A DNA stretch of 64,000 nt from assembly GCA_022825065.1 (NCBI GenBank), contig JAJDYR010000022.1, forward strand, positions 97,021 through 161,020, written 5' to 3'. Positions 1-64,000 of this stretch are shown here, in pieces; the stretch's first letter is position 1, and each line of letters opens with the position of its first letter. Source of the DNA: a bacterium. GTDB taxonomy: Bacteria > UBA8248. The notes beneath the pieces were generated by a model. It ran no database searches. It worked only from the letters and a program-made list of their open reading frames with translations, and was not told where the DNA came from. The position numbers and the translations under genes were made by a program.

Positions 1-1481
1 CTTTTGAGCAGGGTCAAGCTCGCGCGCAGCGTCAGGACGCGGCCATCAATCATGATCTCCACTTGCTCCGAAGCGCTCTGGTGTTTTCGATCCCTCATTG
101 AACGCATCAGATGACGGACGGGTTCGAGATGCGCGCTTTCGAAAACCTCGCTGAACATTCGACCCACGGCATCTTGAGGCTCAATGCTCAGCAACTCCCC
201 GGCCGCTTTGTTGAGAATGGTAACGCGACCCCGGCGACTGATTGATATCACACCAGCTCCGATATTTTCGAGCATCGCTTCCATATACCTGCGTCTTCTG
301 TCGATTTCCAGGTTGGAACGGCTCAAGATTTCAGAGGATTCTTCGATTTTTTCCTTGTTGGCCAACAACTCTTCCGTCATGCTGTTGAATGCGTTGACCA
401 GAATCCCCACTTCCCCATCTGCCTGCGCATCCACGCGATGTTCGAGGTCGCCATCCGACACCGCCCTTGTGGCTTCCGCCAATTTCTCGATGGGAACCGT
501 AATCCCGCGCGCAAGGTAGAAGCCGAACCATATGGCCGCAAAGAGAATCAGCAAAGTGACCACCAAAAAGGTGATGATGTAGTTTGCCTTGATTGGATCC
601 TTGGACAGTTCCAACTCCTTGTAATTCACGAAGGAGTCCGATATGCCCTTGATCTTCTCTACAAGTCGATCCGGCACATATCTGGATACGACGACAAATC
701 CCACCACTTTTTTTTCTGCCTTCAAAGGCGCCACGCCATAGATGACATCGCCTTTTTCCCAGTTCTCTATACTTGAGCGCGACCCCCCATCAATCACCTG
801 ATCCACGTATCCCACCAGTGGCGAGAATGTTGCGGCCCGTTCCAACCCCGGACGTTTGACCGATACGATCTCTTTTCGGTCTCTATCATAGAGTTGGATG
901 AAGTCCGCCCCTAAGCTCTTTCTCTCGGATTCCAGTTCTTTTCCAATCGCCTCAGGGTTCGCCAATATGTCGGAGTGCGACTTCTCCAACACAAGCGCCA
1001 GTCTGCTCGCGCTGAACAGCGCGTTTCGCTCCACGTCCCGATAATACGTTTGAGCCACCTCGAGCGACCCTTTGAGCGCTCGCTCCACATTCATGCTGAA
1101 CATGGCGTTAAAACTCTGGTTTATCAAGCCGCTGGCCACCACAAAAAGAGCCACTACAGGGATGAGCGTGAATCCCACAAAAGCCAACACAAGCTTTAAT
1201 TGCAAGCGTGAACGGCCGGCGCCCGTTCTCCCCTCATAATAAAGACGCACCAGGTGCTTTGCCACCAAAAGAAGAACCACCATGAGCAGAATGATGCTCA
1301 GGTTCACAAGCGCAAATACAACGACGTTGTTGAGCAGGGGGACTCCCGGTTCAAGCTCCTTGAAGTAAATCCAGGCCGTGAACGAAAGAGTCGCAATGAC
1401 GATCAAGGCGATGAAAGAGCGCAGAAGCGTTCTTCGTCGACGGGAAGAGATTTCCAGGTTTTTCAGTCGCTTTGGATACAA
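1..1481 (-). CDS. Sensor histidine kinase, NtrY-like (N-terminal ~493 aa only; the C-terminal HisKA/ATPase part lies beyond the window start). An uninterrupted minus-strand frame shows 4 N-terminal TM helices, a periplasmic domain, a TM helix, a HAMP domain and a PAS domain. The ORF track missed it because no stop is in view. Putative TTG start at 1479-1481, 3 nt after the DUF4390 stop.
   Basis: HAMP segment '...PIEKLAEATRAVSDGDLEHRVDAQADGEVGILVNAFNSMTEELLANKEKIEE...'. PAS segment '...RRRRYMEAMLENIGAGVISISRRGRVTILNKAAGELLSIEPQDAVGRMFSEVFESAHLEPVRHLMRSM...'. No stop codons from 1481 down to 1. Confidence 0.55.
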   Translation of the reverse strand, partial: MYPKRLKNLEISSRRRRTLLRSFIALIVIATLSFTAWIYFKELEPGVPLLNNVVVFALVNLSIILLMVVLLLVAKHLVRLYYEGRTGAGRSRLQLKLVLAFVGFTLIPVVALFVVASGLINQSFNAMFSMNVERALKGSLEVAQTYYRDVERNALFSASRLALVLEKSHSDILANPEAIGKELESERKSLGADFIQLYDRDRKEIVSVKRPGLERAATFSPLVGYVDQVIDGGSRSSIENWEKGDVIYGVAPLKAEKKVVGFVVVSRYVPDRLVEKIKGISDSFVNYKELELSKDPIKANYIITFLVVTLLILFAAIWFGFYLARGITVPIEKLAEATRAVSDGDLEHRVDAQADGEVGILVNAFNSMTEELLANKEKIEESSEILSRSNLEIDRRRRYMEAMLENIGAGVISISRRGRVTILNKAAGELLSIEPQDAVGRMFSEVFESAHLEPVRHLMRSMRDRKHQSASEQVEIMIDGRVLTLRASLTLLK

Positions 1482-1484
1482 AAT

Positions 1485-2090
1485 TCACATTCCTTTAGAG
1501 CTGAAAGTCCGGGAATAGCTCCAATCAGAATTCTTACCCCAAAAAGCGAGCAAGTAATTAAAGGGAAAAACAAAATCCACCTGATTCAATCGCGCCCTGA
1601 TTTTGACATAATATCGACCATTGAGGGACAGGGCCTCGCCGGAGAGAATGGGTGTACCATTCAACTCACGCATCCAGTCCATCATTTCGCCCTGGCTTTT
1701 CGTCACTTTTCTTTCAATGTCTTTCGCACCTTCTTTGAGATGAAAGGTGTATGTTTTTTTCAAGGCGCTATATTTCACCTGATGATGCAATTGCCGCGCA
1801 GAGACTTCCAGATCATAGATTAGCTTGCGAGAGCGAAGAAGACTTACATCAAAGATAAACTTCGTGGTCACACCGCTATGGATGGCTTCCAGGAGTTTTG
1901 GCGAAAACGCGCCCAAAAGAGAACCAAAAACGAGCAACTCCCCCTTCTTTTCAACAACGACGATATCCCGTATTCGAATTCCGCCCTGGTCATCCGTCGC
2001 GGATAGCGCCGGCCCCGCCAGAAAGAAGAGCACGCAAATGGCTATGCTTAGTTTTCTCAGAACAAATGTTTTCTGGAAGTTAGACAACAT
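1485..2090 (-). CDS. DUF4390-family periplasmic protein with an N-terminal signal peptide. Start chosen at internal ATG 2090, preceded by GGAGAA.
   Basis: Signal peptide 'MLSNFQKTFVLRKLSIAICVLFFLAGPALSA'. This family classically sits upstream of ntrY, and ntrY is immediately downstream here. Confidence 0.5.
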   Translation of the reverse strand: MLSNFQKTFVLRKLSIAICVLFFLAGPALSATDDQGGIRIRDIVVVEKKGELLVFGSLLGAFSPKLLEAIHSGVTTKFIFDVSLLRSRKLIYDLEVSARQLHHQVKYSALKKTYTFHLKEGAKDIERKVTKSQGEMMDWMRELNGTPILSGEALSLNGRYYVKIRARLNQVDFVFPFNYLLAFWGKNSDWSYSRTFSSKGM

Positions 2091-2207
2091 ATGTTCTCCT
2101 TGGCCCTTAAGTTCAATGCTACCGCATACAACAAAAGCTCTCAATCCCTTGTTTGGCCTCTCTGCCCTCAAGGCTTCATAAAACACATCCGGATGGCGCG
2201 CCGTCGT

Positions 2208-4904
2208 CTACGTCCATTTTTTTTCCTGCTCAACGTTTTCCATGCTCTTTCTGAGCTCATACAGGGTTTCGAGAGCCTGACGGGGGGTAATGGAATCCAG
2301 GTCCAGGCCTTTCAACACCTCCTCGACTTGCGATTCCGCACGTGAAAACAACGGCAGTTGCCCGTTTTCCCGGCGATTTTCCAGAAAAGATTCTTGTCCT
2401 CCGGAGCACGACACGGCCTCCGTACTCTCGAACCTGGAGAGCAAAACCTTCGCCCGGTCGATAACCTCTTCCGGAAGTCCCGCCAACCTGCCTACATGAA
2501 TGCCGTAGCTTCTGTCGCAACTGCCATCGGTTACTTTTCGCAAAAAAACGATCTCATCACCCCATTCCCGGACTTCGACCGTCAAGTTTTTCACACAGGC
2601 GAGTTCTTTCGAGAGTTCGGCCAACTCATGATAATGGGTTGCGAACAAGGTCCTCGCCCTGTGGCGGACCTCGTTATGCAGATACTCTACGATTGACCAG
2701 GCGATGCTCACGCCATCGTACGTACTTGTGCCTCGCCCGACTTCGTCCAGCACGATGAAACTCCGCTGCGTCGACTCTCTCAATATGGTGGCCGTCTCCA
2801 CCATCTCGACCATGAAGGTGCTTTGCCCCTCCATCAGTCGATCATGCGCGCCGACGCGAGTGAACACCCTGTCAACCAAACCGATTTCCGCACTCCTGGC
2901 GGGTACGAAGCTGCCGATTTGCGCCATCAGAATGATGAGCGCCGATTGACGCAGATACGTGGATTTCCCGGCCATGTTCGGCCCTGTAACGATAAGTATT
3001 CGGCGGTCATCGCGAATCGATAAATCGTTCGGCACGAAAGAGAGGCCAGGATTCTCCGCCTCCATGACGGGATGCCTGCCCTCGATGATTTCAAGATTCG
3101 TGGAATCCGTAATTCGGGGCCTTACGTATCCATTTTTGCGCGCGACGAGCGCCAGGGACAGAACAGCGTCAAGAATCGCTATCCTCTCCGCGGCGGCGAG
3201 TACGCGCCTGGCCTGTTGAGATATTTGCGTTCGCAAGCGCCCGAAGAGCATGAACTCGAGATGATGGGCTTTCTCCTCGGCTCCAAGGATGTCCTCTTCC
3301 ATCTTCTTTAACTCGGAAGTGATATAGCGCTCTGCAGAAACCAAAGTCTGCTTGCGCGTATATTCTGTCGGCACCTGCTCGCTGAAGCGTTTGGCAATTT
3401 CGAGATAATACCCAAAAACACGATTAAACCCGATTTTCAAAGGCAGGCCCGTTCGCTGCTTTTCCTTGCTTTCATAATTTTTGAGCCAGGTATCGCCCTC
3501 TTGCTGCGCCCTTCTCAATTTCGAGAGTTCCTGATCGTGCGCAGCGCGAAACATTCCTCCTTCGCGAATCGAAACAGGCGGCTCGTCCACAATCGCGTTC
3601 TTCAGTTCCAACGCCACGTCCTCGAGAGAATCCCACCCCGACAAGACGGTACGAAACAACCCGGAATCCGCCTCCTTTATTGCCTCACAAACCTCCGGCA
3701 ACATTCCCAGGGAAGCGCCGAGCCCCGCCAGGTCCCGGGCGTTTGCAGTTTGAGAACCCACGCGACCCAGGAGCCTTTCGATATCCTGAATGGGTTCAAG
3801 GGCATTTTTGAGCATATTCAGGGTTTCGGGCTTATCCACGAGTTCCTGTACCGATTCGGCGCGATAATCGATGGCTTTTTTTTCAATCAAAGGTGAAAGG
3901 ACCCATTTCTTCAGCAGGCGTCCTCCCATGCCTGTCTGCGTCTCATCCAGCAAGCCAAGCAAAGTGCCTTTCTTCCCACGGTCCACAGCCGAGCGAGTGA
4001 GTTCCAGATTTCGTAACGTGGCGGCATCGAGAATCATGGTGTCAGAGAGCCGGGAGAAAAACACGGGTTTGATGTGGGGGAAATCACCAGGCTGGTTTTC
4101 CTTGAGATACGCCAAAACACCTACCGCGGCGTTCACCGCCGCCGGATTCGCCAGAACGTCTGCTTCATCCGGAAAGACGGCGTCCAGGCTTTTGAAATCT
4201 AGCGGCTCATCGAAGGTGGCGGCCGGTCTTTTCTCAACATGAACATTCAGTTCACCGATTTTGCTTTTCAACTCATCAGGCGGAGAAAAACCATCCGGCA
4301 AGATGACTTCACGAGGAGAGAGCCTCTCCAACTGGTTGCAAACAAGCGTCTCGGCGGCATCGCCTTCCACCTGTGTCGCGCAAAACTCACCGGTCGAGCT
4401 ATCGAGCCATGCCATTCCCCAAAGCGTCTTTCCTTCTCCGGCCGACAGGGTGATCCCCGTCAGGTATTGAGATTCCTTGCTGTCCAGTAACTCGAGGTCG
4501 GCAATCGAGGTGCCCGGAGTGAGGACGCGGGTCACTTCGCGCCTCACAACTCCTCTGCTTTCTCCCGCATCTTCCACTTGCTCGCATATGGCGACTTTAT
4601 AACCCGCCTCCAGCAATCGCCCGCAATAGGAGGATGCCGAATGACAAGGCACGCCACACATCGGGATAGGCCCCTTGTCGTCACTCTGGCGCGACGTCAG
4701 CGTGAGTTCCAGCACTTTCGCCCCGAGTTTCGCGTCCTCATAAAACATCTCGAAAAAATCACCCAGCTGAAAAAACAGCATCGCGTCCGGATAGCGTCTT
4801 TTCATTTCCAGGTATTGGCGCATCGCAGGTGATGGACCACGCCCTTTATTGCCCGATGTTTTTTTGGCTTTCCTGGGGTGCAGAGCGCTTTTGGGGGGAG
4901 GCAT
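2208..4904 (-). CDS. mutS: DNA mismatch repair protein MutS
   Basis: N-terminal 'TPAMRQYLEMKRRYPDAMLFFQLGDFFEMFYEDA', Walker A 'GPNMAGKSTYLRQ', 'ATHYHELA'. 898 aa. Confidence 0.9.
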   Translation of the reverse strand: MPPPKSALHPRKAKKTSGNKGRGPSPAMRQYLEMKRRYPDAMLFFQLGDFFEMFYEDAKLGAKVLELTLTSRQSDDKGPIPMCGVPCHSASSYCGRLLEAGYKVAICEQVEDAGESRGVVRREVTRVLTPGTSIADLELLDSKESQYLTGITLSAGEGKTLWGMAWLDSSTGEFCATQVEGDAAETLVCNQLERLSPREVILPDGFSPPDELKSKIGELNVHVEKRPAATFDEPLDFKSLDAVFPDEADVLANPAAVNAAVGVLAYLKENQPGDFPHIKPVFFSRLSDTMILDAATLRNLELTRSAVDRGKKGTLLGLLDETQTGMGGRLLKKWVLSPLIEKKAIDYRAESVQELVDKPETLNMLKNALEPIQDIERLLGRVGSQTANARDLAGLGASLGMLPEVCEAIKEADSGLFRTVLSGWDSLEDVALELKNAIVDEPPVSIREGGMFRAAHDQELSKLRRAQQEGDTWLKNYESKEKQRTGLPLKIGFNRVFGYYLEIAKRFSEQVPTEYTRKQTLVSAERYITSELKKMEEDILGAEEKAHHLEFMLFGRLRTQISQQARRVLAAAERIAILDAVLSLALVARKNGYVRPRITDSTNLEIIEGRHPVMEAENPGLSFVPNDLSIRDDRRILIVTGPNMAGKSTYLRQSALIILMAQIGSFVPARSAEIGLVDRVFTRVGAHDRLMEGQSTFMVEMVETATILRESTQRSFIVLDEVGRGTSTYDGVSIAWSIVEYLHNEVRHRARTLFATHYHELAELSKELACVKNLTVEVREWGDEIVFLRKVTDGSCDRSYGIHVGRLAGLPEEVIDRAKVLLSRFESTEAVSCSGGQESFLENRRENGQLPLFSRAESQVEEVLKGLDLDSITPRQALETLYELRKSMENVEQEKKWT

Positions 4905-4906
4905 AC

Positions 4907-5305
4907 TTACTCTGCCTTCGATTCACGGGGGGACAGGCTCATCCGGGACTTGGGATCGGATTGCGAGGCAAGTTCATTCCGTGCAGTTCTGGATTCTTCG
5001 GTTGCGGGATTTCCCATGGGGAGGAGCTTGCCGCTTTGCTCCCGCGCCTCATCCAGATTACTCTCCAGCGACTTGACTTCCCGCTTCAATTTTCCGATTT
5101 GGGTCCTGAACTTCAACCTGTCGAATGCACCGCCAAGCCATGCCACCATGAACCCGCATGCAAACACGGCCAACAGAACATAAAAAAGAGGCAAGTTGAT
5201 GCTGCCTTGATAATAGGCAACAGTCACCGGCTTCATGTTGATGACACCGAAGCTGACAATCGCCAATGACAGGATCAAACCGATGATGAGTCGAAGGCTG
5301 CCCAT
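4907..5305 (-). CDS. LapA-family inner-membrane protein (DUF1049; LPS assembly protein A-like). Two N-terminal TM helices plus a C-terminal coiled coil.
   Basis: 'MGSLRLIIGLILSLAIVSFGVINMKPVTVAYYQGSINLPLFYVLLAVFACGFMVAWLGG' followed by 'KLKREVKSLESNLDEAREQ'. Confidence 0.5.
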   Translation of the reverse strand: MGSLRLIIGLILSLAIVSFGVINMKPVTVAYYQGSINLPLFYVLLAVFACGFMVAWLGGAFDRLKFRTQIGKLKREVKSLESNLDEAREQSGKLLPMGNPATEESRTARNELASQSDPKSRMSLSPRESKAE

Positions 5306-5498
5306 ATCACCACCAAGTCCAACGGGTTTTAGATTTCAAAATCAGGGCGGAATTGATTATAGGTCGTCTTTAAATCCTCGGGAATCAACCGCATGCCGCC
5401 GGGGACAGGAATCAGACGATGCCCCCTTCCCGATGAGGCACAGTGTGCTTATGAAAAAGGCCGGTTGTTCCTGCGGGCGTCACTCCCGATCTTACCAC

Positions 5499-5978
5499 TC
5501 AAGAATTTCCCGGTGTTTGTCGAGACAGCCACTCCCCCTCAAGCAGACAGGCTATCCTTTTCTCTTCCTGACGCATGCGCGCGGATTCCGATTTCGTGTA
5601 ATGATCATATCCCTTGAGATGTAAAAGGCCATGCACGAGCAGACGATCCGCCAGGACGCCGTAATCAACCGACTCCATTTGCGCCTGGCGAAGCACTTCA
5701 TCCACGCAGATGACCACTTCTCCCAAAAATGTCTCCCTCTCTTTTTGCTCACCCGGCGCCGGAAAGGAATCCGCCGGCGGAAAAGCCAGCACGTCCGTTG
5801 TTTCGTCCTCTCCCCGATACCGGGAATTCAACGCCCGCATCCTCTCGTCTCGAATGAACGCGATGCTGAACTGATCATCTTCGGACCGGAGAACCCTCCG
5901 TATGACCTCCAAGCGTTGCCTCAGCGCCTTGTGATCCAGCGTGAACAGCTTTTGCTCGTTTTTGACGAGGACTTCCAT
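5499..5978 (-). CDS. ybeY: Endoribonuclease YbeY (rRNA maturation factor)
   Basis: Zn-binding motif 'HGLLHLKGYDH', 'TDVLAFP'. 159 aa. Overlaps the upstream 7TM-HD ORF by 104 bp. Confidence 0.85.
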   Translation of the reverse strand: MEVLVKNEQKLFTLDHKALRQRLEVIRRVLRSEDDQFSIAFIRDERMRALNSRYRGEDETTDVLAFPPADSFPAPGEQKERETFLGEVVICVDEVLRQAQMESVDYGVLADRLLVHGLLHLKGYDHYTKSESARMRQEEKRIACLLEGEWLSRQTPGNS

Positions 5979-8361
5979 TCGCAGCCCCTTTCCTGGGAGC
6001 GTCTTCTTGTCCTGGATAGTGAATCCGGTGATGATGAATGCCGACCAGAACGCGCATGAACGCGTCCTGAATGTTGCTCAAATCCCTGAACGTGAGGCTG
6101 CAATTATCCAATTGCCCCTCCATGAATGCACTCTGGACGATTCTGTCCACCAGGGCGCTGAGGCGCCCGAGAGAATGATCCGAAAGCGAATGCGACGATG
6201 CCTCCACCATATCCGCCAACATCAGGATGCCCGCCTCCCTCGTCTGCGGCCTCGGCCCTGGATAGCGGAAAAATTCCTCTGTGACGTCATCTCCATTCAG
6301 CGTCTTCGCTTTTTCGTAAAAAAATCGAATCAAGGATGTACCATGATGTTGCTGGATTAAATCGATGATCTCTTTGGGCAGTTTATGGCTTTTGGCAAGT
6401 TCGACTCCCTCTTTTACATGGCTGATCAGGATGAGCGCGCTCATATTGGGCTTGAGTCTATCGTGGCGGTTTTCCCGCTTCTGGTTTTCAATGAAATATT
6501 CCGGCTTCATCATCTTGCCGATATCGTGAAAATAAGCACCCACGCGCGTGAGAAGCGGATTCGCGCCGATTGCCTCGGACGCCTCCTCCGCCAGGTTGCC
6601 GACGAGAAGACTGTGGTGGTAGGTGCCCGGCGCGCTGACGACCATCTTTCTCAGCAGCGGGTGGTTCTGGTCGGCCAACTCCAAAAGACGCATATCGGTC
6701 GTGAGCTTGAAAACCGACTCGAGCAGGGGCATGGCGCCCGCCACGATGATGACGTTCGAAAGGCCGCCGAGCAGCGCGATGGGAATATCCGTCCACTGCG
6801 TAATCGCGGCGCGGAAACCCTCCTGCACATTGAAGCCCAGAGCGAGCGCGGCGCCCAACAAGCCCAGGATCAGCGCCACGATGAGCACGGAAGTTCTGCG
6901 CCGGTATTCTTTCCAGCGAATGGCCGCCAGCACGCCGCCGCTTAGGGCGACAAGGCTCAAGTTGATGTGATTCGGCAAAATCAGTCCGGTTAAAACAGCG
7001 GAGAAAACCGCCATCAACACCGCGGCTGAGCGTCCCTGCAAAACGGCTGCAAGAAGAGAAGCGGAACAAAATGGAATCACATAGTAAAACGAGTGGAGCG
7101 GGATTCCCCTGAAAGTTTCATGCAACACTTCCGAGAAGAGAATGCCCAGTTTCAGCAATACCGCCTGGCTCAAAAGCAGTATGACGAAAAGCGTCACGTT
7201 TTTTTGCGACGATAAAAAGCTCACGTCGTATTTCTGCACACAAATCCATGCCAGGACGAGCAAAATGAAAATCACCAACCCGGTTCCGGTGAAGTTGCCG
7301 ACCACATGGCTTTGCCGGTAGATTTTCTGCAGACTCTTGAGTTTTACGATTTGTCCTTCACTCAGCCGTTCTCCCTCGCGAACGATCATCTCCCCTTGCT
7401 TGAGAACCTCGGAAACCGGCGGGACGGAGGCTGCGGCCTTTTCTCTGCTCTCGAGCGTCGCCCTGTTGTTGAACGTCAACGTCGGCTGAACCATCTTCAA
7501 GACCTGGGAGACTAGAAGATCGCTAACGCTCCGAGGGATCCTGAGGGACATCTTCTGAATTTCCCGCTTGAGCAATTCATCGACCTGCCTGAGTTCCAGG
7601 GGATTCATCGATGGGCTGACGGAGACCCGATTCCCCGTTCTGATGTCACGCGCCGTAATCCCCTTCGCCGCGTGGGTGGCGTACAATCGCTTATCACTCA
7701 CAATCTGGCGCGAATACGCCACGTTCAAGAGTTTGGCGATATCCTCCCGGATCGGGTTTGCGAATCTCTCCTCTCTCAACCAATTCGACAATTTCTTCGG
7801 GACAGCGCCACCCACCAGCTTGTGAAACGCACTCTCCGCCTTTATGAAGGCAGGCGTAGCGTACAATTCCCGATATGCTTCCGACTCGGATAAAAGTGAC
7901 GGGTTCTTCTGTTTGGCGCGTATGCTCAACTGCTCGGCTTTCACCTTCTCGAGCTCTTTGTCCACCGTCCGTTGAATGGATTCAAAAGCGCCATTCAATT
8001 TGGTATGGACAACTTTTGAAACTTGCGTATCGATATCGTAACGCGGCAAGACTTTTTCTCTGGCCGCCTGGCGCTTCGCATTCGTAGCGATGGGGTCGAC
8101 CACGCGCATATCCTGAGGGGCTTTGATGTCCCTGGGGACGACATCGCCCACTTCAAAAGACACGCGGGGCGCCGAAAGGTCGGTTGTCAGCAGGAACGAG
8201 AGCACAACGGCGAGCGTTCCACCCAGAATCCACGGGTAAGCCCTTGTGTTGGCAAACGCCAAAACATAACCCGCGAACAACCGTCCCAGCGACACAAATA
8301 GTCGCAAAAAGAAGTTTTTGGGTTTCCCGGCAGCTTTTCCGACGCCGGCTCGATGAATCAC
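5875..8361 (-). CDS. 7TM-receptor/HD-hydrolase family membrane protein (PgpH/YqfF-like, possible c-di-AMP phosphodiesterase)
   Basis: Multi-TM central region plus HD domain 'AYFHDIGKMMKPEYFIENQ...LISHVKEGVELAKSHKLPKEIIDLIQQHHGTSLI'. phoH-pgpH-ybeY gene order. Confidence 0.8.
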   Translation of the reverse strand: MIHRAGVGKAAGKPKNFFLRLFVSLGRLFAGYVLAFANTRAYPWILGGTLAVVLSFLLTTDLSAPRVSFEVGDVVPRDIKAPQDMRVVDPIATNAKRQAAREKVLPRYDIDTQVSKVVHTKLNGAFESIQRTVDKELEKVKAEQLSIRAKQKNPSLLSESEAYRELYATPAFIKAESAFHKLVGGAVPKKLSNWLREERFANPIREDIAKLLNVAYSRQIVSDKRLYATHAAKGITARDIRTGNRVSVSPSMNPLELRQVDELLKREIQKMSLRIPRSVSDLLVSQVLKMVQPTLTFNNRATLESREKAAASVPPVSEVLKQGEMIVREGERLSEGQIVKLKSLQKIYRQSHVVGNFTGTGLVIFILLVLAWICVQKYDVSFLSSQKNVTLFVILLLSQAVLLKLGILFSEVLHETFRGIPLHSFYYVIPFCSASLLAAVLQGRSAAVLMAVFSAVLTGLILPNHINLSLVALSGGVLAAIRWKEYRRRTSVLIVALILGLLGAALALGFNVQEGFRAAITQWTDIPIALLGGLSNVIIVAGAMPLLESVFKLTTDMRLLELADQNHPLLRKMVVSAPGTYHHSLLVGNLAEEASEAIGANPLLTRVGAYFHDIGKMMKPEYFIENQKRENRHDRLKPNMSALILISHVKEGVELAKSHKLPKEIIDLIQQHHGTSLIRFFYEKAKTLNGDDVTEEFFRYPGPRPQTREAGILMLADMVEASSHSLSDHSLGRLSALVDRIVQSAFMEGQLDNCSLTFRDLSNIQDAFMRVLVGIHHHRIHYPGQEDAPRKGAANGSPRQKRAKAVHAGSQGAEATLGGHTEGSPVRR

Positions 8362-8458
8362 GCGACCAACCTCCAGAATCCTTCACGATGAAGGGATCGT
8401 GGACGTATCGGCTATATGTGAACGCCCGGGCAATGCGAGTGCTCTCGAGAGAACTCGC

Positions 8459-9415
8459 TTATAAACTGTGGGCCTCGTATGCAGAAACGATTCTTCTCAC
8501 CAATTGCGTGCGAACTACGTCCCGTTCACTGAAATAGACGAAACAGACTTCTTCCAACTTCCCCAAGACGTCTCGAGCGTGAATCAACCCGCACCCGGAA
8601 GTTTCGGGCAAGTCGATCTGCGTAATGTCCCCCGTTACGACCGCCTTGCTCCTGGTGCCAAGGCGGGTGAGGAACATTTTCATCTGTTCAGGCGTCGTGT
8701 TCTGCGCTTCATCCAGAATGATGAAAGAATCATTCAGCGAACGACCCCTCATATATGCGAGCGGCGCTATCTCTATCTCACCTCTTTGTATAAACCGCTC
8801 CACCCGCTCGAATTCCACCATATCGTTCAGAGCGTCAAACAACGGCCTGAGATATGGATTCACCTTCTCCTGCAAATCACCAGGCAAAAATCCGAGCTTC
8901 TCGCCCGCTTCCACAACCGGCCTCGTCAACACGATGCGGGCATACGCCTTCTCCAACAACCCGGAAACCGCCATCGCCATGGCCAGATAGGTTTTCCCCG
9001 TTCCGGCCGGTCCGATTCCGAATGTTACCCCTTTTTCGCGAATCGACCTGATGTAATCGCTCTGGACCGGGCCCTTGGGAACGACGTATCGCTTCTTCGA
9101 TGAAACCGATATCCGATTCGCCACCAGGGAGCGGAGCGTAACGTCCTGTTCCGCCGCCACGGTCTGAGCCAGCGTCTTGACGTTCAGCGGATCGAACCGA
9201 AACCCTTCGTCCACGCACTCCGTCAACTCGTCCAGGAACAGCCGGGCCTTTTCGGCGGCATCGGGCGGGCCTTCAACCACGAACCCCTCGGATACGATTC
9301 TGATTTTTACGTCAAACGCCCTCTCCAATGCCTTGAGAGATTCATCCCGGTTACCAATGATGTGAACCAACCTGTCCGGCCCGGCCAGCGGGCTTGCTGA
9401 CATCCTCGTCGCCAA
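8459..9415 (-). CDS. PhoH-like ATPase (YbeZ family)
   Basis: 'GPAGTGKTYLAMAMAV', 'VVTGDITQIDLP'. 318 aa. Confidence 0.85.
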   Translation of the reverse strand: MATRMSASPLAGPDRLVHIIGNRDESLKALERAFDVKIRIVSEGFVVEGPPDAAEKARLFLDELTECVDEGFRFDPLNVKTLAQTVAAEQDVTLRSLVANRISVSSKKRYVVPKGPVQSDYIRSIREKGVTFGIGPAGTGKTYLAMAMAVSGLLEKAYARIVLTRPVVEAGEKLGFLPGDLQEKVNPYLRPLFDALNDMVEFERVERFIQRGEIEIAPLAYMRGRSLNDSFIILDEAQNTTPEQMKMFLTRLGTRSKAVVTGDITQIDLPETSGCGLIHARDVLGKLEEVCFVYFSERDVVRTQLVRRIVSAYEAHSL

Positions 9416-9543
9416 AAGATCAGGCTCCCCGTATCTGTATGTCTCGGCTGTCTAGAATCGAATTCCCATGCGCCACCGGATCGTATGCTCTATCATTTTG
9501 GGCGTCAACACGATAACGCCATTATCGTTTCGTTTTTTATTCT

Positions 9544-10497
9544 CTACCCCCTCGGGTGGCTCTTGTCCAAAAGCCCCCGCAGTTTTTGCCTGTCCACATG
9601 CGTGTAAACCTCGGTGGTGGATATATCCGAATGCCCGAGCATCGCCTGGACGGCCCGCAGGTCGGCCCCGTGGCTGAGCAGATGAGTCGCAAAGCTGTGC
9701 CGGAATACATGGGGGCTCACGTTCTTGCCCACGCCCGCTTCTTTTGCCCACCTCTTGACCCTCGCCCAGAAAGCCTGGCGGGTCATGGGCCCTCCCCGGC
9801 TCGTGAGAAATACATAGTCCGACCTCCGGGCGCGAAGAAGACTCAGCCGGGCGGTATCCAGATAATCCGCAAGCATTTCTTTCGCCGCATCCCCTATGGG
9901 AACAAGCCGGGATTTATCTCCTTTGCCGTGGACGATGCAAAATCCCGATTCAAGTTCAATCTGGTTAAGCTGGAGCCGAATGATCTCGCTGACGCGCATG
10001 CCGGTGGCGTACAAAAGCTCGAACATGGCCCTGTCCCGAACCGCCTGCGGCGTTTTGTCGTCGGGCGCCAGCAAAATCCTGGACATGTCTTCCTGAGAGA
10101 GCGTCTTGGGTAAACGCTTCCACTTCGAAGGCTGCACGATGTCCGCCGTAAAATCCTCCTTTATCTCTCCGTCGCGGACCAGCAGCCTGGCCAGCGCGCG
10201 AATGGACGCCAGGTGCCGCCGGAGCGTGGTATCTGATTTCCCCTTCTCCCGCATGTCCTTGAGATAATCGATAACGGTGTTTTTCGACCAATTCGCCGGT
10301 GAAACGTCCTCGTTTTCCTGCAGCCAGCAGAAAAACGATTCGATGTCACGCCCATAACTCTCCACGGTATTTATCGCACGGCGACGCTCGATCAGGAGAA
10401 AATCCCTGAAAGTCCTCAAGGTATCGGCCAAGCGGGCATCCAGCGATACGCCATGATTTTTCTCATGATCTTCGGTCGAAACTTTCTCTTTCGTCAT
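9544..10497 (-). CDS. Tyrosine recombinase XerC/XerD family. Start placed at internal Met 'MTKEK'. The ORF as tracked would extend to 10557 and overlap murJ.
   Basis: 'HVFRHSFATHLLSHGADLRAVQAMLGHSDISTTEVYTHV'. Confidence 0.75.
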   Translation of the reverse strand: MTKEKVSTEDHEKNHGVSLDARLADTLRTFRDFLLIERRRAINTVESYGRDIESFFCWLQENEDVSPANWSKNTVIDYLKDMREKGKSDTTLRRHLASIRALARLLVRDGEIKEDFTADIVQPSKWKRLPKTLSQEDMSRILLAPDDKTPQAVRDRAMFELLYATGMRVSEIIRLQLNQIELESGFCIVHGKGDKSRLVPIGDAAKEMLADYLDTARLSLLRARRSDYVFLTSRGGPMTRQAFWARVKRWAKEAGVGKNVSPHVFRHSFATHLLSHGADLRAVQAMLGHSDISTTEVYTHVDRQKLRGLLDKSHPRG

Positions 10498-10514
10498 CGT
10501 CCGAACCTCATTGC

Positions 10515-12194
10515 TCAGGATTTGCTCCATGCGAGGCGGGTGAACCGGCACCAGCAATCATACGAGGAAGAATCTATTTTTTTCGCCGCGAAAATATAGA
10601 AACAGGCGGCCAGTGATACCTCGAGCAGCATCATCACCAGTTTCAGGGCCGACGAGCCCTGCGAATCCCAAAATTGCAGATGAACGAGTTGAAGGTGAAC
10701 GAAATACGCGAGCAACCCCGTCAGGATTCCAAGCCCCAGAAGCCTGCCCAGGGAATGCGCCAACTCCTTTTTCGGGAAATCGCTCCACTCCCGCATGACG
10801 CCTCTCAGCAACAACACCGCGTTCAAAGCGCTCGAGCACGACGTGGCGAGCGCAAGGCCGATAAACCCGAGCGGAAGCATCAGGGCGACGCTGAGCACTA
10901 CGTTCGCGAGCACGGAGATATTGGCGCACTTCACCGGGAAACTCGTGTTCAATCGAGCGTGGAACACCCCGGCCAAAAGCCGCGTGACGCCGAAAAACAT
11001 CAGCCCGACTGCGTAAGCCTGCAAGGCGGCTGCGCTTGCGACGGTATGGGTTTGCGTAAAGGCGCCTCGTTCGAAAATGACCTCCATGATCGGATGAGCC
11101 AGAGCCATCAGGCCGAACGTAGAAGGAATCGTGATGAACAGCGTCAGTCTCCCCGCTTCGAGCATGGTGTTGCGCTCGGAGTCTCCGGATGCGGCATTTT
11201 CCCTGTTTTTCGCCGCATAATCCGACAAGACCGGCAATACGGCGGACACCACCGCGAGACTCAATATGCCGTGAGGAAGCTGGACCAACCGGTTCGCATA
11301 GTAAAGATAGGAAATGGAGCCCTCGGCCAGGAACGAAGCCAGCCAGCGATCAACGAGAACATTGACCTGAAAAATAGCGCCTCCAAGAGCTGCCGGCCCC
11401 ATCAGAGCCAGGCATCTGCCGACGCCCTCCACCCGCCACGGGATGGAGGGAAGCGGCAAAATCCGCAGTTTCCCCATGAAGGGGAGCTGGAAAAAAAACT
11501 GCGCAGCCCCGCCGATGACGACGGCCCAGGCGAGCCACCGAATCGCCTCCGCCCTGGTCACCAAATAACCCGCCAACAAAAGGGCGATGATGATGACCAC
11601 GTTCTGGAGCGCGGGCGCGAAAGCGGGCACGAAGAAGCGGCGCGCCGCGTTCAACATGCCGGCCGCGACCGCCCACAGGCCGATAAAAATAATGAATGGG
11701 AACATGATTCTGGTCAGTTGCGCGGCAAGGCGCAGTTTTTCCGGGTTGCTCGAAAAACCGGGCGCCAGCCCTCTCATCAAAGGTTCTGCGAACCAGATCC
11801 CGACCGCACAGCCCACGCCTCCCGCGAGGATGAGAAACACCAACATGCCGCCGGCGAATTTTTTGGCCTCTCTGGCTCCGGATTGTTCACGCACGTCGGA
11901 GTAGACGGGAAGAAACGAGGAACTCAGCGCGCCTTCCATGAACATGCGCCTGAAGAGGTTGGGAATCGCGAAGGCGACGAAAAAAGCATCGGCCATCATC
12001 GCGGCGCCGAAGAATTTGGCGATCAGCAAATCACGGAAAAAACCCGCAACCCGACTCAGGAGAGTCGCCAGACTGACGGGACCCGCAAACCTGGAAATGC
12101 TCTCCTCCGCAGCGGCATCACCATTTCCTGCCGACGCAGCGGCAGGAACATTTTTTTCCCGTTCCGGATGAGGGGATTCAGGTGGTGTGGTCAC
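10515..12194 (-). CDS. murJ: Lipid II flippase MurJ (MviN)
   Basis: 'SRVAGFFRDLLIAKFFGAAMMADAFFVAFAIPNLFRRMFMEGALSSSFLPVYS'. 559 aa, multi-TM. Confidence 0.85.
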   Translation of the reverse strand: MTTPPESPHPEREKNVPAAASAGNGDAAAEESISRFAGPVSLATLLSRVAGFFRDLLIAKFFGAAMMADAFFVAFAIPNLFRRMFMEGALSSSFLPVYSDVREQSGAREAKKFAGGMLVFLILAGGVGCAVGIWFAEPLMRGLAPGFSSNPEKLRLAAQLTRIMFPFIIFIGLWAVAAGMLNAARRFFVPAFAPALQNVVIIIALLLAGYLVTRAEAIRWLAWAVVIGGAAQFFFQLPFMGKLRILPLPSIPWRVEGVGRCLALMGPAALGGAIFQVNVLVDRWLASFLAEGSISYLYYANRLVQLPHGILSLAVVSAVLPVLSDYAAKNRENAASGDSERNTMLEAGRLTLFITIPSTFGLMALAHPIMEVIFERGAFTQTHTVASAAALQAYAVGLMFFGVTRLLAGVFHARLNTSFPVKCANISVLANVVLSVALMLPLGFIGLALATSCSSALNAVLLLRGVMREWSDFPKKELAHSLGRLLGLGILTGLLAYFVHLQLVHLQFWDSQGSSALKLVMMLLEVSLAACFYIFAAKKIDSSSYDCWCRFTRLAWSKS

Positions 12195-12221
12195 AAAATT
12201 CCTGGCGCCGGGGCGGAGAAC

Positions 12222-12250
12222 TTGACAACCCTTTGTTCCGTGGTATTTTA
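12222..12250 (+). promoter_or_regulatory. Putative sigma70-type promoter for rpsT: TTGACA (12222-12227), about 16-17 bp spacer, TATTTT/ATTTTA (12244-12250)
   Basis: Read directly: 'cTTGACAaccctttgttccgtggTATTTTAcc' in the murJ/rpsT divergent intergenic region. Confidence 0.35.
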
Positions 12251-12312
12251 CCGGGGCTGTGAAACAGCCTCAAGGGAAACATTTCAACTATATTCACGGA
12301 GAATGAAACAAA

Positions 12313-12567
12313 TTGCCACATATTCGTTCGGCCAAAAAGCGCAATCGTCAAAATATCGTTCGCCGCGCCAGAAACCGCGCTATTCGTACGCAGTTTCGCA
12401 ACACCATCAAACAACTCTTGGATAGCGAAGAAAACCCCGAGGAACTGCTGAGACAAGCCCAGTCGCAACTGGACCGCGCAGCCACCAAAGGAATTATCCA
12501 CCAGAAAACAGCGTCGAGACGCGCGGGAAGATTGGCCAGGCGAATTCACGCGGCCTCTGCGAAATAG
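12313..12567 (+). CDS. rpsT: 30S ribosomal protein S20. TTG start, as in E. coli rpsT.
   Basis: '(M)PHIRSAKKRNRQNIVRRARNRAIRTQFRNTIK...'. 84 aa, basic. Confidence 0.8.
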   Translation: MPHIRSAKKRNRQNIVRRARNRAIRTQFRNTIKQLLDSEENPEELLRQAQSQLDRAATKGIIHQKTASRRAGRLARRIHAASAK

Positions 12568-13611
12568 CTAGGCAACCTTGTGCGTTCCGCTTCCGGCGGA
12601 ACGCACGTCCACCAAGAACAACTCGAGCGCCTGCCGAGCCGCCCTCACGTCGCTCGTCCGCTTGAGCTTGCGATCCACCTGAAGCAATTTCCCGTACAAC
12701 TCACGCAAATGGGCCGAACCCAGCCCCCTGACCTGATTCTCAAGCCTTTTCCCCACAAAAGGCGGCAGACCCAGCACCTGAGAAATCCCCTGGGCGCCCC
12801 GGCCGTTTCGAATCAAGGCCTTTGAAATCGTCCAGCGCCTGATCAAATTGCGCAACACACCGACGAAAACAACGGGGTGTTCGGTTTCCATCATCCGGCG
12901 CAAGAGAACCAGGGTTCCACTCAAGCTCCCCTGGCTGAGCGAATCACCCAGCTTGTAGAGCAACTCCTCTCTGGAGTGTCCGATGATTTCACGAATCTCA
13001 TCTTCGCCGGCAAGTGTTCCCGGCATCACGAATGAGGCGATCTTCTCGAGCTCGGTGCTGAGCCTCATCATGGAGGGCTTGACCATTTCGACCAGCAAAC
13101 CGGCGGCTTCCGGACGCAACTCGAATCCCAACTCCACAGCGCGCCCATGAAGCCATTTCTTTAATTCTTCCCCCTCCAAACTATCCACCCGGCAAACCAC
13201 GCTCCCCTTTACCAGGCGCTGGAAGAAAGTGGTTCGCATGTCGATGTTTTCCGCGCAGAAAACAAGAACCGTGGACTCGGACGGGTGCTCGAGATAAGAG
13301 AGAAGGATGGATTCATCCCTCCCGCCCGGCCTGGCGAAATTGAGGACTTCTACGAGGCGTCTCTCCGCGATGAACGGCAGCGTCTGGGCAACGGCGATGA
13401 TTTCGGACGCATCAGCCTCAGTCCAGTCGAAACGGTCATGGTTGAAATCACCCGGCTCATCACCAAAAACCTTATGGCGAACAACGCGCAGGTATTCATC
13501 CCGCAAAAAGGAATCCTCACCCTCCAAAAGGTATACGGGTTGAATCGGCGAGTTTTTCACATCTGAGAGCGCCGCCAGGGAACTCTTCGGCTTTTTGCGG
13601 CTCGGGGACAA
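12568..13611 (-). CDS. holA: DNA polymerase III delta subunit
   Basis: 347 aa. 'VYLLEGEDSFLRDEY...' N-terminal pattern. lptE-holA adjacency. Confidence 0.75.
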   Translation of the reverse strand: MSPSRKKPKSSLAALSDVKNSPIQPVYLLEGEDSFLRDEYLRVVRHKVFGDEPGDFNHDRFDWTEADASEIIAVAQTLPFIAERRLVEVLNFARPGGRDESILLSYLEHPSESTVLVFCAENIDMRTTFFQRLVKGSVVCRVDSLEGEELKKWLHGRAVELGFELRPEAAGLLVEMVKPSMMRLSTELEKIASFVMPGTLAGEDEIREIIGHSREELLYKLGDSLSQGSLSGTLVLLRRMMETEHPVVFVGVLRNLIRRWTISKALIRNGRGAQGISQVLGLPPFVGKRLENQVRGLGSAHLRELYGKLLQVDRKLKRTSDVRAARQALELFLVDVRSAGSGTHKVA

Positions 13612-13612
13612 C

Positions 13613-14149
13613 CTAAAAACCCTCTAACACGAGGCTCACGAGGTCTTCCGACAGTGAGTCGGCTGCTTGTTGATTGGCGTTCGAGCGGTTTGCGTCGCTT
13701 CGCGCGATGGATGAGGAAACCGCGAATTCGGCATAAGACTCCATATCCTGATTGATGAGCAATTTCCCCCGCTCTTTGTCACGCAGCCGTATGCGGGTGC
13801 GCACAACGACACGATACTGCAAAGCCCTGTCAGTCCGGGTGAACCCAATCGGCGAGAGACGATACTCGCGTAAAACGCCTTCGAGAGCGACGTCCGCATC
13901 GGGGGAGCCGGAAACCCGGAGGCGACCGTCCCGCAGGAACCTTCCTCTCACCGCTTTCGTGACGGCGCGCCCCAGGCCCGGCTCGTTCGTCTGGTTCAGG
14001 AATGGTGGTATCGAAATCGTTCGAACGTCTTTCAGGTTCCCGGGGCGAAGCGTTCCCTCAAGATCGTAGCCGCAGCCCGCCGCCAGGAAAACGATTAGCA
14101 GGAGTGAGAAACGGAGCGTGCGAATCATCCTCATAAGCACCCCACTCAA
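13613..14149 (-). CDS. lptE: LPS-assembly lipoprotein LptE (RlpB)
   Basis: Lipobox 'LLLIVFLAAGCGYDL'. Sits immediately upstream of holA. Confidence 0.65.
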   Translation of the reverse strand: MSGVLMRMIRTLRFSLLLIVFLAAGCGYDLEGTLRPGNLKDVRTISIPPFLNQTNEPGLGRAVTKAVRGRFLRDGRLRVSGSPDADVALEGVLREYRLSPIGFTRTDRALQYRVVVRTRIRLRDKERGKLLINQDMESYAEFAVSSSIARSDANRSNANQQAADSLSEDLVSLVLEGF

Positions 14150-14700
14150 ATGAAGACCTCCAGGGAGAGTTCCCGGTTTTTCACGCTGCTGAAAGCAATT
14201 TGCTCGCTCAGCGCGACCAACTCGTCATAATTCTCGTCATCCGGTTCGCAGACGAGAATATCGACATCCCAAGGGTTTCCGATGACGCCCCGTATCGCGC
14301 CGTTCATGATCTCCGTAGCCACAGGGGCGAAGCCGTCGGGGAGTTGCGCAAAGCCTGAAACCTCCAGCGACAAATTCTTCGCCGACGTCTTCATCATTCT
14401 TCCGAAAATCTCCTTCGCGCACCGGTAGAGCTTCGTCAGGGTCAAGTCCTCCAAAGAGCCGACTCCTGCGAACAAAACATATTCGGGCGCGAGTCGCCCT
14501 TTTGAAGCCAGCATGGCCTGGGATTCCCATACACCGCTCAATTTGCCTTGTTGCACCAGGCGGCTCGCCTCGTTCTCCAGCAAGCGATCGATCGCTTCCA
14601 ACCGCCCCTGAAACGGAAAATCTTCCACCGCGAACATGGAAACGGCGGCGAAGCTCTTCACCTCGTGCAATCCCCGAGGAAGCAAGCGAAGGCGAATCAC
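14146..14700 (-). CDS. Hypothetical protein resembling a standalone N-terminal domain of M17 leucyl aminopeptidase (PepA-N-like). No catalytic domain.
   Basis: 'QGKLSGVWESQAMLASKGRLAPEYVLFAGVGSLEDLTLTKLYRCAKEIFGRMMKTSAKNLSLEV' fits the Peptidase_M17_N pattern '...G..GE.L.L......rVLLVGLGk..eLT.e.lRraaa.a.r.l...ak...v.l'. Start overlaps the nusB stop. Confidence 0.4.
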   Translation of the reverse strand: MIRLRLLPRGLHEVKSFAAVSMFAVEDFPFQGRLEAIDRLLENEASRLVQQGKLSGVWESQAMLASKGRLAPEYVLFAGVGSLEDLTLTKLYRCAKEIFGRMMKTSAKNLSLEVSGFAQLPDGFAPVATEIMNGAIRGVIGNPWDVDILVCEPDDENYDELVALSEQIAFSSVKNRELSLEVFI

Positions 14701-14701
14701 C

Positions 14702-15118
14702 CTAGACCGCCATTTTCTCTTGATGGAGACGATCCAGAATGCCGTTCACGAATCCGGGCGCATTCTCTGGTCCATACCGCTTGGCCAGGCGAATGGCTTC
14801 ATCCATCGTAACCGCAGGCGGGATATCCGGCAGGAAATACATTTCGCAAACGCCCAGGCGCAAGATGCTCCTCGATACAGAATCCATGCGTTCGAGCGAC
14901 CAACTCGCGCTCGCTTCGGTGAGTATATCGTTAATCTGCCGGTTTTTCTCCAGCATGATCGCCATCAACCTGTCGGCGAACTTTTTTGAACTCTCGCTCG
15001 CCGGATGCAACCGCCAATAACGCTCGACTTCTTCCGGTGTCAGACTTCCGATGCGATCCGTATGATAGAGGATTTGAAACGCAAGCTCTCGCCCTCCCCT
15101 TCTGTTCTCGACCATCAC
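14702..15118 (-). CDS. nusB: Transcription antitermination factor NusB
   Basis: '[15 protein letters not shown]...', '[38 protein letters not shown]'. 138 aa. Confidence 0.85.
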
Positions 15119-15630
15119 TTCCCCTCTTCGAGAGCGTCGTTTCCATCCCTGTCCATTTTCGAGAATAAATTCGCCATCTCCACGGCCGCCAGGGCGCCTT
15201 CGTATCCCTTGTTTCCCATCTTTGTTCCCGAACGCTCGATGGCCTGTTCAATCGTATCCGTCGTGACAACGCTGAATATGGTCGGCACCCCCGTCCGGGC
15301 GCCCACCTGGGCGATGCCCTTCGTCGCTTCGGCGCACACCAAATCGTAGTGGGAGGTAGCGCCCCGTATCACGCATCCCAGGCAGATGATGGCGTCGTAA
15401 TTTTGTGATTCCGCCATCTTCATCGCAGCCGCCGGAATCTCGAACGAACCCGGCACCTGCACGTGCGCTATGTCGCCCGCGGAAACGCCGCATTGGCGCA
15501 AAGCCGTCTCGGCCCCTCGGACAAGGTGCGTCACTACAAAATCGTTAAACCGCGACGAGACGAGGCCAATCCGCAGGCCCCGCCCGTTGAGATCGCCTTC
15601 CACCGGATTACCCATTGACTCTCCAAGCAC
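15115..15630 (-). CDS. ribH: 6,7-dimethyl-8-ribityllumazine synthase
   Basis: '[31 protein letters not shown]...[40 protein letters not shown]'. Confidence 0.85.
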
Positions 15631-15633
15631 GTT

Positions 15634-16866
15634 TTATGGACGCTGCAAGTAGGATTCCTTGCCGTCCTTCCTCTTCTTTTGCATGGACGGCAAAGGCGGC
15701 TCCATGTCCACCGCCACCCTGTCTTCGAGTTCGAGGCCATAGCCTTCGAGCGCAACAATCCTGCGCTCATCATTCGTCATGATCCGAATCCGGCGCAAGC
15801 CCAGGTCCACGAGGATCTGGGCGCCTATGCCGTAATCGCGCAATCCCTGGAACGGCGCGCTCTTGATCCTGATTTTCTCATCCACCTCACGCGCGCCGGC
15901 GGCCATCTGCTCTTTTCTGGAAAACTCCTCTCCCATCGAATCGGGCTGTAAAAATACCAACACACCCTTGCCCGCTTCCTGAATCTTGGCCAGCGCGCTT
16001 CTGATCCTGTCCGGACAATCGGAGCGTAAAAGCGCCAGCAAATCCCAGATGGCATTCACCGGCTGCACCCGAATGTGGGTGGGCTCGTCCGGGTTCAAGT
16101 CCCCCATCACCAAAGCGGCGTGAATCCTTCCGCTGCTTTGATTGTGGTACGCATACACCTTGAAAGTGCCGAATACCGTCGGCACCTCGGCCTCCTCCAC
16201 ACGCTCCACAAGACGATCGTGACGCATGCGGTAAGCGATGAGATCCTTGATGGTCACAAGGGAGAGATTATTCTTTTCCGCCACCTTTCGCAGGTTGGGC
16301 AGACGCGCCATCGAACCGTCTTCGTTCAATACTTCACAAAGAACACCCGCGGGCTGAAGGCCGGCCAGACGAGCCAAATCCACCGTGCCCTCCGTGTGGC
16401 CTGCTCTCCTGAGCACGCCCCCCGGCTGCGCCCGCAGCGGAAAAATATGGCCCGGCGTCACGAGGTCCGACGGTCTGGCGTCTTCCTGTATGGCGGTTTG
16501 TATGGTATGGGCCCTGTCGAAGGCGCTGATGCCTGTGGTGACGCCCTCGCGCGCTTCTATGGAAACCGTGAAAGCCGTGCCGAAAGCGGAGCCGTTCTCG
16601 CGGCTGGGCACCATCATGGGAAGACCCAGCGATTCCACCTTCTCCGGCGTGAGCGCGAGACAGACGAGGCCACGCGCATGTTTCGTCATGAAGTTGATCG
16701 CCTCGGGCGTCACCCTCTCGGCCGCCAGGATGAAATCGCCTTCGTTCTCGCGGTCCTCATCATCCACCAGGACGACGATGCGGCCCTCGCGGATATCGCC
16801 AATCGCCTCTTCAATCGTGGAGAAAGGACTCGCGCCCAAATCCTTTTCCTCCCTCGGCTCAGGCAT
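15634..16866 (-). CDS. ribBA: Bifunctional 3,4-dihydroxy-2-butanone-4-phosphate synthase / GTP cyclohydrolase II
   Basis: 'IVVLVDDEDRENEGDFILAAERVTPEAINFM' (DHBP synthase) plus a C-terminal GTP cyclohydrolase II region. 410 aa. Confidence 0.9.
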   Translation of the reverse strand: MPEPREEKDLGASPFSTIEEAIGDIREGRIVVLVDDEDRENEGDFILAAERVTPEAINFMTKHARGLVCLALTPEKVESLGLPMMVPSRENGSAFGTAFTVSIEAREGVTTGISAFDRAHTIQTAIQEDARPSDLVTPGHIFPLRAQPGGVLRRAGHTEGTVDLARLAGLQPAGVLCEVLNEDGSMARLPNLRKVAEKNNLSLVTIKDLIAYRMRHDRLVERVEEAEVPTVFGTFKVYAYHNQSSGRIHAALVMGDLNPDEPTHIRVQPVNAIWDLLALLRSDCPDRIRSALAKIQEAGKGVLVFLQPDSMGEEFSRKEQMAAGAREVDEKIRIKSAPFQGLRDYGIGAQILVDLGLRRIRIMTNDERRIVALEGYGLELEDRVAVDMEPPLPSMQKKRKDGKESYLQRP

Positions 16867-17518
16867 AGCCTTGCTCCCTCAGTTTTTCCATCGTGACGCC
16901 ACCATGAGACCTCGATTCCGCGTGGGGGGCGAGCAGTTTTTCCACGTATTTTCCAATCAAATCCGCTTCGAGATTCACCGCGGCGCCGTCTTTCTTCTCC
17001 GTGAGTGTCGTTTGCTCGCTCGTATGCGGGATGATCGACACCGAAAAAGTCTCCCCATCACACGCCGCCACCGTCAGGCTGATTCCATCAACCGCGATAG
17101 ACCCTTTATAAACGACATAGCGCATCACCTCCACCGGGGCCTCGAAAGTGAGCCAAATCGAATCGCCCTCGTTTTTCCTGCTTCTGATCCTGCCCACGCC
17201 GTCGACGTGGCCGCTCACGAGATGCCCGCCCAGGCGTTCTCCCAGCGCCATGGCGCGTTCCAGATTGCACCGGCCGCCGACGTCCAGTTCGCCCAAATTC
17301 GTCCGCCGAAGCGTCTCGATGGACAAATCGGCCTCGAATTTTCTTTCATCAAAATCAACCACCGTGACGCAAACGCCGTTGAGGGCGATGGAATCACCGA
17401 GCCCCACGCCATCCAAAACACCCGGCGCCTCGATGGCAATTCGCGCGCCATCGGCGTCTTTCCTCAATGAGCGAATCGCGCCTACGGCCTCGATAATTCC
17501 GCTAAACACCTTTTCCAC
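16859..17518 (-). CDS. ribE: Riboflavin synthase (alpha chain)
   Basis: 'VFSGIIEAVGAIRS...SIALNGVCVTVV'. Two lumazine-binding repeats. 219 aa. Confidence 0.85.
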   Translation of the reverse strand: MEKVFSGIIEAVGAIRSLRKDADGARIAIEAPGVLDGVGLGDSIALNGVCVTVVDFDERKFEADLSIETLRRTNLGELDVGGRCNLERAMALGERLGGHLVSGHVDGVGRIRSRKNEGDSIWLTFEAPVEVMRYVVYKGSIAVDGISLTVAACDGETFSVSIIPHTSEQTTLTEKKDGAAVNLEADLIGKYVEKLLAPHAESRSHGGVTMEKLREQGYA

Positions 17519-18662
17519 CCTCGAATTCTTTCCAGATCGGTTTTTTGAAATATCCTTGAATCAATAAATCATCTCCAATAACTTCATGTGTTACATTAAA
17601 TAACCCGGGCAGAGATTGCAATTCCTCTTCATCAAGGCCGGAAACCGCGCCGGGGGCCTGCGCATCCCCCACAATCAGGGGCGCCAAAAAATACAAGAGC
17701 CGATCCGCCAGGCCTTCCCGGATGAAAGAACCGTGAACCCGGCCGCCGCCTTCTACCAGAATATGACGAACGCCGCGACTTCCCAATACCTCCAGCACCG
17801 GAGCGAGCGAAACCCGGCCTTGCGGGTCTGCCTGTACGCGAACGACTTCCGCACCCGCTTCGCGCAACGCCGTTTCTCTGGCCAGGGGCGCTGCGTCCGT
17901 AGTCGCAACGATGGTGGAACTCCCCTGCCGGGAGGCCAGTACCCGGGCGTGAGGAGGCGTCCTGAGCCTCGAGTCCAGCACAACCCTCGTCAACGGCCTG
18001 CCCGCAACACCACCTGGCCGCGCAGTAAGCAACGGGTCGTCTTCCAGCACCGTCTCCACGCCCACCAGGATGGCGTCCATTTTGTTTCTGAAATGATGAC
18101 CTGCGTTTCTCGCCGCCTCGCCCGTGATCCATCTGCTCTGCCCGCTCCGGGTGGCGATTTTCCCGTCCAGACTCGCGGCGGCCTTCAGGCTAAGAAAAGG
18201 ACGGCCGCACCGCCACCAATGAAAATATACTTCATTCTGGCGCACCGCCTCCTCGGCCATTACGCCGACTTCCACCTCGACGCCACGTTCGCGCAGGTGC
18301 GAAAACCCTTTGCCTGATACTTGCGGGTTCGGGTCCGCGACAGCGGCGATGACCTGAGAAACGCCTGAATCCACCACGAAGGGCGCGCAGGGGGGCGTTC
18401 TGCCCTGGTGAGAACACGGCTCCAGGGTGAGGATCAAAACGCCGCCTCGCGCCCGCCCGCCCGCTTCCTGCAGAGCCAGAACTTCTGCGTGCGGCTCCCC
18501 CGCCTTTCTGTGCCAGCCTCGCCCCGCTACCTCTCCGTCGGCGTCAAGAACAACGGCCCCGACGAGCGGATTGGGGCTCGTCATCCCCTCCGCGCGCCCC
18601 GCGAGAGCAAGGGCCTCGGCCATCAACTCGTTTTTGCGCTCGGCAGAGAGACGAACCATCAA
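17502..18662 (-). CDS. ribD: Bifunctional diaminohydroxyphosphoribosylaminopyrimidine deaminase / 5-amino-6-(5-phosphoribosylamino)uracil reductase
   Basis: CMP/dCMP deaminase motif 'HAEVLALQEAG...TLEPCSHQGRTPPC'. 386 aa. Confidence 0.9.
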   Translation of the reverse strand: MMVRLSAERKNELMAEALALAGRAEGMTSPNPLVGAVVLDADGEVAGRGWHRKAGEPHAEVLALQEAGGRARGGVLILTLEPCSHQGRTPPCAPFVVDSGVSQVIAAVADPNPQVSGKGFSHLRERGVEVEVGVMAEEAVRQNEVYFHWWRCGRPFLSLKAAASLDGKIATRSGQSRWITGEAARNAGHHFRNKMDAILVGVETVLEDDPLLTARPGGVAGRPLTRVVLDSRLRTPPHARVLASRQGSSTIVATTDAAPLARETALREAGAEVVRVQADPQGRVSLAPVLEVLGSRGVRHILVEGGGRVHGSFIREGLADRLLYFLAPLIVGDAQAPGAVSGLDEEELQSLPGLFNVTHEVIGDDLLIQGYFKKPIWKEFEGGKGV

Positions 18663-18675
18663 AGTGAAATCCCGC

Positions 18676-21324
18676 TCAATGGATTTCGACCGTCTGGTAT
18701 GAGCCGTGCGTTACCGTCGCCTGTGCAGCCGCGAGCCTCGCAATCGGCGCACGATAAGGCGCGCAGGAGACATAATCCATTTTCACCATATGGCAAAATT
18801 CAACCGACGTGGGTTCGCCGCCATGTTCCCCGCAAATGCCCACTTCGAGATTCTCCCGTCTCGCACGGCCGCGCTCGATGCCGATCTTCACCATCTCCCC
18901 CACTCCGTCACGGTCAACGGCGACGAAGGGATCTCTGGGGATCAGATCCTTCTCGATGTATTTGGGCAGGAACCAGCCGGCATCGTCCCGGCTCAGGCCA
19001 TAGACGAGTTGCGTCAGATCGTTCGTGCCGAAACTGAAGAATTCCGCGCTGTCGGCGATCTCTCCCGCCCGGAGGCAAGCCCTGGGGATTTCGATCATCG
19101 TGCCCGTGAGATACCGCGGCGTGACGCCTTTTTCCTCGATCACCTTCTGTGCGATGTCGTGCACGATGTCGCGATTGAACGCCCATTCCCTGACGCCCGA
19201 GGTGAGAGGAATCATGATTTCAGGAAGCACGTCCACGCCACGCGATTTCATCTCACAGGCCGCCTCGATGATGGCCCGCACCTGCATTTCGGCGATTTCA
19301 GGATAGGTGACCACCAGGCGACAACCGCGGTGGCCCAGCATGGGGTTTTGCTCTTCGGTCGCTTCCGTGGCGTGGCGCACGGTTTCGAGGCCTACGCCCA
19401 GCAGCCTGGCCACATGCGCCATGTCTTCTTCCGTCTTGGGCAGAAACTCATGAAGCGGCGGATCCAGCAGCCTGATCGTTACGGGCCTCTCTTGCATCAC
19501 CTCGAAGATGCCGATGAAATCCTTGCGCTGCATGGGCAGGAGGTGATCAAGCGCGTCCCGCCTGCCTTCCTCCGTAGACGCCAGAATCATCGCGCGCACG
19601 TAGTCGATGCGCTCTCCCTCGAAAAACATATGCTCCGTGCGGCAAAGGCCTATCCCCTCGCAGCCGAATTTGATGGCCGTCTCGCTATCCGTGACCGTGT
19701 CGGCGTTCGCGCGAACGCCCAGGGTCCTGATCTCGTCCGCCCATTCCATCAAGGTGGCGAAATCCCCCGAAAGCTCGGGCTGCTTGAGTTTCGCCTCGCC
19801 CAGGATCACCTCACCGGTCGTACCATTCAGGGAAATGAAATCACCCTCCAATACCGTCGCGCCGTTCACGCGCATCACCTTCTCATCCGCCTTCACGTTC
19901 AAGGCGCTGCAGCCGGTGACGCAACATTTCCCCATCTGTCTCGCAACGACGGCCGCATGCGAAGTGAGTCCGCCGCGCGCCGTGAGGATGCCCTGGGAAA
20001 CGTTCATCCCGTTAATGTCCTCCGGACTCGTCTCCTGGCGCACCAGGACAACGGGATCCCCCGCTTCGGCCCGCTCCACCGCATCCGCCGCGGTGAAAAC
20101 CACCCGGCCCACGGCGGCGCCCGGCGATGCGGCCAGACCCGTGGCCACCACCTTCAATTCCTCCTCGGCGTCGATCGTGGGATGCAGCAACTGATCCAGG
20201 CTGTCGGGGTCCACCATCTTCAGGGCGGTTCGCCTGTCTATCACGCCTTCCCTCACCAACTGAATGGCGATTCGCACGGCCGCCGCCGCCGTTCGCTTGC
20301 CGTTTCTCGTCTGGAGCATGAACAGGCGTCCGTTCTGAATGGTGAACTCCATGTCCTGCATGTCTTTGTAATGGGCTTCGAGTTTTTCGGTAATGCTTTC
20401 AAACTCGGCGAAGCAATCGGGCATTTTCTCCTTGAGGCTTTCGATGGGCTCAGGCGTCCTGATTCCCGCCACCACGTCTTCGCCCTGAGCGTTAAAGAGT
20501 ATCTCGCCATAAAGCGCGTGCTCGCCCGTCGCGGGATTTCGCGAGAAAGCAACCCCGGTGCCGCAATCCTCCCCCATGTTGCCGTACACCATGCACTGCA
20601 CGTTCACGGCGGTGCCCCAGTCATGGGGAATGTGATACAGCCTGCGGTAGGTGAAGGCGCGATCGTTGTTCCAGGAGTTGAACACCGCCTCTATGGCGAG
20701 CCGGAGTTGCTCGTAAGGGTCCTGGGGGAAACTCGAACCCGTCTTCTCTTTGACGAGGGCGGCGTATTCGTCCACCAGTTCGGCCAGGTCGTCCGCCGTC
20801 AGATCCAAATCGGACTCGGCCCCCTTGCGCTGCTTCATGGCCTCGATCTTCGATTCGAAATCGTGGTGCTCCATCTCGAGAACCACGTTGCCGAACATGT
20901 TGATGAACCTGCGGTAGCTGTCGTACGCGAAGCGGCGGCTCCCCGATTTCTTCTCGAGAGCGGCGACCGTCTTGTCGTTCATCCCCAGATTCAGGACGGT
21001 ATCCATCATGCCCGGCATCGAGTCGCGCGCACCGGAGCGCACACTCACCAGAAGCGGGTTTTCGTCGCCGCCGAATTGCGCCCCCATCGCATCTTCGAGC
21101 CACGCCATCTGTTCCTTCACGCCCTCCCAGAGCCCCTCGGGAAAATCGTTTTGTTTCAGATAATCGACGCAAACCTGCGTGGTGATCGTGAAGCCCGGCG
21201 GCACCGGAATGTCCAGGCTCGCCATTTCCGCCAGGTTCGCGCCCTTGCCACCCAGCAGATTGCGCATATCGGCGCTTCCGTCGGTCTGCCCGGCGCCAAA
21301 GGAATAAATCATCTTCTCCGTCAT
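18676..21324 (-). CDS. ppdK: Pyruvate, phosphate dikinase. Start likely the ATG at 21324 or GTG at 21327, after 'GGGAGG'. The tracked ORF begins at 21333.
   Basis: 'MRNLLGGKGANLAEM', 'GGLTSHAAVVARQMGK', C-terminal PEP-utilising domain. About 880 aa. Confidence 0.9.
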   Translation of the reverse strand: MTEKMIYSFGAGQTDGSADMRNLLGGKGANLAEMASLDIPVPPGFTITTQVCVDYLKQNDFPEGLWEGVKEQMAWLEDAMGAQFGGDENPLLVSVRSGARDSMPGMMDTVLNLGMNDKTVAALEKKSGSRRFAYDSYRRFINMFGNVVLEMEHHDFESKIEAMKQRKGAESDLDLTADDLAELVDEYAALVKEKTGSSFPQDPYEQLRLAIEAVFNSWNNDRAFTYRRLYHIPHDWGTAVNVQCMVYGNMGEDCGTGVAFSRNPATGEHALYGEILFNAQGEDVVAGIRTPEPIESLKEKMPDCFAEFESITEKLEAHYKDMQDMEFTIQNGRLFMLQTRNGKRTAAAAVRIAIQLVREGVIDRRTALKMVDPDSLDQLLHPTIDAEEELKVVATGLAASPGAAVGRVVFTAADAVERAEAGDPVVLVRQETSPEDINGMNVSQGILTARGGLTSHAAVVARQMGKCCVTGCSALNVKADEKVMRVNGATVLEGDFISLNGTTGEVILGEAKLKQPELSGDFATLMEWADEIRTLGVRANADTVTDSETAIKFGCEGIGLCRTEHMFFEGERIDYVRAMILASTEEGRRDALDHLLPMQRKDFIGIFEVMQERPVTIRLLDPPLHEFLPKTEEDMAHVARLLGVGLETVRHATEATEEQNPMLGHRGCRLVVTYPEIAEMQVRAIIEAACEMKSRGVDVLPEIMIPLTSGVREWAFNRDIVHDIAQKVIEEKGVTPRYLTGTMIEIPRACLRAGEIADSAEFFSFGTNDLTQLVYGLSRDDAGWFLPKYIEKDLIPRDPFVAVDRDGVGEMVKIGIERGRARRENLEVGICGEHGGEPTSVEFCHMVKMDYVSCAPYRAPIARLAAAQATVTHGSYQTVEIH

Positions 21325-21392
21325 CACCTGCATCCTCCCGCGCCTCTCGCGCGTCTGAGTAAGAGTTATGGATGGCCGAAAACCTGCTCCGG

Positions 21393-23591
21393 TTATTTCG
21401 TCGCCCTTAACTGAATTTTCGTGAAATCCGCGTTGGCCGAAAACAGCGCGCCCACGCCGGCCATCAGCGCAAGACGGTTTTTCCGCAAGGCGGCGTCCTC
21501 GTCCATCACCATCACCTCATCGAAAAAACCATCCACCACGGGCCGGATTTCCGCGATGGCGGCGTTCACGGAAACATAGGCCTCCTCCAGGGAGGCGGCG
21601 TCCTCCGCCCGGACGTTCGCCAACGCTTCTTCCACCGATTTTGAAACAGCGCCCAGGGATGCGTTCAGCTTTTTCTCGGCGTCATCTACGAGAAGCGCCT
21701 CATCCAGGCTGTCCGCCGCATCACGTTCACCGCCCTGATTCGCCTGGCGGATAATGTTGCTCACCCGCTTGAAGGTCGTCGTGAGGGGCTCGAAGGTTTC
21801 TTCGCTGGACGCCAACCGCTCCAGTGCGCGGAGCCGCGCCCGCGCGTCTATCACATCGCGCCAGCCCGAGTCGTCTCCTGCCGCCAGCACCGCTTCCACC
21901 AGGTCGCCTCGCGCCCCGCCGCGAGAGAGGTGGGCGGACACCCGGTTGCGGATAAAAACCAGAATCCTCTCAACCACCTCGTCGGCATCACCTTTGAACT
22001 TGCCCTGCAAAGGTTCGCTCGCGGCCTCCACCCATTCGGATAACGAGATCCTGAAACCCTTATCCTCCAGGATGAGCAAAATCGCGTTGGCCGCGCGCCT
22101 GAGTGCGTAAGGGTCCTCCGAACCACTGGGCAGATAGCCCAGGCCCACCATGCCGACGATGGTGTCCATGCGGTCGGCAAGCCCCACGATGGCGCCTGCA
22201 CGGCCTCCCGGCAGGTCGTCCCCCTCTCCCCTGGGGAGATAATGCTCATATACGGCGCGGGACACCGCTTCGTCCCTGCCCTCGAGCTCGGCATAGCGCC
22301 GGCCCATGACGCCCTGAAGTTCGGGGAACTCATAGACCATGCCGCTGGTCAAATCCGCCTTGCACAGAGACGCCGCCTCGTCCACGGTTTTCGCCAGCGC
22401 GGCGTCGCCCGGCGCGAGTCTTTCGCACAACCATGCGCCCAGGCGCCTGAAGCGCTCGACCTTGTCCCAACTCGTGCCCAGCTTCGGGTGATAGACCACG
22501 CCCTTCAACCCCTCCGCCATGTCGACGAGGGGCGTTTCGAGGTCCTGTCGCCAATAAAAATCCGCGTCCTCCAACCTCGCGCGCACGACGCGCTCATAGC
22601 CCTTCCGCACCACGCTCATATCGTTCGCCCGCGTGTTGCTCACTCCGATGAAGCAGGGAATGAGCCGCTCTCCACCCTTTTCCCTGAGCGCAAAACACCT
22701 TTGGTGCACCTCCAGGGTGGAGATGATGACCTCATCGGGCAGGTCCAGAAATTTATCGTCAAACCCGCACGCCACCGGAAACGGCCACTCCACCAGATGC
22801 GCCACCTTCTCCACCAGGCGCTCCACGGCCTCCGCGTCCGCCGCGGGTACACCTCCCTGGGACCCGGCCGCCTCCAGGACGGACGCACGCACCATGGGGA
22901 TGCGTCCGCCACCCTTTCCGTCATCGACAAAAGGCTCTACATTATTCTCATGCAACACTTGAATATAATCCTGAAAACTACTGATATTTAATTTATTATT
23001 TCCGTGAAACCTATGTCCGAATGTGACTGAACCGAAAGGCGGGAGCGATGCGCCCCCATCCGATGCGGGGCCATCGACGCTCTCTTCACCATAGACTGCC
23101 AGAACCCATTGCACGGGCCGGACAAATGAAAACCTGCCGGCTCCCCAGCGCATGGATTTAGGGGACGGCAAATCCTGGATGAGTTTCGTCAGCAAGGGCC
23201 CCAGAACGGTTTTGGCCTCATTCCCCAAGTCTTCTCTGAAATACATCAGGCGCGCCCCCTTGGGCGTGTCCACCTGCTTGAGCTCGGACACCTCCGCCCC
23301 GTTCGTCCGGGCGAAACCGAGGGCCGCTTTCGTCGGGTTCCCGTCCTCATCGAATGCGTTTCTAACGGGGGGACCCAGGATTTCCTCCTGGAGCGGCTTC
23401 TGTCGCTCCGCCAGATCGGCCACATGCAGGACGAGCCGTCTCGGTGTCCCGAACGTTTCCAAACCCTCGAAAGCGAGACGCGCTTCGTTAAAGGCCGCTT
23501 CCGATCGCGCCTTCAGTGCGGCGAGCATCCCCGGCATATAGGTGGAGGGGATCTCCTCGGTCCCGATTTCAAAAAGCAGTTCTTTGCCCAA
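21393..23591 (-). CDS. glyS: Glycine--tRNA ligase beta subunit
   Basis: 'MGKELLFEIGTEEIPSTYMPGMLAAL'. 732 aa. Directly downstream of glyQ. Confidence 0.9.
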   Translation of the reverse strand: MGKELLFEIGTEEIPSTYMPGMLAALKARSEAAFNEARLAFEGLETFGTPRRLVLHVADLAERQKPLQEEILGPPVRNAFDEDGNPTKAALGFARTNGAEVSELKQVDTPKGARLMYFREDLGNEAKTVLGPLLTKLIQDLPSPKSMRWGAGRFSFVRPVQWVLAVYGEESVDGPASDGGASLPPFGSVTFGHRFHGNNKLNISSFQDYIQVLHENNVEPFVDDGKGGGRIPMVRASVLEAAGSQGGVPAADAEAVERLVEKVAHLVEWPFPVACGFDDKFLDLPDEVIISTLEVHQRCFALREKGGERLIPCFIGVSNTRANDMSVVRKGYERVVRARLEDADFYWRQDLETPLVDMAEGLKGVVYHPKLGTSWDKVERFRRLGAWLCERLAPGDAALAKTVDEAASLCKADLTSGMVYEFPELQGVMGRRYAELEGRDEAVSRAVYEHYLPRGEGDDLPGGRAGAIVGLADRMDTIVGMVGLGYLPSGSEDPYALRRAANAILLILEDKGFRISLSEWVEAASEPLQGKFKGDADEVVERILVFIRNRVSAHLSRGGARGDLVEAVLAAGDDSGWRDVIDARARLRALERLASSEETFEPLTTTFKRVSNIIRQANQGGERDAADSLDEALLVDDAEKKLNASLGAVSKSVEEALANVRAEDAASLEEAYVSVNAAIAEIRPVVDGFFDEVMVMDEDAALRKNRLALMAGVGALFSANADFTKIQLRATK

Positions 23592-23601
23592 ACTGAAACC
23601 T

Positions 23602-24579
23602 CTATTCTTCGCCCACGTTCGACTTCACTTTTTCCGCATCGTATTGCGCGGCGTAGAGGGCGAGATGGTCCTTTCGCTGCGCCTCTTCCCTGATGAGAGG
23701 GAAACCCGCCTCGTAGCGGGATTTCAGATAACTCTCCGCGCATGCGCGCGCCATTTTTCTGATTCTCCCGATGTAGCGCGCCCGCTCACTTACGCTGATC
23801 GCGCCCCGCGCATCCAGAAGGTTGAAGGTGTGCGAACACTTGAGCGCGTGATCGTAGGCGGGAAACGTGAGGCCCTTCTCCACGAGGCGCAACCCCTCGG
23901 CCTCGTATTTATCAAAGATATCGAAATGGATTTTTACGTCCGCCTCCTCGAAATTGTAGTGGCTGAACTCCACTTCCGTCTGGTGGTGCACGTCGGCGTA
24001 CCGGACGACTCCGCCATCGGTATCCCGCGCCCAGACGAGATCGTACACGCTTTCCACCCCTTGCAGGTACATGGCGATGCGCTCGAGCCCGTAGGTCAAT
24101 TCCGCGGAAACCATCTCCAGGTCCAGCCCGCCCGCCTGCTGAAAATACGTGAACTGCGTGACCTCCATGCCGTCGAGCCAAACCTCCCAGCCCAGACCCC
24201 ATGCGCCCAGATTCGGGGATTCCCAATCGTCCTCGACGAAGCGGATGTCGTGATCGAGCGGGTTGATTCCCAAACTCTTCAGGCTTTCGAGGTACTGCTC
24301 CTGCACGTCGATGGGCGAGGGCTTCAAAATCACCTGGTATTGATAATAATGCTGGAGCCTGTTCGGGTTCTCTCCGTAGCGGCCGTCCGTGGGCCTTCTG
24401 CTGGGCTCGACGTAGGCCACCTTCCAGGGTTCGGGGCCGAGGGCGCGCAAAAAAGTGGCCGGGTTCATGGTGCCCGCGCCCACCTCGATGTCGTATGGCT
24501 GCTGGATGACGCATCCCTTTTGCGACCAGAACTTCTCCAGCCCCATGATCACTTCCTGGAACGTCAAGGCGTCGCTCAA
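23602..24579 (-). CDS. glyQ: Glycine--tRNA ligase alpha subunit
   Basis: '[83 protein letters not shown]'. Confidence 0.9.
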
Positions 24580-25784
24580 CCGATAAACTCCTTGTGCAGG
24601 ACGCGCACCGCATTCTCGGAATCCGCCTGGCGAACCACAACGGATATGGAAATCTCGGAAGTCGAAATCATCATGATGTTGATGCGGCTTCTCGCCAAAG
24701 CGGAGAAAACGCGCGCCGCCACGCCGGCCTGGCTTTTCATGCCCACGCCCACGACGGAGACTTTCGCGATGTCGTCATCGCGGGAGATGGTGGCTCCGCC
24801 GAAGGATTCATTCGATTCCACCATAATCTGTTCCGCCTGCTGCGCCATGTCGCTGTTCACCGTGATGGAGATGTCGGTCAGGCTGTTTTCGCTCACGTTC
24901 TGGACGATCATGTCCACCATGATGGATTTCTCGGCCAACTGGCCGAAAAGAGCGGCGGCGATTCCGGGCCTGTCGGGCACGGCGCTTATCGTGAGTTTCG
25001 ATTGTTTCGAATCGCAACTCACGCCGCGAACGGCGGGTGCCTCGATTCCCGTCGACTCTGGAATGATCAACGTTCCCTCTCCTTCATCAAACGCGGAGCG
25101 GACGACGAGTGGGAGGTCATACTTCGCCGCCAGATCCACAGAGCGCGCCTGCAGCACTTTCGCGCCCAGGGACGCGAGTTCCATCATCTCCTGGAACGAT
25201 ATCTGCTCCATGCGCTTCGCGTCGGGCACAAGGCGCGGGTCGGCCGTGTATACCCCGTCCACATCGGTATAAATCTCGCAGCGGTCCGCTTCAAGCGCCG
25301 CGGCCAACGCCACGGCGGTGAGGTCGGAGCCCCCGCGCCCCAGCGTCGTCTCCTCGTCGAACTCATCGACTCCCTGAAATCCCGCGGCGACGACCACCTT
25401 TCCCCCGTTGAGTTCCTTGAGAATCCTCGCGGGGCGGATGGAGCGAACGCGGGCGCGGGTATGGGCGCCCTCCGTCAGAATGCCCGCCTGCCCGCCCGTC
25501 AAGGATATCGCCGGGATTCCGGCCGCATCGAGAGCGATGGCCAGAAGCGAACTCGCAATGCGTTCGCCCGAGGTGAGCAGCAAATCCATCTCCCGCCCCA
25601 CGGGCTGAGGCGAAAGCGCATGCGCGAGGCGAATCAGCTTATCGGTCTCTCCCGCCATCGCGCTCACCACGACGATGATCCGCTCCCAGGAACCCTTCGC
25701 CGCCGACACCCGCTTCACCACGCCGCGAATCTTCTCCAGGTTCGCGACCGAGGTGCCGCCGAATTTTTTTACGACCAGACTCAT
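24576..25784 (-). CDS. lysC: Aspartate kinase (monofunctional, with C-terminal ACT domains)
   Basis: '[19 protein letters not shown]...[13 protein letters not shown]'. 402 aa. 4-bp ATGA overlap with glyQ. Confidence 0.85.
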
Positions 25785-25793
25785 CTTATCCCA

Positions 25794-27044
25794 TCATCCA
25801 CTGAACAATCGTTTCTTCACCGCGTCGAGTGAATGGACGCGCCCCGCTCGAGCCAGTTCTTCGGAAAAACCGACCGCCGGTTTTCTCCGCCCCCCCTCGC
25901 CGCCGCGAACCATTTCCCAGAGGGCGGCCAACCCGCCCGGCCGTTTCGGCGGCGTCAGATTCTCTCCGTCGAAATCCGCCATGGCGAACGGAACGGCATC
26001 GGCGATCCATTCCTGGGATTCCACGCTGAACCCATGATCCACCATCACGAGGATGCGGCAAGGCTGGTCCAGTTTTTCCAGCAACGACGACATCAGCGCG
26101 GCATCGAATCTCTCGATGGCCCCGATTTTCTCCTCGGGTTCGCGCCACGGGGATATGCTGTCCACATCCTCGAGCAGGAAGACGAAATCATGGCTCGAAA
26201 GCGCCTCGCTCACCCTGGCGGACACCTCCTCCCCCGGCTCATATACATCCGCGCCCCCCAGTTTGGCAAAGCCCTTTGCGAGTTGCGAGTCGGTTATCAG
26301 CGCCGAATCCCTGCCCCCCGTCTTTTCGGACATTCTCCCCACCTCCTCGTGGAGGCCGCCGCCCCAAAGCCACACGGAGTTCGCAGCGAACATACGGGTT
26401 TGCGCCTTTTCCCTCAAACCCGCATGCGTGGAAAGCACCATCTGGGAATCGTTGACGAAATGCACGAAGCGCCGCGCCGCCTCCGCCACCGGCATGTGCT
26501 CCCCGATGGGCATTCCGGTAATCGCATGCGGGGGCGAGAAGCCACGAAAGGATTCCGGTGAAAGCGGCGCGCCCGCACGCCGATAATAGAGAAGCGCCTC
26601 GCAGCCGCCCAGGGGTTCGAAACGGAAAGATTCGCCCTCATCGGGCGGCATGTGGCGCTCCAGATAAGCTATGAGTTCGCGGTTCTCCTCATCCGTGACG
26701 CCGAAGCCCGTCGGGTCCAGCATGACGACGCTCGTCGCGCCGGGCTTCAAGCACACGAAGTTGAGCCGGAAGACCGCTTCACCGGCTTCGGGGAGAACGT
26801 CCGCTGCGGCAGCCAGCATCAGGCCGGAGGAGAGTGCGCCCGAGGAGCCGAAAAAATGATTCAGAAACCCGTCCAGCGAGGGATACGCATCATCGGCTGC
26901 GGGAGACCACGCGCCGGAAAAGCCCGAACCCGCCACCCGATCCAGCACCGGCGTCCGCGCTCTTTGCAGGGGTGTTTCGCCCCCAAAATCCGCCACCGGC
27001 CTGTCGGCGAAACCGCGCGCGAGAACCACAAGGATTTTTCGCAT
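25794..27044 (-). CDS. Cofactor-independent phosphoglycerate-mutase-like metalloenzyme (archaeal-type ApgM family). Candidate non-orthologous homoserine kinase.
   Basis: 'MRKILVVLARGFADRPVADFGGETPLQRARTPVLDRVA' aligns to the ApgM N-terminus 'LILVGDGMADRP..LGGKTPLQ.AKTPNMD'. Sandwiched between lysC and hom. Confidence 0.65.
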   Translation of the reverse strand: MRKILVVLARGFADRPVADFGGETPLQRARTPVLDRVAGSGFSGAWSPAADDAYPSLDGFLNHFFGSSGALSSGLMLAAAADVLPEAGEAVFRLNFVCLKPGATSVVMLDPTGFGVTDEENRELIAYLERHMPPDEGESFRFEPLGGCEALLYYRRAGAPLSPESFRGFSPPHAITGMPIGEHMPVAEAARRFVHFVNDSQMVLSTHAGLREKAQTRMFAANSVWLWGGGLHEEVGRMSEKTGGRDSALITDSQLAKGFAKLGGADVYEPGEEVSARVSEALSSHDFVFLLEDVDSISPWREPEEKIGAIERFDAALMSSLLEKLDQPCRILVMVDHGFSVESQEWIADAVPFAMADFDGENLTPPKRPGGLAALWEMVRGGEGGRRKPAVGFSEELARAGRVHSLDAVKKRLFSG

Positions 27045-27068
27045 CAGGAAGAGCTCTCGTCTGCTCGA

Positions 27069-28397
27069 TCACATGAAAGCCATGCCGTCCGATTCCACGC
27101 GAACGAGCGCGTAAGTGGGCTGCACCACGTCGAGGCGGGAGATCTCCTCGAGCGCGTTTTGCATGTTCTCCTCCGTCGCCTTGTGGGTGAGCAGCACCAG
27201 ACGGGCATAGCCGTCCTCGTCGGCGCGGCCCTTCTGGACGACGGTTTCGAGGCTGATGTCGTGTTCGCCGAAAACACCGGAGATGCGGCTCAATACGCCA
27301 GGCTTGTCCAACGCCGCGAAGCGAACGTAGAAGCGCGTCGAAATTTCCCGCGGGGGGAGGATGTCGAGGCGCGCGCGCTGGTCCGGCAAAAAAGCGGCGG
27401 CGGGGATCCGCGAGTCGCCCCCGTTTTTCAGCCACCTCGCCACCTCGATGATGTCGCCCACCACGGCGGAGGCCGTAGCTTCGGAACCCGCGCCCTTGCC
27501 GATGAACACCTGCGGCCCGGCATTCACGCCCGAGACGGCCACCGCATTGTAGACCCCTCCCACCTGCGAGAGAGGATGACTTTCGGGAAGCATTGTCGGG
27601 TGAACGCGGATATCGAGTTTCCCCTCCCTCTCCTGCGCCATGGCGATGAGCTTGATCCGGTAGCCGAGTTCCTTGGCGATATCGATGTCGACGGACGTGA
27701 TGTTGCGGATCCCTTCGGTGTGGTAATCCTCGAGATCCACGGGCGTTCCATAGGCCAGGTTCGCCAGAATCGCTATCTTGTGCGACGCATCTACGCCGTC
27801 GATATCGAAAGCGGGGTCGGCCTCCGCGTAGCCGAGTTCCTGCGCGCGCTCCAGCGTTTCGCCGAAATCCGCACCCATCTCCGTCATGCAGCTCAGAATG
27901 TAGTTGCACGTGCCGTTCAAGATACCGGCGAGCCTCTCGATTTTGTCTGCGGCGAACGCCTCGCGCAGGTTTCTGACTATCGGAATGCCGCCCGCGACGG
28001 ACGCCTCGAAACCCAGCGGGCAACCCGCCTTCTCCGCAGCGGCGAATATCTCCTCCCCGTGAACGGCAAGCACCGCCTTGTTCGCGGTCACGACCGGCTT
28101 GTTCTTCTCGATCGCCCGCAGGATGTGGCGCCTGGCGTCATCCGTCCCGCCGATAAGTTCCGCGACCACGTGCACCTCGGGCGCGTCGATGACGGCCTCG
28201 AAATCCGTGCCCATATTCTCGGGCGCCACCCCGCGCGCCGTCTTTTTCTTCGTGAAAACGCTGCGGTCCGCAATTCTGGAGACGCACACCTCTACGCCGA
28301 GGCGTCTCTTGATCAACTCCCGCTGCTCGTCGAGCAGATTCACGACCCCGCTCCCGACGGTGCCCAAGCCCAATATGCCGACGCAAATTTTCTTCAT
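27069..28397 (-). CDS. hom: Homoserine dehydrogenase (with C-terminal ACT domain)
   Basis: 'MKKICVGILGLGTVGSGVVNLL...VTANKAVLAVHGEEIFAAAEKAGCPLGFEASVAGGIPI'. 442 aa. Confidence 0.85.
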   Translation of the reverse strand: MKKICVGILGLGTVGSGVVNLLDEQRELIKRRLGVEVCVSRIADRSVFTKKKTARGVAPENMGTDFEAVIDAPEVHVVAELIGGTDDARRHILRAIEKNKPVVTANKAVLAVHGEEIFAAAEKAGCPLGFEASVAGGIPIVRNLREAFAADKIERLAGILNGTCNYILSCMTEMGADFGETLERAQELGYAEADPAFDIDGVDASHKIAILANLAYGTPVDLEDYHTEGIRNITSVDIDIAKELGYRIKLIAMAQEREGKLDIRVHPTMLPESHPLSQVGGVYNAVAVSGVNAGPQVFIGKGAGSEATASAVVGDIIEVARWLKNGGDSRIPAAAFLPDQRARLDILPPREISTRFYVRFAALDKPGVLSRISGVFGEHDISLETVVQKGRADEDGYARLVLLTHKATEENMQNALEEISRLDVVQPTYALVRVESDGMAFM

Positions 28398-28423
28398 ATC
28401 CCTTTGACCCGAAAAGCCGCGAA

Positions 28424-29626
28424 CTAGCTCGCCGCCTGCTCGGGCGCTCTCTCCTGAAACAGGGGACGCAAGTTTCTGAGCGCCTGCCGCGTGCGGTGCT
28501 CATTCTCCACGAGCGCGAAGCGCACGTGCCCATCGCCCAACTCGCCGAAACCGACGCCGGGCGAGACGGCCACCTCGGCTTTCTTCAACAAGTATTTGGA
28601 AAACTCCAGAGAACCCATCTCCCGGAAGGCTTGTGGAATCTCCGCCCAAACGAACATCGTGCCCCTGGGCTTTTGAACGGGCCAGCCGATTCTCTCCAGC
28701 CCGTTGCACAGCGCGTCGCGGCGATTCTGGTAAATCTGCCGAATCTCCTCGACGCACTCCTGAGAGCCGTTGAGCGCGATGATCGAAGCGATCTGGATGG
28801 GCTGGAACGCGCCGTAATCGAGATAACTCTTGATGCGCCTGAGCGCGCCGACAATCTCGCGGTTCCCAACGGCGAAGCCCATCCGCCACCCCGGCATGGA
28901 GTAGCTCTTGGAGAGCGAGAAAAATTCCACACTCACATCCTTCGCGCCCTTCACCTGCAGAATGCTGGGCGGCTCATAGCCGTCGAAGCCTAAGTCGGCA
29001 TAGGCGAAATCATGAACCACGATGAGGTTGTATTCTTTTGCGAAGGCGACGACTTTCTCGAAAAAATCCAGGTCCACGCAAACCGTGGTGGGGTTGTGCG
29101 GGAAACTCAAGACGAGGATTTTCGGCCGCGGCCAAATCGGGCGGATGATGTCGGTCATGTTTTCGAAGAAATCATCCCCCTGAGACAGCGGCACGTGAAC
29201 CACGTTGCCGTTCGCCAGGACCATGGCGTACGTGTGGATGGGGTATGTGGGGCTCGGCACCATGACCAGATCGCCCGGGTTCGTGATGGCCAACGCCAGA
29301 TGGGAGAGCCCCTCCTTCACCCCGATGGTGACGATAGCCTCCTCTTCGGGGTCGATATTCACGTCATAGCGGCGGCCGTACCAGCCCGCGATGGCCGCCC
29401 TCAGCCGGGTGATGCCGCGCGAAGCGCTGTAGCGATGATTCCTGGGGTTCGTCGCCGCCTCCACCAGTTTTTCCACGATGTGCGGCGGGGTGGCGAGATC
29501 GGGGTTCCCCATACCGAAGTCGATGATGTCGTCACCCCGGCGGCGGGCCTCGATCTTCAACTCGTCTACGCTCGCAAAAACATAGGGCGGCAGGCGGGTA
29601 ATGCGTTGAAACTCATACATGTTCAA
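28424..29626 (-). CDS. PLP-dependent class I aminotransferase (AlaC/YfdZ-like alanine/aspartate transaminase family)
   Basis: '[44 protein letters not shown]...[20 protein letters not shown]'. 400 aa. Confidence 0.75.
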
Positions 29627-29632
29627 AAATCC

Positions 29633-30616
29633 TCAACTGACCGGCAAGGATACCAGGCGACGAGAGGGAGCCGGAACGTTCCGGCCCGAGCCATCGGCCG
29701 TCATAAACGCGCGACCCTCGGGATCCCCTTTTGAGTTTTCCTCCCCCAACCCCCGGGAGGCGTGCAGGGCTTCCTCCGCGTTGTAGGAGCTTCTCACGAA
29801 AGGACCCGCGAACACGTGCGCGAAACCCCTCGCCGCGCCCGCCATGCGGTAGCGCGCATAGACATCGGGGTGAACGTATTCGCGAACGGGAATCGCCTTT
29901 TTCTTCGGTGAGAGATACTGGCCAATCGTCATGATCTGGCAATCGACTTTTTCATCTCTCAAATCATCCATCAAGGAGAGCACGTCCTCTTCGGTTTCGC
30001 CCATGCCGACCATGACGCCGCTTTTCGTCACCATATCCGGGTCAATCTCCCGCGCCATGCCGATGACGCGCAGCGAGCGTTCGTAATCGCCGTTCGGCCG
30101 CGTGCTCCTGAACAGCCTCTTCACCGTTTCGATGTTATGGTTGAAAACGTCGGGCGCCGCGCGGACCACCCGCTCGACCGCGTCGAAATCGCCCATGAAA
30201 TCACTCACCAAAACTTCCACCGTTGCCCCGGGCAGCAATTCGCGAATCGCCTCAATCGTCGCAACCACGTGGGAGGCCGCGCCATCGGGCAAATCATCGC
30301 GATTCACCATCGTGACGACCACGTGCTTGAGCCCCAACTGTTTCGCGGCCTCAGCCACATGCCGCGGTTCGTCCGCGTCCAGAGGCTCCGGCGCCCCCTT
30401 TGTGACGGCGCAATAGCCGCAAGTTCTCGTACAGACGTCCCCGCCAATCATGAAGGTGGCCGTGCTGCGGGAAAAACACTCGAACAGGTTCGGGCACCGG
30501 GCTTCCTCGCACACGGTGTGCAGATGCTTGTTGCGCATCAGCGCCTTGACTTCATGCGATCGGCTCGGACTCGGCAGCCGCTTTACGAGCCATGGCGGAA
30601 AGCGTCGAGAAGCCAT
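29633..30616 (-). CDS. lipA: Lipoyl synthase
   Basis: Radical-SAM motifs 'CEEARCPNLFEC' and 'CTRTCGYCAV'. 327 aa. Confidence 0.9.
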   Translation of the reverse strand: MASRRFPPWLVKRLPSPSRSHEVKALMRNKHLHTVCEEARCPNLFECFSRSTATFMIGGDVCTRTCGYCAVTKGAPEPLDADEPRHVAEAAKQLGLKHVVVTMVNRDDLPDGAASHVVATIEAIRELLPGATVEVLVSDFMGDFDAVERVVRAAPDVFNHNIETVKRLFRSTRPNGDYERSLRVIGMAREIDPDMVTKSGVMVGMGETEEDVLSLMDDLRDEKVDCQIMTIGQYLSPKKKAIPVREYVHPDVYARYRMAGAARGFAHVFAGPFVRSSYNAEEALHASRGLGEENSKGDPEGRAFMTADGSGRNVPAPSRRLVSLPVS

Positions 30617-30733
30617 CGAATTGCCTCCAGTCCCGGGAATCGGGAGGCTGCATCTTAGGAATGCAAAGCGCGGGTGTCAAGCTTAAAGTCGTTTGTAGCA
30701 AACAAAGCACAAAACATTGTATTCAAAGATGCT

Positions 30734-31543
30734 TTACATTGCAATAATTATGGCCCGTCGGAGCCTGATCCTCGTCCGCATCCCGGAGAGCGCTTTTTGG
30801 GCCTCGGCCTTGTCCGGATAGTGCCCGACCCGGACGCGGTACCACCTGCCCCTGGTACCGAGATCCGCATTCTTGATGAAGGGCTTGAACCCTGCCTCCC
30901 TCAGCTTTCGGACGACTCGAAGCGCCTCATCGAATTTTTGGACCGAAACAACCTGTATGGTATAGCCGCTCGCCTTCGCCCAGGGTTTCGATGAGCGGGT
31001 ATCCGCCTCAGCCCGCATTCGGGTATCTTCGCCGGCCCCATTCGTCTTTTCTTTCTTCTCGGCATTATTCTCGCCGGCTGGCTCGTCGAGAGGCTTTTCC
31101 TGATCAGCGGGACTCTCGACCACCTCAGCCGAAGGGGGCGCTGGTTTCGACGGTATTTTTTTCCTCACCACCGGCAGCTTGATGAGCTCGATGGGCTGTT
31201 CGCCCTCCTGGTTCTCCCTGACAAGGTCCTGATAAAATTTCGGCTTGATGACATCTGCGGGCTTCTTCGCCGTCTCTGTCTGCGCTTCGCGCTCGTGCTT
31301 TTTTATCAGCGCGGCGACCGTCTCGCGTTCTGCCGTTTTTCTCTCTCCTTTTTTCCCGGCCCCCGGTTCAGGTTTGACCTCAGTCATAACCTTTTTGCCC
31401 GACGCGCCGCCAGTACCCCAGAGGTAGCCGAAGCCGAAGGACGCGCCCATTCCCGCGAGGAGAGCGAGCGCAAAAGCGCCCGCCTGCGCTTTGCCGAAAA
31501 CAATCCTGTATGGTTTCGCAGATGCCCTCTGCCGGGACTTCAT
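30734..31543 (-). CDS. SPOR-domain protein (TM anchor, Lys/Glu-rich low-complexity linker, C-terminal SPOR peptidoglycan-binding domain). Start at internal 'MKSRQRA'. The tracked ORF runs to 31651 and would overlap argS.
   Basis: C-terminal 'GYTIQVVSVQKFDEALRVVRKLREAGFKPFIKNADLGTRGRWYRVRVGHYPDKAEAQKAL'. Confidence 0.55.
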   Translation of the reverse strand: MKSRQRASAKPYRIVFGKAQAGAFALALLAGMGASFGFGYLWGTGGASGKKVMTEVKPEPGAGKKGERKTAERETVAALIKKHEREAQTETAKKPADVIKPKFYQDLVRENQEGEQPIELIKLPVVRKKIPSKPAPPSAEVVESPADQEKPLDEPAGENNAEKKEKTNGAGEDTRMRAEADTRSSKPWAKASGYTIQVVSVQKFDEALRVVRKLREAGFKPFIKNADLGTRGRWYRVRVGHYPDKAEAQKALSGMRTRIRLRRAIIIAM

Positions 31544-31572
31544 GGACTTCTCGTTTCGTGGGCGGATGCTGA

Positions 31573-33246
31573 CTACATCTTCTCGGGAGCGGAGACTCCC
31601 AGCAAATTCAAGCCGTTCCTCAAGACGACTTGCACGCACTTCGCGAGACACAGGCGGGCGCGGGTGAGTCCATCGCCCTGGCCCAGTATGCGGTTGCGAT
31701 TATAATAGGCATGGAATTGTTTGGCGAGAGCGATGAGGCCGAATGTAACGTGGTGGGGCTCGAGCCTCTCCGCCGCGGTGCGCACCACGTCGGGCCATTC
31801 GAGGAGATTCTTCATGAGCCGGCGCTCCTCGGCCAGCACGAGCACGCCGGGCGGCGGCTCATCGAGACCGTCGAGCGACTCGCCTTCTTCCGCCGCCTGC
31901 CTGAAAAGACTGCAGGCGCGCGCGTGCGCGTACTGCACGTAATAGACCGGATTCTCGCTGCTTTGCTCTTTCGCCAAATCGAGATCGAACTCCAGCGCCG
32001 TGTCCGCGCTCCTCATCAGGAAGAAGAAGCGGGCCGCGTCCACGCCCACCTCATCCACCACCGTGGACAACTCCTCGAACTCGCCCGCGCGCGTGCTCAT
32101 CTGCACCGCCTCTCCCCCGCGGCGCAGGCTCACGAACTGAACGAAGAGGACGTCGAGCTTTCCGGGGTCATGGCCGAGCATCTCCATCGACGCGCGCACC
32201 CGGGGCAAATACCCGTGATGATCCGCCCCCCAGACGTTGATGTACCGCTCGAAGCCGCGCTCATACTTCAGGTGGTGATAAGCGATGTCCGACGCCAGAT
32301 AGGTCGGGCGGCCGTCGTCCCGCACGACGACGCGGTCCTTTTCATCGCCGTATGCGCTCGACGCGAGCCACCTGGCCCCGTCTTTCTCATAGAGTTTCCC
32401 GTTCGCTTCCAGCGCGGCGACCGCCTCTTCCACCTTGTTGCCGTTTCCGGTGAACAAAGACGACTCGCTGAACCATTCATCGAAGCGAACCCGGAACCCG
32501 GCGAGGGAATTTTCGATGTCCTCCAGGATCAGATCCTTGGCGATGACGCCCGCCCGAGAGAGAAGTGCTCCCTCCTCCTCCAGCGTCCCGACGCCCTCGA
32601 GGAACCTCGCGGATTTCACGATCTCGCGAATGTATTCTCCCTGGTAGGCGTCTTCGGGAAAGGGGACCGCCTCCCCTTTCACGTCCTGCAAGTAACGCGC
32701 GCAGGCCGATTTCGCCAGCGTCTCTATCTGGTTGCCCGCGTCGTTGATGTAATACTCCCGGTGCACGCGAAAACCCGAAGCCTCCAGCACGCGCCCCAGA
32801 ACGTCGCCCAGCGCGGCGCCCCGGCCGTGGCCGACGTGCAGCGGCCCCGTGGGGTTCGCGCTCACGAACTCCAGGTGAACGGACTTCCCCGCGCCCGTTT
32901 CGTTTTTTCCAAAATCATCCGGTGCGGACAGTATCTCCCCGAGCTTCGCGCACAGGTAATCGCCATCGAGATACAGGTTGATGAAGCCCGGCTTTTCGAC
33001 CCGGACGTCAGTGAAAAACCCCTCGGGCGCCTCGAAGTGTTTTACGATCTGCTCCGCAATCACCATGGGCGCCTTGCGCTCGGCTTTCGCCAGCGTCATC
33101 GCGATGTTGCAGGAGAAATCGCCGAACGCCTCGTTCGGCGGCGTCTCGATGACGACGGCCGGCTTCCCCTCCGAAGTCAGGTCGCCCGCCGCGCGCGCGC
33201 TTTCGAATGCGTTCTCGAATATGGGGACCATCAGTTCTTTCAGCAC
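31573..33246 (-). CDS. argS: Arginine--tRNA ligase
   Basis: 'HVGHGRGAALGDVLGRVLEASGFRVHREYYINDAGNQIE'. 557 aa. Confidence 0.9.
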   Translation of the reverse strand: MLKELMVPIFENAFESARAAGDLTSEGKPAVVIETPPNEAFGDFSCNIAMTLAKAERKAPMVIAEQIVKHFEAPEGFFTDVRVEKPGFINLYLDGDYLCAKLGEILSAPDDFGKNETGAGKSVHLEFVSANPTGPLHVGHGRGAALGDVLGRVLEASGFRVHREYYINDAGNQIETLAKSACARYLQDVKGEAVPFPEDAYQGEYIREIVKSARFLEGVGTLEEEGALLSRAGVIAKDLILEDIENSLAGFRVRFDEWFSESSLFTGNGNKVEEAVAALEANGKLYEKDGARWLASSAYGDEKDRVVVRDDGRPTYLASDIAYHHLKYERGFERYINVWGADHHGYLPRVRASMEMLGHDPGKLDVLFVQFVSLRRGGEAVQMSTRAGEFEELSTVVDEVGVDAARFFFLMRSADTALEFDLDLAKEQSSENPVYYVQYAHARACSLFRQAAEEGESLDGLDEPPPGVLVLAEERRLMKNLLEWPDVVRTAAERLEPHHVTFGLIALAKQFHAYYNRNRILGQGDGLTRARLCLAKCVQVVLRNGLNLLGVSAPEKM

Positions 33247-33309
33247 ATCAACCTCATCAGGAAATCACCCCCGAAACGAGGGAACAAATACTCCTCCGGC
33301 GGGATTCCG

Positions 33310-34062
33310 TCAACGCGTAACGGAGGAATGGCCGGAGCGTCTCGGCAGGCTCTTCCCGCCGTGGTATTGCAGAAACGCCTCCGCGCACCCGATGATCTCG
33401 GGCCCCAGGGAAGCGGCGAATCGAATGGAAAAACACTTCTCGGGCGACAGGCGAAGAATCTCCCTCATCGCGGCGACGGCGCCGGCGCGCAGGCGCATCT
33501 CCCGCGCCGCCGGCTCAGGGCACCTCGCGCAGCGAAGCTCACCCGTGGCGATATCGAAACGCGCCGTCTCGCTGCCCGGTTTTATCTCGCACGCCGCGCA
33601 ATAGTCGAGGCCCGGTTCGAGACCCATCGTCTTGAGCAGCATGAGCAGGAAGACCCCCTCCATGCCCGCCGTTCCCGCGCCCGCCTCCAGCGCCTCGAGC
33701 GAGGAGCGGAGCAACCAGAAGTGCGCGCTCTCGCCCTCATCCACGTTCAACACCACATCGAGTATCTTCAAGAGGCGCGACGCCACCCGCATGGCCTCAT
33801 AGTCCTTCCAGAGCCTTTGATAGACCCGGGTCGTCTCGCATTTTCGCATCGTCCCCAAACCGGAACCCGTGCGCCGGCTCCACTCGATATGGTTCTCGCT
33901 CGCCGGTTCGAGCCCCACGCCCACCCTCGACTTCGCCGAGCGCACGCCCTTCGCCACCAGGCGCACTTTCCCCTGGCCTTTGCTCAGAAACGTCACGATC
34001 AGGCTCGTATTCGAGAACGGGCGCGCGCCCAGGACAATGGCTTCGTCGCTCAGAATGGCCAA
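33310..34062 (-). CDS. recO: DNA repair protein RecO
   Basis: '[42 protein letters not shown]' plus the Zn-finger '[27 protein letters not shown]'. Confidence 0.8.
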
Positions 34063-34190
34063 GAAAACGCCTCCCGACAGGTCTTCTTTTTTGGGGTCTT
34101 GACGAAACCGGGCGGATGAGAGATAGTTTGCGACCGGAAAGATTCTATTTTCTAACGCAAGTTACCGCAAACAGGAGGAACGAAACCAAT

Positions 34191-34379
34191 ATGCCAGGAG
34201 TAAAAGTACACGAGGGTGAATCGATCGACAAGGCTTTGAAGCAATTCAAGAAACAATGCGAAAAATCAGGCATTCTCACCGAAATCAAAAAGCGCGAGTA
34301 CTATGAGAAGCCCAGCGTAAAGCGCAAGAGGAAGATACTCGCCGCGCACAAAAAGCGCATGCGCGCCCAGAACCGCTAA
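34191..34379 (+). CDS. rpsU: 30S ribosomal protein S21. Start at internal ATG 34191, preceded by AGGAGG. The tracked ORF starts at 34116.
   Basis: '[48 protein letters not shown]'. Confidence 0.85.
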
Positions 34380-34381
34380 GC

Positions 34382-35371
34382 CTAGATATTCTCATACCCG
34401 AGTTCGGAAAGCGCGGCGTCCTTTTGCCGCCAGTTCGGCTTGATGCCTACTTTGAGCCCGAGATATATCTGCTCGCCCAGGCGCCGTTCGATCTCCGTTC
34501 TCGATAATTCCCCGATCTTCTTGATCCGGTTACCCCCCTTGCCCACCAGAATGCCCCGCTGGCTCTTCCGCTCCACGTAGATTTCCGCCTCGACGTGCAA
34601 CAGGCCGGAACGCCCGGCGCGCTCCATCTCGCGCACCTTCACCGCCACGGCGTAGGGGATCTCCTTGTGCAGCAGGCGGTACACCTGCTCGCGAACGAAC
34701 TCCTCTATCAGGAGCGCTTCGCTCACGTCCGTCGTCATATCGGGCGAAAAGTATCTGGGGCCTTCCGGAAGCGCCTGGATGATGTCTTCCACCAGCGGCT
34801 CCACGTTGTCTCCCTTGAGCGCCGAGACGGGATAGACGCTCCTGAACCCGTCGTCTTCGGCGTATTTCGCCAGAACGGGCAACAGTATCGCCTTGTCCTT
34901 CAAGCGGTCCACCTTGTTGATGACGAGAAACGCGGGCACGCCCGCATCCTCGATCAACGCGAGCGCGTTTTCGTCCACCTCCCCCTCTGCGTCGTCCGTC
35001 AGGAACAGGGCGAGGTCCGCTCCCGCGCAGGCGGCCTTCACCTCTTCGAGCAGAAAACGCCCGAGTTTCGAGGCGGGACGCTCGAGGCCGGGCGTATCGA
35101 AAAAAGCCGCCTGCGCGTTATCGGTGTTCAACACGCCGAGAAGCCTGCGCCTCGTGGTTCCGGGCTTGCGGGTGACGATGGCGAGCTTTTCGCCGAGGAT
35201 GCGGTTGAGGAGGGTGGATTTGCCCACGTTCGGGCGGCCGATGATAGCGATGAAGCCCGAGCGGAATCCTTCGGGCGTCTCGTCGCGAACCTCGCCGCTT
35301 CTCAGGATTTTATCGAGGTCGAGCGTGCGCGCGTCGCCCCGGGTGCGAGTTTTCTTTTTCCTCGTGGACAC
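34382..35371 (-). CDS. era: GTPase Era (with a basic N-terminal extension of about 35 aa)
   Basis: 'GFIAIIGRPNVGKSTLLNRILG', 'DTPGLE', C-terminal KH domain. 329 aa. Confidence 0.85.
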   Translation of the reverse strand: MSTRKKKTRTRGDARTLDLDKILRSGEVRDETPEGFRSGFIAIIGRPNVGKSTLLNRILGEKLAIVTRKPGTTRRRLLGVLNTDNAQAAFFDTPGLERPASKLGRFLLEEVKAACAGADLALFLTDDAEGEVDENALALIEDAGVPAFLVINKVDRLKDKAILLPVLAKYAEDDGFRSVYPVSALKGDNVEPLVEDIIQALPEGPRYFSPDMTTDVSEALLIEEFVREQVYRLLHKEIPYAVAVKVREMERAGRSGLLHVEAEIYVERKSQRGILVGKGGNRIKKIGELSRTEIERRLGEQIYLGLKVGIKPNWRQKDAALSELGYENI

Positions 35372-35380
35372 CCGCGCGCC

Positions 35381-37165
35381 CTACCGGAAGGCCCCGTCGA
35401 TGCCCAGCTCGCGGAGCTGGAGACGCTCGACCGAAGCCGGCGCGCCGGTCATCAGGCAGGTGGCTTTCTGGGTCTTGGGAAACGCGATGACGTCGCGGAT
35501 GGATGGCGCGCCCGTCAGCAGCATCATGATGCGGTCCAGGCCGAAGGCGATTCCCCCGTGGGGCGGCGTGCCGAACTCGAGCGCCTCCATGAAGAAGCCG
35601 AAACGCCGCTGCGCCTCTTCTTCGCCCATGTCCAGGGCGGCGAACATCTTCTGCTGCACGTCTCGCTGGTGGATACGCTGGCTGCCGCCGCCGATCTCAC
35701 TTCCGTTCACGACCATGTCGTAGGCCTGGGAGCGGATGGCGCCGGGGTCGGAATCGAACAGCGCTACGTCCTCGGGCACGGGCGCCGTGAAGGGGTGGTG
35801 GAGCGCATGGAACCGCTTCTCCGCCTCGTCGTATTCGAGAAGCGGGAAATCCACGACCCAGCAGAAATCGAATTCCCCATCGTCCCGGGAGGCGAGGCCG
35901 AGGCGCGCGCCGATTTCATCGCGCAGATGACCCAGTACAGACGCGCTCACGGCAGGGGCGTCGGCCACCATCATCAACAGATCCCCGATTTCCACGCCCG
36001 CTCTCGCGCCTATCTCCTCCAACTGTCCGTCCAGGAAGAACTTGGTGATGTTCGACTCATACCCGTTTTCCGTCCGCTTCGCCCAGGCAAGACCGCCCGC
36101 ACCCAACTCCTGCGCGCGCGCGATGATGTCGTCTATCTCTTTTCGCGAGGCCGAAGCCATGCCCGGCCCCGCCATGGCGCGCGCCACGCCGCCTTTTTCC
36201 ACCGCGCCCTTGAACACCTTGAACTCGCTCGCCCGCGCCACGTCGGTGAACGTGGCCAGCTTCATGCCGAAGCGCCTGTCCGGCCTGTCGGTCCCGTACT
36301 GCGCTATCGCCTCCGCGTAGGGGACCCGCTCGAAGGGCGTCTCGATCTCGACCCCGCCCACCTCTTTCCATATCCGGGCCACCAGACCTTCCATGAGGCC
36401 GAAGAAGGTATCGCGGTTCAGGAAGGAGCATTCGACGTCGATCTGCGTGAACTCGGGCTGCCTGTCGGCGCGCAGGTCCTCGTCCCGGAAGCATTTGACG
36501 ATCTGGTAGTAGCGATCGAAGCCCGCGACCATGAGGATCTGCTTGAACATCTGCGGGCTCTGGGGGAGTGCAAAGAAACTCCCGCGCGCGAGGCGGCTCG
36601 GCACCAGATAATCCCTCGCCCCCTCGGGGGTGCTTCGGGTGAGCACCGGGGTCTCCACGTCGACGAAGTGGTTTTCCGTCAGGAAATTGCGGATCACCTG
36701 GGTCGCCTGATGACGTTTGATGAAGTTCTCCCGCAACGCGGAGCGCCTGAGATCCAGGTAGCGGTACTGGAGGCGCAGCGCTTCGCCGGCGTCGGAATCG
36801 TCCTCTATCTCGAAGGGCGGCGTTTTCGCCTCGCTCAGGACTTCGAGCTTCGTTATCCGGACCTCGATTTCGCCGGTGTCGAGATTCGGGTTCGCCATCC
36901 CCTCGGGGCGTTCGATGACCACCCCCTGGACGGCGAGCACCCATTCGCCGCGCACCCGCTCGGCGAGGGCGTGGGACGCCTCGTCATAAGAGGGGTCGGC
37001 CACCACCTGGGTGACGCCGTAGCGGTCACGCAGGTCGATGAAAATCAACCCGCCGTGGTCGCGGTTCGACCCCGCCCAGCCCATCAGGACGACCTCGCTG
37101 CCTACGTCTGTGGCGCGAAGCGCTCCGCAGTCGTGGGTTCTTCCTTTTTCCACAAGTTCGCTCAA
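35381..37165 (-). CDS. aspS: Aspartate--tRNA ligase
   Basis: 'RTHDCGALRATDVGSEVVLMGWAGSNRDHGGLIFIDLRDRYG', class II motifs 'FRDEDLRADRQPEFTQID' and 'GGIAFGLDR'. 594 aa. Confidence 0.9.
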   Translation of the reverse strand: MSELVEKGRTHDCGALRATDVGSEVVLMGWAGSNRDHGGLIFIDLRDRYGVTQVVADPSYDEASHALAERVRGEWVLAVQGVVIERPEGMANPNLDTGEIEVRITKLEVLSEAKTPPFEIEDDSDAGEALRLQYRYLDLRRSALRENFIKRHQATQVIRNFLTENHFVDVETPVLTRSTPEGARDYLVPSRLARGSFFALPQSPQMFKQILMVAGFDRYYQIVKCFRDEDLRADRQPEFTQIDVECSFLNRDTFFGLMEGLVARIWKEVGGVEIETPFERVPYAEAIAQYGTDRPDRRFGMKLATFTDVARASEFKVFKGAVEKGGVARAMAGPGMASASRKEIDDIIARAQELGAGGLAWAKRTENGYESNITKFFLDGQLEEIGARAGVEIGDLLMMVADAPAVSASVLGHLRDEIGARLGLASRDDGEFDFCWVVDFPLLEYDEAEKRFHALHHPFTAPVPEDVALFDSDPGAIRSQAYDMVVNGSEIGGGSQRIHQRDVQQKMFAALDMGEEEAQRRFGFFMEALEFGTPPHGGIAFGLDRIMMLLTGAPSIRDVIAFPKTQKATCLMTGAPASVERLQLRELGIDGAFR

Positions 37166-37250
37166 GATTTCTTATCCTTCATTCATGTCCGCGCCTGAAT
37201 TCACGAATCTCATCACTGGCGCGGGAGCGTATAAGCTTCGCAACCGGAAT

Positions 37251-38498
37251 TCAAGCATCCTGCGCCCGCCTCTTCATTATACGGGAAAGCCAGACGATTC
37301 CGCCCAGGCCGATCCAGACGGCCACGCCCACCGAAGCCCAGGCCGCCGTCCACTCTCTGGGCAGGACCTCGCCCCGGGAGCCGGGGTTCGTGACGTCCAG
37401 AATGTAGCCCACTTCGATGGAGGAGAGCGCGCCGAAGAGAAAACCAAACCCGGCGAGGCAGCCCAGCGCCGTGCCCAGATGGCGCTTGGGCGCGATTTCG
37501 CTCATCACGACGAGGAAAACGGACGCATCCGCAGCCATCGTCACCGCCCAGACCAGCAACACGATCAGCAGAAGCGGAATCGGCGCGTGGAACAAGGCGC
37601 CGATACCGAAGGTCATCGCGCCGCTTAAGAGCAGACTCCACCCGATGCTCGGAAGCCGCCCGAACCTGTCCGCCGACCAGGCGCCGATGAAATTCGAAAA
37701 AGCCGAAATCGCGATCATGAACGCCAGGGCCGTCGCGGCGTTGTCCACGGCGTCACCTCTCGGAAGGCCGTGCGCGACGAACGCCGCTGCCAGGAACGTG
37801 ACGCCCCAGCCCCTGAAGGCGAACATCTCCCAGCGGTGCATGACGTAGGAGCCGATGAGCACCCAGCATCTGAGCGGCAGGCGGGGGAAGGCGAATTTCT
37901 CCCCGCTTCCCGATTCCTCCCTTCCGGGGTCGGGCACCCGGAGCAGCACCATGAAGATGCCCACAACGGGGCCGAGCGAACCCGCGGCGAAGGTGAAGCG
38001 CCAGCCGAAATCGGGGAGCAGATAACCCGTCAGGAACATCGAGACCGACACACTGAAGGTGAAGAAAAAGGCGTAGCCCGAGACCATCTTCGCCCGCATA
38101 CCGGACGAGGCATGCTCGGCCACGATGCGCAGGCCCGGCCCGAACACGCCCGCAAGCCCCACCCCGCACGCGCAACGCAGCAGGGCGGCCGTCCACAGGC
38201 CCTCGGCGAAGAAGGGGAACATGAGGTTCGTGAGGCCGAGCCAGGCGGCCGAGAAGAGATAGATCGTTCTTGCGCTGAAATAATCCGTGGCCCCGGTGAG
38301 CACGGCGGAGGCGACGACGTAGCCCACGTAAAACATGAAATAGATGAATCCGGCATCGGCATTGGTGAGGGACCATTCCGCCTTCAGGATCGGGATGGCG
38401 GTCGGGTAGTTGGCGTAGACGAACATGATAGGCAGTTGGGAGAAGCTCAGCACCCACAGGGATGCCTGGCTCATGCGCGCTTTCGGGGGAGTATCCAT
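37251..38498 (-). CDS. MFS transporter
   Basis: 12-TM-type hydrophobic profile. 415 aa. Confidence 0.65.
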   Translation of the reverse strand: MDTPPKARMSQASLWVLSFSQLPIMFVYANYPTAIPILKAEWSLTNADAGFIYFMFYVGYVVASAVLTGATDYFSARTIYLFSAAWLGLTNLMFPFFAEGLWTAALLRCACGVGLAGVFGPGLRIVAEHASSGMRAKMVSGYAFFFTFSVSVSMFLTGYLLPDFGWRFTFAAGSLGPVVGIFMVLLRVPDPGREESGSGEKFAFPRLPLRCWVLIGSYVMHRWEMFAFRGWGVTFLAAAFVAHGLPRGDAVDNAATALAFMIAISAFSNFIGAWSADRFGRLPSIGWSLLLSGAMTFGIGALFHAPIPLLLIVLLVWAVTMAADASVFLVVMSEIAPKRHLGTALGCLAGFGFLFGALSSIEVGYILDVTNPGSRGEVLPREWTAAWASVGVAVWIGLGGIVWLSRIMKRRAQDA

Positions 38499-38525
38499 GA
38501 ATTCAGCGATCGGTTCGTTCTCTGG

Positions 38526-39524
38526 CTAGGCGAAGTCGTTTGCCCAAATCTTCTTGAGCTCCTGCATTTCATCTCCCGTCAGCGGATCGGCGTCCGCACC
38601 GGTGAGGGCTTCTGCGAGTTGCTCCTCGCCCGAGAAACCCACCAGTGCGCAGGAGACCTCATCGCGCATCAGGACGAATCGAAGCGCGGCCTGCGCCAGC
38701 GTGCATCCCTCGCGGACGAGGAACGCGAGCTTCTCCGCGCGGGCCACGTCTTTATCGTATTCCGAACCGAGCGAGAGAACCGGCGGGCGCTCGTCCAGAA
38801 AACCCAGCAGGTTCGGCTCCGCCGTCAGCGCGCCGAGCGCCAGGGCGCGAATCGCCAGCACCCCCATCCCCATCTTTGCTGCGCGCTCGATGAGCAGGCC
38901 GTAATCCACCGCGCTGAAACCCTCGGGCACGGTATAGGCTGCGCTCGGGTTGAGCAGGTTGAAATACGCCTGCACCGTATGGAACTCGCCGCTGTCGATC
39001 ATCTCGGCCAGCGAGGCGGGATGCCCGATGCCGGTGAACCCGAAAAAGCGCACGAGCCCGCGGTCGCGCAGTTTCTTGAAACCATCAAGCACGCCACCCG
39101 TGCGAAAAATATCGGAGAGATCGAAGGCTACCTCCCCCACCGGCCAGTTCCGCTCGGGGGCCACGTAGTTGTGGATCTGGATCAGGTCGACCCGGGGCCG
39201 GCCCAGCCGCTCGAGACTCTTCTCCACCGAGGCGACAACCGCCGCTTCGGGCGCTTCACGCTCCCCGGCGCTCAAGCGGATCTTCGTCGTGAGGACGACT
39301 TCCGCCCCCAGGCGATTTAACGCGGCGCCCAGGTTGGCTTCGGACTTTCCGCTCCCGTAGCCCATCGCCGTATCGAAGAAGTTCACGCCCCCGTCCAGCG
39401 CGCCGCGAACCGCGCGAAGCTGCGCCTCATGGTCGTCCCCCACCATCAGGCGGCTGATGCCGCCCGTGCCGAAACCTATCCCGGACACCGAGATACCCGT
39501 ATTCCCCAGGGTGCGCCTGCGCAT
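38526..39524 (-). CDS. Aldo/keto reductase. Start at 'M(T)MRRRTLGNTG' after GAGAGG. The tracked ORF extends to 39791, into repeat DNA.
   Basis: 'LGNTGISVSGIGFGTGGI...GVNFFDTAMGYGSGKSEANLGAAL'. Confidence 0.75.
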   Translation of the reverse strand: MRRRTLGNTGISVSGIGFGTGGISRLMVGDDHEAQLRAVRGALDGGVNFFDTAMGYGSGKSEANLGAALNRLGAEVVLTTKIRLSAGEREAPEAAVVASVEKSLERLGRPRVDLIQIHNYVAPERNWPVGEVAFDLSDIFRTGGVLDGFKKLRDRGLVRFFGFTGIGHPASLAEMIDSGEFHTVQAYFNLLNPSAAYTVPEGFSAVDYGLLIERAAKMGMGVLAIRALALGALTAEPNLLGFLDERPPVLSLGSEYDKDVARAEKLAFLVREGCTLAQAALRFVLMRDEVSCALVGFSGEEQLAEALTGADADPLTGDEMQELKKIWANDFA

Positions 39525-39693
39525 CGTCATCCTCTCACAAGAACCCTTCCATTCGTCCGGGCGAAGCCTATCACGAGCGGGCGAGAAGGCGAAGGAGAAC
39601 GGGGTTCTCGAATAAGTCATGATTTCGTGATTCGGTGAATGAAACTGACTAAGGAGGCTGTTGAACAAGCCCCTGAAAGGGAAACCCCATAAA

Positions 39694-39812
39694 GGCAACC
39701 CCCCCCTACCCCCCCTTGTCAGGGGGGTATAAAAAGGCGATGCGTCCTCGCCGGGCTGAGGGGGCTTTGCTTTTTCTTGCCCCCCTGACAAGGGGGGGTA
39801 GGGGGGGTTGCC
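39694..39812. repeat. Family-A MITE-like element, copy A1. The 33-bp terminal inverted repeats are GGCAACCCCCCCTACCCCCCCTTGTCAGGGGGG ... CCCCCCTGACAAGGGGGGGTAGGGGGGGTTGCC. The internal segment is inverted relative to copies A3-A5.
   Basis: Read directly. The internal segment 'tataaaaaggcgatgcgtcctcgccgggctgagggggctttgctttttcttg' is the reverse complement of the A4 internal segment. Confidence 0.8.
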
Positions 39813-39958
39813 TTTCGACCAGGGAGATCGGGGGTTTGCGCGATAGCGGTCTTCCCGCTAAAGGCAATATCTCCCGACGAGGACTTTTTCACCAACCCCG
39901 GAATGCGCGCGCGGCGCATTTTGATGTAGGATAGGCGTATTCCTTACATGGAGAGAAC

Positions 39959-42478
39959 GTGCACCCCCTGCATCTGCTGGCGATTGGGTACATAGCGGGT
40001 TTGCTGACGGGCGGGCTTTCCTTGGACTTCGAGCGGGGAGACGCCGCCTCCACCTTGACCGCCGCGCTCGTTCTCGCCTTCTCGATCCTGCTCGCCTTGA
40101 GCCGCCGCATCCGGGGGAAGAGGCGGCGCGTCCTTGCGGCGCTCCTCCTGTTCCTGGGATTCGCCGCCTCTATCGCCGCCCCCGCGCTCCATCGCGGCGC
40201 CACGCCCGCGCATCACCTGCTGCGGCACATCCCCTACGAGCGCATGAACGTCACGGGCCATCTATCACGCCCCGTGGAGCGAAACGACGGCGAGACGCCC
40301 AGACCGCGCATCTACATCGACGCCGAGCGCGCCCTCATCCGGGGCGTCGAGGTTTCCATGACCGGCGTCGCGCGGATCACGCTGGCCTCGCGCCTCGAAA
40401 AGGTTCCAGAAGTCGGCGACAGGCTGCTCATCCGGCGCGTGCGTCTCGCCCCTCCCGAGCGCTTCAAGAACCCCGGCGCGTTCGACTACCGCGAATTCCT
40501 GCGCCTCCGGGGCGTCCATGCCGTCGGCTACAGTTCCGTGCGCAACCTCCACGTTTTAGAGCCGAGGGAGAAATGGGGCTGGCGGCGGCTTTTGTTTCAG
40601 TTCCGCGAGCGCATGAGCGCCCACATGAACGCCGTCTACCCCGAGCGCGCCGCCGGTCTCATCGAAGCGATGACCATCGGATTGCGAGATGGCATCGGCA
40701 CCGAACTCAAGGACGCCTTCAGGAGGTCGGGCGCGGCGCACCTGCTCGCCATCAGCGGTTTGCACGTGGGTTTCATCGCCGCTTTTTTCTTCTTCGCCCT
40801 GCTAGGCGTTCTGCGCAGACTCCCGCCCCGGGTTTTTCCCCTGCGCCCGTTCGTGCTCACGCCGTCCAAACTCGCATCGCTCGGCGTCATCCCCCTCGTG
40901 ATCCTCTTCGCGCTTTTGAGCGGCGCCCGGATATCCACCGTGCGCGCCACGATCATGATCGTCGCCTACCTCCTCACCCGGCTCCTGGAACGGCCGGGAA
41001 GCGCGATCCATTCCGTCCTGCTCGCCGCCCTGCTCATCCTGCTGGTCGAGCCCGGCTTCATCTGGGACGTGGGCTTCCAGCTCTCCTTCGTGGCGGTGAG
41101 CGCCATCATCCTGGCGGCGGACAGGCTCCCGCGGCCCGAGGCGCGCCTGAGGATATGGGAGAAAGCGTGGTGGCTGGCGCGGGCGCATCAACTCGCCATC
41201 ATCCAGTTGGTCGTCACCGCCGCGGTCACGCCGCTCACGGCGCTCCATTTCCATCAGGCGCATCCCATCGGCCTGATCGTGAACTTCCTGCTCATCCCCG
41301 TCGCATCGCTGCTCGTGCCTCTCTCCTTCGTGGCGAGCGCCCTCGCTGCGGTCCTGCCGGCGGGCGCGTCCGCTCTCCTGCTCCCCGCCACTTGGCTCAC
41401 CGGCGCCCTCGCTGGGTTCATGATCTCCGTTTCGACTTATTCCGCAGAAATCCCCTGGGCCAGCATCGTCGCGCCGAGCCCTCAGGTCTGGCTCATCGCC
41501 TCGATCTACGCCCTCATGGCTTTCGCCCTGCGCTCAAGGCGCGCGCGGAGGCGGCGGATCGCCTGGGCGGGCGTGTGCGGCCTGACGGTCTTCCTGCTCC
41601 TCCCCGACGCCGGCGCGCGGCCCGTGACGCCAAAGCGCACCACCCTGCTCCTGCCCGACGCCGGGAACGTGGACGCCTTTTTCCTGCGCCTGCCGGACGG
41701 AAAGGGCCTGGCGGTCGACGCCTCCGGCAAACGGACGGGCGGCTTCAACGCCTGGGGCAACGTGCTCGCTCCCCTGATGCGCCGGGAGAATGAAAGAGCC
41801 TGGCAAACCATGCTCAGCCTCTCCAGATATCCCAAAGAGCGACTCGCCGCGAACGCGTTCGCCTCGGGAATACGCGTCGAAAACTTGCTTCGCATCAGCG
41901 ACCTCGGCGCTTCGGCGCCTTATCGTTCCCGCTTCAGAAAGCGGCGCCATTCTCCCCGCACCATCTGGCGGATGAGCGGAGGCGGGGCGCGGGTTTCCCT
42001 GCGTTCCTGGGGAAGAGGCGCGACGGGCTTCGAGGTCGAAAACCCCCGCTCACGCTGGCTGCTCATGCTGCCCTCGAAATTCCCGGCTTTCGACGCCAGG
42101 TGGTTCCGGGGGAAGAGATACGACCTCGTGCGCCTGCCGGAGAACCTGCTCAGAAAACGGGAAGTGCTCGACTGGCTCGAAGCGCGTCCGCCCCGCGCCG
42201 TCGTGGCCGCTCCCCAAAGGGTGAAATGGATGCGGGCCGACCTGTGGCGGGAAACGAGGAGACGGCAGAGAAGACTGGGAGTCTATCGCCCCTGGCGCGG
42301 CGGGATGCTCCGCGTCCGGTCGGGCGGCGAAGGTGATACGGCGCGCATTTCCGTGGAGCGATACCGCGCCGCCGAAGCCTGGCCGGGCAGCGAGGCGGCC
42401 GGGTGGCGCGCGTTCCGCAGAAGCTTCGCCCCTGAATTTTCAAGCCGCGAAAAATGGAAACGACGCGCCGCCCGCTAG
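39959..42478 (+). CDS. comEC: DNA internalisation-related competence protein ComEC/Rec2. GTG start. The C-terminal metallo-beta-lactamase-like domain appears degenerate.
   Basis: N-terminal TM/DUF4131-like region. Competence domain 'AAHLLAISGLHVGFIAAFFFFALL...RISTVRATIMIVAYLL'. C-terminal 'LLPDAGNVDAFFLRLPDGKGLAVDASG...EVLDWLEARPP...LGVYRPWRGGMLRVRSGG' matches the ComEC MBL-domain framework, but no HxHxDH / HHGS His motifs are recognisable. Confidence 0.7.
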   Translation: MHPLHLLAIGYIAGLLTGGLSLDFERGDAASTLTAALVLAFSILLALSRRIRGKRRRVLAALLLFLGFAASIAAPALHRGATPAHHLLRHIPYERMNVTGHLSRPVERNDGETPRPRIYIDAERALIRGVEVSMTGVARITLASRLEKVPEVGDRLLIRRVRLAPPERFKNPGAFDYREFLRLRGVHAVGYSSVRNLHVLEPREKWGWRRLLFQFRERMSAHMNAVYPERAAGLIEAMTIGLRDGIGTELKDAFRRSGAAHLLAISGLHVGFIAAFFFFALLGVLRRLPPRVFPLRPFVLTPSKLASLGVIPLVILFALLSGARISTVRATIMIVAYLLTRLLERPGSAIHSVLLAALLILLVEPGFIWDVGFQLSFVAVSAIILAADRLPRPEARLRIWEKAWWLARAHQLAIIQLVVTAAVTPLTALHFHQAHPIGLIVNFLLIPVASLLVPLSFVASALAAVLPAGASALLLPATWLTGALAGFMISVSTYSAEIPWASIVAPSPQVWLIASIYALMAFALRSRRARRRRIAWAGVCGLTVFLLLPDAGARPVTPKRTTLLLPDAGNVDAFFLRLPDGKGLAVDASGKRTGGFNAWGNVLAPLMRRENERAWQTMLSLSRYPKERLAANAFASGIRVENLLRISDLGASAPYRSRFRKRRHSPRTIWRMSGGGARVSLRSWGRGATGFEVENPRSRWLLMLPSKFPAFDARWFRGKRYDLVRLPENLLRKREVLDWLEARPPRAVVAAPQRVKWMRADLWRETRRRQRRLGVYRPWRGGMLRVRSGGEGDTARISVERYRAAEAWPGSEAAGWRAFRRSFAPEFSSREKWKRRAAR

Positions 42479-42537
42479 CGGTGAGACCAACCCGCGCGTT
42501 TAGGGGCTGCTGACAGGTCCCTTTTTCGGGGGATAAA

Positions 42538-42640
42538 GGCACCCCCCCTACCCCCCCTTGTCAGGGGGGCAAGAAAAAACAAAACCCCTCAGCCCGGCGG
42601 TGGGCGTTGCCTTTTTATACCCCCGGACAAGGGGTTGTCG
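42538..42640. repeat. Family-A MITE-like element, copy A2 (right TIR degenerate/truncated)
   Basis: 'GGCACCCCCCCTACCCCCCCTTGTCAGGGGGGcaagaaaaaacaaaacccctcagcccggcgg...cctttttataCCCCCGGACAAGGGGTTG'. Confidence 0.7.
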
Positions 42641-42674
42641 AAAAAATCATCCTCGGTCGGAAATGACCACTGCC

Positions 42675-42812
42675 GTCATTCCGGCGAAAGCCGGAATCCA
42701 TTTTATCGCAGAATGACAATACCCTGGCTTTTCATTTCTCTGTCATTGGCGAGAATCAATCAGGAAATAAAAACAAAGGCAAAAAATGGATTCCGGCTTT
42801 CGCCGGAATGAC
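42675..42812. repeat. Family-B TIR element, copy B1. TIRs are GTCATTCCGGCGAAAGCCGGAATCCATT ... AATGGATTCCGGCTTTCGCCGGAATGAC. It translates as 'VIPAKAGIH' in spurious ORFs.
   Basis: Read directly. The internal AT-rich segment is the reverse complement of the B3 internal segment. Confidence 0.8.
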
Positions 42813-42899
42813 GAACAAAACCGCCCTGTCTCGTCGGGGCAGGCGGTATTGGGGGTTACGCGGCAGTCCCTCTTCCTACCCGCACGGATGGCCATAAAA

Positions 42900-43005
42900 C
42901 CTCATCCTGAGTAGGCGCGTAAGCGCCGTATCGAAGGATGGGGGCGTCTCCCGACGCACGAGAGGGCATCCTTCGATACGCGGCTCCGCCGCTACTCAGG
43001 ATGAG
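42900..43005. repeat. Long imperfect hairpin (about 106 nt) downstream of the TPP-enzyme gene. Arms are CCTCATCCTGAGTAG...GCGCCGTATCGAAGGATG and CATCCTTCGATACGCGGC...CTACTCAGGATGAG.
   Basis: Inverted-repeat arms read directly. Single copy in the window. Confidence 0.55.
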
Positions 43006-43049
43006 AGAGATGTGAAGACTTTTTCAACAGCCCCGTTTAAGGCGCAGGC

Positions 43050-44795
43050 TCAAGATTCCGCGTCGGGCGGCGGAGCCGTGGCGGCCCCGCCCCGGAAGGA
43101 TTTCACCGTCCGCGTCCACCGGGAGGAAAGCACGTCCCGGTCAATGGGACAGTCGATGACGTGAACGCCACCCCCCGACTGCGCATCGCGGATGGCGCTC
43201 CCCAACCCCTCCGCCGATTCCACCCGATGGCCATGCGCGCCGAAAGCGCGAGCGAGACTCGGGAAATCGGGGTTGTTGAGCGAGGTGGCGATGTAGCGCT
43301 CATTGAACACGTGCTTTTGCGAGTGCCTGAGCGCGTTGTATTCCCCGTCGTTGAAAATAAGATAGGTGACGGACAAACCGAGCGCCGTCGCCGTGGCGAG
43401 CTCACCGCAGGTCATGGTGAAGCTCCCGTCTCCCACGATCGCGCACACCGGCCGCTCGGGCGCGCCGAGCTTCGCCCCGATAGCCGCGCCTATGGCGTAG
43501 CCCATCGACTGGTAGGCTTCCGAGAGCAGGATGCTCCGGGGGCGGTGAATCGTAAACGCCTGCTCCATGAGCCAGCTCTGGGTGGCGGAGGAATCGGAGA
43601 TGAAAATCGTATCGGGCGAGGTGTTCTCGCGCAGCGTCTTCATCACGAAAAGACCGTGGAAGGGCGGCTCGGCCGGTTGCGCCAAAAACGAGCGCAGCCT
43701 CTCCTCATAGCGCCTTTTCCCCTCGCGCACGCGGACGTGACCTTCGGTAAGCGCAGTATCTTCTGCGTCCGAGATTCTCCTGAGCAGGCCATCGAGCGCG
43801 GGCTTGAGATCACTCACCAAGCCCACCGATGCCGGGTAATTGCGCCCGACCCGCTCGGGGTCGATGTCGATCTGAACGAGATTCTTCGGCATCGGCGCCT
43901 TGAAGTAAAAGGTGGCGAACTGCCCGAAGCCCGTGCCTAAGGCCAGACACGAATCCGCCTCTTCGAGCATCTCCTCACAGCCCAGGAAATGCACGAGGCC
44001 GAAGGAGAGCGGGTCGGCTTCGGAGAGAATCCCCCTCCCCTTCACGGAGGTGACGACGGGCGCGCCGAGCTTCGAAGCCAGAAGCTGCACTTCTCTTTCG
44101 CAGCGGGCGGTCACCACGCCGTTTCCCGCATAGATCACCGGACGTCTGGCCGCCAGGAGCGATTCTGCGATCTCATCGAGCGCGCGCTCATCGACGGGCG
44201 GCGGGGACGGCGGCCCTTCGAATTCGGGCCCTACGATCACCCGCTCCTCTTCGGCTTGGAACAGGTCCGCCTTCATCACCACCTGCACGGGCCCCGGCCT
44301 TCCCGCCTCCGCCCAGCGGAACGCGGCCTCAATAGCGGGCGCGATGCCTGCGACAGAATCGGGCGTGAACGATTTCTTGACGCAGCCGGCGAGCGCCTTT
44401 TCCATATCCACGTCGTGGATGGCGCTCCTGTTCCGCATGTTGTCGGCGAGGGTGGCCGTCACCGCGACGACGGGAACGGCATCCTCATAAGCGGAGCGAA
44501 GCGCGGTGGCGAGGTTCGTGCCGCCCGGCCCCGGCACGGTGAAGACCACGCCCGTCTTCCCGGACACCTTGGCGTAGCCGTCCGCCGCGAAGCCCGCCCC
44601 CTGTTCGTGGCGCGTGACGACCGGCACAGCGCCCGCCCCGTCGATCATCGCGTCGTAGACCGGCAGCGTGAGCGTGCCCGGAATACCAAAGATGTATTCC
44701 ACGCCCCTCGCATGAAGCGCATCGAGCAGGACCTGCGATCCGTTTCGCGCCACCTGAGACTCCTCCGGTTTCCTCATAGAAACAAAGCCCGCCAA
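43050..44795 (-). CDS. Thiamine-pyrophosphate-dependent enzyme (acetolactate-synthase large-subunit-like). Solitary: no ilvN/ilvH small subunit adjacent.
   Basis: 'VLLDALHARGVEYIFGIPGTLTLPVYDAM...', TPP-binding region 'GDGSFTMTCGELATA'. 581 aa. Confidence 0.75.
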   Translation of the reverse strand: MAGFVSMRKPEESQVARNGSQVLLDALHARGVEYIFGIPGTLTLPVYDAMIDGAGAVPVVTRHEQGAGFAADGYAKVSGKTGVVFTVPGPGGTNLATALRSAYEDAVPVVAVTATLADNMRNRSAIHDVDMEKALAGCVKKSFTPDSVAGIAPAIEAAFRWAEAGRPGPVQVVMKADLFQAEEERVIVGPEFEGPPSPPPVDERALDEIAESLLAARRPVIYAGNGVVTARCEREVQLLASKLGAPVVTSVKGRGILSEADPLSFGLVHFLGCEEMLEEADSCLALGTGFGQFATFYFKAPMPKNLVQIDIDPERVGRNYPASVGLVSDLKPALDGLLRRISDAEDTALTEGHVRVREGKRRYEERLRSFLAQPAEPPFHGLFVMKTLRENTSPDTIFISDSSATQSWLMEQAFTIHRPRSILLSEAYQSMGYAIGAAIGAKLGAPERPVCAIVGDGSFTMTCGELATATALGLSVTYLIFNDGEYNALRHSQKHVFNERYIATSLNNPDFPSLARAFGAHGHRVESAEGLGSAIRDAQSGGGVHVIDCPIDRDVLSSRWTRTVKSFRGGAATAPPPDAES

Positions 44796-45124
44796 AGCTA
44801 GGCGGCATCCGCGCGCGTGTCAACTTCCATACCCGTTTGCGCGCGCGGGGCCGATGGACTACCTTCTCGACTGATTCATTCGGGCGCACATGACGGGAGG
44901 CGGCGGTAGAGATTGTCGGGGTTCACAGCGAACAAGCCCGGCAGCGCGGGGTTGTTGAAAAGCCCTCTTGAGGAGGTCGAGTTTCTCCGCCTCGGAAAAC
45001 CCGGCGGCAAAACGAGCAAAAGCGGGATTCACTCCCTCATTGAGGGAGCTGTTGAAAAAGCCCTGACTTCGTGATTCGGCGTATGAAACCGGCCGGGGAG
45101 GGAGGGTTTGACACGATGGAATTG

Positions 45125-45152
45125 TAGGGGCGGTTTGCGAACCGCCCCTACG
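45125..45152. repeat. Family-C REP-like palindrome GTAGGGGCGGTTTGCGAACCGCCCCTAC (copy C1). It abuts the left end of B2.
   Basis: Perfect 28-bp palindrome read directly. Related copies at 54489..54516 and 50769..50792. Confidence 0.75.
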
Positions 45153-45172
45153 GGCGGATGCGGTTTTGATCG

Positions 45173-45307
45173 TCATTCCGGCGAAAGCCGGAATCCATTT
45201 GCGGATGCGGGTGAATGAACGGCGGCGTTTCATTCCCCGCCGATGCGCAAGAACCCTGACGAAAGGCAAAAAGCATAAAATGGATTCCGGCTTTCGCCGG
45301 AATGACG
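45173..45307. repeat. Family-B TIR element, copy B2
   Basis: Same 28-bp TIRs as B1 and B3, with a different internal segment. Confidence 0.8.
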
Positions 45308-45396
45308 GGGTGGCCAATTCCGAGCGAGGAGGGGTTTTTCAACAACCCTCTCAAGGGGGGAGTGATGCCGACTCTCAGCCGGGCGGCGGGCGCAGA

Positions 45397-46158
45397 ATGG
45401 AGAAAGCGATGTTCAGCCAACAGGCGATAGACGCTCTCAAAGACGCGGAATCGGTGGTCGTCCTCACCGGGGCGGGCGTGAGTGCGGAGAGCGGCGTGCC
45501 CACCTTCCGGGGAGCGGGCGGCCTGTGGCGCGAGTACAGCGCCACCTCGCTGGCGACGCCCGAGGCCTTTCGCGCCGACCCGAAGCTCGTCTGGGAGTTT
45601 TACAACTACCGCCGCGAGGTGCTGGAACCCCTGGCGCCCAACCCGGGACACTACGCCATCGCCTCGCTGGAGGAGCGCTTCGAGCGCTTCACCCTCATCA
45701 CGCAGAACATCGACAACTTGCACCGCGTCGCCGGGACGAGGGAGATCGTGGAGCTGCACGGCAACATCTGGCGCGTTCGCTGCACGAACCTGGGCTGTGA
45801 GCGCTACACGCTCGCGTGGGAGAACCGCGACGTGCCGATCGACCCCCTGCCGCCAAAGTGCGAGGCGTGCGAGAGCCTCCTGCGCCCCCACGTGGTGTGG
45901 TTCGGCGAGATGCTCGACCCCGAGCAGTTGCGCCGGGCGCTCGTTGCGGTGGATGATTGCGATTACCTGATCGTGGCGGGCACGTCCGCCGCGGTGCAGC
46001 CGGCCGCCTCCATGCCCATGACGGCCTCGCGGGGCGGCGCGTTCGTGCTCGAGGTGAACCCCGAGCCGACGGACATCAGCCCGTACATGAGCGAGGCGGT
46101 GCAGGAGCCCTCGGGCGTCGCCCTGCCCCGCCTGCTCGAAGCGGCTCTTGGAGGATAG
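45397..46158 (+). CDS. NAD-dependent protein deacylase, Sir2 family (CobB-like). Start at internal ATG 45397. The tracked ORF begins at 45166, inside repeat B2.
   Basis: 'VVVLTGAGVSAESGVPTFRG', 'QNIDNLHRVAG', Zn ribbon 'CTNLGCERY...CEAC'. Confidence 0.8.
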   Translation: MEKAMFSQQAIDALKDAESVVVLTGAGVSAESGVPTFRGAGGLWREYSATSLATPEAFRADPKLVWEFYNYRREVLEPLAPNPGHYAIASLEERFERFTLITQNIDNLHRVAGTREIVELHGNIWRVRCTNLGCERYTLAWENRDVPIDPLPPKCEACESLLRPHVVWFGEMLDPEQLRRALVAVDDCDYLIVAGTSAAVQPAASMPMTASRGGAFVLEVNPEPTDISPYMSEAVQEPSGVALPRLLEAALGG

Positions 46159-46160
46159 TG

Positions 46161-47423
46161 ATGGCGCGGCCCAGACTGACGGCGGTGCGCGGCGTGAAAG
46201 ACGTCCTGCCCGAAGAATCTTCGAGGTGGCAGGGAGCCGAACGACTGGCGCGGGAGATTTTCGCGCGCTACGGCTACGGGGAGATAAGAGTGCCCGTGTT
46301 CGAGCGCACGGAGCTCTTCGCGCGCGGCATCGGCGAGGAGACCGACATCGTCTCCAAGGAGATGTATACCTTCGAAGACAAGGGGGGCGACTCCATCACG
46401 CTGCGCCCCGAGGCGACCGCCTCGATCTGCCGCGCCTACGCCCAACACGGCCTCCACAACCGAGCGAGCGTCTCGAAGCTCTTCTGCATCGGCCCCATGT
46501 TCCGCTACGAGCGCCCCCAGGCGGGCCGCCTGCGGCAGTTCCACCAGATAGACGCGGAAGTGTTCGGAACGGTGGACCCGGCGGTCGACGCCGAACTCAT
46601 CGTGATGCTCATGGAATTTCTCGATAAAATGGGCGTCGAGGGTCTGGCGCTCCAGATCAACAACCTGGGCGATGCGGAATGCCGCCCGGCCTACGCCGCC
46701 GCCCTTCAGGAATATCTCAGAGCAGAAACGAAGCACCTGGGCGCCGAAATCGCCGAACGGGTCGAACGCAACCCGCTTCGCTTTCTGGACAGCAAGAACC
46801 CGGACCACCAGGAGATCATCGCGCGCGCGCCGAGGATAGACGCGTTCTGGAACGAAACGTGCCGGGCGCATCTGGAGAGCGTATGCCGGCTCATCGAGAG
46901 CGCGGGCGTCGCGTATGAGATCAACCCGAGGCTCGTCCGCGGCCTCGACTACTACTGCCTCACCGTCTTCGAGGTGACGAGCGAGAGCCTGGGGGCGCAG
47001 AACGCGGTGTGCGGCGGAGGGCGCTACGACGGCCTCATGGAAGAGCTGGGCGGCCCGCCCACGCCGGGTATCGGCTTCGCGGTCGGCGTGGAGCGTCTCC
47101 TGCAACTGGCGGGAGAAAAGGCCCCGGCCCAGAATGAGGATATCCAAGCCTACATCGTCGCACTCGGCGACGCCGCGCAAGCCCAAGTATTCGAACTCGC
47201 TGCCGAACTGCGCGCAGGGGGGATTCGCACCGAACGCTCCTTCGGCGGAGGCAGCATGAAAAGCCAGATGAAGCGCGCCGACCGCTCGGGTGCGGCGTTC
47301 GTGCTCCTGCTGGGCGACGACGAGGCCGCCAAGGGGGTGGTGAGCGTCCGCCACATGAAAGAGAGTCGACAGACGGAAGTGAAGCGAGAGGAAGCGTTAG
47401 ATTACATAAAAGGCAATTTATGA
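46161..47423 (+). CDS. hisS: Histidine--tRNA ligase. Start at ATG 46161, 2 nt after the Sir2 stop.
   Basis: 'MARPRLTAVRGVKDVLPEES...', 'MFRYERPQAGRLRQFHQIDAEVFG', 'GGGRYDGL'. Confidence 0.9.
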   Translation: MARPRLTAVRGVKDVLPEESSRWQGAERLAREIFARYGYGEIRVPVFERTELFARGIGEETDIVSKEMYTFEDKGGDSITLRPEATASICRAYAQHGLHNRASVSKLFCIGPMFRYERPQAGRLRQFHQIDAEVFGTVDPAVDAELIVMLMEFLDKMGVEGLALQINNLGDAECRPAYAAALQEYLRAETKHLGAEIAERVERNPLRFLDSKNPDHQEIIARAPRIDAFWNETCRAHLESVCRLIESAGVAYEINPRLVRGLDYYCLTVFEVTSESLGAQNAVCGGGRYDGLMEELGGPPTPGIGFAVGVERLLQLAGEKAPAQNEDIQAYIVALGDAAQAQVFELAAELRAGGIRTERSFGGGSMKSQMKRADRSGAAFVLLLGDDEAAKGVVSVRHMKESRQTEVKREEALDYIKGNL

Positions 47424-47464
47424 TTTAACAACAAATATTTGCAAGTTATTATTAAAGTCGATTC

Positions 47465-48397
47465 TTAATTGTTGCAGAGCCATTCATACACGCTGATGAC
47501 CCCCACCTCGCTGAACCCCAGCTCCTGATAGAACGCGCGCACGTCCTGATCTTCGGCGGAGACGATGAGTTCGAGCGCCTCCGCGCCGCACGCCAGCGCC
47601 CTCCGGGCGGACGCCTGAATCAGCAGGCGGCCAAGGCCGCGTCTGCGGTGAGCGGGCATGACGCCGATGTCGGGGATGTAGACGGCTTTATCGCCCGCAG
47701 CCAAACGGCTCGGGTCGACGGCCAGTATCGCCATCCCCGCCCCCTCGGGGCCTCCCGGCTCGCCACCCAGGTATTCGAAGATGAACGAATTTTCCGGGCG
47801 CGTGTCCGGCGCGTCGTACCAGGCGGTGATCGTCTCGGCGGTGTGCGGCGTGAAGTTCCACATGTCCGGGAAAATCCCGTTGAAAAGATCGGCGAGGTAT
47901 CGCGCATCGCCGGGCAGGGCCGCCGCGCGAAGCCGGTAGCCCGCCGGCAGGCGTGGTTCTCCCAACTCCGTGAGCGCGTCATGCTTCAGGAAGCGGAGGT
48001 CGCGCACTTTCCGCCCGCCGCTCAGGTATATGAAACGCCCCGGCAGCGAGACGGGCAGATACGCCCAGATGCCGCCCAGGCCGTTTTCGCGCGCTTCGGC
48101 GAGGGCCGCCTCCAGCAGATGCCGGGCGTAGCCCGCCTTTCTGGCCTCGGGCCGAACGAAAAGGGCGTCGATGCAGGCCCTGTTCCTCGCCCTCGCCTCC
48201 CGGTTCACCACCATGCGGCAATAGCCGGCCGGGGTCTCGCCGCCCTCTCCCGGCCAGGCGAGCCAGACCTTCGTGCCCGGCGCGCCGAAACCGGCATCCA
48301 CCTCCTCGGGCGAAAGCCCGAAAGCCTCCGCCGCCAGGGCGGTCAGCGCATGGTGGTGCTCCGGCCCGATGCGCTCCACCCTAGCCCCGGTGGACAT
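47465..48397 (-). CDS. GNAT-family N-acetyltransferase with two tandem GNAT domains
   Basis: Two acetyl-CoA-binding-like segments: 'VRPEARKAGYARHLLEAALAEARENG' and 'VMPAHRRRGLGRLLIQASARRALACGAEAL'. Confidence 0.6.
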   Translation of the reverse strand: MSTGARVERIGPEHHHALTALAAEAFGLSPEEVDAGFGAPGTKVWLAWPGEGGETPAGYCRMVVNREARARNRACIDALFVRPEARKAGYARHLLEAALAEARENGLGGIWAYLPVSLPGRFIYLSGGRKVRDLRFLKHDALTELGEPRLPAGYRLRAAALPGDARYLADLFNGIFPDMWNFTPHTAETITAWYDAPDTRPENSFIFEYLGGEPGGPEGAGMAILAVDPSRLAAGDKAVYIPDIGVMPAHRRRGLGRLLIQASARRALACGAEALELIVSAEDQDVRAFYQELGFSEVGVISVYEWLCNN

Positions 48398-48773
48398 GGA
48401 TCTTTCCCTCTTCGATCATCTTTTCGAACTTCCGCATCAGCCAGCCCCGCACCACGGCCCGCACGGCGGGGACCATGAGGGCGAAACCGGCGGCGTCCGT
48501 CAGGAGGCCGGGCGTCAGGAGCAGCACGCCGCCCACGAGCACCATCGCGCCCTCGACCATCTCGGCCCCGGGAAGCCTCCCCTCCGCCATTTCCGCCTGG
48601 ATGCGCGATACCACGTAAAACCCCTGGGTTCTCGCCGCCCACGCGCCGAGCGCGCCGGTGAGGATGACGACCCCCAGCGTCGGGGCCAGACCGATGGAGG
48701 TTCCCAGATCGATGAGAATCATCAGTTCGATGATGGGGATGAGCGTGAAGAGCAGGAACAGTTTGAAGATCAA
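48381..48773 (-). CDS. fxsA: FxsA family membrane protein
   Basis: 'MIFKLFLLFTLIPIIELMILIDLGTSIG...GGVLLLTPGLLTDAAGFALMVPAVR'. Confidence 0.7.
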   Translation of the reverse strand: MIFKLFLLFTLIPIIELMILIDLGTSIGLAPTLGVVILTGALGAWAARTQGFYVVSRIQAEMAEGRLPGAEMVEGAMVLVGGVLLLTPGLLTDAAGFALMVPAVRAVVRGWLMRKFEKMIEEGKIHVHRG

Positions 48774-49009
48774 GAGGCCTCTCCTTCGCGGCGCATTTCG
48801 CGGATTTTAGCATGAGTGCAGGCGAGATGGGTATATGGGATTCTCGTGGAGAGTGAGGAGAATAAACCGGACTGGCGTGAGAAATCCCGGCGCGCGAAAC
48901 GCGGGCGGCCTCTTTTCAGGGCGGATGAAAAGCCTTACAGTCCTATGGCGCATTTCATACATCCACTCGATGCGGCCATCGCACCGATGAGACGGAAGGA
49001 GGCTCAGAC

Positions 49010-50071
49010 ATGGCATCCACGATGAAAGCAATGCGGCTTCATGAGTTGGGCGGATCGTTTCAACTCGAAGAAGTTCCGGTGCCCCAGCCGGGTCCGAACG
49101 ACGCGCTGGTGCGGTTAAAGGCCACGGGCGTGGGCCTCACGCTGGTCATCATGCGCAACACGCCCGGCCTGGTGGATGAGTACCCCCGAATCCTGGGGCA
49201 CGAGATCGCGGGCGAGGTCGTCGAAACAGGCTCTCACGTCACGAACGTGGGCGTGGGCGATCACGTGACGTGCCACTTCTACCTCACCTGCCACAACTGC
49301 CGGTACTGCCGCAGCGGGCGCGAGACGCTTTGCGAGAATTTCCGGGGCTACGTCGGCCTCGTCATGGACGGGGGCTACGCCGAATACACGTCCGTCCCCG
49401 CCGTGAACCTGTGCAAGATCCCGGACGGCGTGAGTTCGCTCGACGCCTGCGTGGCGGCGGACGCCATCTGCACGCCCTACCACAACTGCGTTGCCGAGGC
49501 GCAGATAAAGCCCGGCGACGTGGTGGCTATCGTGGGCGCGGGCGGCGGCGTGGCGATTCACGCGGTGCAGATGGCCCAGGTGTGCGGCGGCCACGTGATC
49601 GGAATCGACGTGTCCGAGAAAAAACTCGATATGGTATCCCAGCTCGGGGCCTTCGCCACCCTGAACCCCGCGCAGACCGACACCGTGGAGGAAATCCTCT
49701 CCCTCACCGACGGACGCGGGGTGGACGCCTACATCGACTACGTGGCCTCGCGCGAGACGCTCGAAGCCGGCGTGGCCAGCATCGGGCGCGGGGGCAAGCT
49801 GGTGATCGTGGGCTACCGACCGGCGGCGGCATACAACAACGTATCGCCCAACTTCACCGTCGACCCGCTCCAGCTGCTCACCTACGCGCAGGAGATCCAC
49901 GGCTCGCGCTATTGCTCTATGGAGGAGCTCAAGCAATCGCTTGAACTGATACGGCAGGGGAAGATCAAACCCGTCGTCACCGAGACTTATCCACTCGAGG
50001 AGACCGAAACCGCCTTCCAGGCGCTCTTGGAAAACCGCGTCACCGGACGCGCGGCGGTGGTGTTCGACTAG
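49010..50071 (+). CDS. Zinc-dependent alcohol dehydrogenase (MDR superfamily)
   Basis: 'GHEIAGEVVETGSHV', structural Zn 'CHNCRYCRSGRETLC', Rossmann 'VAIVGAGGGVAIHAVQMAQ'. Confidence 0.8.
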   Translation: MASTMKAMRLHELGGSFQLEEVPVPQPGPNDALVRLKATGVGLTLVIMRNTPGLVDEYPRILGHEIAGEVVETGSHVTNVGVGDHVTCHFYLTCHNCRYCRSGRETLCENFRGYVGLVMDGGYAEYTSVPAVNLCKIPDGVSSLDACVAADAICTPYHNCVAEAQIKPGDVVAIVGAGGGVAIHAVQMAQVCGGHVIGIDVSEKKLDMVSQLGAFATLNPAQTDTVEEILSLTDGRGVDAYIDYVASRETLEAGVASIGRGGKLVIVGYRPAAAYNNVSPNFTVDPLQLLTYAQEIHGSRYCSMEELKQSLELIRQGKIKPVVTETYPLEETETAFQALLENRVTGRAAVVFD

Positions 50072-50122
50072 CTCTCATACGCGGAGACGCATTCGTTTTC
50101 ATATTCCCAAGGAGAAATACCG

Positions 50123-50599
50123 ATGGTGGAATCCGTAGACAAGGAAGTGATGGCCAAACAGGAGCGCCGGGTGCGGGCGACGCGCGCGGAGGGCTGCCGG
50201 GTGGAGCTGAAAGCGCGCAAGCACGCCTTCGTCGCCGATGAACCGGCGCAGGGCGGCGGGACCGACACGGGCCCCACGCCGCGCGAACTGGCGCTCGGCG
50301 CGCTTTCCGCCTGCATCACGGTCATCACGAACAAGGTGGCCGAGGGGCTCGACTTCAACGTCATCGCCCAGGAGGTGGAGGTGCGCGGCACGGCCGACCC
50401 CCGGGGCGCCAAGGACCCGGACAACGGCATCAGCCCGAACTTCGATTACGTGGAGGCGAAAATCCACCTGACCACGGACGAGCCCGAGGAGCGGGTGGCC
50501 GAACTCAAGCGCCAGCACCACGGGCGCTGCCCCATCTCCGCGCTCTACCGCGAGAGCGGCTGCGAACTCGTGGAGGAGTGGATCGTCAAGCGGCCGTGA
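50123..50599 (+). CDS. OsmC/Ohr-family peroxiredoxin-like protein
   Basis: 'GGGTDTGPTPRELALGALSACITV...HGRCPISALY' (the two conserved Cys). Confidence 0.75.
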   Translation: MVESVDKEVMAKQERRVRATRAEGCRVELKARKHAFVADEPAQGGGTDTGPTPRELALGALSACITVITNKVAEGLDFNVIAQEVEVRGTADPRGAKDPDNGISPNFDYVEAKIHLTTDEPEERVAELKRQHHGRCPISALYRESGCELVEEWIVKRP

Positions 50600-50616
50600 G
50601 GGGGGAAGTCCGCGCC

Positions 50617-50666
50617 GAAGGCGTCACCTTTACCCCCCTGACAAGGGGGGGGCCAGGGGGGTTGCC
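50617..50666. repeat. Family-A solo right half (right TIR plus the adjacent internal segment)
   Basis: 'gcgtcacctttACCCCCCTGACAAGGGGGGGGCCAGGGGGGTTGCC'. Confidence 0.6.
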
Positions 50667-50836
50667 TTTCAAGGGCGATGGTTTTCCGTGTACCCGCCCC
50701 TGCGGGTTCGTTTTAATTTGCGTGGTTTTTGTAGAAGCCGTTCGTGAACGGCCCTCCCCAGAAAAAGCGGGCGGTTCTCGAACCGCCCCTACGAAACCCG
50801 CAAACCCTGCCGGTTGCCGATACGCGCGCGGCGTAA

Positions 50837-50902
50837 GGACAACCCCTCGTGGTTGTCCCTTGCAGAAGGGGTCTTCGGACAGGCACGGTGGTCTGTCCCT
50901 AC
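50837..50902. repeat. Paired REP-like palindromes: family E1 (GGACAACCCCTCGTGGTTGTCC, 50837-50858) followed by family D1 (GGACAGGCACGGTGGTCTGTCCCTAC, 50877-50902)
   Basis: Read directly. The same E-then-D order recurs at 56943-57018. Confidence 0.7.
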
Positions 50903-50980
50903 AAACGAGAAAAGTTTTCGTTCGTCATTCCGGCGTCGGAGCCAACCAGTGCGGGGTTGTTGAAAAAGCCTTTACCAAAG

Positions 50981-51098
50981 GAGCACCCCCCCCTACCCCC
51001 CTTGTCAGGGGAGTAAGAAAGAGCAAACCCTCCACCACAGCGGCGAGGGGCGATGCCTTTTTTTACCCCCCTGACAAGGGGGGGTAGGGGGGGTTGCC
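50981..51098. repeat. Family-A MITE-like element, copy A3
   Basis: 'GAGCACCCCCCCCTACCCCCCTTGTCAGGGGAGtaagaaagagcaaaccctcc...gatgcctttttttACCCCCCTGACAAGGGGGGGTAGGGGGGGTTGCC'. Confidence 0.8.
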
Positions 51099-51377
51099 TT
51101 TCCATCCGAAAGGGGCTTCTCCTCTACCCTTGGCAAGGGGTCTTTTTAACAGCCCCGACGAGGGACGTCGCAGATAGAGCCGAAGGTTCGCCACCGACAT
51201 TGTAGGGGCCGCATACATGCGGCCCGGCCTTTCGCCGACAAAACACGGGTCGCATATATGTGTGGGGCGGCCCCGATGAGGGGCCGCCACCTACAGACCA
51301 CTACGAAGGTCGGTGGCCAGAATGGCGGGGCACGGCGAGCCTGGAGGCGGAGCGGGGCGCGAGAGAAACCTACGAGT

Positions 51378-51821
51378 CTACTCCACCTTCGCCTTCACGT
51401 TCTTTGCGAACTCGGAGAATATCTTGTTCGCCTGGTTCTTGATGACGGTGAAGCCCAGCGAGCCGAGCTTCCCGAACACGTCGACGCTCGAGTCGATGCG
51501 CACCTTCGTCTCGTTCTCCGAGACGGCCTCGAGCGTCACCTCGTTCTTCTGCTTGAGGCTCGCCGCGATTTTCGAGTCCTTCCCCTCGCCCACCGTGCGG
51601 ATGTACTCGGGCGCGCGGACTTCCTCGATGTTGATCTGAAGCTGAAAGCTCGCCTTGAGGAAACTGACCTTCTGCTCGACCCGCACGCCGTAGGTCGCGT
51701 CGTCTATTTTCTCCACGTCCTTCACGCCGGGCACGCAGGCGGCGAACTCCTCGACCTGCCAGATGAAGTCCCACACCTTCTCCCGGGGGGCGGCGACGGT
51801 AATCTCCTGGTTGAATTCCAT
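51378..51821 (-). CDS. SRPBCC-fold protein, CoxG family (carbon monoxide dehydrogenase subunit G-like)
   Basis: 'MEFNQEITVAAPREKVWDFIWQVEEFAACVPGVKDVEKIDDATYGVRVEQKVSFLKASFQLQ'. 147 aa. Confidence 0.6.
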   Translation of the reverse strand: MEFNQEITVAAPREKVWDFIWQVEEFAACVPGVKDVEKIDDATYGVRVEQKVSFLKASFQLQINIEEVRAPEYIRTVGEGKDSKIAASLKQKNEVTLEAVSENETKVRIDSSVDVFGKLGSLGFTVIKNQANKIFSEFAKNVKAKVE

Positions 51822-51931
51822 GTTGGGTGTCCTTTTTGCTCGGTGTGACGCGAAATGATAATCAAACGAGGGTATGATTCTAACAAGACGCGGCGTTTTA
51901 CTCCACAGACTCTCATCTTTCAGGAACGCAG

Positions 51932-52612
51932 ATGCCGGCCGAATCCCTCATCCTCTTCGCCAAACCGCCCCTCGCAGGCCGGGTGAAGACGCGCCTCGCC
52001 CAAAGCCTCGGGCGCGAGGGGGCCGCGCGTCTTTACGCGTGTTTCCTGAAAGACGCAGCCGAGACGGCGCGCTCGCTCAGCGATGCGAGGCCAAGCGCCG
52101 GCCTCGTCTGCGAGTGGACGCTGGAGCAAGGCGAATCGCCCGATGAGTTTCCGCTCACCGACTGGCTGCCCGGCGCCTTTCTCCACCGAATGCAGACGGG
52201 CGCCGACCTGGGGATGCGCATGGCGGCGGCCCTGGGCCGATGCCTGGCTTTCGGGAGACGGGCTGTGCTCATCGGCACGGATTTCCCGGATCTGCCGCAC
52301 GAGGTTCTGATAGACGCGTTCGAGAAGCTGGATTGCGGGGATGAGCCTACCGTCGCGCTCGGGCCCGCTGCGGACGGGGGTTACTACCTGATCGGGATGA
52401 ACCGGTTCGTCCCGGAAATTTTCACCGGCATCCCCTGGAGCACGGGCGAGGTGTTCCCGCGCACGATGGAGAAAGCCGCCGCACTCGGCGTCGGGACTGC
52501 CCTCCTTCCCGAGTGGCGCGACGTGGACGAGGCGGATGATCTGGAGGCGCTCAAGGGCCGCCTCTCGCAGGACGCCTCACGCGCCCGGCACACGCGGGAC
52601 TTTCTTGGCTGA
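51932..52612 (+). CDS. DUF2064 / TIGR04282-family protein (predicted glycosyltransferase-like)
   Basis: 'LILFAKPPLAGRVKTRLAQSLG...AVLIGTDFPDLP...GPAADGGYYLIGM'. Confidence 0.6.
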   Translation: MPAESLILFAKPPLAGRVKTRLAQSLGREGAARLYACFLKDAAETARSLSDARPSAGLVCEWTLEQGESPDEFPLTDWLPGAFLHRMQTGADLGMRMAAALGRCLAFGRRAVLIGTDFPDLPHEVLIDAFEKLDCGDEPTVALGPAADGGYYLIGMNRFVPEIFTGIPWSTGEVFPRTMEKAAALGVGTALLPEWRDVDEADDLEALKGRLSQDASRARHTRDFLG

Positions 52613-52691
52613 GCTACATTCTGTATTGCGCTGAATCCTTGGAGGTGAAAGGATTGCACGTCTAAGTCCGCCGAAAGATGAGGAGCACGCA

Positions 52692-53321
52692 TTGCCGAAC
52701 GAAACCGTCGTAGAAGCCACCTATACCTATTGCGTCCACTGAGCCTGGTGTCTCATCGCGACCGGGCGGTTGCGAACACTGAGCGAGCAGGCGGGCGGGC
52801 GCCTCGCCATCCGCTACCGCGCCTTTCTGCTCTCGCCCGAGCCGGACCACCGTCCGGCCCGCAAGGAGGCCATCATGGGCCACTGGGCGATGGCGAAAAG
52901 CCACCCCGGCGGCGAGGCGATCAACCCCGAACTCATGGCGCGCCGCGAATTTCCTTATCCTCATTCCACGCCGGGCGCGGTCGCCATCAAGGCATTCGCC
53001 GCCCAGCTCCCCGAGTGCGAGGGCGAGTATCTCGAAGCCGTGGAGCGAACGCATCTGGTCGAGTGCCTGAGCATCGACGACGCCGGCGTGCTCGTGGCCG
53101 CCGCCGAGCGGCTGGGGGCGGAGCCCGCGATGATGCGCGAGGTCATGGCCGACCCGGATATGGAAAAGCGCGTGTGGGCGGATCACGTCGAGGCCGTGAA
53201 CGCAGGCATCCAGTCCACGCCCACGGTCGATTTTGCCGGCAAATACAGGATCACAGGCGCGCAGCCCATGGCCATATTCGAGCAAACTTATGAGCGCGCC
53301 CTGGCCGATCAGGACACCTAA
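52692..53321 (+). CDS. DsbA/FrnE-like thiol-disulfide oxidoreductase, predicted selenoprotein. In-frame TGA (Sec) at 52740-52742 in a U-A-W-C redox motif. TTG start after GAGGAG. 209 aa including Sec.
   Basis: The frame is open from 52635 through the TGA into the tracked ORF 52770..53321. 'ETVVEATYTYCVH[U]AWCLIATGRLRTLSEQAGGRLAIRYRAFLLSP' aligns to the FrnE 'SDVVCPWCYIGKRRLE...VEVRWRPFELNP', with TGA at the first Cys. The C-terminal 'GIQSTPTVDFAGKYRITGAQPMAIFEQ' matches the DsbA-family 'GVxGVPTFVIxGKYxISGAQP'. Confidence 0.6.
52752..52783 (+). promoter_or_regulatory. Candidate bacterial SECIS stem-loop beginning 10 nt after the in-frame UGA. It has a 4-bp lower stem (CUCA/UGAG), a 7-bp upper stem (CGCGACC/GGUUGCG, including one G-U pair) and a GGGC apical loop about 22-25 nt past the UGA.
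   Basis: Base-pairing worked out by hand from 'ctcatCGCGACCgggcGGTTGCGaacactgag'. Confidence 0.4.
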
Positions 53322-53328
53322 ACCCACT

Positions 53329-54225
53329 ATGCGAGAAGGCGGCCGGGCTGCAAGAATAGTCGCCGCTCTGGCGGCCCTCCTGGTGCTTGCGGGCTGCGCG
53401 AACATCCGCGCCCTCTTCCTGCCCAAAGAAGAGAAGAAACCGGCGCTCGAAACAAAACGGCCACGGATGAAAAAACCCGAAGAGCCGCATTTTTTCCGCG
53501 TCCTGACGCTTCCCACTTACGACATGGCGAAAGAAGCGTATGACAAGACGGCCATCCTCGGGATCCCCTTCCGCAAGGTGGCCCTCGAGTTCAGGGATAA
53601 AGCGACGTCCATCCGCAAGGCCGAGCCCTCGGAGTTCAGCGTCGGCGTCCGGGCCGAGGTGCAGGATTTGAAACTCGGGGGGACGTCGAGAATCATCGAG
53701 TCGGACGAGGGGTTTTCCATCCTCCAGAAAACGACGAGCGCGCATTACGAACGCGCCCTCAAGCTCATGGAGAAGAAAAAAGACGAGGCCGCCCTCGAAC
53801 TCATCCGCCGCGACCTCGAGATCAACCCCGGAAATGTGGACGCCTGGCTCGCCCTGGCGAAGATGATGGACGAGGCGGGTGATCTGGAGGAGACGCTCGC
53901 CGCGTACGGGAAGGCCCGCGAACTCGACCCCGAGAACCCGGTCGTCTCCAACAGGTACGCCAGATACCTGGTCTCCCAGTACCGCTACGAAGAGGCGGAG
54001 AAGGTGCTCAAGGCGGCGGAGGAATTATCACCCGAAGACACGGGCGTGCTCCTGAACCTCGCCTCCCTGCTCGTCTACCTGAACAAGGAGCCGGACTTCG
54101 CCTCGCGCCTCATCGAGCGCGGCTCCAGAATCGACCCCGGCCGCCCGGAATGGTACCGCCTCTCGGGCGTGATTCAGAAACGAAGGGAACTCGGCATCGC
54201 GCCGAAAGCGAAGGGGGTGAATTAG
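53329..54225 (+). CDS. TPR-repeat lipoprotein. Lipobox 'LLVLAGC'. Start at internal ATG 53329, 7 nt after the DsbA-like stop.
   Basis: 'MREGGRAARIVAALAALLVLAGCANI', TPR-like 'NVDAWLALAKMMDEAGDLEETLAAYGKARELDPENPVV'. Confidence 0.5.
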   Translation: MREGGRAARIVAALAALLVLAGCANIRALFLPKEEKKPALETKRPRMKKPEEPHFFRVLTLPTYDMAKEAYDKTAILGIPFRKVALEFRDKATSIRKAEPSEFSVGVRAEVQDLKLGGTSRIIESDEGFSILQKTTSAHYERALKLMEKKKDEAALELIRRDLEINPGNVDAWLALAKMMDEAGDLEETLAAYGKARELDPENPVVSNRYARYLVSQYRYEEAEKVLKAAEELSPEDTGVLLNLASLLVYLNKEPDFASRLIERGSRIDPGRPEWYRLSGVIQKRRELGIAPKAKGVN

Positions 54226-54230
54226 AAACC

Positions 54231-54258
54231 GTAGGGACAGGTCGCGACCTGTCCCTAC
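54231..54258. repeat. Family-D REP-like palindrome GTAGGGACAGGTCGCGACCTGTCCCTAC (copy D2)
   Basis: Perfect palindrome read directly, 6 nt after the lipoprotein stop. Confidence 0.7.
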
Positions 54259-54343
54259 CACTCCTTTGTCTCTTTTTCCTATATTCCTGAAACCCTGCCT
54301 TTCGGCCGCTCTCCCCTTACTGGCCGGGGTTAATAGAATGGTC

Positions 54344-54484
54344 GTCATTCCGGCGAAAGCCGGAATCCATTTGTTTTGCCTTTGTTTTTTATTTCCTGAT
54401 TTCTTCCCGCCAATGACGAGGAAATGAAAAGCCGGCGTATTGTCATTCTGCTTTAGAATGGATTCCGGCTTTCGCCGGAATGAC
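54344..54484. repeat. Family-B TIR element, copy B3 (inverse orientation relative to B1). Immediately followed by the family-C palindrome C2 (54489-54516).
   Basis: TIRs identical to B1. The internal segment is the reverse complement of the B1 internal segment. Confidence 0.8.
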
Positions 54485-54602
54485 GGCTGTAGGGGCGGAT
54501 CGCGAACCGCTCCTACGGGTCGAACCCGACCGGAGAAGAGCCGCCCCAAAAACCCTCCTGGCAGAAGGGGTAAAAACCGCGGCGCGGCCTCTCGCCTGGA
54601 AA

Positions 54603-54719
54603 AGCAACCCCCCCTACCCCCCCTTGACAGGGGGGCAAGAAAGAGCAAAACCCCCTCGGCCCGGCAGGGCGCATCGCCTTTTTTTACCCCCCTGACAAGG
54701 GGGGGTAGGGGGGGTTGCT
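54603..54719. repeat. Family-A MITE-like element, copy A4
   Basis: 'AGCAACCCCCCCTACCCCCCCTTGACAGGGGGGcaagaaagagcaaaaccccctcggcccggcagggcgcatcgcctttttttACCCCCCTGACAAGGGGGGGTAGGGGGGGTTGCT'. Confidence 0.8.
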
Positions 54720-54918
54720 TTTACCTCCTGATGAAAAGGGGGCTTTTTCAAAGGCCCTTCTTCAGCCAGCCGACCCCTCCTTCCTCGTTCGCGTCAAACC
54801 CTCCTTCCACACTCGCGTTCGACCCCTTGGCTCCCCGCGCATGAATGCGTCATAATGCCGCCGTTCTTAAACCGCGCGAACTTACACAGAAGAACACCAA
54901 ATCATAGAGGGTATACGC

Positions 54919-56271
54919 ATGAGCGCCGAGCTTTTGATCAAGAACGCGAAAATCGTGACGCCGACCGACACCTACGAGGGCTGCGTCTATGTGGATGAGG
55001 GGCGGATCGCCGCCATCACGCACAAGGCCGAGGCGAATGCCGCGCGCGAAATCGACGCCGCGGGCCGGTACCTCCTGCCGGGCATGGTGGATGAGCACGT
55101 CCACATGATGGACCCGGGCTTCACCGACCGGGAGGACTGGACGACGGGCACCGAGGCGGCGGCACGGGGCGGCATCACCACCGTGATCGACCATCACCGG
55201 AGCGACCCGCTCGTCTACACGCGGGAGATTCTCGAAGACAAGACGGCCTACGTCGACTCGCGCTCGGTGGTGGATTTCGGGCAGTTGGGGGGTCTCGACG
55301 TCGACAACCTCGAACACCTGCGCCCCATGTGGGAGGGCGGCGCGCTGGGCTTCAAGGGCTTCATGTGCGATCTGCACGGCGTGCCCGACCTCTCAGAAGG
55401 CGTATTGTTGAACATCATGCGCGAGGTCAATTCTTTCGGCGGCACGGTGATGCTGCACTGCGAGAGCGATTCGATTCTCCGCAAATCGAAAGAAAAAATA
55501 GACGCCGATAACCGGACGGACTACATGTGCATCAGCGACTGGCGAAACCCCGAGAGCGAGTACGTGGCGACGCTGGACGCCGTGGCGCTCGCCGAACTCA
55601 CGGGCTGCAAGGTGCTGGTGGCGCACGTGAGCCAGCCCGTCCTGCTCGAAGCCATCCAGGCGGCGCGCGGGCGCGGCGCGAGAATTTTCGCGGAAAGCTG
55701 CCCCCAGTATTTCTATCTCGACCATTCGCATCTCGAAGAACTGGGGCCGTTCGTGAAATTCACGCCGGTCATCCGCTCGGCGGAGACGCGCGACGGCATG
55801 CGCGTGGCGCTCGGACGCGACATGGTGGACACCATCGGCACCGACCACTGCCCCTTCCCCCGCCAGCGGAAGGTGGACGGCCTCGAGAACATCCACGACG
55901 CGCCCTTCGGGATACCGGGCGTGGAGACGACGGTACGCCTGATGCTGAACGCCGTGAGCGAGGGCGTCCTGACGCTGAACCAGATGGTGCGGGTCTGCTG
56001 CGATCAGCCCGCGCGCGTCTTCAACATCCACCCCCGCAAGGGGTGCATCCAGGTGGGCGCGGACGCGGACTTCATCGTCGTGGACATGGACTTGGAGGAG
56101 ACGCTGCGCGATGAGGATATCGTCTCCAAGTGCAAGTGGACGCCGTTCAACGGCTGGACGATGAAGGGCGCGCCCGTGATGACGCTCGTGCGCGGCGAGG
56201 TCGTGATGGAAGACGGCGAGGTGACCGGACGCGCGGGGTACGGCGAGACCGTCGAGCGTCCGGGGGGTTGA
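54919..56271 (+). CDS. Cyclic amidohydrolase of the dihydroorotase/allantoinase/dihydropyrimidinase family
   Basis: 'LLPGMVDEHVHMMDPGFTDREDWTTGTEAAARGGITTVIDH' (HxH metal motif), 'TDHCPFP'. 450 aa. Confidence 0.75.
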   Translation: MSAELLIKNAKIVTPTDTYEGCVYVDEGRIAAITHKAEANAAREIDAAGRYLLPGMVDEHVHMMDPGFTDREDWTTGTEAAARGGITTVIDHHRSDPLVYTREILEDKTAYVDSRSVVDFGQLGGLDVDNLEHLRPMWEGGALGFKGFMCDLHGVPDLSEGVLLNIMREVNSFGGTVMLHCESDSILRKSKEKIDADNRTDYMCISDWRNPESEYVATLDAVALAELTGCKVLVAHVSQPVLLEAIQAARGRGARIFAESCPQYFYLDHSHLEELGPFVKFTPVIRSAETRDGMRVALGRDMVDTIGTDHCPFPRQRKVDGLENIHDAPFGIPGVETTVRLMLNAVSEGVLTLNQMVRVCCDQPARVFNIHPRKGCIQVGADADFIVVDMDLEETLRDEDIVSKCKWTPFNGWTMKGAPVMTLVRGEVVMEDGEVTGRAGYGETVERPGG

Positions 56272-56296
56272 GGGGACGCCCCCCTCGGCTTGAAAA

Positions 56297-56478
56297 CCAA
56301 CCCCCCCTACCCCCCCTTAACAGGGGGGCAAAAAAGACCGACTCCCCGGCAAGTGGGGGATATGAAAAAGACGACGCCCGCCGCCGGGCGGAGAGGCTTT
56401 GCTTTTTTCTGCCCGCCGCCGGGCTAGGGGGTTTGCTTTTTCTTGCCCCCCTGACAAGGGGGGGTAGGGGGGGTTGCC
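56297..56478. repeat. Family-A MITE-like element, copy A5 (about 180 bp; internal insertion)
   Basis: Both 33-bp TIRs intact. The internal segment is about 60 bp longer than in A3 and A4. Confidence 0.8.
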
Positions 56479-56942
56479 TTTGTCCCCTCACAAGGATGAC
56501 TTTCTCAACAGCCCCGCATGTATGCCCGACCCCGCAAAAACCGTTCTCTCGTTCCACTCATATGCAAACCGACTCCTGCTTCCTTCGTAATCGACTCCGC
56601 AATTGCCCGCATTTGCGCTTGCCGGAAGCCGGTCGCGACCGGCCTGGCAGCGGCATTCTCCTCTTGTTGGCGTTCCAGCCCCCGATATCCACTCGATATG
56701 CGAACTTCGCGTTTGGGGCGGACACACAGGTCCGCCCCTACAAAAGCGCAAACCCTCATTCATCAGCACTTTATCAACAGCCCCTCAAGGAGGGAGTTGA
56801 CTTCAAAAACGTGCGCTCCACCAAAATCGCTCCACGAGACTTGTTCAACACCCCCGAGGAGGGAATGTTCGCCGGAATGACGAACAAAACCGCACCGCCT
56901 CGCAAGGGGCTGTTGAAAAACCTTCGTGATGGTTTTGCAGCA

Positions 56943-57018
56943 GGACAACCCCTCTCCGGGGTTGTCCCGCCCTCCGTGGTTGTCCTTCGTCAGGACAGGC
57001 ACGGAGGCCTGTCCCTAC
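56943..57018. repeat. Paired REP-like palindromes: E2 (GGACAACCCCTCTCCGGGGTTGTCC with an extra GGTTGTCC) followed by D3 (GGACAGGCACGGAGGCCTGTCCCTAC)
   Basis: Read directly. Same E-then-D arrangement as at 50837-50902. Confidence 0.7.
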
Positions 57019-57212
57019 GGTGAACAATTCGATGATCGGGGTTCCCTCCTCAGGGAAACTCTTTCAACAAGCCCATCCGAGGGCGACTCATCGGGGCGCC
57101 CCCCCAACGGAACGTGTCGTAAAGTGCTTTTTGTGTTGTTATGCTATAAAGAATTCGAAGAGCAATGCCCGTAGCCGGTTCATTATATGATCGCCGGATT
57201 TGAGGAACAGCA

Positions 57213-58028
57213 ATGAGTTTTCCGAGTTGGAAGAGCACGCTGGAGCGGATGGCGGAGCATCTCACCGCCCTGCTCCCCGGCGCCGTGGCTGCTGTCGGAC
57301 TGCTGCTCGTAGGCTGGCTCATGGCGAGCCTGCTGCGCATGCTGACCAGAAAGCTGGTCGTCGCGGTCATCGCGCGTATCAACACGCACTTTCGACACAC
57401 CGAGGGCCTGCTTGGAACACGCATGACCGAAGATGCCCCACGAGTCGTGGGAGCATTCGTGTATTGGGTTGTCCTTCTGTTTTTCCTGGCGGCGGCGATA
57501 GAAAAGCTGCCCCTGCCGATCGTGACCAGCGCGCTGCAAAGTATCGCCTACTACGTGCCGAAAATCCTCCTGGCGGTCGTGATTGTCTTCATCGGACTTG
57601 GCGCGGGCACCGTGGCCAACCGATGGACGGCGCGGGTCGCTGCGGCGGCAGGCGTGGAGTTCGCTCCGGCGCTCGGTCGGATCGCCCAGGTCGCTATTCT
57701 CATTGTGGCGCTGAGCGTCGGCTCGCAGGAGATCGGCCTGGAAAGCGAATTTTTCACCGCCACGATTCTCATTGTGCTGGCCACTATCCTGGGAGGGCTT
57801 GCGCTGGCCTTCGGGCTGGGTTCCAGCCCGGTCGTGACGAATATCATGGCCTCCTACTACGCAGCTCAGGTCTATCGCGTAGGCGACGTCGTACGCGTAG
57901 GAGACATCGAGGGCACCGTACGGGAGATCAGGACGGTGTGCATCGTGCTCGACACTGCCGACGGTCAAGTCCACCTGCCGGCCAGGAAGTATTGCGATGA
58001 TATTTCGATCGTGTCGAGGAAAGAGTAA
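57213..58028 (+). CDS. Small membrane protein related to MscS mechanosensitive channels. Has conserved-TM-helix repeats and a short MscS beta-domain-like segment, and is much shorter than canonical MscS.
   Basis: Several TM helices, then 'QVYRVGDVVRVGDIEGTVREIRTVCIVLDTADGQVHLP', which resembles the start of the MscS beta domain. 271 aa. The stop overlaps the next start (TAATG). Confidence 0.45.
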   Translation: MSFPSWKSTLERMAEHLTALLPGAVAAVGLLLVGWLMASLLRMLTRKLVVAVIARINTHFRHTEGLLGTRMTEDAPRVVGAFVYWVVLLFFLAAAIEKLPLPIVTSALQSIAYYVPKILLAVVIVFIGLGAGTVANRWTARVAAAAGVEFAPALGRIAQVAILIVALSVGSQEIGLESEFFTATILIVLATILGGLALAFGLGSSPVVTNIMASYYAAQVYRVGDVVRVGDIEGTVREIRTVCIVLDTADGQVHLPARKYCDDISIVSRKE

Positions 58029-58864
58029 TGCAGACCCCGCTCCGGGCCATGGCCCAACTCCACGTGGACCGCCACCCCGAGGAAGCCGCGCGAGTATTGG
58101 AAAACCTCCCTCCAGGCGAAATCGCAGCCGTCCTGCAGAAAGCGTCGGCCAATGGCGCCGCAGGCGTCCTGGCCTGCCTCGCCCCTGGCCTGGCGAGCAT
58201 GTGCCTGGCCCACTGCCCTGAAAGAGAGCGCTCAGCGGTCGTAGGTTTACTCCCGACACGCACTGCCGCTGCGCTGCTGCGCCAACTGGAACCGGGCGTC
58301 CGGGACGAAACGCTCCGCGCTCTTCCGGAGTCCGACCGGGCGCGGCTCAGCCGGGTCCTGAGTTATCCGGCTCAGTCAGCCGGAGCATTCGCGGACCCCT
58401 CCGTCCTCACCCTCCACGCCGATCTGACGGTAGAAGAGGCCCTGAGCCGCCTCAGCCAAAGTCAGGGTCCGGTCGCCGGCCGCATCTTCGTCCTCGATCG
58501 CTCCCAGCGCCTTGTCGGCGCCGTGACGCCGGGTCAGTTGCTCACGAGCCGTCGCGGCGCGCCCCTCGCATCTCTGGACCTGGGCCCGGCCCATGCGGTC
58601 GTGGACCGCGCCAGCGCTGCGGCGCTGCGGGCCACATCTGCAGAACCGCTTGCCGTGGTGGACCCGCAGGGCGTATTCGTGGGCGCCATCGGCGACGACG
58701 TCCTGCCCCGCCTCGAGCCGCAGCGGCAACGCCCGACAGTCGCTCACTTCGTCGCCGCGGCAGGCGAAATGTACTGGCTCGGATTTCGGGAGATACTGAT
58801 CGGCTTGTGTTCCGGTTCCCGTTCAGCCGAGCCGCCAGGAGAAATGCCCCGTGCCGACTCCTGA
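58028..58864 (+). CDS. Soluble MgtE-N-domain / CBS-pair protein (the MgtE cytoplasmic regulatory module without a membrane domain)
   Basis: 'HPEEAARVLENLPPGEIAAVLQKAS...' MgtE_N-like, then 'LTVEEALSRLS...RIFVLDRSQRLVGAVTPGQLL' CBS-like. No TM segments. 278 aa. Overlaps mgtE by 14 bp. Confidence 0.55.
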   Translation: MQTPLRAMAQLHVDRHPEEAARVLENLPPGEIAAVLQKASANGAAGVLACLAPGLASMCLAHCPERERSAVVGLLPTRTAAALLRQLEPGVRDETLRALPESDRARLSRVLSYPAQSAGAFADPSVLTLHADLTVEEALSRLSQSQGPVAGRIFVLDRSQRLVGAVTPGQLLTSRRGAPLASLDLGPAHAVVDRASAAALRATSAEPLAVVDPQGVFVGAIGDDVLPRLEPQRQRPTVAHFVAAAGEMYWLGFREILIGLCSGSRSAEPPGEMPRADS

Positions 58865-60161
58865 CCTCAGTACGGAACGCCTGCTGACCGAGAATTTTTT
58901 TACCCGCCATCCCGAACAGGCTGCGGATCAACTCGAAATGGCGACATCTTCCGAGGCAGCCGGGATTCTCGCTCAGCTCACCCCGAGGATCGCGAGCGTC
59001 GCCTTTCGCCGTGTGGCGCCAGCCAAGGCTCTGGACATTCTGCTCGAGATTGACCGCGAACATGCCAGACAACTCCTCCGTGATCTCGACCCGCCCCAAG
59101 CCGGCGCCCTGCTCAGCGGCCTGAGCGAAGAGGAGCGCCGGGAGCTGCTGGCCGGTCTGGCGCCGTCCGAGTCCAGAGTGCTGCAATCCCTCATGCAGTA
59201 TCCCGAAGACAGCGCCGGGCGGCTGATGGACCCCCGAATCGCCATCTTCCGGCCCGGCATCACGGCCGGGGAGGCGTTGGAGCGGTTGCGCTCGATGAAG
59301 CCGGGGAGGCGTTTCTTTGACCTGCTGCTCGTTGACGAGACAGGGCGTCTGTCCGGAAGCGTTCCGTTGCACCAGGCCGTGCTGGCCGAACCGGACACCA
59401 TGCTGACCGAATTGATAGCAGGTCCGCCACTTGCCGTGTCGGCTTTCGCCACGCGGGAAGAGGTCGTCGCCACCCTGGAGCTTCAACGGCTGGCCAACAT
59501 CCCCGTGATCGACTACAACGACAAGCCGATCGGGAGTATTCGGCTCGCCGAGCTGGTGTCTGCGGTTGAAACCGAAATCAGCGCCAATCTGGTCAGCGTC
59601 ACCGGCGCCAGCAAGGAAGAGCGCGCCCTGTCGACCGTCGGCTTTGCGGTGCGCAAGCGCCTGCCGTGGCTGCAGCTGAATCTGCTCACCGCCTTTTTGG
59701 CCGCATCGGTGGTCGGCCTTTTCGAAGACACCATTGCCCGGTTCACCGCCCTGGCCGTTTTGTTGCCTGTAGTGGCCGGGCAGTCGGGCAACACCGGTGC
59801 GCAAGCGCTGGCCGTTGTACTGCGCGGGCTGACCCTTCGTGAAATCACGCTTCGGCACTGGGCGCGGGTCGTGTTCAAGGAGTTCTCGACGGGACTGATA
59901 AACGGCCTGGGAGTCGCATTGGTCACCTGTGCGGGGGTGTACGTGTGGAGCGGCTCGACCGGAATTGTGCTCGTCATCGGCGTCGCCATGGTGTTATCGA
60001 TGGCGATAGCCGGCGTGGCCGGCGCCCTGATCCCGATATTGCTGTCGATGCTGGGCCAGGATCCGGCCCAGTCCTCCTCCATCGTCCTGACCACCGTTAC
60101 CGACGTTTTCGGTTTCTTCAGCTTTCTTGGCCTGGCGGTTGTGTTTTCTTCTTACCTATGA
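58851..60161 (+). CDS. mgtE: Magnesium transporter MgtE (N domain + CBS pair + 5-TM channel domain)
   Basis: 'HPEQAADQLEMATSSEAAGILAQL', CBS region, C-terminal TM domain 'LAVLLPVVAGQSGNTGAQALAVVLRGL...DVFGFFSFLGLA'. 436 aa. Confidence 0.85.
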   Translation: MPTPDLSTERLLTENFFTRHPEQAADQLEMATSSEAAGILAQLTPRIASVAFRRVAPAKALDILLEIDREHARQLLRDLDPPQAGALLSGLSEEERRELLAGLAPSESRVLQSLMQYPEDSAGRLMDPRIAIFRPGITAGEALERLRSMKPGRRFFDLLLVDETGRLSGSVPLHQAVLAEPDTMLTELIAGPPLAVSAFATREEVVATLELQRLANIPVIDYNDKPIGSIRLAELVSAVETEISANLVSVTGASKEERALSTVGFAVRKRLPWLQLNLLTAFLAASVVGLFEDTIARFTALAVLLPVVAGQSGNTGAQALAVVLRGLTLREITLRHWARVVFKEFSTGLINGLGVALVTCAGVYVWSGSTGIVLVIGVAMVLSMAIAGVAGALIPILLSMLGQDPAQSSSIVLTTVTDVFGFFSFLGLAVVFSSYL

Positions 60162-60189
60162 ATCGGTCGCGTGGAACGGAGGTAAAACG

Positions 60190-61443
60190 ATGACGGTGCT
60201 TTTGATTGTGGCGGGACTCACGGTTCTGCTTTCGAGTATGTGTTCGCTCTTCGAGGCCACGCTTTACTCCACCCGCCTCGGGACGCTCGAGGCCGAGAAG
60301 GCCACGGGCAAGTACGCGCGCCGCGCCGATAGGCTCATCGCCATGAAGACGAACATCGTCCGGCCGACCTCCGCGATCCTCGTGCTCAATACCTTCGCGA
60401 ACACGGCCGGCGCCACGATCTGCGGGATGTACGCCGTCCAGTTGATGGGCGCAGGCTGGGTGCCGGTGTTTTCCGTCGGCCTGACCCTCGCCATCCTCTT
60501 CGTGGGGGAGATTCTGCCCAAGACGTACGGGGCCACCCACTGGCGCGCGACATGGCCGTTGATCGTCTGGCCGCTCGCGCTGATGCAGACCGTTCTTTCG
60601 CCGTTCATCCGGATCACCCAGGCGTTCGCGCGCTGCTTCACCGGCGACCCGAACGTAGCGCCGGTCACCGAGGACGAGATTCAGGCCGACATGCGGTTGG
60701 GGAAGGAGGCCGGCGAACTCACCACCTCGGAACTCCAGCTTCTCAACGCGGTGTTCCATTTCGACGATATGCTGACGCGCCAGGTGATGGTCCCGCGCCG
60801 GGACGTCGCGTTCCTGGATTCGCGGTGGCCGATCGAGAAATGCCTGGCCGTCATCCATGAAACGCGCCACACGCGGTTTCCGTTGTGCGCGGGCTCGCTG
60901 GACGAGGCGGTCGGGCTGATCCACGTCAAGGACCTGCTGGGCATCGTCGACGGCACGGCGGACACGCTCCAATCCCTGGCGCGGCCTCTTCGCCACGTTC
61001 CCGAAACCCTGCCCCTCAACCGCCTGCTGCGGGAGATGCAGCACACCCGGCAGCACATGGCGCTGGTCGACGACGAGTTCGGGACCGTCGTCGGCGTCAT
61101 CACCCTGGAGAACATCATCGAGCAGATCGTCGGCGCCGTGCAGGACGAGTTCGACAGCGAGACGCCGGATATCGCGCCGGAAGGAGCCAACGTATTCATC
61201 GTGCGCGGCCTGTTGCCGATCGACAGGGTGAACCGGGAGCTGGGTCTCGACTTGTATGCGCCCGACGTGGATACGCTGTCGGGTCTGCTGGTCAGCCGCA
61301 TGAACCGGCTGCTCAAGGCCGGCGACCGGATCCGGCTTCGGGGCGCTATCGCCGAGGTCGTCGAGGAGGAAGACGGACGGGCGACCAAAGTTCGCATCCG
61401 TATTTCCGACGGCGAAGAAGACGAGGAGACGGCGCCGGAGTAG
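60190..61443 (+). CDS. CNNM/CorC-HlyC-family Mg2+/Co2+ transport protein (DUF21 TM domain + CBS pair + CorC_HlyC transporter-associated domain). Start at ATG 60190 after GGAGG.
   Basis: 'MTVLLIVAGLTVLLSSMCSLFEATLYS' (DUF21), 'AVFHFDDMLTRQVMVPRRDVAFLD' (CBS), C-terminal 'FIVRGLLPIDRVNRELGLDL...LSGLLVSRMNRLLKAGDRIRL'. Confidence 0.8.
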   Translation: MTVLLIVAGLTVLLSSMCSLFEATLYSTRLGTLEAEKATGKYARRADRLIAMKTNIVRPTSAILVLNTFANTAGATICGMYAVQLMGAGWVPVFSVGLTLAILFVGEILPKTYGATHWRATWPLIVWPLALMQTVLSPFIRITQAFARCFTGDPNVAPVTEDEIQADMRLGKEAGELTTSELQLLNAVFHFDDMLTRQVMVPRRDVAFLDSRWPIEKCLAVIHETRHTRFPLCAGSLDEAVGLIHVKDLLGIVDGTADTLQSLARPLRHVPETLPLNRLLREMQHTRQHMALVDDEFGTVVGVITLENIIEQIVGAVQDEFDSETPDIAPEGANVFIVRGLLPIDRVNRELGLDLYAPDVDTLSGLLVSRMNRLLKAGDRIRLRGAIAEVVEEEDGRATKVRIRISDGEEDEETAPE

Positions 61444-61701
61444 AGCGAACCCCCGCCATGTCCGTTAAAGGGCGCCATGGAGCAAGAGACTGCATGGCAG
61501 GTCGTTCGACTGCGAAAGCCTCCCTTCGCGGACGGCGCTCCCCTCCTGGCCCTTCAGGCATGACTCCATTCAGAGCAGGCTCTATGTGTGGATTTCGCAA
61601 GAAAGAAGTGCGCAATTTCCCGCATTTTCGGCGAGTGGATGCCGAGGCAATCGGGTATCCCGACGGGTTGATTCAAAACCTGAAAGGCTTCTGGAATTTC
61701 C

Positions 61702-61765
61702 GTAAATTTAGATAAAATTAGATAAATTCACGGGGTTTTTCGATAAATTGCTGAAAATTTTCGAG
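61702..61765. repeat. AT-rich tract with three 'YAGATAAAWT'-like direct repeats in a GC-rich convergent intergenic region
   Basis: 'taaattTAGATAAAATTAGATAAATTcacggggtttttCGATAAATTgctgaaaattttcgagg'. Confidence 0.5.
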
Positions 61766-61916
61766 GGGAAATACGGGATTTTGCGGGGAAATGCGGGGCC
61801 TGAACGTGCGCAAATGCGGGGAATCGCGCGGGTGAAAATCGCCCTCCCCCAGAACACCGTGAGGATACCACGGCCAGGAAGGCGTGCGCTCGGCGGCAAA
61901 TGCGGGGAATTGCGCG
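61766..61916. repeat. Cluster of five '(A/T)AAT(A/G)CGGGG' motifs. Includes two 21-bp direct repeats GCAAATGCGGGGAAT(C/T)GCGCG at 61810-61830 and 61896-61916, 86 bp apart.
   Basis: Read directly: 'GGGGAAATACGGGATTTTGCGGGGAAATGCGGGG...GCGCAAATGCGGGGAATCGCGCGGG...GGCAAATGCGGGGAATTGCGCGC'. Confidence 0.55.
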
Positions 61917-61991
61917 CTTGCTCGGGGCGGCGCCCGACACGCCGGAGTCCGCTCATGCGCCCGATTCGTTTTACCCGGTAACCCGTTGATA

Positions 61992-63035
61992 TTACTTGCG
62001 TTTTTTCTCCATATCCAGGAGTTTTCTCTTGCGCTCCACGCCCCAGCGATAGCCCGCCAGGGAGCCGTCGGCCCGGACCGCCCTGTGGCAAGGCACCAGC
62101 AGCGCCACTGGATTCTTTGCGCATGCGCTTCCCACCGCTCGCGCGCCCTTCGGCAAGCCTAAGTCTTCGGCAATATCTTTATAAGTCATTGTTTTTCCGT
62201 GAGGAATCTCTTTAAGCCGCTCCCAGACGCGGCACTGGAAAGCGCTGGCGCGCACGTCGAGCGGCAAGGATTCAGACGGTGTTTCACCCTCGGCGAGACG
62301 CGCGACGATACTCAAGTATTCCTTTAACTGATCATCATTTCGGCTCAGATTTGAGTAGGGATATTCATTTTTCAGATCGGTGATGAGTTCGCCGACAGTA
62401 TCGGCAATGCTCACGCGGCACACGCCCTTCTCCGTAGCCGCCACCAGCAACCTACCCAACGCGCATTTGGCGATTCCGTAGCGTATCGAAACACCCGCCC
62501 CGCCCTTCTTGTACGCCCCCGGCGTCATGCCCAGATAGCGCGACGCGCCCTCGTACACCCCCCTGCTGGAGCCGTACCCGGCCTCGTAGCCGGCGCCCGC
62601 CAGGTCGCGCCCGTTTTTGAGTAGATCCTTGTATTTCTGGGCCTTAAGGGATTCGAGATACTGGCGGGGACTCACGCCCAAAGCCCTCTTGAAGCTTCGC
62701 TGCAGGTGGTGGGGGCTTACCCCTGCGCACCGCCCCAACTCGGCGAGCGTGGGGCTTTCATCGGCGTGTTCCTCGATGTAGCGAACGGCTTTTCTCACCT
62801 TATCGAGACGGGGATCGTAGCCCGCATCCTGCGGAGCGCACCGCAGGCAGGGCCTGAAACCGCGCGCTTCGGCCATTTCCGGGAATTTGAATATCAACAC
62901 GTTGTTTTTCCTGGGCTTACGGCTCGCGCACGAAGGGCGGCAGTAGATTCCGGTGGAGCGAACGGCGTATACGAAATGTCCATCCGCCCCGGCGTCGCGC
63001 TTGAGAACCGCTTCCCATTGAGCGTTCATGTTCAC
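61992..63035 (-). CDS. ada: Bifunctional Ada: methylphosphotriester-DNA methyltransferase / AraC-type transcriptional regulator (N-terminal) plus O6-methylguanine-DNA methyltransferase (C-terminal). GTG start after GAGGAGG.
   Basis: N-terminal Cys4 'FVYAVRSTGIYCRPSCASRKPRKNNVLIFKFPEMAEARGFRPCLRCAP', AraC HTH, C-terminal active site 'VPCHRAVRADGSLAGYRWG'. 347 aa. Confidence 0.85.
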   Translation of the reverse strand: MNMNAQWEAVLKRDAGADGHFVYAVRSTGIYCRPSCASRKPRKNNVLIFKFPEMAEARGFRPCLRCAPQDAGYDPRLDKVRKAVRYIEEHADESPTLAELGRCAGVSPHHLQRSFKRALGVSPRQYLESLKAQKYKDLLKNGRDLAGAGYEAGYGSSRGVYEGASRYLGMTPGAYKKGGAGVSIRYGIAKCALGRLLVAATEKGVCRVSIADTVGELITDLKNEYPYSNLSRNDDQLKEYLSIVARLAEGETPSESLPLDVRASAFQCRVWERLKEIPHGKTMTYKDIAEDLGLPKGARAVGSACAKNPVALLVPCHRAVRADGSLAGYRWGVERKRKLLDMEKKRK

Positions 63036-63064
63036 TTTCCAACCTCCTCAAAAGACGTGAGCGA

Positions 63065-63077
63065 TTGCATATTCATT
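63065..63077 (-). promoter_or_regulatory. Putative Ada box (AAT-N6-GCAA: AATGAATATGCAA on the ada strand), about 30 bp upstream of the ada start
   Basis: Plus strand 'TTGCATATTCATT' at 63065-63077. The E. coli Ada-regulated promoters carry AAT(N6)GCAA. Confidence 0.3.
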
Positions 63078-63201
63078 CATAATGTAACCGCAACGCCGGG
63101 AGCCTTCTATCCGATTCTTGCTGTCAAATCAGATTTCCGGTTTCCGAGGGGTGAAATTTTAACTACATAAAATTCAAATGGATACAAGGAGGATCTTAAT
63201 C

Positions 63202-64000
63202 TCATATACCCGCCCGGAAAACGATTTTCCCTCCGACCATCGTGAGCAAGGGCTTGATGTCCCTGATTTGATCTTCGGGAATCGTCATGTAATCGCGGTC
63301 GAGCACGACGAGGTCCGCCAGTTTGCCCTTTTCGATGGAGCCCAGTTCCTTCTCCTTGAAAAACAGGTATGCGTTCGAGCGCGTATGAGCGATGAGCGCT
63401 TGTTTTCTCGAAACGGTCTCGGCCTGCGAAAGCGCCCTCTCCCCGCCCAAATCCATGCCCGTCACGGCCCACCAAAGCGATAGCATGGGCGGATATGGGG
63501 CTACGACGCCGGCGTCCGTACCAAGCCCCCAGATAACCCCGCTGTTTTGAACCGTCCTGAGCGGCGGGAGCGAGAGAGCGCGCTCGCCCAATCTGCGTCT
63601 CAGCGCGGAGCCCAGAATCGTCATCTTGCTGTGCAGGGCCAGAGTCATCCCGAGCGCCCTGACGCGCTCGATATTTCTCCGTGAAATGAAATCGGCGTGA
63701 TGAATCGACCAGCGAAGTTTCGTGATGTCTTTTCTCTGATTTATCTTCTCGAAAATATCCAGGTACCGCGTGATGGTCGTATCGCGAAAAGCGTGTTCGT
63801 GAATCGTCCATCCCCCGTCCGCCGCCGCCTCGGAAACCTTTGCGAATTCAGCATAAGCCTCATCCGGGAACCTCGAGGGCCTGAACGCCGAATCGTGGAG
63901 AGGCGCATACATATGCTCCCCGAGCGCGATATTCCCCATCATGCTGGCGGATTTATCAGGGCGGGAATTTCGAATGCGCTCAATCACTCTCTTGTTTCTC
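63202..64000 (-). CDS. Amidohydrolase-family protein, C-terminal part (the 5' end of the gene lies beyond the window end)
   Basis: '...GLGTDAGVVAPYPPMLSLWWAVTG...KGKLADLVVLDRDYMTIPEDQIRDIKPLLTMVGGKIVF' is a typical amidohydrolase C-terminus. The ORF is open to the window edge. Confidence 0.5.
   Translation of the reverse strand, partial: RNKRVIERIRNSRPDKSASMMGNIALGEHMYAPLHDSAFRPSRFPDEAYAEFAKVSEAAADGGWTIHEHAFRDTTITRYLDIFEKINQRKDITKLRWSIHHADFISRRNIERVRALGMTLALHSKMTILGSALRRRLGERALSLPPLRTVQNSGVIWGLGTDAGVVAPYPPMLSLWWAVTGMDLGGERALSQAETVSRKQALIAHTRSNAYLFFKEKELGSIEKGKLADLVVLDRDYMTIPEDQIRDIKPLLTMVGGKIVFRAGI

What the first reader, a model, noticed from the sequence alone, without database searches (positions are those of the whole stretch)
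25794..28397. ApgM-like 'phosphoglycerate mutase' wedged between aspartate kinase and homoserine dehydrogenase: candidate non-orthologous homoserine kinase with an altered N-terminal metal motif
No thrB is present in the window, yet lysC (24576-25784), an archaeal-type cofactor-independent PGM-like gene (25794-27044) and hom (27069-28397) are contiguous on one strand with gaps of 9 and 24 bp. In several thrB-lacking lineages an ApgM-family protein in exactly this context has been proposed, and reported, to act as homoserine kinase. Here the near-invariant N-terminal 'GDGMAD' of bona fide ApgM reads 'ARGFAD' ('LVVLARGFADRPV'). This is consistent with a changed substrate or metal environment and not a glycolytic mutase.
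Basis: partly seen in the sequence, partly recalled or inferred. Interest (0 to 1): 0.55.

Follow-up and report, generated by a model that had tools for sequence, protein, structure and literature searches.

The report
Catalytically eroded HomK-like protein, Nitrospinota
The gene between homoserine dehydrogenase and aspartate kinase descends from the 'alternative homoserine kinase' HomK, but it has lost the metal-binding and nucleophile residues that chemistry needs, so it is most likely a conserved non-catalytic relic and the organism's real homoserine kinase remains unidentified.

Summary
The 64-kb window holds no thrB, thrC or gpm.

X does descend from HomK (BT2402/TIGR02535), the ApgM-like enzyme shown to replace ThrB. 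But it fails every curated family cut-off: apgM 181 bits against 320, HomK 132 against 446.

Four of the seven catalytic positions are replaced, not just the N-terminal Asp: Asp→Arg10, Ser→Leu57, His→Pro299 and His→Trp346. The surviving Asp-His pair drifts in sister species.

The same slot (lipA-alaT-hom-X-lysC-glyQS-ppdK) is conserved in more than 35 Nitrospinota/'Tectomicrobia' species. It holds a graded series from a fully intact enzyme (P0188) to a wholly eroded one (P0047).

X is under purifying selection (dN/dS 0.18; hom 0.06). Constraint has moved from the active-site loops to the cap domain, notably the helix 'RRFVHFVNDSQM'.

Best reading: a HomK-derived pseudoenzyme kept for a ligand- or partner-binding role in the aspartate-pathway operon. 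Whether another homoserine kinase exists elsewhere in the genome could not be tested.

The parts
25794..27044 (-). X: 416-aa ApgM-fold protein, a HomK-derived and catalytically degenerate ortholog
   Evidence: - ORF.
- Scores fall below all NCBIfam cut-offs.
- AF2 model: pLDDT 86.8, pTM 0.87.
- Foldseek: 2zkt/3kd8, TM 0.68-0.73 at 20% identity.
- dN/dS 0.18.
27015..27017 (-). Arg10, replacing the first metal-ligand Asp (D9 of BT2402 and P0031)
   Evidence: - Alignments.
- Arg is invariant in 22/22 subclade-1 species.
- Other slot orthologs have G/S/V/N/A here, and Arg recurs once outside subclade 1 (P0025); intact P0188 has D.
26871..26879 (-). Ser56-Leu57-Asp58, the former 'G-S-D' nucleophile motif. 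Leu57 aligns with the catalytic Ser, and Ser56 lies one residue upstream.
   Evidence: -.
- 'PSLDG' is fixed in subclade 1, with Cys once.
- Other lineages have A/G/P/T/R.
- The register is uncertain by one residue, and pLDDT here is 75-81.
26145..26165 (-). 'VDSISPW' (residues 294-300), the former D-x-x-x-H metal loop. Asp295 is kept and His→Pro299. Glu292 (26169-26171) sits at the HomK specificity position.
   Evidence: -.
- Residues 296-298 have pLDDT below 50.
- Conservation ratio to canonical is 0.52.
26034..26039 (-). Asp336-His337, the only surviving metal-ligand pair. It is drifting in sister species.
   Evidence: H→C in 4 species, H→A in L027 and D→A in L022. H→G in P0017.
26007..26009 (-). 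Trp346, replacing the last metal-ligand His
   Evidence: -.
- Trp is invariant in subclade 1.
- Elsewhere the position is Arg or deleted.
- P0188 and L033 keep His.
26430..26483 (-). Helix 188-205 'EAARRFVHFVNDSQMVLS', the most conserved element of the degenerate clade and variable in real enzymes. It is a candidate new interface or ligand site.
   Evidence: - Conservation is 0.83 in the clade against 0.33 in canonical enzymes.
- The motif is nearly complete in P0045 (nearly intact) and incipient in intact P0188.
26685..26777 (-). Cap-domain hairpin 90-120 'FRLNFVCLKPGATSVVMLDPTGFGVTDEE'. Constraint is gained here. The canonical motif 'D-x-S-A-G-H-I' is replaced by 'D-P-x-G-x-G'.
   Evidence: It served as a clade-specific search pattern.
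25869..25970 (-). C-terminal insertion (residues 359-392, 'PPKRPGGL..LW..'), absent from canonical enzymes
   Evidence: -.
- Part of it has low pLDDT, 381-389.
- A rudiment is present in P0188.
27069..28397 (-). hom, homoserine dehydrogenase with a C-terminal ACT domain, directly upstream of X
24576..25784 (-). lysC, monofunctional aspartate kinase with two ACT domains, 9 nt downstream of X
28424..29626 (-). Class I/II aminotransferase (AlaT/DapL-like), the first gene of the conserved alaT-hom-X-lysC run
21393..24579 (-). glyQ (23602-24579) and glyS (21393-23591). glyQ overlaps lysC by 4 nt. Both belong to the conserved syntenic block.

Best explanation
X is the positional ortholog of a HomK-type homoserine phosphotransferase (ApgM fold, alkaline-phosphatase superfamily) that has become a pseudoenzyme.

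**Shown.**
- The ancestral occupant of the hom-X-lysC slot in Nitrospinota was an intact two-metal, phospho-Ser enzyme. It survives in P0188 and P0046.
- In the lineage of this window both metal sites and the nucleophile were destroyed (R10, L57, P299, W346).
- Several other family-invariant motifs were lost.
- The protein's evolutionary rate roughly doubled.
- The ORF has nevertheless stayed intact and under purifying selection across the phylum.
- Constraint moved from the active-site loops to the cap domain (hairpin 90-120 and helix 188-205).

**Inferred.**
- X can no longer transfer phosphate by the family mechanism.
- It is retained for a non-catalytic role that predates the loss of catalysis. 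That role would be binding a small ligand (a homoserine- or threonine-like amino acid) and/or a partner protein encoded in the same operon (Hom or aspartate kinase), so as to tune flux at the aspartate-pathway branch point.
- O-phosphohomoserine must then be made by another gene elsewhere in the genome.
For: 1. **Curated models.** X scores below all family cut-offs: apgM 181/320, PRK04200 148/426, TIGR02535 132/446. Canonical relatives pass all three.
2. **Catalytic signature.** It reads RLDPDHW, against DSDHDHH in 198 of 249 relatives. Only 38 of 92 canonical-invariant columns are kept.
3. **Residual ligands drift.** H337→C/A/G and D336→A among orthologs of 68-85% identity.
4. **One slot, graded decay.** Signatures run P0188 DSDHDHH, P0045 DTDH.., L033 VTDHDHH, L035 SAAHDR-, L028 GAGDDGR, window RLDPDHW, P0047 GSD-NY-. 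All lie in lipA-alaT-hom-X-lysC-glyQS-ppdK synteny. The apgM-model score falls 392>294>230>226>202>181>87 (the 294 is a 323-aa partial sequence).
5. **Tree.** The slot proteins form one clade inside Glu-type HomK. The intact forms are basal with a normal branch length of 0.92. The degenerate forms reach 1.39-1.99, against 0.86±0.10 for canonical enzymes.
6. **Selection.** Median dN/dS is 0.18, against 0.05-0.14 for eight neighbouring genes.
7. **Constraint shift.** The ratio to canonical is 0.43 for the Ser loop, 0.52 for the DxxxH loop and 1.10 for the cap. Helix 191-205 scores 0.83 against 0.33. The new motifs are nearly complete in P0045 and partly present in intact P0188.
8. **Fold intact.** pLDDT is 86.8, but the former metal loop 296-298 falls below 50.
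9. **Published criterion.** The HomK authors require the Ser and all metal ligands to call a HomK.
Against: - No biochemical or genetic data exist for any member of the clade.
- I could not show that another homoserine kinase (GHMP ThrB, APH-fold ThrB, or a second intact HomK) exists in these genomes. If none does, X remains the only pathway-linked candidate.
- Ser56 lies one residue from the nucleophile column and is nearly fixed in the subclade, so a register shift could preserve a Ser.
- Asp295 and Asp336 are nearly invariant in the subclade.
- No partner or ligand is demonstrated. The proposed regulatory role rests only on operon position and the pattern of conservation.
Confidence: 0.6

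Rival explanations
1. One reading: X is still the organism's homoserine kinase or phosphotransferase, a non-orthologous ThrB replacement working with a modified active site.
For: - HomK-lineage ancestry and the classic hom-adjacent context.
- Glu292 is retained at the HomK specificity position.
- No thrB in the window or in about 40 orthologous neighbourhoods.
- Purifying selection.
- Ser56, Asp295 and Asp336 are nearly fixed in the subclade.
Against: - Four of seven catalytic positions are replaced by residues that cannot ligate metal (Arg, Leu, Pro, Trp).
- No common catalytic set is conserved across orthologs that share the same slot.
- Glu292 itself varies among close orthologs (Q/H/P/R).
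- Constraint has left the active-site loops.
- Family-invariant motifs GVSYR, PVN and AVD are lost, and the GATGY..K loop is deleted.
- X fails the residue test used to annotate HomK.
Confidence: 0.12
2. X is a neofunctionalised enzyme. A new, metal-independent active site has formed on the remodelled cap domain (Arg191/Arg192/His195/Asp199 helix, hairpin 90-120) and catalyses a different reaction in aspartate-family metabolism.
For: - Constraint is gained on polar residues of helix 188-205 and the hairpin.
- The basal intact enzyme already has non-HomK cap residues and Ala at the specificity position, which suggests a substrate shift before the decay.
Against: - No precedent for catalysis from that surface in this fold.
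- The conserved residues fit an interface or ligand site equally well.
- His195 is Tyr in P0047 and Arg in P0188.
- The accelerated overall rate and dN/dS 2-3 times that of hom and lysC are more typical of relaxed constraint.
Confidence: 0.15
3. X is a functionless relic on its way to becoming a pseudogene, kept only because removing it would disturb translational coupling in the hom-lysC operon.
For: It is the fastest-evolving gene of the block, with progressive loss of family residues.
Against: - The full-length ORF is intact wherever the contig spans the gene (33 of the 35 species genomes, plus P0047/P0314-type marine lineages), down to 24-26% identity.
- dN/dS of 0.18 is far below 1.
- 55 columns are invariant across the clade, with new motifs conserved more strongly than anything in the parent family.
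Confidence: 0.05
4. X is a genuine cofactor-independent phosphoglycerate mutase (ApgM), as the JGI annotation and the Tara K15635 tag label members of this clade.
For: - ApgM fold.
- The best NCBIfam hit by score is the apgM subfamily model.
Against: - Below the apgM cut-off (181 against 320).
- Catalytic residues are lost.
- Glu, not the Lys of true mutases, at the specificity position.
- X nests in the HomK clade.
- N. gracilis carries a conventional gpmA.
Confidence: 0.01

Closest known systems
HomK / ThrB2 / TIGR02535 (BT2402 of Bacteroides thetaiotaomicron; DET_RS08350 of Dehalococcoides), a homoserine phosphotransferase that replaces ThrB
   Same: - Same fold and same family lineage: X nests within Glu-type HomK sequences.
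- Same kind of genomic context, adjacent to hom and/or aspartate kinase.
- Glu at the proposed specificity position in X.
- The basal occupant of the same slot (P0188) keeps the full catalytic set.
   Different: - X lacks the catalytic Ser and three of six metal-ligand side chains.
- X lacks further family-invariant motifs.
- X scores 132 bits against a 446-bit cut-off.
- X has a C-terminal insertion and new clade-specific cap motifs.
- X evolves about twice as fast.
Archaeal cofactor-independent phosphoglycerate mutase ApgM (PDB 2zkt from P. horikoshii, 3kd8/3idd from T. acidophilum)
   Same: Two-domain ApgM architecture. These are the best structural matches (TM 0.68-0.73) and the best PDB sequence match (E 1e-15).
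   Different: - Only 20% identity.
- ApgM has Lys at the specificity position and a complete two-metal/Ser site.
- X has neither and is not glycolysis-linked.
Pseudoenzyme regulatory paralogs in amino-acid biosynthesis, for example HisZ, the catalytically dead HisRS paralog that regulates ATP-phosphoribosyltransferase HisG (from my own knowledge, not tested here)
   Same: - A homolog of a pathway-related enzyme.
- Catalytic residues lost.
- Retained under purifying selection.
- Encoded with the enzymes it could regulate.
   Different: - For HisZ the partner, complex and allosteric role are experimentally established.
- For X no partner or ligand is known.
- X derives from an enzyme of the same pathway by in-place decay, not from a duplicated paralog (no duplication was detected).
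[quoted passage not shown]
   Same: - Same slot in the same syntenic block.
- Share incipient clade motifs (RRLLRLITDGQ, DHTGGG, Cys98, Pro101) and a rudiment of the C-terminal insertion.
   Different: - All seven catalytic residues are intact.
- Normal evolutionary rate.
- They pass the apgM subfamily cut-off (392 bits) but not the HomK cut-off (368 against 446).
- Ala, not Glu or Lys, at the specificity position.

Membership tests
HomK (TIGR02535 / ThrB2) | Score at or above the curated TIGR02535 cut-off (446.3 bits) | tested here: not met
   X scores 132.5 bits, and the match ends at residue 359 of 416. Canonical relatives score 483-559.
HomK (TIGR02535 / ThrB2) | Catalytic (phosphorylated) serine, S56 of BT2402 | tested here: not met
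   - Leu57 occupies the column in four independent alignments.
- Ser56 lies one residue upstream, so the register is uncertain by one position.
- The column is not conserved across slot orthologs (A/G/P/T/R).
HomK (TIGR02535 / ThrB2) | Metal site formed by the N-terminal Asp (D9) plus the Asp-His pair (D346, H347) | tested here: not met
   - D→Arg10, invariant in the subclade.
- Asp336-His337 are present in X but drift in close orthologs: H→C/A/G, D→A.
HomK (TIGR02535 / ThrB2) | Second metal site: Asp and His of D-x-x-x-H plus the C-terminal His | tested here: not met
   Asp295 is kept, but His→Pro299 and His→Trp346.
HomK (TIGR02535 / ThrB2) | Glu at the specificity-determining position (E299 of BT2402; Lys in mutases) | tested here: inconclusive
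   - X has Glu292 at the column three residues before the D-x-x-x-H Asp. That column is Glu in 191 of 198 intact relatives and Lys in 2zkt and 3kd8.
- Close orthologs have Q/H/P/R there.
HomK (TIGR02535 / ThrB2) | Encoded next to threonine-pathway genes (hom, asd, thrC, aspartate kinase) | tested here: met
   hom-X-lysC with gaps of 24 and 9 nt, conserved in all 35 species genomes plus L042-L045.
HomK (TIGR02535 / ThrB2) | Genome lacks conventional thrB (complementary occurrence) | not testable with these tools
   - Only the 64-kb window and ±10 kb around orthologs could be read, and no thrB is there.
HomK (TIGR02535 / ThrB2) | Forms O-phosphohomoserine / complements thrB | not testable with these tools
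   This needs an experiment.
ApgM cofactor-independent phosphoglycerate mutase (TIGR00306 / K15635) | Score at or above the curated subfamily cut-off (320 bits) and the equivalog cut-offs | tested here: not met
   X scores 180.9 bits against 320, NF003242 148 against 426 and NF003104 82 against 489.
ApgM cofactor-independent phosphoglycerate mutase (TIGR00306 / K15635) | Two-metal centre plus Ser nucleophile; Lys at the specificity position | tested here: not met
   The signature is RLDPDHW, with Glu292 where mutases have Lys.
ApgM-type fold (alkaline-phosphatase superfamily core plus PhosphMutase cap) | Two-domain architecture recognisable by sequence and structure | tested here: met
   - Pfam PF10143 and PF01676, both above gathering thresholds.
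- AF2 pTM 0.87.
- Foldseek 2zkt_B E 1.5e-21, TM 0.68/0.73.
Pseudoenzyme (operational definition) | Clear homolog of an enzyme family, essential catalytic residues lost, yet maintained by purifying selection | tested here: met
   - Homology.
- Residue loss.
- dN/dS 0.18, with full-length ORFs wherever the contig spans the gene (33 of 35 species).
- Loss of activity itself is inferred, not measured.

The most novel reading that the evidence does not exclude
X is a dedicated non-catalytic subunit that docks onto homoserine dehydrogenase and/or aspartate kinase through the newly constrained cap-domain surface (helix 'RRFVHFVNDSQM' and hairpin 90-120). It would sense a pathway metabolite with the remnant substrate pocket and act as a HisZ-like allosteric module for the aspartate-family branch point. 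This would be a regulatory device not described for this pathway. It would have arisen by in-place decay of the pathway's own kinase after another enzyme took over phosphorylation of homoserine. A less likely but more radical alternative is that X still phosphorylates homoserine without metals.
Probability: 0.25. Interest if true: 0.75.

Novelty: new variant of a known kind. Interest (0 to 1): 0.58.

Why it matters
1. **Annotation.** Being hom-adjacent and ApgM-like is currently the main cue for calling HomK and closing the common 'missing thrB' gap. This clade shows the cue can mislead. NCBI calls these proteins hypothetical, while the JGI annotation calls one a phosphoglycerate mutase and a Tara member carries K15635, so pathway reconstructions of Nitrospinota may mis-score both glycolysis and threonine synthesis.

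2. **Physiology.** Nitrospinota are the main marine nitrite oxidisers, and the cultured representative N. gracilis is a chemolithoautotroph. If the slot protein is dead, the enzyme that makes O-phosphohomoserine in them is an open, directly testable question.

3. **Enzyme evolution.** A single syntenic slot preserves a stepwise series from intact enzyme to fully eroded protein. New constrained motifs appear before catalysis is lost. This is an unusually clean natural record of how a pseudoenzyme forms, and each step can be tested by complementation.

Tried and rejected
- **thrB, thrC or a second family member near the gene.** tblastn with E. coli ThrB/ThrC and with canonical HomK found nothing in the window or in 40 loci.
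- **Extending beyond the window edges.** Look-ups with the two edge ORFs found nothing on record.
- **Literature on threonine genes in Nitrospina.**
  - GapMind's supplements do not cover Nitrospinota.
  - The N. gracilis paper lists no thr genes. It does list an 'apgM' with a contig-13 locus tag, a ppdK with a contig-25 tag, and a gpmA. This hints at a second family gene but does not prove one.
  - Other searches were uninformative.
- **Search for the N. gracilis slot ortholog.** A profile of Nitrospinaceae-type proteins returned no named hit.
- **P0315.** It was the best intact canonical hit to that profile, but it lies in a Planctomycete-like context and is irrelevant.
- **Possible Rosetta-stone fusions.**
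  - P0324 (551 aa) is a frameshift read-through into lysC.
  - The roughly 1000-aa relatives have only the ApgM domains recognised, with an unannotated C-terminus and no Hom or AK domain.
- **Genuine glycolytic ApgM.** Rejected on cut-offs, residues and clade position.
- **Plain pseudogene.** Rejected on dN/dS and ORF integrity.
- **Arg10-Asp295 salt bridge replacing the metal.** I considered covariation as evidence for this. P0025 has Arg without the Asp and the signal is phylogenetically confounded, so I make no such claim.
- **Active-site geometry.** It could not be inspected because model coordinates are not exposed.
Full report
**1. Observation**

The minus strand carries, in transcription order:
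- a class I/II aminotransferase (28424-29626)
- hom (27069-28397)
- a 416-aa ORF, here called X (25794-27044)
- lysC (24576-25784)
- glyQ and glyS

The gaps are 24 nt (hom-X) and 9 nt (X-lysC), and lysC overlaps glyQ by 4 nt. lysC and hom are unambiguous. X starts MRKILVVLARGFADRPV, so the quoted motif is exact.

Pfam annotation of the called ORFs across the window found no GHMP or APH-fold kinase, no threonine synthase and no gpmI/gpmA (six ORFs of 74-123 aa and argS were not scanned). tblastn with E. coli ThrB and ThrC was also negative.

**2. What X is by family and fold**

X has weak Pfam PhosphMutase and Metalloenzyme hits. It scores below every curated NCBIfam cut-off:
- apgM subfamily: 181 bits against 320
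- PRK04200: 148 against 426
- 'proposed homoserine kinase' TIGR02535: 132 against 446

Its best solved relative is P. horikoshii ApgM 2zkt (E 1e-15). An AlphaFold2 model is confident (pLDDT 86.8, pTM 0.87). It matches 2zkt and 3kd8 at TM 0.68-0.73 with only 20% identity. The only segments with pLDDT below 50 are residues 296-298, the former metal loop, and 381-389, part of a C-terminal insertion.

**3. The relevant known family**

[quoted passage not shown] It has now been shown to complement E. coli thrB::kan, as has the diverged DET_RS08350 (bioRxiv 10.1101/2024.10.14.618325; earlier PMC7311316; PMC9026213).

Its authors define functional HomK by three things:
- a catalytic Ser
- six other metal-coordinating residues
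- a specificity Glu, where true mutases have Lys

They annotate diverged hom-linked homologs only when these residues are conserved.

**4. Residue test**

The nearest canonical relatives, P0031-P0039, pass the TIGR02535 and PRK04200 cut-offs. They carry the signature D/S/D/H/D/H/H. X reads R10/L57/D295/P299/D336/H337/W346.

Among 249 near-full-length relatives:
- 198 have the intact signature
- 191 of those have Glu at the specificity column
- 10 have Thr as the nucleophile

In X's own subclade (22 species) Arg10, Leu57, Pro299 and Trp346 are invariant. The surviving Asp336-His337 pair drifts: H→C/A/G and D→A.

Only 38 of 92 canonical-invariant columns survive. Further losses are GR.P.E, GVSYR (Arg→Glu), PVN, AVD, DH.TP, the C-terminal GH, and outright deletion of the GATGY.DT.Y..K loop.

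One caveat: Ser56 lies one residue before the nucleophile column and is nearly fixed, so the register there is uncertain by one position.

**5. Distribution and synteny**

An exhaustive phmmer search of 1.84 billion representatives found only 9 proteins with E<1e-30. Scores then drop sharply to canonical enzymes.

A scan of GTDB species genomes found 35 species with the gene. Every record that names a taxon is Nitrospinota, Nitrospinaceae or 'Tectomicrobia'; 19 titles read only 'bacterium'. Every locus long enough shows argS-(SPOR)-lipA-alaT-hom-X-lysC-glyQ-glyS-ppdK.

X is always the most diverged gene of the block. In L001 it is 41% identical, against 67-80% for its neighbours.

Canonical HomK genes in other phyla also sit directly upstream of lysC.

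**6. A decay series in one slot**

| Protein or locus | State | Evidence |
|---|---|---|
| P0188 / P0046 (P0046 named Nitrospinota) | Same slot, all seven catalytic residues | |
| L038 / P0045 | Keeps D1, D2 and H2 with a Thr nucleophile (contig ends before D3/H3/H4) | |
| L001 / L033 / L034 | Lose D1 and the Ser | |
| L035-L037 and L028-L031 | Keep one or two of seven (only D3 in most) | |
| Marine AT-rich forms P0047 / P0314 (Tara) | 24-26% identical and almost unrecognisable, yet in full synteny | |

The apgM-model score falls monotonically along the series:

| Protein | apgM score (bits) |
|---|---|
| Canonical enzymes | 463-526 |
| P0188 | 392 |
| P0045 (323-aa partial) | 294 |
| L033 | 230 |
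| L028 | 226 |
| L035 | 202 |
| X | 181 |
| P0047 | 87 |

A neighbour-joining tree puts all slot proteins in one clade nested within Glu-type HomK. The intact forms are basal with a normal root-to-tip length of 0.92, against 0.86±0.10 for canonical enzymes. The degenerate forms reach 1.39-1.99.

**7. Selection and where it acts**

Nei-Gojobori dN/dS was computed over 17 pairs:

| Gene | Median dN/dS |
|---|---|
| X | 0.18 |
| alaT | 0.054 |
| hom | 0.064 |
| glyQ | 0.085 |
| ppdK | 0.086 |
| lysC | 0.095 |
| lipA | 0.11 |
| argS | 0.12 |
| glyS | 0.14 |

X is therefore functional but the least constrained gene of the block.

Column conservation within a diverse degenerate set, relative to canonical enzymes, shows where constraint sits:
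- Ser loop: ratio 0.43
- D-x-x-x-H loop: ratio 0.52
- cap domain: ratio 1.10
- hairpin 90-110: about 0.65 against about 0.48
- helix 191-205 'RRFVHFVNDSQM': 0.83 against 0.33

Many of these clade-specific residues are already present in intact P0188, which has RRLLRLITDGQ and 'GGG' in place of the canonical 'AGH'. They are almost complete in L038, whose catalytic set is nearly intact. The new feature therefore arose before catalysis was lost.

**8. Mechanistic reading**

Shown:
- X descends in place from an intact two-metal, phospho-Ser transferase of the HomK lineage.
- Both metal sites and the nucleophile are dismantled.
- No alternative catalytic set is shared by the orthologs.
- The protein is still selected, with constraint relocated to the cap domain.

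Inferred:
- X cannot carry out the family's phosphoryl transfer.
- It is kept for a function that coexisted with catalysis in the ancestor. Most plausibly this is binding a pathway metabolite and/or Hom or aspartate kinase, which are encoded on either side of it in a tightly packed run of genes.
- Another gene must supply homoserine kinase activity.

**9. The main gap**

I could not establish whether these genomes carry ThrB (GHMP or APH-fold type) or a second intact HomK. The one lead is the N. gracilis genome paper (PMC3578206, Table S1):
- It lists a gpmA.
- It lists a 404-aa 'apgM' (NITGRv1_130028, 37% identical to a Geobacter protein).
- That locus tag lies on a different contig from ppdK (NITGRv1_250092), whereas X lies four genes from ppdK in every Nitrospinota locus examined.

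This suggests a second family member outside the slot, but it is unverified.

**10. Novelty and verdict**

The held literature contains HomK only in the GapMind 2026 preprint. I found no description of degenerate, hom-linked HomK homologs.
- NCBI's pipeline names these proteins 'hypothetical'.
- The JGI annotation names one (P0312) a phosphoglycerate mutase, and the Tara member P0314 carries COG3635/K15635.

I file X as a new variant of a known kind: a HomK-derived pseudoenzyme clade. The functional inference, a candidate homoserine kinase, is not supported by the residue evidence.

Noticed in passing
L045:10001-11227 (P0188) and L042:3783-4967 (P0046): These intact Nitrospinota slot enzymes have Ala at the HomK/PGM specificity position, where HomK has Glu and mutases have Lys. 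They also have 'GGG' where canonical enzymes have the cap motif 'AGH'. They pass the apgM cut-off but not the HomK cut-off. They may be a third substrate-specificity class of this family.
   Followed up: partly
Relatives found (no window coordinates): Ten of 249 canonical-length relatives carry Thr in place of the nucleophile Ser (signature DTDHDHH) with everything else intact. About eight singletons have scrambled signatures such as NAELSHY and EGSFNNN, which may be independent degenerate lineages or alignment errors.
   Followed up: no
P0097, P0123, P0127, P0146, P0151, P0180 (about 975-1100 aa) and P0177 (602 aa): These canonical ApgM/HomK domains are fused to a C-terminal extension of about 600 aa with no Pfam match. 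P0177 is fused to a HAD-family hydrolase. ThrH, the other known phosphoserine:homoserine phosphotransferase, is a HAD enzyme.
   Followed up: partly
window 28424-29626 (-): The aminotransferase just upstream of hom scores 646.7 bits against a 647-bit cut-off for alanine transaminase (PRK08175) and 580 bits for LL-diaminopimelate aminotransferase. It is syntenic with hom-X-lysC in almost every locus that extends far enough upstream (L034 gave no hit for it), so its true role in the aspartate family is unclear.
   Followed up: no
window 14146-14700 (-): This 184-aa ORF between lptE and nusB matches only the N-terminal domain of M17 leucyl aminopeptidase (28 bits) and has no catalytic domain. It may be another stand-alone non-catalytic remnant.
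   Followed up: no
N. gracilis Table S1 (PMC3578206): Cultured N. gracilis is annotated with gpmA plus a 404-aa 'apgM' (NITGRv1_130028) on a different contig from ppdK. This implies an ApgM-family gene outside the conserved slot, and it is a candidate for the real HomK of Nitrospinaceae.
   Followed up: partly
P0324 (cluster of P0029; 1.68-Mb ENA contig): This 551-aa 'protein' is a frameshift read-through from X into lysC and then into out-of-frame sequence. It is an indel error in the assembly, not a fusion.
   Followed up: yes
window 1-16000 versus the rest: G+C is 0.50-0.57 in the first 16 kb (sensor kinase, mutS, 7TM-HD, phoH, xerD, murJ, holA) and 0.59-0.67 elsewhere. AT skew also spikes at 10-14 kb.
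   Followed up: no
Cluster annotations: Public pipelines annotate the same degenerate clade in conflicting ways. NCBI calls its members 'hypothetical protein'. [quoted passage not shown]
   Followed up: yes

What the first reader, a model, noticed from the sequence alone, without database searches (positions are those of the whole stretch)
39531..57212. Six intergenic 'repeat islands' built as mosaics of at least six short repeat families (BIME-like organisation), confined to the accessory half of the window
Every intergenic region larger than 250 bp between 39.5 and 57.2 kb is composed of concatenated short repeats, and none occur in the first 39 kb. The islands are 39531-39958, 42479-43049, 44796-45396, 50600-51377, 54226-54918 and 56272-57212. 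Families are as follows. A: MITE-like with 33-bp poly-C/G TIRs. B: TIR element GTCATTCCGGCGAAAGCCGGAATCC. C: palindrome GTAGGGGCGGTTYGCGAACCGCCCCTAC. D: palindrome GGACAGG...CCTGTCCCTAC. E: palindrome GGACAACCCC...GGTTGTCC. F: TTTTTCAACAGCCCC / CTCAAGGAGGGAG, at least 11 copies. There are further palindromes (GTAGGGGCCGCATACATGCGGCCC at about 51215) and a shared 24-mer CGTGATTCGGYGWATGAAAC (39625, 45063). Units recur in fixed relative order: E then D twice; C abutting B twice; F flanking A repeatedly. This is the hallmark of composite BIME-like elements, not independent insertions. Islands occur at convergent, divergent and tandem gene junctions alike.
Basis: seen in the sequence. Interest (0 to 1): 0.75.

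Follow-up and report, generated by a model that had tools for sequence, protein, structure and literature searches.

The report
Intergenic nests of small mobile repeats
The six "repeat islands" are real pile-ups of several families of small mobile hairpin repeats, chiefly cut-down copies of one insertion sequence that prefers to land in the loops of other repeats; this kind of structure is already known, here seen in an uncultivated sponge-associated bacterium.

Summary
All motif families sit only in the six islands, plus a seventh at 61.4-62.0 kb, far above chance. They recur in at least 15 related metagenome-assembled genomes.

The interpretation needs revision.
- **Family F** is the terminal inverted repeat of an IS1182-family insertion sequence. 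Complete 1.5-kb copies occur in sister genomes. They carry 5-bp target duplications and sit in the loops of G/C-stem hairpins, including the arms of family A.
- **The "24-mer"** is that element's subterminal end.
- **F-bounded units of 200-400 bp** are its miniature derivatives (MITEs), carrying A, B, K or E-D as cargo. This explains the fixed module order.
- **Family B** ends match the published Ssn-related motif and 25 of 28 positions of the Neisseria NTS/dRS3 hairpin.
- **Families C and D** are REP-like palindromes with a GTAG/CTAC foot.

"BIME-like" is therefore only an analogy. "Accessory half" is unsupported: both halves hold housekeeping genes, and the first 39.5 kb is a packed one-strand gene cluster whose largest gap is 193 bp.

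One junction (OsmC|CoxG) measures 161-779 bp in six close relatives, which shows rapid turnover. No RAYT or Ssn gene was found in the DNA sampled.

Verdict: new members of known kinds, of moderate interest.

The parts
39528..39958 (.). Island 1, the divergent junction between the aldo-keto reductase and ComEC genes. The gene-proximal ~120 nt on each side are conserved with the ortholog in L065; the middle is repeat mosaic.
39654..39899 (.). F-A-F miniature element (246 bp): F end (39654-39669, minus), small hairpin module, A (39691-39816), right-hand module, F end (39884-39899, plus). An older decayed F end lies at 39601-39616, with the IS-subterminal '24-mer' at 39619-39645.
   Evidence: Full-length homology to L036 1157-1452 (target duplication GATAG) and to L067
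42479..43049 (.). Island 2, the convergent junction between ComEC and the TPP enzyme gene.
42535..42630 (.). Family A copy, truncated exactly in the loop (GACAA) of its right arm, where the next F-bounded element begins. It is preceded by a decayed F end at 42503-42518.
   Evidence: The same loop is the insertion site of full IS copies in L075 and L093.
42631..43034 (.). F-bounded composite element (404 bp). It carries B (42674-42813), the B-REP spacer module (42805-42833) and palindrome K (42899-43008), and ends in a perfect F (43019-43034).
44796..45396 (.). Island 3, the divergent junction between the TPP enzyme and Sir2 genes. Positions 44796-45015 are unique sequence.
45045..45349 (.). 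F-bounded composite element (~305 bp): F end (45045-45060), IS-subterminal 24-mer (45063-45089), REP C (45124-45151), B (45171-45307) and F end (45334-45349). It is flanked by inverted halves of the x hairpin (45029-45044 and 45350-45365).
50600..51377 (.). Island 4, the convergent junction between OsmC and CoxG. It holds a solo A arm (50629-50671), REP C-like (50769-50792), E (50837-50858) followed by D (50877-50902), a B-end fragment (50923-50936), and REP-like palindromes (51202-51225 and following).
   Evidence: The same junction measures 161-779 bp in six relatives.
50953..51156 (.). F-A-F miniature element (~205 bp) with A at 50981-51102. It is absent from the orthologous site in L149, L151 and L155.
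54226..54918 (.). Island 5, the tandem junction between the TPR protein and amidohydrolase genes. It holds REP D (54231-54258), B (54343-54485), REP C (54489-54516) abutting B, A (54600-54722) and a decayed F end at about 54743-54758. Positions 54760-54918 are unique promoter-side sequence.
56272..57212 (.). Island 6, the tandem junction between the amidohydrolase and MscS-like genes. It holds a long A variant (56293-56481), four F ends on the plus strand (56500-56515, 56769-56784 with an x half at 56784-56799, 56840-56855, and a decayed one at 57059-57074) and one on the minus strand (56906-56921). It also holds a REP (56716-56741), a B-end fragment plus spacer (56868-56893), and E (56943-56967) followed by D (56993-57018).
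61444..61991 (.). A seventh, smaller repeat region outside the finding, at the convergent junction between the CorC-like and Ada genes. It holds an AT-rich unit with GATAAAT motifs (61692-61760) and CCCCGCATTT-type motifs (61779-61917).

Best explanation
The islands are nests of small non-autonomous mobile repeats. They have built up in the few spacers of this region that lie between transcription units.

**Component 1: an IS1182-family insertion sequence and its miniature derivatives (MITEs).**
- The transposase is supplied in trans by a full copy. Such copies were seen in sister genomes but not in this window.
- It moves F-bounded units of 200-400 bp. Their interior is a long hairpin: A, a B pair, K, or E-D.
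- It makes 5-bp target duplications and prefers the loops of G/C-stem hairpins, namely the A arms and the small x hairpin.
- Because an F-A-F unit brings two new A-arm loops, each insertion adds preferred targets. Elements therefore stack inside one another, away from genes.

**Component 2: family B.** This is a pair of inverted NTS/dRS3-type hairpins (Ssn-related motifs) around a variable AT-rich segment of 85-150 bp. By analogy it is recognised as single-stranded DNA by a small GIY-YIG Ssn nuclease.

**Component 3: families C, D and other GTAGGG...CCCTAC hairpins.** These are REP-like and are presumably spread by a RAYT-type tyrosine transposase.

**What is shown:**
- the repeat families and their genome-wide spread;
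- the identity of F with the IS ends;
- the target duplications and hairpin-loop targets;
- presence/absence polymorphism at orthologous sites.

**What is inferred:**
- current activity in this genome;
- the Ssn and RAYT partners;
- any host function, such as termination.
For: **F is the IS end.**
- Elements of 1.51 kb bounded by F (L018 3407-4916, L075 1082-2597, L076 227-1748) encode a 479-aa transposase.
- That protein matches Pfam DUF772, DDE_Tnp_1_6 and DDE_Tnp_1. It also matches NCBIfam IS1182 at 342.7 bits against a cut-off of 270.

**Target duplications and hairpin-loop targets**.
- In A-arm loops: TTGTC (L018), GACAA (L075), GACAA (L093/L094).
- In x-hairpin loops: CAAGG (L076), CTCAA (L096).
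- In the window, an F end abuts GACAA in an A-arm loop at 42630/42631.

**Small F-bounded units.**
- Of 95 pairs, 6 have a perfect 5-bp duplication and 13 have at least 4 of 5 matching. The offset controls give 0 and 1.
- L036 F-A-F (296 bp, duplication GATAG) aligns over its full length with window 39654-39899.

**Module order across 90 loci** follows <f a> <a f>, <f b> <b f> and <f k> <k f>. The orientation bias of F beside A is 83 to 4.

**Polymorphism at orthologous sites.**
- L048 has an empty site where L087 has a 360-bp island; L045 differs from L003 in the same way.
- Island 1 and its ortholog in L065 share flanks but hold different modules.
- The OsmC|CoxG junction measures 161, 224, 454, 454, 657 and 779 bp in genomes whose OsmC protein is 100% identical.

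**Family B.**
- It matches the published SRM pattern at all six ends.
- It matches the NTS consensus at 25 of 28 positions, with one compensatory pair change (NTS consensus from PMC11893778; compared by hand).
- It gives a sub-threshold Rfam hit to a Wolbachia sRNA. Wolbachia is a known SRM host.

**REP features.** The GTAG/CTAC foot and stable 22-28-nt hairpins are present (definition from PMC3333891).

**Hairpin stability.** All units fold far better than shuffled sequence, with z-scores from -5 to -10.7.
Against: - No transposase, RAYT or GIY-YIG gene lies in the window. None of the latter two was found in about 0.74 Mb of related DNA. Those searches used query sequences recalled from memory, so they are weak tests.
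- None of the window's own F-bounded units shows a clean 5-bp duplication. Several have inverted rather than direct flanks (x halves at 45029/45350), which needs secondary recombination or decay to explain.
- About a third of A copies (30 of 90) have no F within 140 nt. A may therefore also spread by an unidentified route.
- The near-invariant A arms across species could reflect selection for a host function rather than recent mobility.
Confidence: 0.75

Rival explanations
1. The islands are host-domesticated structural or regulatory elements in the BIME sense. On this view they are composite units kept by selection as bidirectional terminators, mRNA-stabilising hairpins or nucleoid-protein sites, and mobility is secondary.
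For: - Terminator-like sites are enriched in the region: 48 against 18.8 +/- 4.5 in shuffles. Many lie in A arms and B ends, each being a hairpin followed by a T-run.
- The hairpins are very stable.
- A arms are almost invariant across species-level genomes.
- The islands sit between transcription units, including convergent gene ends.
Against: - The same orthologous junction carries six different module sets in genomes with identical flanking proteins, and some relatives have almost none.
- Whole islands are absent from orthologous sites.
- A solo A arm decays freely in relatives.
- The scan is only a consensus match, and no expression data exist.
- BIME architecture (REP/iREP pairs with defined linkers) is not present.
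Confidence: 0.15
2. The repeats are local: a segmental duplication, or an assembly artefact of a metagenome bin in which collapsed or chimeric repeats were stitched into spacers.
For: Short-read contigs identical to the window break exactly inside A arms. These repeats therefore do disturb assembly.
Against: - The same families and the same module order occur in at least 15 assemblies, including several long single-contig chromosomes of 4.3-4.5 Mb.
- Orthologous islands in independent assemblies share boundaries.
Confidence: 0.04
3. The units are genes for small structured RNAs, or lie within unrecognised protein-coding genes.
For: There are weak Rfam matches to a Wolbachia sRNA and to microRNA-precursor models, which reflect long hairpins. 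Long ORFs cross the islands in this GC-rich DNA.
Against: - No Rfam match reaches its gathering score; the best is 38.7 bits against 65.3.
- No tRNA or tmRNA was found.
- None of eight island-crossing ORFs has a Pfam match.
- Copies occur in both orientations with variable centres.
Confidence: 0.05

Closest known systems
Neisseria NTS/dRS3 hairpins (Ssn-related motifs) and neisserial intergenic mosaic elements
   Same: - The family B end, CGTCATTCCGGCGAAAGCCGGAATCCAT, matches the NTS consensus CGTCATTCCCGCGMAVGCGGGAATCYRG at 25 of 28 positions. The C10-G19 stem pair is swapped to G-C.
- All six ends satisfy the published SRM search pattern.
- As in the neisserial mosaics, inverted hairpin ends bracket short variable segments in intergenic clusters.
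- SRM-rich genomes are reported to be enriched among symbionts. Here the related MAGs are sponge-associated.
   Different: - The host is an uncultivated lineage labelled Nitrospinota, not Neisseria.
- No ssn (cd10448 GIY-YIG) gene was located.
- The units are single inverted pairs of 137-143 bp in the window, up to about 215 bp in related loci, and not long arrays.
- Several lie inside IS1182-type terminal repeats.
REP-targeting insertion sequences (IS1397/ISKpn1 of the IS3 family; ISPpu9, ISPpu10 and ISPa11 of IS110; others of IS4, IS5 and IS256)
   Same: An insertion sequence lands specifically in intergenic palindromic repeats, here in the hairpin loop, and so stays out of genes (PMC1525189).
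   Different: - The transposase is of the IS1182 family, which is not among the five families listed in that survey.
- The duplication is 5 bp.
- The element has abundant miniature derivatives that carry the target hairpin as cargo.
E. coli REP/BIME elements and their RAYT (TnpA-REP) transposase; REPINs of Pseudomonas
   Same: - The units are short GC-rich extragenic palindromes with a GTAG/CTAC foot (families C, D and others).
- They are clustered with other repeats in spacers and present in many copies.
   Different: - There are no alternating REP/iREP pairs with defined linkers.
- Several units are perfect palindromes that include the GTAG in the stem.
- No RAYT gene was found.
- Most of the island mass is not REP.
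Bacterial MITEs with modular or hairpin interiors (Correia elements of Neisseria; BOX and RUP of Streptococcus pneumoniae) - recalled from general knowledge, not tested
   Same: They are small non-coding units bounded by inverted repeats, intergenic, often folding into long hairpins, and mobilised in trans.
   Different: The terminal repeats, the parent IS family, the G7-TA-G7 arms of A and the nesting in hairpin loops are all specific to this case.

Membership tests
MITE derived from an IS1182-family insertion sequence (F-bounded units) | Terminal inverted repeats match those of an autonomous IS present in the same lineage | tested here: met
   The IS ends are GGGGCTGTTGAAAAACCC and GGGTTTTTCAACAGSCCC in L018, L075, L076 and L092-L096. 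The window F copies have 0-3 mismatches.
MITE derived from an IS1182-family insertion sequence (F-bounded units) | The parent element encodes a transposase of that family | tested here: met
   NCBIfam NF033551 (IS1182) scores 342.7 bits against a cut-off of 270. Pfam finds DUF772, DDE_Tnp_1_6 and DDE_Tnp_1.
MITE derived from an IS1182-family insertion sequence (F-bounded units) | Small size and no transposase ORF | tested here: met
   The window units are 205-404 bp. Island ORFs have no Pfam match.
MITE derived from an IS1182-family insertion sequence (F-bounded units) | Target-site duplication of the same length as the parent IS (5 bp) | tested here: inconclusive
   Met for L036, L056 and L067. 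Among 95 pairs, 6 are perfect and 13 have at least 4 of 5 matching, against 0 and 1 in controls. No window copy shows a clean duplication.
MITE derived from an IS1182-family insertion sequence (F-bounded units) | Presence/absence polymorphism at orthologous sites | tested here: met
Ssn-related motif / NTS-dRS3 hairpin (family B ends) | Matches the published degenerate SRM pattern HGTCWYN(0-2)YYVSBRHN(0-5)WNVSBRGN(0-2)RNCYNB | tested here: met
   All 6 B ends match, against 0.55 expected in shuffles. There are 42 matches in the related loci (pattern from PMC11893778).
Ssn-related motif / NTS-dRS3 hairpin (family B ends) | Hairpin core with an oriented, conserved 5' flank (CGTCA...) | tested here: met
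   There is an 8-bp stem with a GAAA loop. CGTCATT is conserved at every end.
Ssn-related motif / NTS-dRS3 hairpin (family B ends) | A cognate small GIY-YIG (cd10448) ssn gene in the genome, typically flanked by the motif | tested here: inconclusive
   tblastn with consensus sequences recalled from memory found nothing credible in about 0.74 Mb. Whole genomes could not be searched.
Ssn-related motif / NTS-dRS3 hairpin (family B ends) | Cleavage of the motif as single-stranded DNA by the nuclease | not testable with these tools
   This needs an experiment.
REP / BIME (families C, D and other GTAGGG palindromes) | An extragenic palindrome of 20-40 nt with a conserved GTAG at its foot | tested here: met
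   Examples are GTAGGGGCGGTTTGCGAACCGCCCCTAC, GTAGGGACAGGTCGCGACCTGTCCCTAC and ...CCTGTCCCTAC. Fold energies are -12 to -14.5 kcal/mol. The definition comes from PMC3333891.
REP / BIME (families C, D and other GTAGGG palindromes) | BIME architecture: REP and inverted REP in alternating orientation, separated by defined linkers and often iterated | tested here: not met
   The units occur singly or beside non-REP modules. E and D follow each other in one fixed order.
REP / BIME (families C, D and other GTAGGG palindromes) | An associated RAYT (PF01797) gene flanked by the REPs | tested here: inconclusive
   tblastn with a RAYT-like sequence recalled from memory found nothing in about 0.74 Mb. 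Whole genomes were not searchable.
REP / BIME (families C, D and other GTAGGG palindromes) | High copy number across the genome | tested here: met
   The D half-site CCTGTCCCTAC occurs 73 times in 0.68 Mb of related loci, against about 0.3 expected for an 11-mer (my calculation). GTAGGGGC occurs 91 times.
Any Rfam RNA family | Score at or above the family's gathering threshold | tested here: not met
   The best match is WsnRNA46 at 38.7 bits against 65.3.

The most novel reading that the evidence does not exclude
The IS1182-type element and family A may form a self-reinforcing 'landing-pad' system. The miniature element carries, as cargo, a long G7-TA-G7 hairpin whose loops are the transposase's preferred target. 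Every insertion would then create two new safe targets, and the family would grow only inside its own nests, away from genes.

A further reading is also open. The A arms (G3-N1-G3-N2-G3-N1-G3, a possible quadruplex on one strand) and the NTS-type hairpins that bracket comEC may have host roles in termination or in controlling transformation, as NTS/SsnA do in Neisseria.
Probability: 0.3. Interest if true: 0.6.

Novelty: new member of a known kind. Interest (0 to 1): 0.4.

Why it matters
The result gives a worked explanation of how intergenic repeat mosaics form in an uncultivated, sponge-associated lineage. They arise by nested insertion of IS-derived miniature elements into hairpin loops, alongside REP-like and NTS-type hairpins.

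- **IS families that target palindromes.** It adds IS1182 to the families seen to target extragenic palindromes.
- **Ssn-related motifs.** It extends them to a lineage in which the nuclease partner can now be looked for.
- **Practical use.** It flags sequences that break short-read assemblies of these genomes.

It does not reveal a new kind of system.

Tried and rejected
1. **Local duplication:** rejected, because all families recur in many genomes.
2. **Protein coding:** rejected.
3. **Known RNA families, tRNA or tmRNA:** nothing at threshold.
4. **A arms as the terminal repeats of their own autonomous IS.**
   - The one A pair with a 1.4-kb interior (L078) is an IS256-family element inserted in the A centre with a 9-bp duplication, so it is not a parent.
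   - The wide A pair in L022 contains no long ORF.
5. **A second F-bounded 1.55-kb segment (L056 754-2305) as another IS:** it has no transposase-like ORF.
6. **RAYT and GIY-YIG/Ssn genes.** tblastn with sequences recalled from memory found nothing in the window or in any fetched locus. This is a weak test and covers only a small sample of each genome.
7. **Sigma-70 promoter enrichment in the islands:** none, 4 against 2.7 expected.
8. **'Core versus accessory' split of the window:** rejected from gene content and spacer sizes.
9. **Literature on IS1182 hairpin targeting, or on repeats in Nitrospinota and sponge symbionts:** nothing found in the held library.

Full report
**Observation**

I read all six islands. 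Repeat detection over the whole window returns the poly-C/G palindrome (A), the GTCATTCCGGCGAAAGCCGGAATCC element (B), the GTAGGGGCGG palindrome (C) and the TTTTTCAACAGCCCC unit (F) as the top families.

The counts are far above chance:
- F: 9 matches against 0.05 expected.
- A arm: 9 matches against 0.00 expected.
- Every motif hit lies between 39.6 and 57.1 kb.

A BLAST of the window against 90 loci from other genomes gives no short-repeat coverage in the first 39 kb. It gives coverage only in the six islands plus one further spot at 61.69-61.76 kb. Within the islands, 45-71% of bases match repeats. The rest is unique or gene-proximal sequence. So "composed of concatenated repeats" is about half true.

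**Surroundings**

The genes beside the islands are ordinary: aldo-keto reductase, ComEC, a TPP enzyme, Sir2, HisRS, GNAT, FxsA, ADH, OsmC, CoxG, an amidohydrolase, MscS, MgtE, CorC and Ada.

The first 39.5 kb is a single minus-strand run of housekeeping genes. It includes MutS, YbeY, PhoH, a Xer-type recombinase, MurJ, HolA, RibBA, PPDK, GlyS, S21 and AspS. Its largest spacer is 193 bp. Lack of room between co-transcribed genes therefore explains the absence of repeats there. The "accessory half" label has no support.

**Spread beyond the window**

Several are single-contig chromosomes of 4.3-4.5 Mb. Several others are sponge-derived MAGs labelled Nitrospinota. One of these (L065) is syntenic with window 34.8-42.4 kb at 85-91% identity.

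In those loci, B, C, D, E, F and the companion motifs are all frequent.

**What F is**

Sorting all F copies showed that F is the conserved outer end of many different interiors. Three 1.51-kb segments bounded by inverted F copies turned up in related genomes.

They encode a 479-aa protein with DUF772, DDE_Tnp_1_6 and DDE_Tnp_1 domains. It scores 342.7 bits on NCBIfam's IS1182 model, whose cut-off is 270.

Their junctions show 5-bp target duplications in hairpin loops:
- TTGTC and GACAA, in the CCCCCC-TTGTCA-GGGGGG loop of A arms.
- CAAGG, in the loop of a small hairpin, ACTCCCCCTCAAGGGGGGAGT (here called x).

A metagenome scan added copies at 80% amino-acid identity in genomes that carry the same modules. 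Their insertions are again in an A-arm loop (GACAA) and an x loop (CTCAA).

Relatives at about 60% identity in unrelated metagenomes keep the same terminal repeat. They sit in other palindromic repeats with 5-bp duplications. Palindrome targeting therefore looks like a trait of this IS subgroup.

**F-bounded miniature elements**

Across loci the module order is strongly patterned: <f a> <a f>, <f b> <b f> and <f k> <k f>. Next to A, F lies in the terminal-repeat orientation 83 times and in the opposite orientation 4 times.

Of 95 small F pairs, 6 have perfect 5-bp flanking duplications and 13 have at least 4 of 5 matching. Offset controls give 0 and 1.

One of the six, L036 1157-1452 (296 bp, GATAG), is an F-A-F unit that aligns over its full length with window 39654-39899. 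So the composite F-A-F moves as a unit.

In the window, F-bounded units are 39654-39899, 42631-43034, about 45045-45349 and about 50953-51156. The second of these starts exactly at the GACAA loop of a truncated A arm.

None of the window units has a clean duplication. One has inverted x halves at its flanks. I attribute this to decay or to recombination between inverted copies. A comparable inverted-flank IS copy is seen in L095.

**Family B**

Its ends, CGTCATTCCGGCGAAAGCCGGAATCCAT, match the Neisseria Transformation Sequence consensus at 25 of 28 positions, with the C10-G19 stem pair swapped to G-C. All six ends satisfy the published degenerate pattern for Ssn-related motifs, against 0.55 expected.

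That paper shows such hairpins are cut as single-stranded DNA by small GIY-YIG nucleases whose genes they often flank. It names Wolbachia as another host. This explains the sub-threshold Rfam hit to a Wolbachia sRNA.

B units are inverted pairs. They measure 137-143 bp in the window and up to about 215 bp in related loci, with variable AT-rich centres. I did not find an ssn gene, but I could search only about 0.74 Mb, and only with remembered query sequences.

**Families C, D and relatives**

These are 22-28-nt GC-rich hairpins with a GTAG/CTAC foot. That foot is the hallmark of REPs recognised by RAYT transposases.

- The D half-site occurs 73 times in the sampled loci.
- E precedes D 13 times and follows it once.
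- A REP lies within 60 nt of a B end in 14 of 48 cases, against 2 of 48 in a control window.

The alternating REP/iREP pairs that define a BIME are not present. No RAYT gene was found in the sample.

**Turnover**

- Island 1 and its ortholog in L065 share both gene-proximal flanks and an old F end, but carry different modules between them.
- Island 2 also begins with an F at the same place in both genomes.
- Whole islands are present in one genome and absent from the orthologous site in another.
- The OsmC|CoxG spacer, in six genomes whose OsmC proteins are identical, measures 161, 224, 454, 454, 657 and 779 bp. These form a nested series. The window adds an E-D block and an F-A-F unit to a core shared with L149 and L152. 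A solo A arm is visibly decaying in the relatives.
- An IS256-family element sits inside an A centre in L078, with a 9-bp duplication.

**Possible function**

All units fold far better than shuffled sequence. Hairpin-plus-T-run sites are enriched, 48 against 18.8 +/- 4.5. Terminator or RNA-stabilising side effects are therefore plausible but untested. The polymorphism argues against an essential role at any one site.

**Verdict**

It misses the main organising principle, which is IS1182-derived miniature elements nesting in hairpin loops, and it misfiles family B.

The islands are new members of known kinds: MITEs, Ssn-related hairpins and REP-like palindromes. The most novel reading still open is that the miniature element carries its own preferred target.

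Noticed in passing
window 61444-61991: This is a seventh repeat region outside the finding. It holds an AT-rich unit with repeated GATAAAT motifs (61692-61760) that recurs in at least 17 foreign loci, with CCCCGCATTT/GCAAATGCGGGG motifs nearby. Its nature is unknown; it could be a promoter module, iterons or an element end.
   Followed up: partly
window 42899-43008: This is a 110-nt palindrome (K: CTCATCCTGAGTAGGCGCG...CGATACG...CTACTCAGGATGAG). There are 51 half-sites in the related loci, often inside F-bounded units.
   Followed up: partly
L078 4835-6274: An IS256-family transposase gene sits inside the centre of an A element with a 9-bp duplication, TTTTTCTTG. The family assignment rests on reading the translated ORF, not on a family search. 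This shows that other insertion sequences also land in these nests.
   Followed up: yes
L097-L134 (metagenome loci): IS1182 relatives at about 60% identity in unrelated environments keep the terminal repeat GGGGCTGTTGAAGAAG. They sit within other palindromic repeats (GGCAGCGCTGCC..., CATGAAGTGGACGCG...) with 5-bp duplications such as ACGCG, CGCGT and CGGGT.
   Followed up: partly
window 39959-42478 with islands 1 and 2: The DNA-uptake channel gene comEC is bracketed by repeat islands, and NTS-type hairpins lie just downstream. In Neisseria such hairpins, together with SsnA, modulate transformation. The link here may be coincidence.
   Followed up: no
window 1-64000: GC content climbs from about 0.49-0.55 in the first 10 kb to about 0.60-0.68 after 18 kb, although both parts encode housekeeping genes.
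   Followed up: no
L001; window 54694 and 56311: A short-read contig identical to the window starts and ends inside A arms. These repeats fragment short-read assemblies of this lineage.
   Followed up: partly
window 48774-49009 compared with L148, L149, L153 and L154: Relatives carry a 110-aa HTH_37 gene between FxsA and ADH. It is absent from the window and from the same-sample contig L150.
   Followed up: no
window 9544-10557: A Xer-type tyrosine recombinase gene lies inside the housekeeping cluster. It is probably the chromosomal dimer resolvase and not part of a mobile element.
   Followed up: no

What the first reader, a model, noticed from the sequence alone, without database searches (positions are those of the whole stretch)
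39694..56478. Family A: roughly 117-bp MITE-like element with unusual 33-bp poly-C/poly-G terminal inverted repeats (5 full copies plus 1 solo half; both orientations)
Copies at 39694-39812 (inverted), 42538-42640 (right TIR decayed), 50981-51098, 54603-54719, 56297-56478 (about 60-bp internal insertion) and a solo right half at 50617-50666. The TIR GGCAACCCCCCCTACCCCCCCTTGTCAGGGGGG contains its own sub-palindrome CCCCCCTTGTCAGGGGGG. Each element can therefore fold as a long hairpin, or each end can form a local hairpin. C7/G7 tracts are slippage-prone and potential i-motif/G4 formers. The internal 50-bp segment (CAAGAAAGAGCAAAACCCCCTCAGCCCGGCGAGGGCGCATCGCCTTTTTTTA) is conserved and ends in a T-run just before the TIR, so in one orientation an element would resemble an intrinsic terminator. 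No transposase is present, so the element is non-autonomous. Spurious ORFs across it encode 'PLTRGGRGG' peptides and contaminate ORF calls, for example the aldo/keto reductase ORF extended to 39791.
Basis: seen in the sequence. Interest (0 to 1): 0.65.

Follow-up and report, generated by a model that had tools for sequence, protein, structure and literature searches.

The report
Palindromic core of nested mini-transposons
A roughly 120-base hairpin-forming repeat with C7/G7-rich ends is real and occurs many times between the genes of sponge-dwelling Nitrospinota bacteria, but it behaves as the conserved core of larger miniature transposons, not as a transposon with working ends of its own.

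Summary
The family has at least 381 ends in 1.5 Mb sampled from a clade of sponge-associated Nitrospinota MAGs and metagenomes. The poly-C/poly-G inverted repeats have no target-site duplications (0 of 68), and no insertion sequence (IS) carries them as ends. Instead, 76% of doublets lie just inside inward-pointing TIRs (GGGGCTGTTGAAAAAG) of a second family, here called X. X has an autonomous 1.5-kb IS1182-family IS with 5-bp duplications. Whole composites (X TIR, linker, A, linker, X TIR) recur at unrelated loci, and similarity stops at the X TIRs. [quoted passage not shown] That insertion explains the "decayed" copy at 42538-42640. Within one shell type, A's interior flips orientation and swaps sequence type. 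Occupancy differs between genomes that are 86-95% identical. I found no RAYT, no Rfam match, no covariation and no orientation bias. Best reading: a non-autonomous palindromic core carried by IS1182-derived MITEs and reshuffled by recombination. An independent REPIN-like mechanism is not excluded. It is a new variant of a known kind, of moderate interest.

The parts
39691..39815 (-). Family A copy 1. It is a full 125-bp doublet with the interior in inverted orientation.
   Evidence: nhmmer score 132 bits on the minus strand; sequence; RNA fold -111/-97 kcal/mol.
39654..39899 (.). Family X shell around copy 1. Its order is X TIR (GAGGCTGTTGAACAAG), linker a (CCCCTGAAAGGGAAACCCCAT), A, linker c (CGACCAGGGAGATCGGGGGTTTGCGCG...), X TIR.
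   Evidence: X TIR matches at 39654(+) and 39882(-). The a-A-c architecture aligns with 7 other loci, and similarity ends at the X TIRs.
42535..42630 (+). Family A copy 2. The left end and interior are intact. The right end is truncated inside the sub-hairpin loop, after GGACAA.
   Evidence: Sequence; nhmmer hit to model positions 3-108. The junction is the same as at the IS-X insertions in L096 and L017.
42631..43034 (.). X-bounded element (TIRs GGGGTTGTCGAAAAAA ... CTTTTTCAACAGCCCC) that interrupts copy 2. It carries other repeat modules.
   Evidence: X pair listed; X TIR at 43017(-).
50619..50669 (+). Solo right-hand unit of family A. It lies 20 nt after the stop codon of the OsmC-like gene.
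   Evidence: nhmmer hit to model positions 72-125; sequence; Pfam OsmC at 50123-50599.
50979..51101 (+). Family A copy 3. It is a full doublet whose left end is slightly degenerate.
   Evidence: nhmmer score 127 bits; sequence.
50953..51156 (.). X shell around copy 3.
   Evidence: X TIR matches at 50953(+) and 51139(-).
54600..54722 (+). Family A copy 4. It is a full doublet and served as the reference copy.
   Evidence: nhmmer score 133 bits. The arms 54600-54656 and 54666-54722 are 84% complementary.
54741..54758 (-). Inward-pointing X TIR to the right of copy 4. No partner was found on the left.
56293..56481 (+). Family A copy 5. It is a 189-bp variant with two left-type inner arms and a 31-nt internal direct repeat at 35-nt spacing.
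   Evidence: D12, I14.
56498..56515 (-). Inward-pointing X TIR to the right of copy 5.

Best explanation
Family A is a non-coding, non-autonomous palindromic module. It consists of two inverted 36-nt units (AAARSCAA-C7-TA-C7-TTGTCA-G6), each with its own 6-bp-stem hairpin, around a short exchangeable interior.

It is not a transposon with its own working ends. It is the highly conserved core, or cargo, of composite miniature elements with this layout: X TIR, linker module, A, linker module, X TIR. The outer 16-18-bp TIRs (GGGGCTGTTGAAAAAG) are those of an IS1182-family insertion sequence found in the same bacteria. I infer that the composites are moved in trans by that DDE transposase.

The relation runs both ways. 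The IS and its MITEs prefer to insert into the loops of C-run/G-run hairpins, including A's own sub-hairpin, where they make 5-bp duplications (GACAA or TTGTC). This builds nested, mosaic repeat clusters between genes.

I infer that recombination between the near-identical 36-nt units does three things. It flips A's interior, swaps interiors and linkers between copies, and keeps the ends homogeneous.

Shown: the anatomy, copy distribution, lack of duplications at A ends, nesting inside X, the autonomous IS-X, loop targeting, and turnover between genomes.
Inferred: that the IS1182 transposase moves A-bearing shells, that recombination homogenises the ends, and any effect on transcription.
For: 1. 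No duplication at A ends: 0 of 68 doublets for k>=4. No empty palindromic target site exists in the sampled DNA.
2. Nesting inside X. Of 123 doublets, 43 have an inward-pointing X TIR within 130 nt on both sides, 51 on one side and 29 on neither. Inward TIRs occupy 137 of 246 sides; outward TIRs occupy 8.
3. Linkers depend on A. Linker modules a, c, d and e are followed by an A end in 110 of 129 occurrences.
4. Specific architectures recur at unrelated loci: a-A-c 8 times, a-A-d 8 times, b-A-e 5 times. Alignments lose similarity exactly outside the X TIRs.
5. An autonomous partner for X exists. It is a 1.51-kb element with a 480-aa transposase that scores 355 bits on NCBIfam IS1182 (cut-off 270) and also matches DUF772 and DDE_Tnp_1_6. 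Six copies were seen. Their 5-bp duplications are GACAA (L096, L017), TTGTC (L074) and CCTTG (L075).
6. X pairs show an excess of duplications. For k>=7, 12 were observed against about 2.3 expected. These include shells that contain A (L009, L035, L122, L133, L171).
7. X targets hairpin loops. Of 454 X ends, 28% abut a C-run plus 3-7 nt, against 3.2% of random positions. Twenty-four abut A loops.
8. The interior is exchangeable. It lies in both orientations and in different types (A1, B) within one shell architecture. The syntenic copy in L064 has the same ends but a different interior.
9. Occupancy turns over. In 8 orthologous spacers between genomes with 86-95% gene identity, A is absent from one genome in 6 and differs in form in 2.
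10. A ends are better conserved than X TIRs: 0.8 edits per 28 nt (1.96 for ends not selected by the probe) against 2.0 mismatches per 16 nt.
Against: - Only 35% of doublets have X TIRs on both sides, and 24% have none.
- Perfect 5-bp duplications at anchored X-shell boundaries are rare: 3 of 54. The two complete shells in the window show none.
- X TIRs bracket many other modules as well. They may therefore mark the edges of repeat clusters rather than true partner ends.
- If whole composites transposed as units, all their parts should be equally diverged. The A ends are clearly better conserved than the X TIRs and linkers. That needs an extra assumption: gene conversion, selection, or independent activity of A.
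- Loci were chosen by an exact 25-mer of the A end, which inflates the apparent conservation.
- No transposition of a shell has been observed directly.
Confidence: 0.55

Rival explanations
1. Family A is an independently mobile REPIN-like element. It would be a REP doublet that folds as a hairpin in single-stranded DNA and is copied by a RAYT/TIRYT-type HUH tyrosine transposase encoded once per genome. Its frequent position inside X shells would reflect target preference or safe-haven accumulation.
For: - The architecture fits. Inverted doublets of a short unit with its own hairpin are common, with 280 of 381 ends in doublets. Solo units exist. There is no duplication. Location is strictly extragenic, at 148 of 153.
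- A GTAG tetranucleotide sits next to the sub-hairpin stem.
- The ends are far better conserved than the interior or the surrounding shell.
- Minor loop variants are concordant between the two arms: 5 observed against 0.68 expected.
- Classical GTAG-plus-palindrome REPs co-occur in the same spacers.
- The literature describes tyrosine transposases flanked by partly self-complementary TIR families organised as dimers (PMC3733652).
Against: - No Y1 transposase was found by tblastn with E. coli TnpA-REP, IS200 or IS608 TnpA in 1.5 Mb around 381 ends. The TnpA-REP query was verified against 4ER8.
- GTAG lies 3' of the hairpin and is embedded in G-runs. It is not an unpaired 5' tag.
- The linker modules are tied to A, and the composites repeat as wholes.
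- The terminal 8-mers co-vary with the outer flank, not with the partner arm: 15 matches against 14.5 expected.
Confidence: 0.2
2. One reading: a classical DDE-type MITE whose 33-bp poly-C/poly-G inverted repeats are the transposase-binding ends, derived from an unseen IS with the same ends.
For: The size, the inverted repeats, the copy number, both orientations and the intergenic location all fit.
Against: - No duplications: 0 of 68.
- No IS with A ends in 1.5 Mb. Both ISs found between A ends have their own TIRs and duplications.
- The flanks are recurrent modules, not target DNA.
- The interior is replaced by unrelated sequences while the ends stay identical.
Confidence: 0.05
3. Family A is kept mainly because it serves the host or the carrier element. 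It could act as a bidirectional transcription terminator or mRNA-end stabiliser. It could be a binding site for a DNA-structuring protein. It could be a 'clasp' whose hairpin brings the two X TIRs together. Under this view its spread is secondary.
For: - The hairpin is very stable and is followed on both strands by TTGCYTTT. The A ends head the terminator-like list (48 sites against 18.8 expected in the region).
- Convergent spacers are enriched about two-fold: 34 elements in 67 spacers, against 71 in 283 tandem spacers.
- The ends and the C7 tract lengths are conserved (88-92% C7), although homopolymers are mutable.
Against: - Orientation shows no bias relative to the upstream gene: 11 with and 10 against.
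- Occupancy of orthologous spacers is not conserved.
- Sixteen elements sit in divergent promoter spacers.
- There is no covariation signal: the covariation term is -0.08 and 1 of 32 pairs is compensatory.
- No expression data are available.
Confidence: 0.15
4. Family A encodes a structured small RNA or a cis-regulatory RNA.
For: The predicted structure is strong, with z-scores down to -10.
Against: - No Rfam family matches at gathering thresholds.
- No promoter-like site lies in or beside the copies.
- Both orientations occur at equal frequency.
- The pairs are invariant rather than covarying.
- The interior is replaceable by unrelated sequence.
Confidence: 0.03

Closest known systems
REPINs / REP doublets and BIMEs (bacterial interspersed mosaic elements) of Proteobacteria (PMC3116915, PMC3733652)
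   Same: - Short GC-rich units, each with its own hairpin, are arranged mostly as inverted doublets that fold into one long hairpin.
- Solo units occur.
- Location is strictly extragenic.
- There is no target duplication.
- Spacers between units are variable or exchangeable.
- The units combine with other conserved motifs into mosaics.
   Different: - No RAYT was found.
- GTAG is embedded between two G7 runs, 3' of the stem, rather than forming an unpaired 5' tag.
- The unit is longer (36 nt) and dominated by homopolymers.
- Most copies sit inside the TIRs of a DDE-type IS family.
Prokaryotic MITEs such as Correia, ERIC (127-bp imperfect palindromes), Chunjie and QMITE2 (review PMC10969869)
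   Same: - The length is under 500 bp, and the element is non-coding and multi-copy.
- Transcripts or single strands would fold very stably; QMITE2 is quoted at about -113.
- Size variants arise from internal insertions and deletions.
- An autonomous IS acts in trans; here this applies to the outer X shell.
   Different: - A's own inverted repeats lack duplications and have no matching IS.
- The element is GC-rich, not AT-rich.
- The transposase-related ends are a separate, outer, less conserved pair of repeats.
IS1397 / ISKpn1 (IS3 family) and ISPpu9/ISPpu10. These ISs insert specifically into REP hairpins. The IS1397 and ISKpn1 details are from my own knowledge; ISPpu9 in REPs is described in PMC8450116.
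   Same: An IS uses the loop or stem of an abundant extragenic palindrome as its preferred target.
   Different: Here the IS belongs to the IS1182 family and makes 5-bp duplications in the loop of C6-N6-G6 hairpins. Its MITE derivatives in turn carry the targeted palindrome, which makes the nesting reciprocal.
TIRtrons/TIRYT repeats of Stenotrophomonas and Acidobacteria (PMC3733652, section 16)
   Same: They are families of partly self-complementary inverted repeats, found as dimers or clusters, that are unrelated to classical GTAG REPs.
   Different: Those families are defined by flanking a tyrosine transposase gene. No such gene was found next to A.

Membership tests
MITE (DDE-mobilised), applied to family A's own ends | Flanking direct repeats (target-site duplications), at least in young copies | tested here: not met
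   0 of 68 doublets have a direct repeat of 4 nt or more at the boundaries. Values for k=2-3 are at chance level.
MITE (DDE-mobilised), applied to family A's own ends | Terminal inverted repeats shared with an autonomous IS that supplies the transposase | tested here: not met
   No IS bounded by A ends was found in 1.5 Mb around 381 ends. The candidates L077, L127 and L114 are either ISs with their own TIRs inserted into A or ordinary genes. Whole genomes could not be scanned.
MITE (DDE-mobilised), applied to family A's own ends | Small (<500 bp), non-coding and multi-copy at unrelated loci | tested here: met
   The typical size is 116-190 bp. There are 73 full copies in the first 90 loci and 381 ends in 182 sequences.
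MITE, applied to the X-bounded composite that contains A | TIRs identical to those of an autonomous IS of a known family | tested here: met
   IS-X has ends GGGGCTGTTGAAAAACCC / GGGTTTTTCAACAGCCCC and an IS1182-family transposase scoring 355 bits (cut-off 270).
MITE, applied to the X-bounded composite that contains A | Target-site duplications flanking the composite | tested here: inconclusive
   Three of four independent full-length IS insertions have clean 5-bp duplications. X pairs show an excess of long duplications (12 against about 2.3 expected for k>=7). Only 3 of 54 have an exact 5-mer at anchored boundaries. The window's own shells have none.
REP / REPIN | A short palindromic unit, mostly in inverted doublets that form a hairpin, located extragenically | tested here: met
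   The unit is 36 nt with a 6-bp stem and 6-nt loop. There are 140 adjacent left-right pairs among 381 ends, with a median spacer of 54 nt. 148 of 153 elements are intergenic.
REP / REPIN | An unpaired GTAG (or CGTC) tag at one end of the palindrome | tested here: inconclusive
   GTAG is present and almost invariant (G7-TA-G7). However, it lies 3' of the sub-hairpin, inside G-runs, and it is paired in the long hairpin.
REP / REPIN | A cognate RAYT gene flanked by the repeats | tested here: inconclusive
   tblastn gave no hit with a verified TnpA-REP, IS200 TnpA or IS608 TnpA in 1.5 Mb. This sample is only a small fraction of the genomes, whose full sequences these tools cannot search.
IS1182 family (autonomous partner of the outer TIRs) | A transposase matching the family model above its curated cut-off | tested here: met
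   NF033551 scores 355.2 and 335.4 bits against a cut-off of 270. Pfam gives DUF772 + DDE_Tnp_1_6 + DDE_Tnp_1.
Known RNA family (Rfam) | A match at the gathering threshold | tested here: not met
   There are 0 matches in the 64-kb window.
Integron attC site | Structure conserved while sequence varies, with arrays of promoterless cassettes in one orientation next to an integrase | tested here: not met
   The sequence is near-invariant. The flanking genes are housekeeping genes on both strands (HisRS, ComEC, a TPP enzyme, an amidohydrolase). No integrase lies in the region.

The most novel reading that the evidence does not exclude
The C7-TA-C7/hairpin unit is an independently active element of a new kind. 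It would be recognised by structure: a hairpin, plus possibly a G-quadruplex or i-motif. An enzyme not yet identified in these Nitrospinota would copy or homogenise it without target duplication. It would also have co-evolved with an IS1182-family element that uses its hairpin loop as a landing pad and carries it as cargo. That would make a reciprocal two-element system that builds the mosaic intergenic DNA of sponge symbionts.
Probability: 0.15. Interest if true: 0.7.

Novelty: new variant of a known kind. Interest (0 to 1): 0.4.

Why it matters
- Annotation. The repeats extend and fake ORFs. The aldo/keto reductase ORF runs about 88 codons too long, and peptides such as PLTRGGRGG and ATPPTPPCQGG appear in gene calls. 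The repeats probably also break short-read assemblies of an uncultured symbiont clade.
- Biology of the repeats. Perfect 36-57-nt palindromic arms made of C7/G7 runs persist in many copies. Their persistence raises the question of how these bacteria tolerate long palindromes and quadruplex-prone DNA.
- Target choice by an IS. An IS1182-family element that prefers hairpin loops, and whose miniature derivatives carry the very palindrome it targets, would be a clear natural case of structure-guided target choice and self-reinforcing nesting. It is testable with long-read sponge metagenomes.
- Scale of the finding. If the element is ordinary, it is still a new repeat family for a phylum in which none has been described.

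Tried and rejected
1. Target-site duplications at A ends, k=2-9: none beyond chance.
2. Empty palindromic target AAARSCAA|TTGSYTTT, and empty b-b' shells: none found.
3. RAYT/IS200-type genes. A motif regex gave two hits that translate to junk. tblastn hits in L022 and L069 fall inside or antisense to ordinary genes. Nothing turned up in the enlarged 1.5-Mb set.
4. Genes between widely spaced inverted A ends.
   - L077 holds an IS256-family IS inserted into A with a 9-bp duplication.
   - L127 holds IS-X.
   - L114 holds an ordinary 264-aa ORF that I did not run through Pfam.
   - L021 holds two separate elements.
5. Rfam at gathering thresholds: nothing.
6. Covariation in the long hairpin: the pairs are invariant, so the test is uninformative.
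7. Sigma-70-like promoter inside A: none. TTGTCA/TATAAA are only 6 nt apart.
8. Orientation bias as a terminator: none, at 11 with and 10 against.
9. Integron attC reading (CAAC...GTTG ends): rejected on gene content and sequence invariance.
10. Clean empty-versus-filled orthologous sites. All eight comparisons differ by whole mosaic blocks, so the exact insertion boundaries of A alone could not be read.
11. Literature search for the motif: it returned only mitochondrial control regions and viral quadruplex papers.
12. One fuzzy-regex script timed out. I replaced it with a blastn-short analysis.


Full report
**1.
The 33-nt end motif occurs 7 times at 3 or fewer mismatches, against 0 expected in shuffles. 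A profile built from three window copies recovers all six: 39690-39816 (minus orientation), 42535-42637, 50619-50669 (solo half), 50978-51101, 54599-54723 and 56293-56481.

Each full copy is almost one continuous hairpin, with arms of 50-57 nt at 84% complementarity. Folded as RNA, the copies give -87 to -111 kcal/mol, with z-scores of -7.7 to -10.2. All copies lie between genes: aldo/keto reductase | ComEC, ComEC | TPP enzyme, OsmC | unknown ORF, TPR protein | amidohydrolase, and downstream of the amidohydrolase.

The spurious-ORF claim is correct. Frame 3 of the right end reads PLTRGGRGGC. The listed reductase ORF begins inside copy 1, about 88 codons upstream of a plausible start, MTMRRR. 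Rfam finds nothing in the window.

**2. Distribution.**
The hits come from MAGs labelled Nitrospinota, Nitrospinaceae or simply "bacterium". One contig each is binned as Binatia and as Peribacteria.

Many of these loci share 85-96% nucleotide identity in their genes, so most belong to one clade. L064 (Nitrospinota COS4_bin_23) is syntenic with window 34793-42449.

The metagenome collection gave 91 stretches. They come mainly from LXNJ01 and MKWU01, which are the Petrosia ficiformis and Aplysina aerophoba sponge metagenomes (PMC5099237). In total I counted 381 ends and 140 adjacent left-right pairs in 1.5 Mb.

**3. Anatomy across 182 sequences.**
- The conserved terminal unit is AAARSCAA-C7-TA-C7-TTGTCA-G6, 36 nt. 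Conservation collapses one base further out.
- In the first set, 125 of 220 ends share an identical 28-mer, and 88-92% of tracts are exactly C7.
- The interior is much less constant. There are two subtypes of the roughly 50-nt interior, unrelated interiors of 80-100 nt (types B and C), and 330-420-bp forms with other palindromic modules at the apex.
- Elements are intergenic in 148 of 153 cases. Convergent spacers are about two-fold enriched.
- Orientation is random relative to the upstream gene, at 11 with and 10 against.
- RNAalifold finds invariant pairs, with a covariation term of -0.08. That result neither supports nor refutes an RNA role.

**4. Family A does not behave as a MITE through its own ends.**
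No direct repeat of 4 nt or more flanks any of 68 doublets. No empty palindromic target exists in the sampled DNA.

The flanks are not unique DNA. Half of all ends adjoin one of five recurrent linker modules. Four of these (a, c, d, e) are followed by an A end in 110 of 129 occurrences. The terminal 8-mer variant goes with the outer flank, not with the partner arm (15 matches against 14.5 expected). Minor loop variants are concordant between arms (5 against 0.68 expected).

No IS carries A ends. The two ISs found between A ends are insertions into A. One is an IS256-family element with its own TIRs and a 9-bp duplication. The other is the IS described next.

**5. The second family, X, gives the key.**
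The motif GGGGCTGTTGAAAAAG occurs 13 times in the window, against 0.06 expected. It brackets copy 1 (39654/39882) and copy 3 (50953/51139). It lies to the right of copies 4 and 5.

Across all loci, 43 of 123 doublets have inward-pointing X TIRs within 130 nt on both sides, 51 on one side and 29 on neither. Inward TIRs outnumber outward ones by 137 to 8.

Particular architectures recur at unrelated loci in different genomes: a-A-c 8 times, a-A-d 8 times, b-A-e 5 times. Their alignments lose similarity just outside the X TIRs.

X has an autonomous form. It is a 1.51-kb element with these same TIRs and a 480-aa transposase of the IS1182 family. NCBIfam gives 355 bits against a cut-off of 270, and Pfam gives DUF772 + DDE_Tnp_1_6 + DDE_Tnp_1. 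Six copies were seen.

**6. The relation is reciprocal.**
IS-X is inserted in the loop of A's sub-hairpin, with a 5-bp duplication GACAA (L096, L017) or TTGTC (L074). In L075 it is inserted in the loop of another C/G hairpin, with CCTTG. L127 shares its left flank with L096 but has a different right flank, which is what IS-mediated rearrangement would produce.

Of 454 X ends, 28% abut a C-run plus 3-7 nt, against 3.2% of random positions. Twenty-four abut A loops.

The window's "decayed" copy 2 is such a case. Its right end stops at ...GGACAA and continues with an X TIR.

X pairs show more long duplications than chance (12 against about 2.3 expected for k>=7). Exact 5-mers at anchored boundaries are few (3 of 54).

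**7. Dynamics.**
Within one shell architecture, A's interior occurs in both orientations and in different types. The syntenic copies in the window and in L064 share ends but not interior.

I compared eight orthologous spacers between genomes of 86-95% gene identity. A is absent from one genome in six of them and differs in form in two. The differences are always whole mosaic blocks.

A ends (0.8 edits per 28 nt; 1.96 for ends not selected by the probe) are better conserved than X TIRs (2.0 mismatches per 16 nt).

**8. Interpretation.**
The best-supported reading has four parts.
- A is a palindromic core carried inside IS1182-derived miniature elements.
- Those elements are moved in trans by the IS1182-family transposase acting on the outer TIRs.
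- A's hairpins are themselves preferred landing sites for the same IS family.
- The near-identical 36-nt units support recombination that flips and swaps interiors and homogenises the ends.

The last three points are inferences. The main weakness is that the A ends are more conserved than the shell. The passenger model explains this only by gene conversion, selection, or extra activity of A. An independent REPIN-like mechanism therefore stays open.

I searched for the enzyme that mechanism requires and did not find it. TnpA-REP (verified against 4ER8), IS200 TnpA and IS608 TnpA gave no credible hit in 1.5 Mb. This sample is a small part of the genomes. The literature does describe tyrosine transposases flanked by partly self-complementary TIR families (PMC3733652).

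**9. Comparison with known systems.**
- In architecture A resembles REPINs/BIMEs (PMC3116915, PMC3733652).
- In size and fold it resembles ERIC or QMITE2-type MITEs (PMC10969869).
- It fails the MITE test on duplications and on a matching IS.
- It fails, or leaves open, the REPIN test on the GTAG tag position and on a RAYT.
- The outer shell passes the MITE test on IS-matching TIRs and partly on duplications.
- Hairpin-loop targeting by an IS is known for IS1397/ISKpn1 (my own knowledge) and for ISPpu9 in REPs (PMC8450116). To my knowledge it has not been described for IS1182-family elements that also carry the targeted palindrome.
- No paper in the held library contains the bacterial motif.

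**10. Verdict.**
The MITE label is only half right. The element is a new variant of the known class of extragenic palindromic repeats, embedded in a reciprocal nesting relation with an IS1182-family element. Interest is moderate.

Noticed in passing
window 39654, 39882, 43017, 44948, 45045, 45332, 50953, 51139, 54741, 56498, 56767, 56838, 56906; L127 2766-4276; L096 5861-7370; L017 3407-4912; L074 1081-2593; L075 227-1744: Family X has TIR GGGGCTGTTGAAAAAG, seen 13 times in the window. It includes many MITE-like shells and an autonomous 1.5-kb IS1182-family IS. X ends preferentially abut half-hairpins (C-run plus 3-7 nt; 28% against 3.2% at random positions). The full IS copies make 5-bp duplications in hairpin loops.
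   Followed up: yes
L127 2766-4276 compared with L096 5861-7370 and L123: Identical IS-X copies share the same left flank but have different right flanks. L096 has a clean GACAA duplication. L127 continues into an inverted A. This suggests an IS-mediated inversion or rearrangement polymorphism among closely related strains in different samples.
   Followed up: partly
L077 4880-6285 and 6499-7722: An IS256-family (Transposase_mut) IS is inserted inside a family A copy with a 9-bp duplication TTTTTCTTG. A second IS256-family transposase gene lies immediately downstream on the other strand.
   Followed up: partly
window 54231-54258, 45128-45152, 50769-50793, 54493-54517, 50877-50902, 56993-57018: Several classical GTAG-plus-GC-palindrome repeats (REP-like) lie in the same spacers. 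Examples are GTAGGGACAGGTCGCGACCTGTCCCTAC and CGTAGGGGCGGTTCG..AACCGCCC. The same types fill many X shells in other loci. Their presence hints that a RAYT may exist somewhere in these genomes.
   Followed up: no
window 42669-42840, 45167-45308, 54339-54490: Another repeat family is built on GTCATTCCGGCGAAAGCCGGAATCCATTT. It occurs as inverted pairs about 100 nt apart, and arms up to 117 nt are 85% complementary between loci (I1). It lies inside X shells and would encode 'VIPAKAGIH'-type spurious peptides.
   Followed up: no
L042 1100-1500, L005 1100-1470, L001 1580-2000, L060 5030-5410, and many X shells: A roughly 230-bp nested palindromic module (CAACTCCCCCCTTGAGGGGGAGTCG...GGTGGGGGG...CCCCCCACC...CTCCCCCTCAAGGGGGGAGTTG) occurs at the apex of family A hairpins and, independently, inside X shells.
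   Followed up: no
L041 4115-4149 (CAZWBM010000008.1, binned as Candidatus Peribacteria, 44% GC) and L023 2623-2743 (binned as Candidatus Binatia): A 30-nt exact A end sits alone in a low-GC contig assigned to a CPR bacterium. A full copy sits in a contig binned as Binatia. Possible causes are chimeric assembly, mis-binning or horizontal transfer. I did not resolve which.
   Followed up: partly
window 38526-39791 (minus strand): The aldo/keto reductase ORF is over-extended through family A copy 1 by about 88 codons. The Pfam domain starts at residue 105, and a plausible start (MTMRRRTLGNTG) lies near 39527.
   Followed up: yes
window 1-17500: G+C is lower here (50-57%, against 60-67% elsewhere). 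The stretch is one long, tightly packed run of minus-strand genes with almost no spacers and no family A or X copies. I did not annotate it.
   Followed up: no
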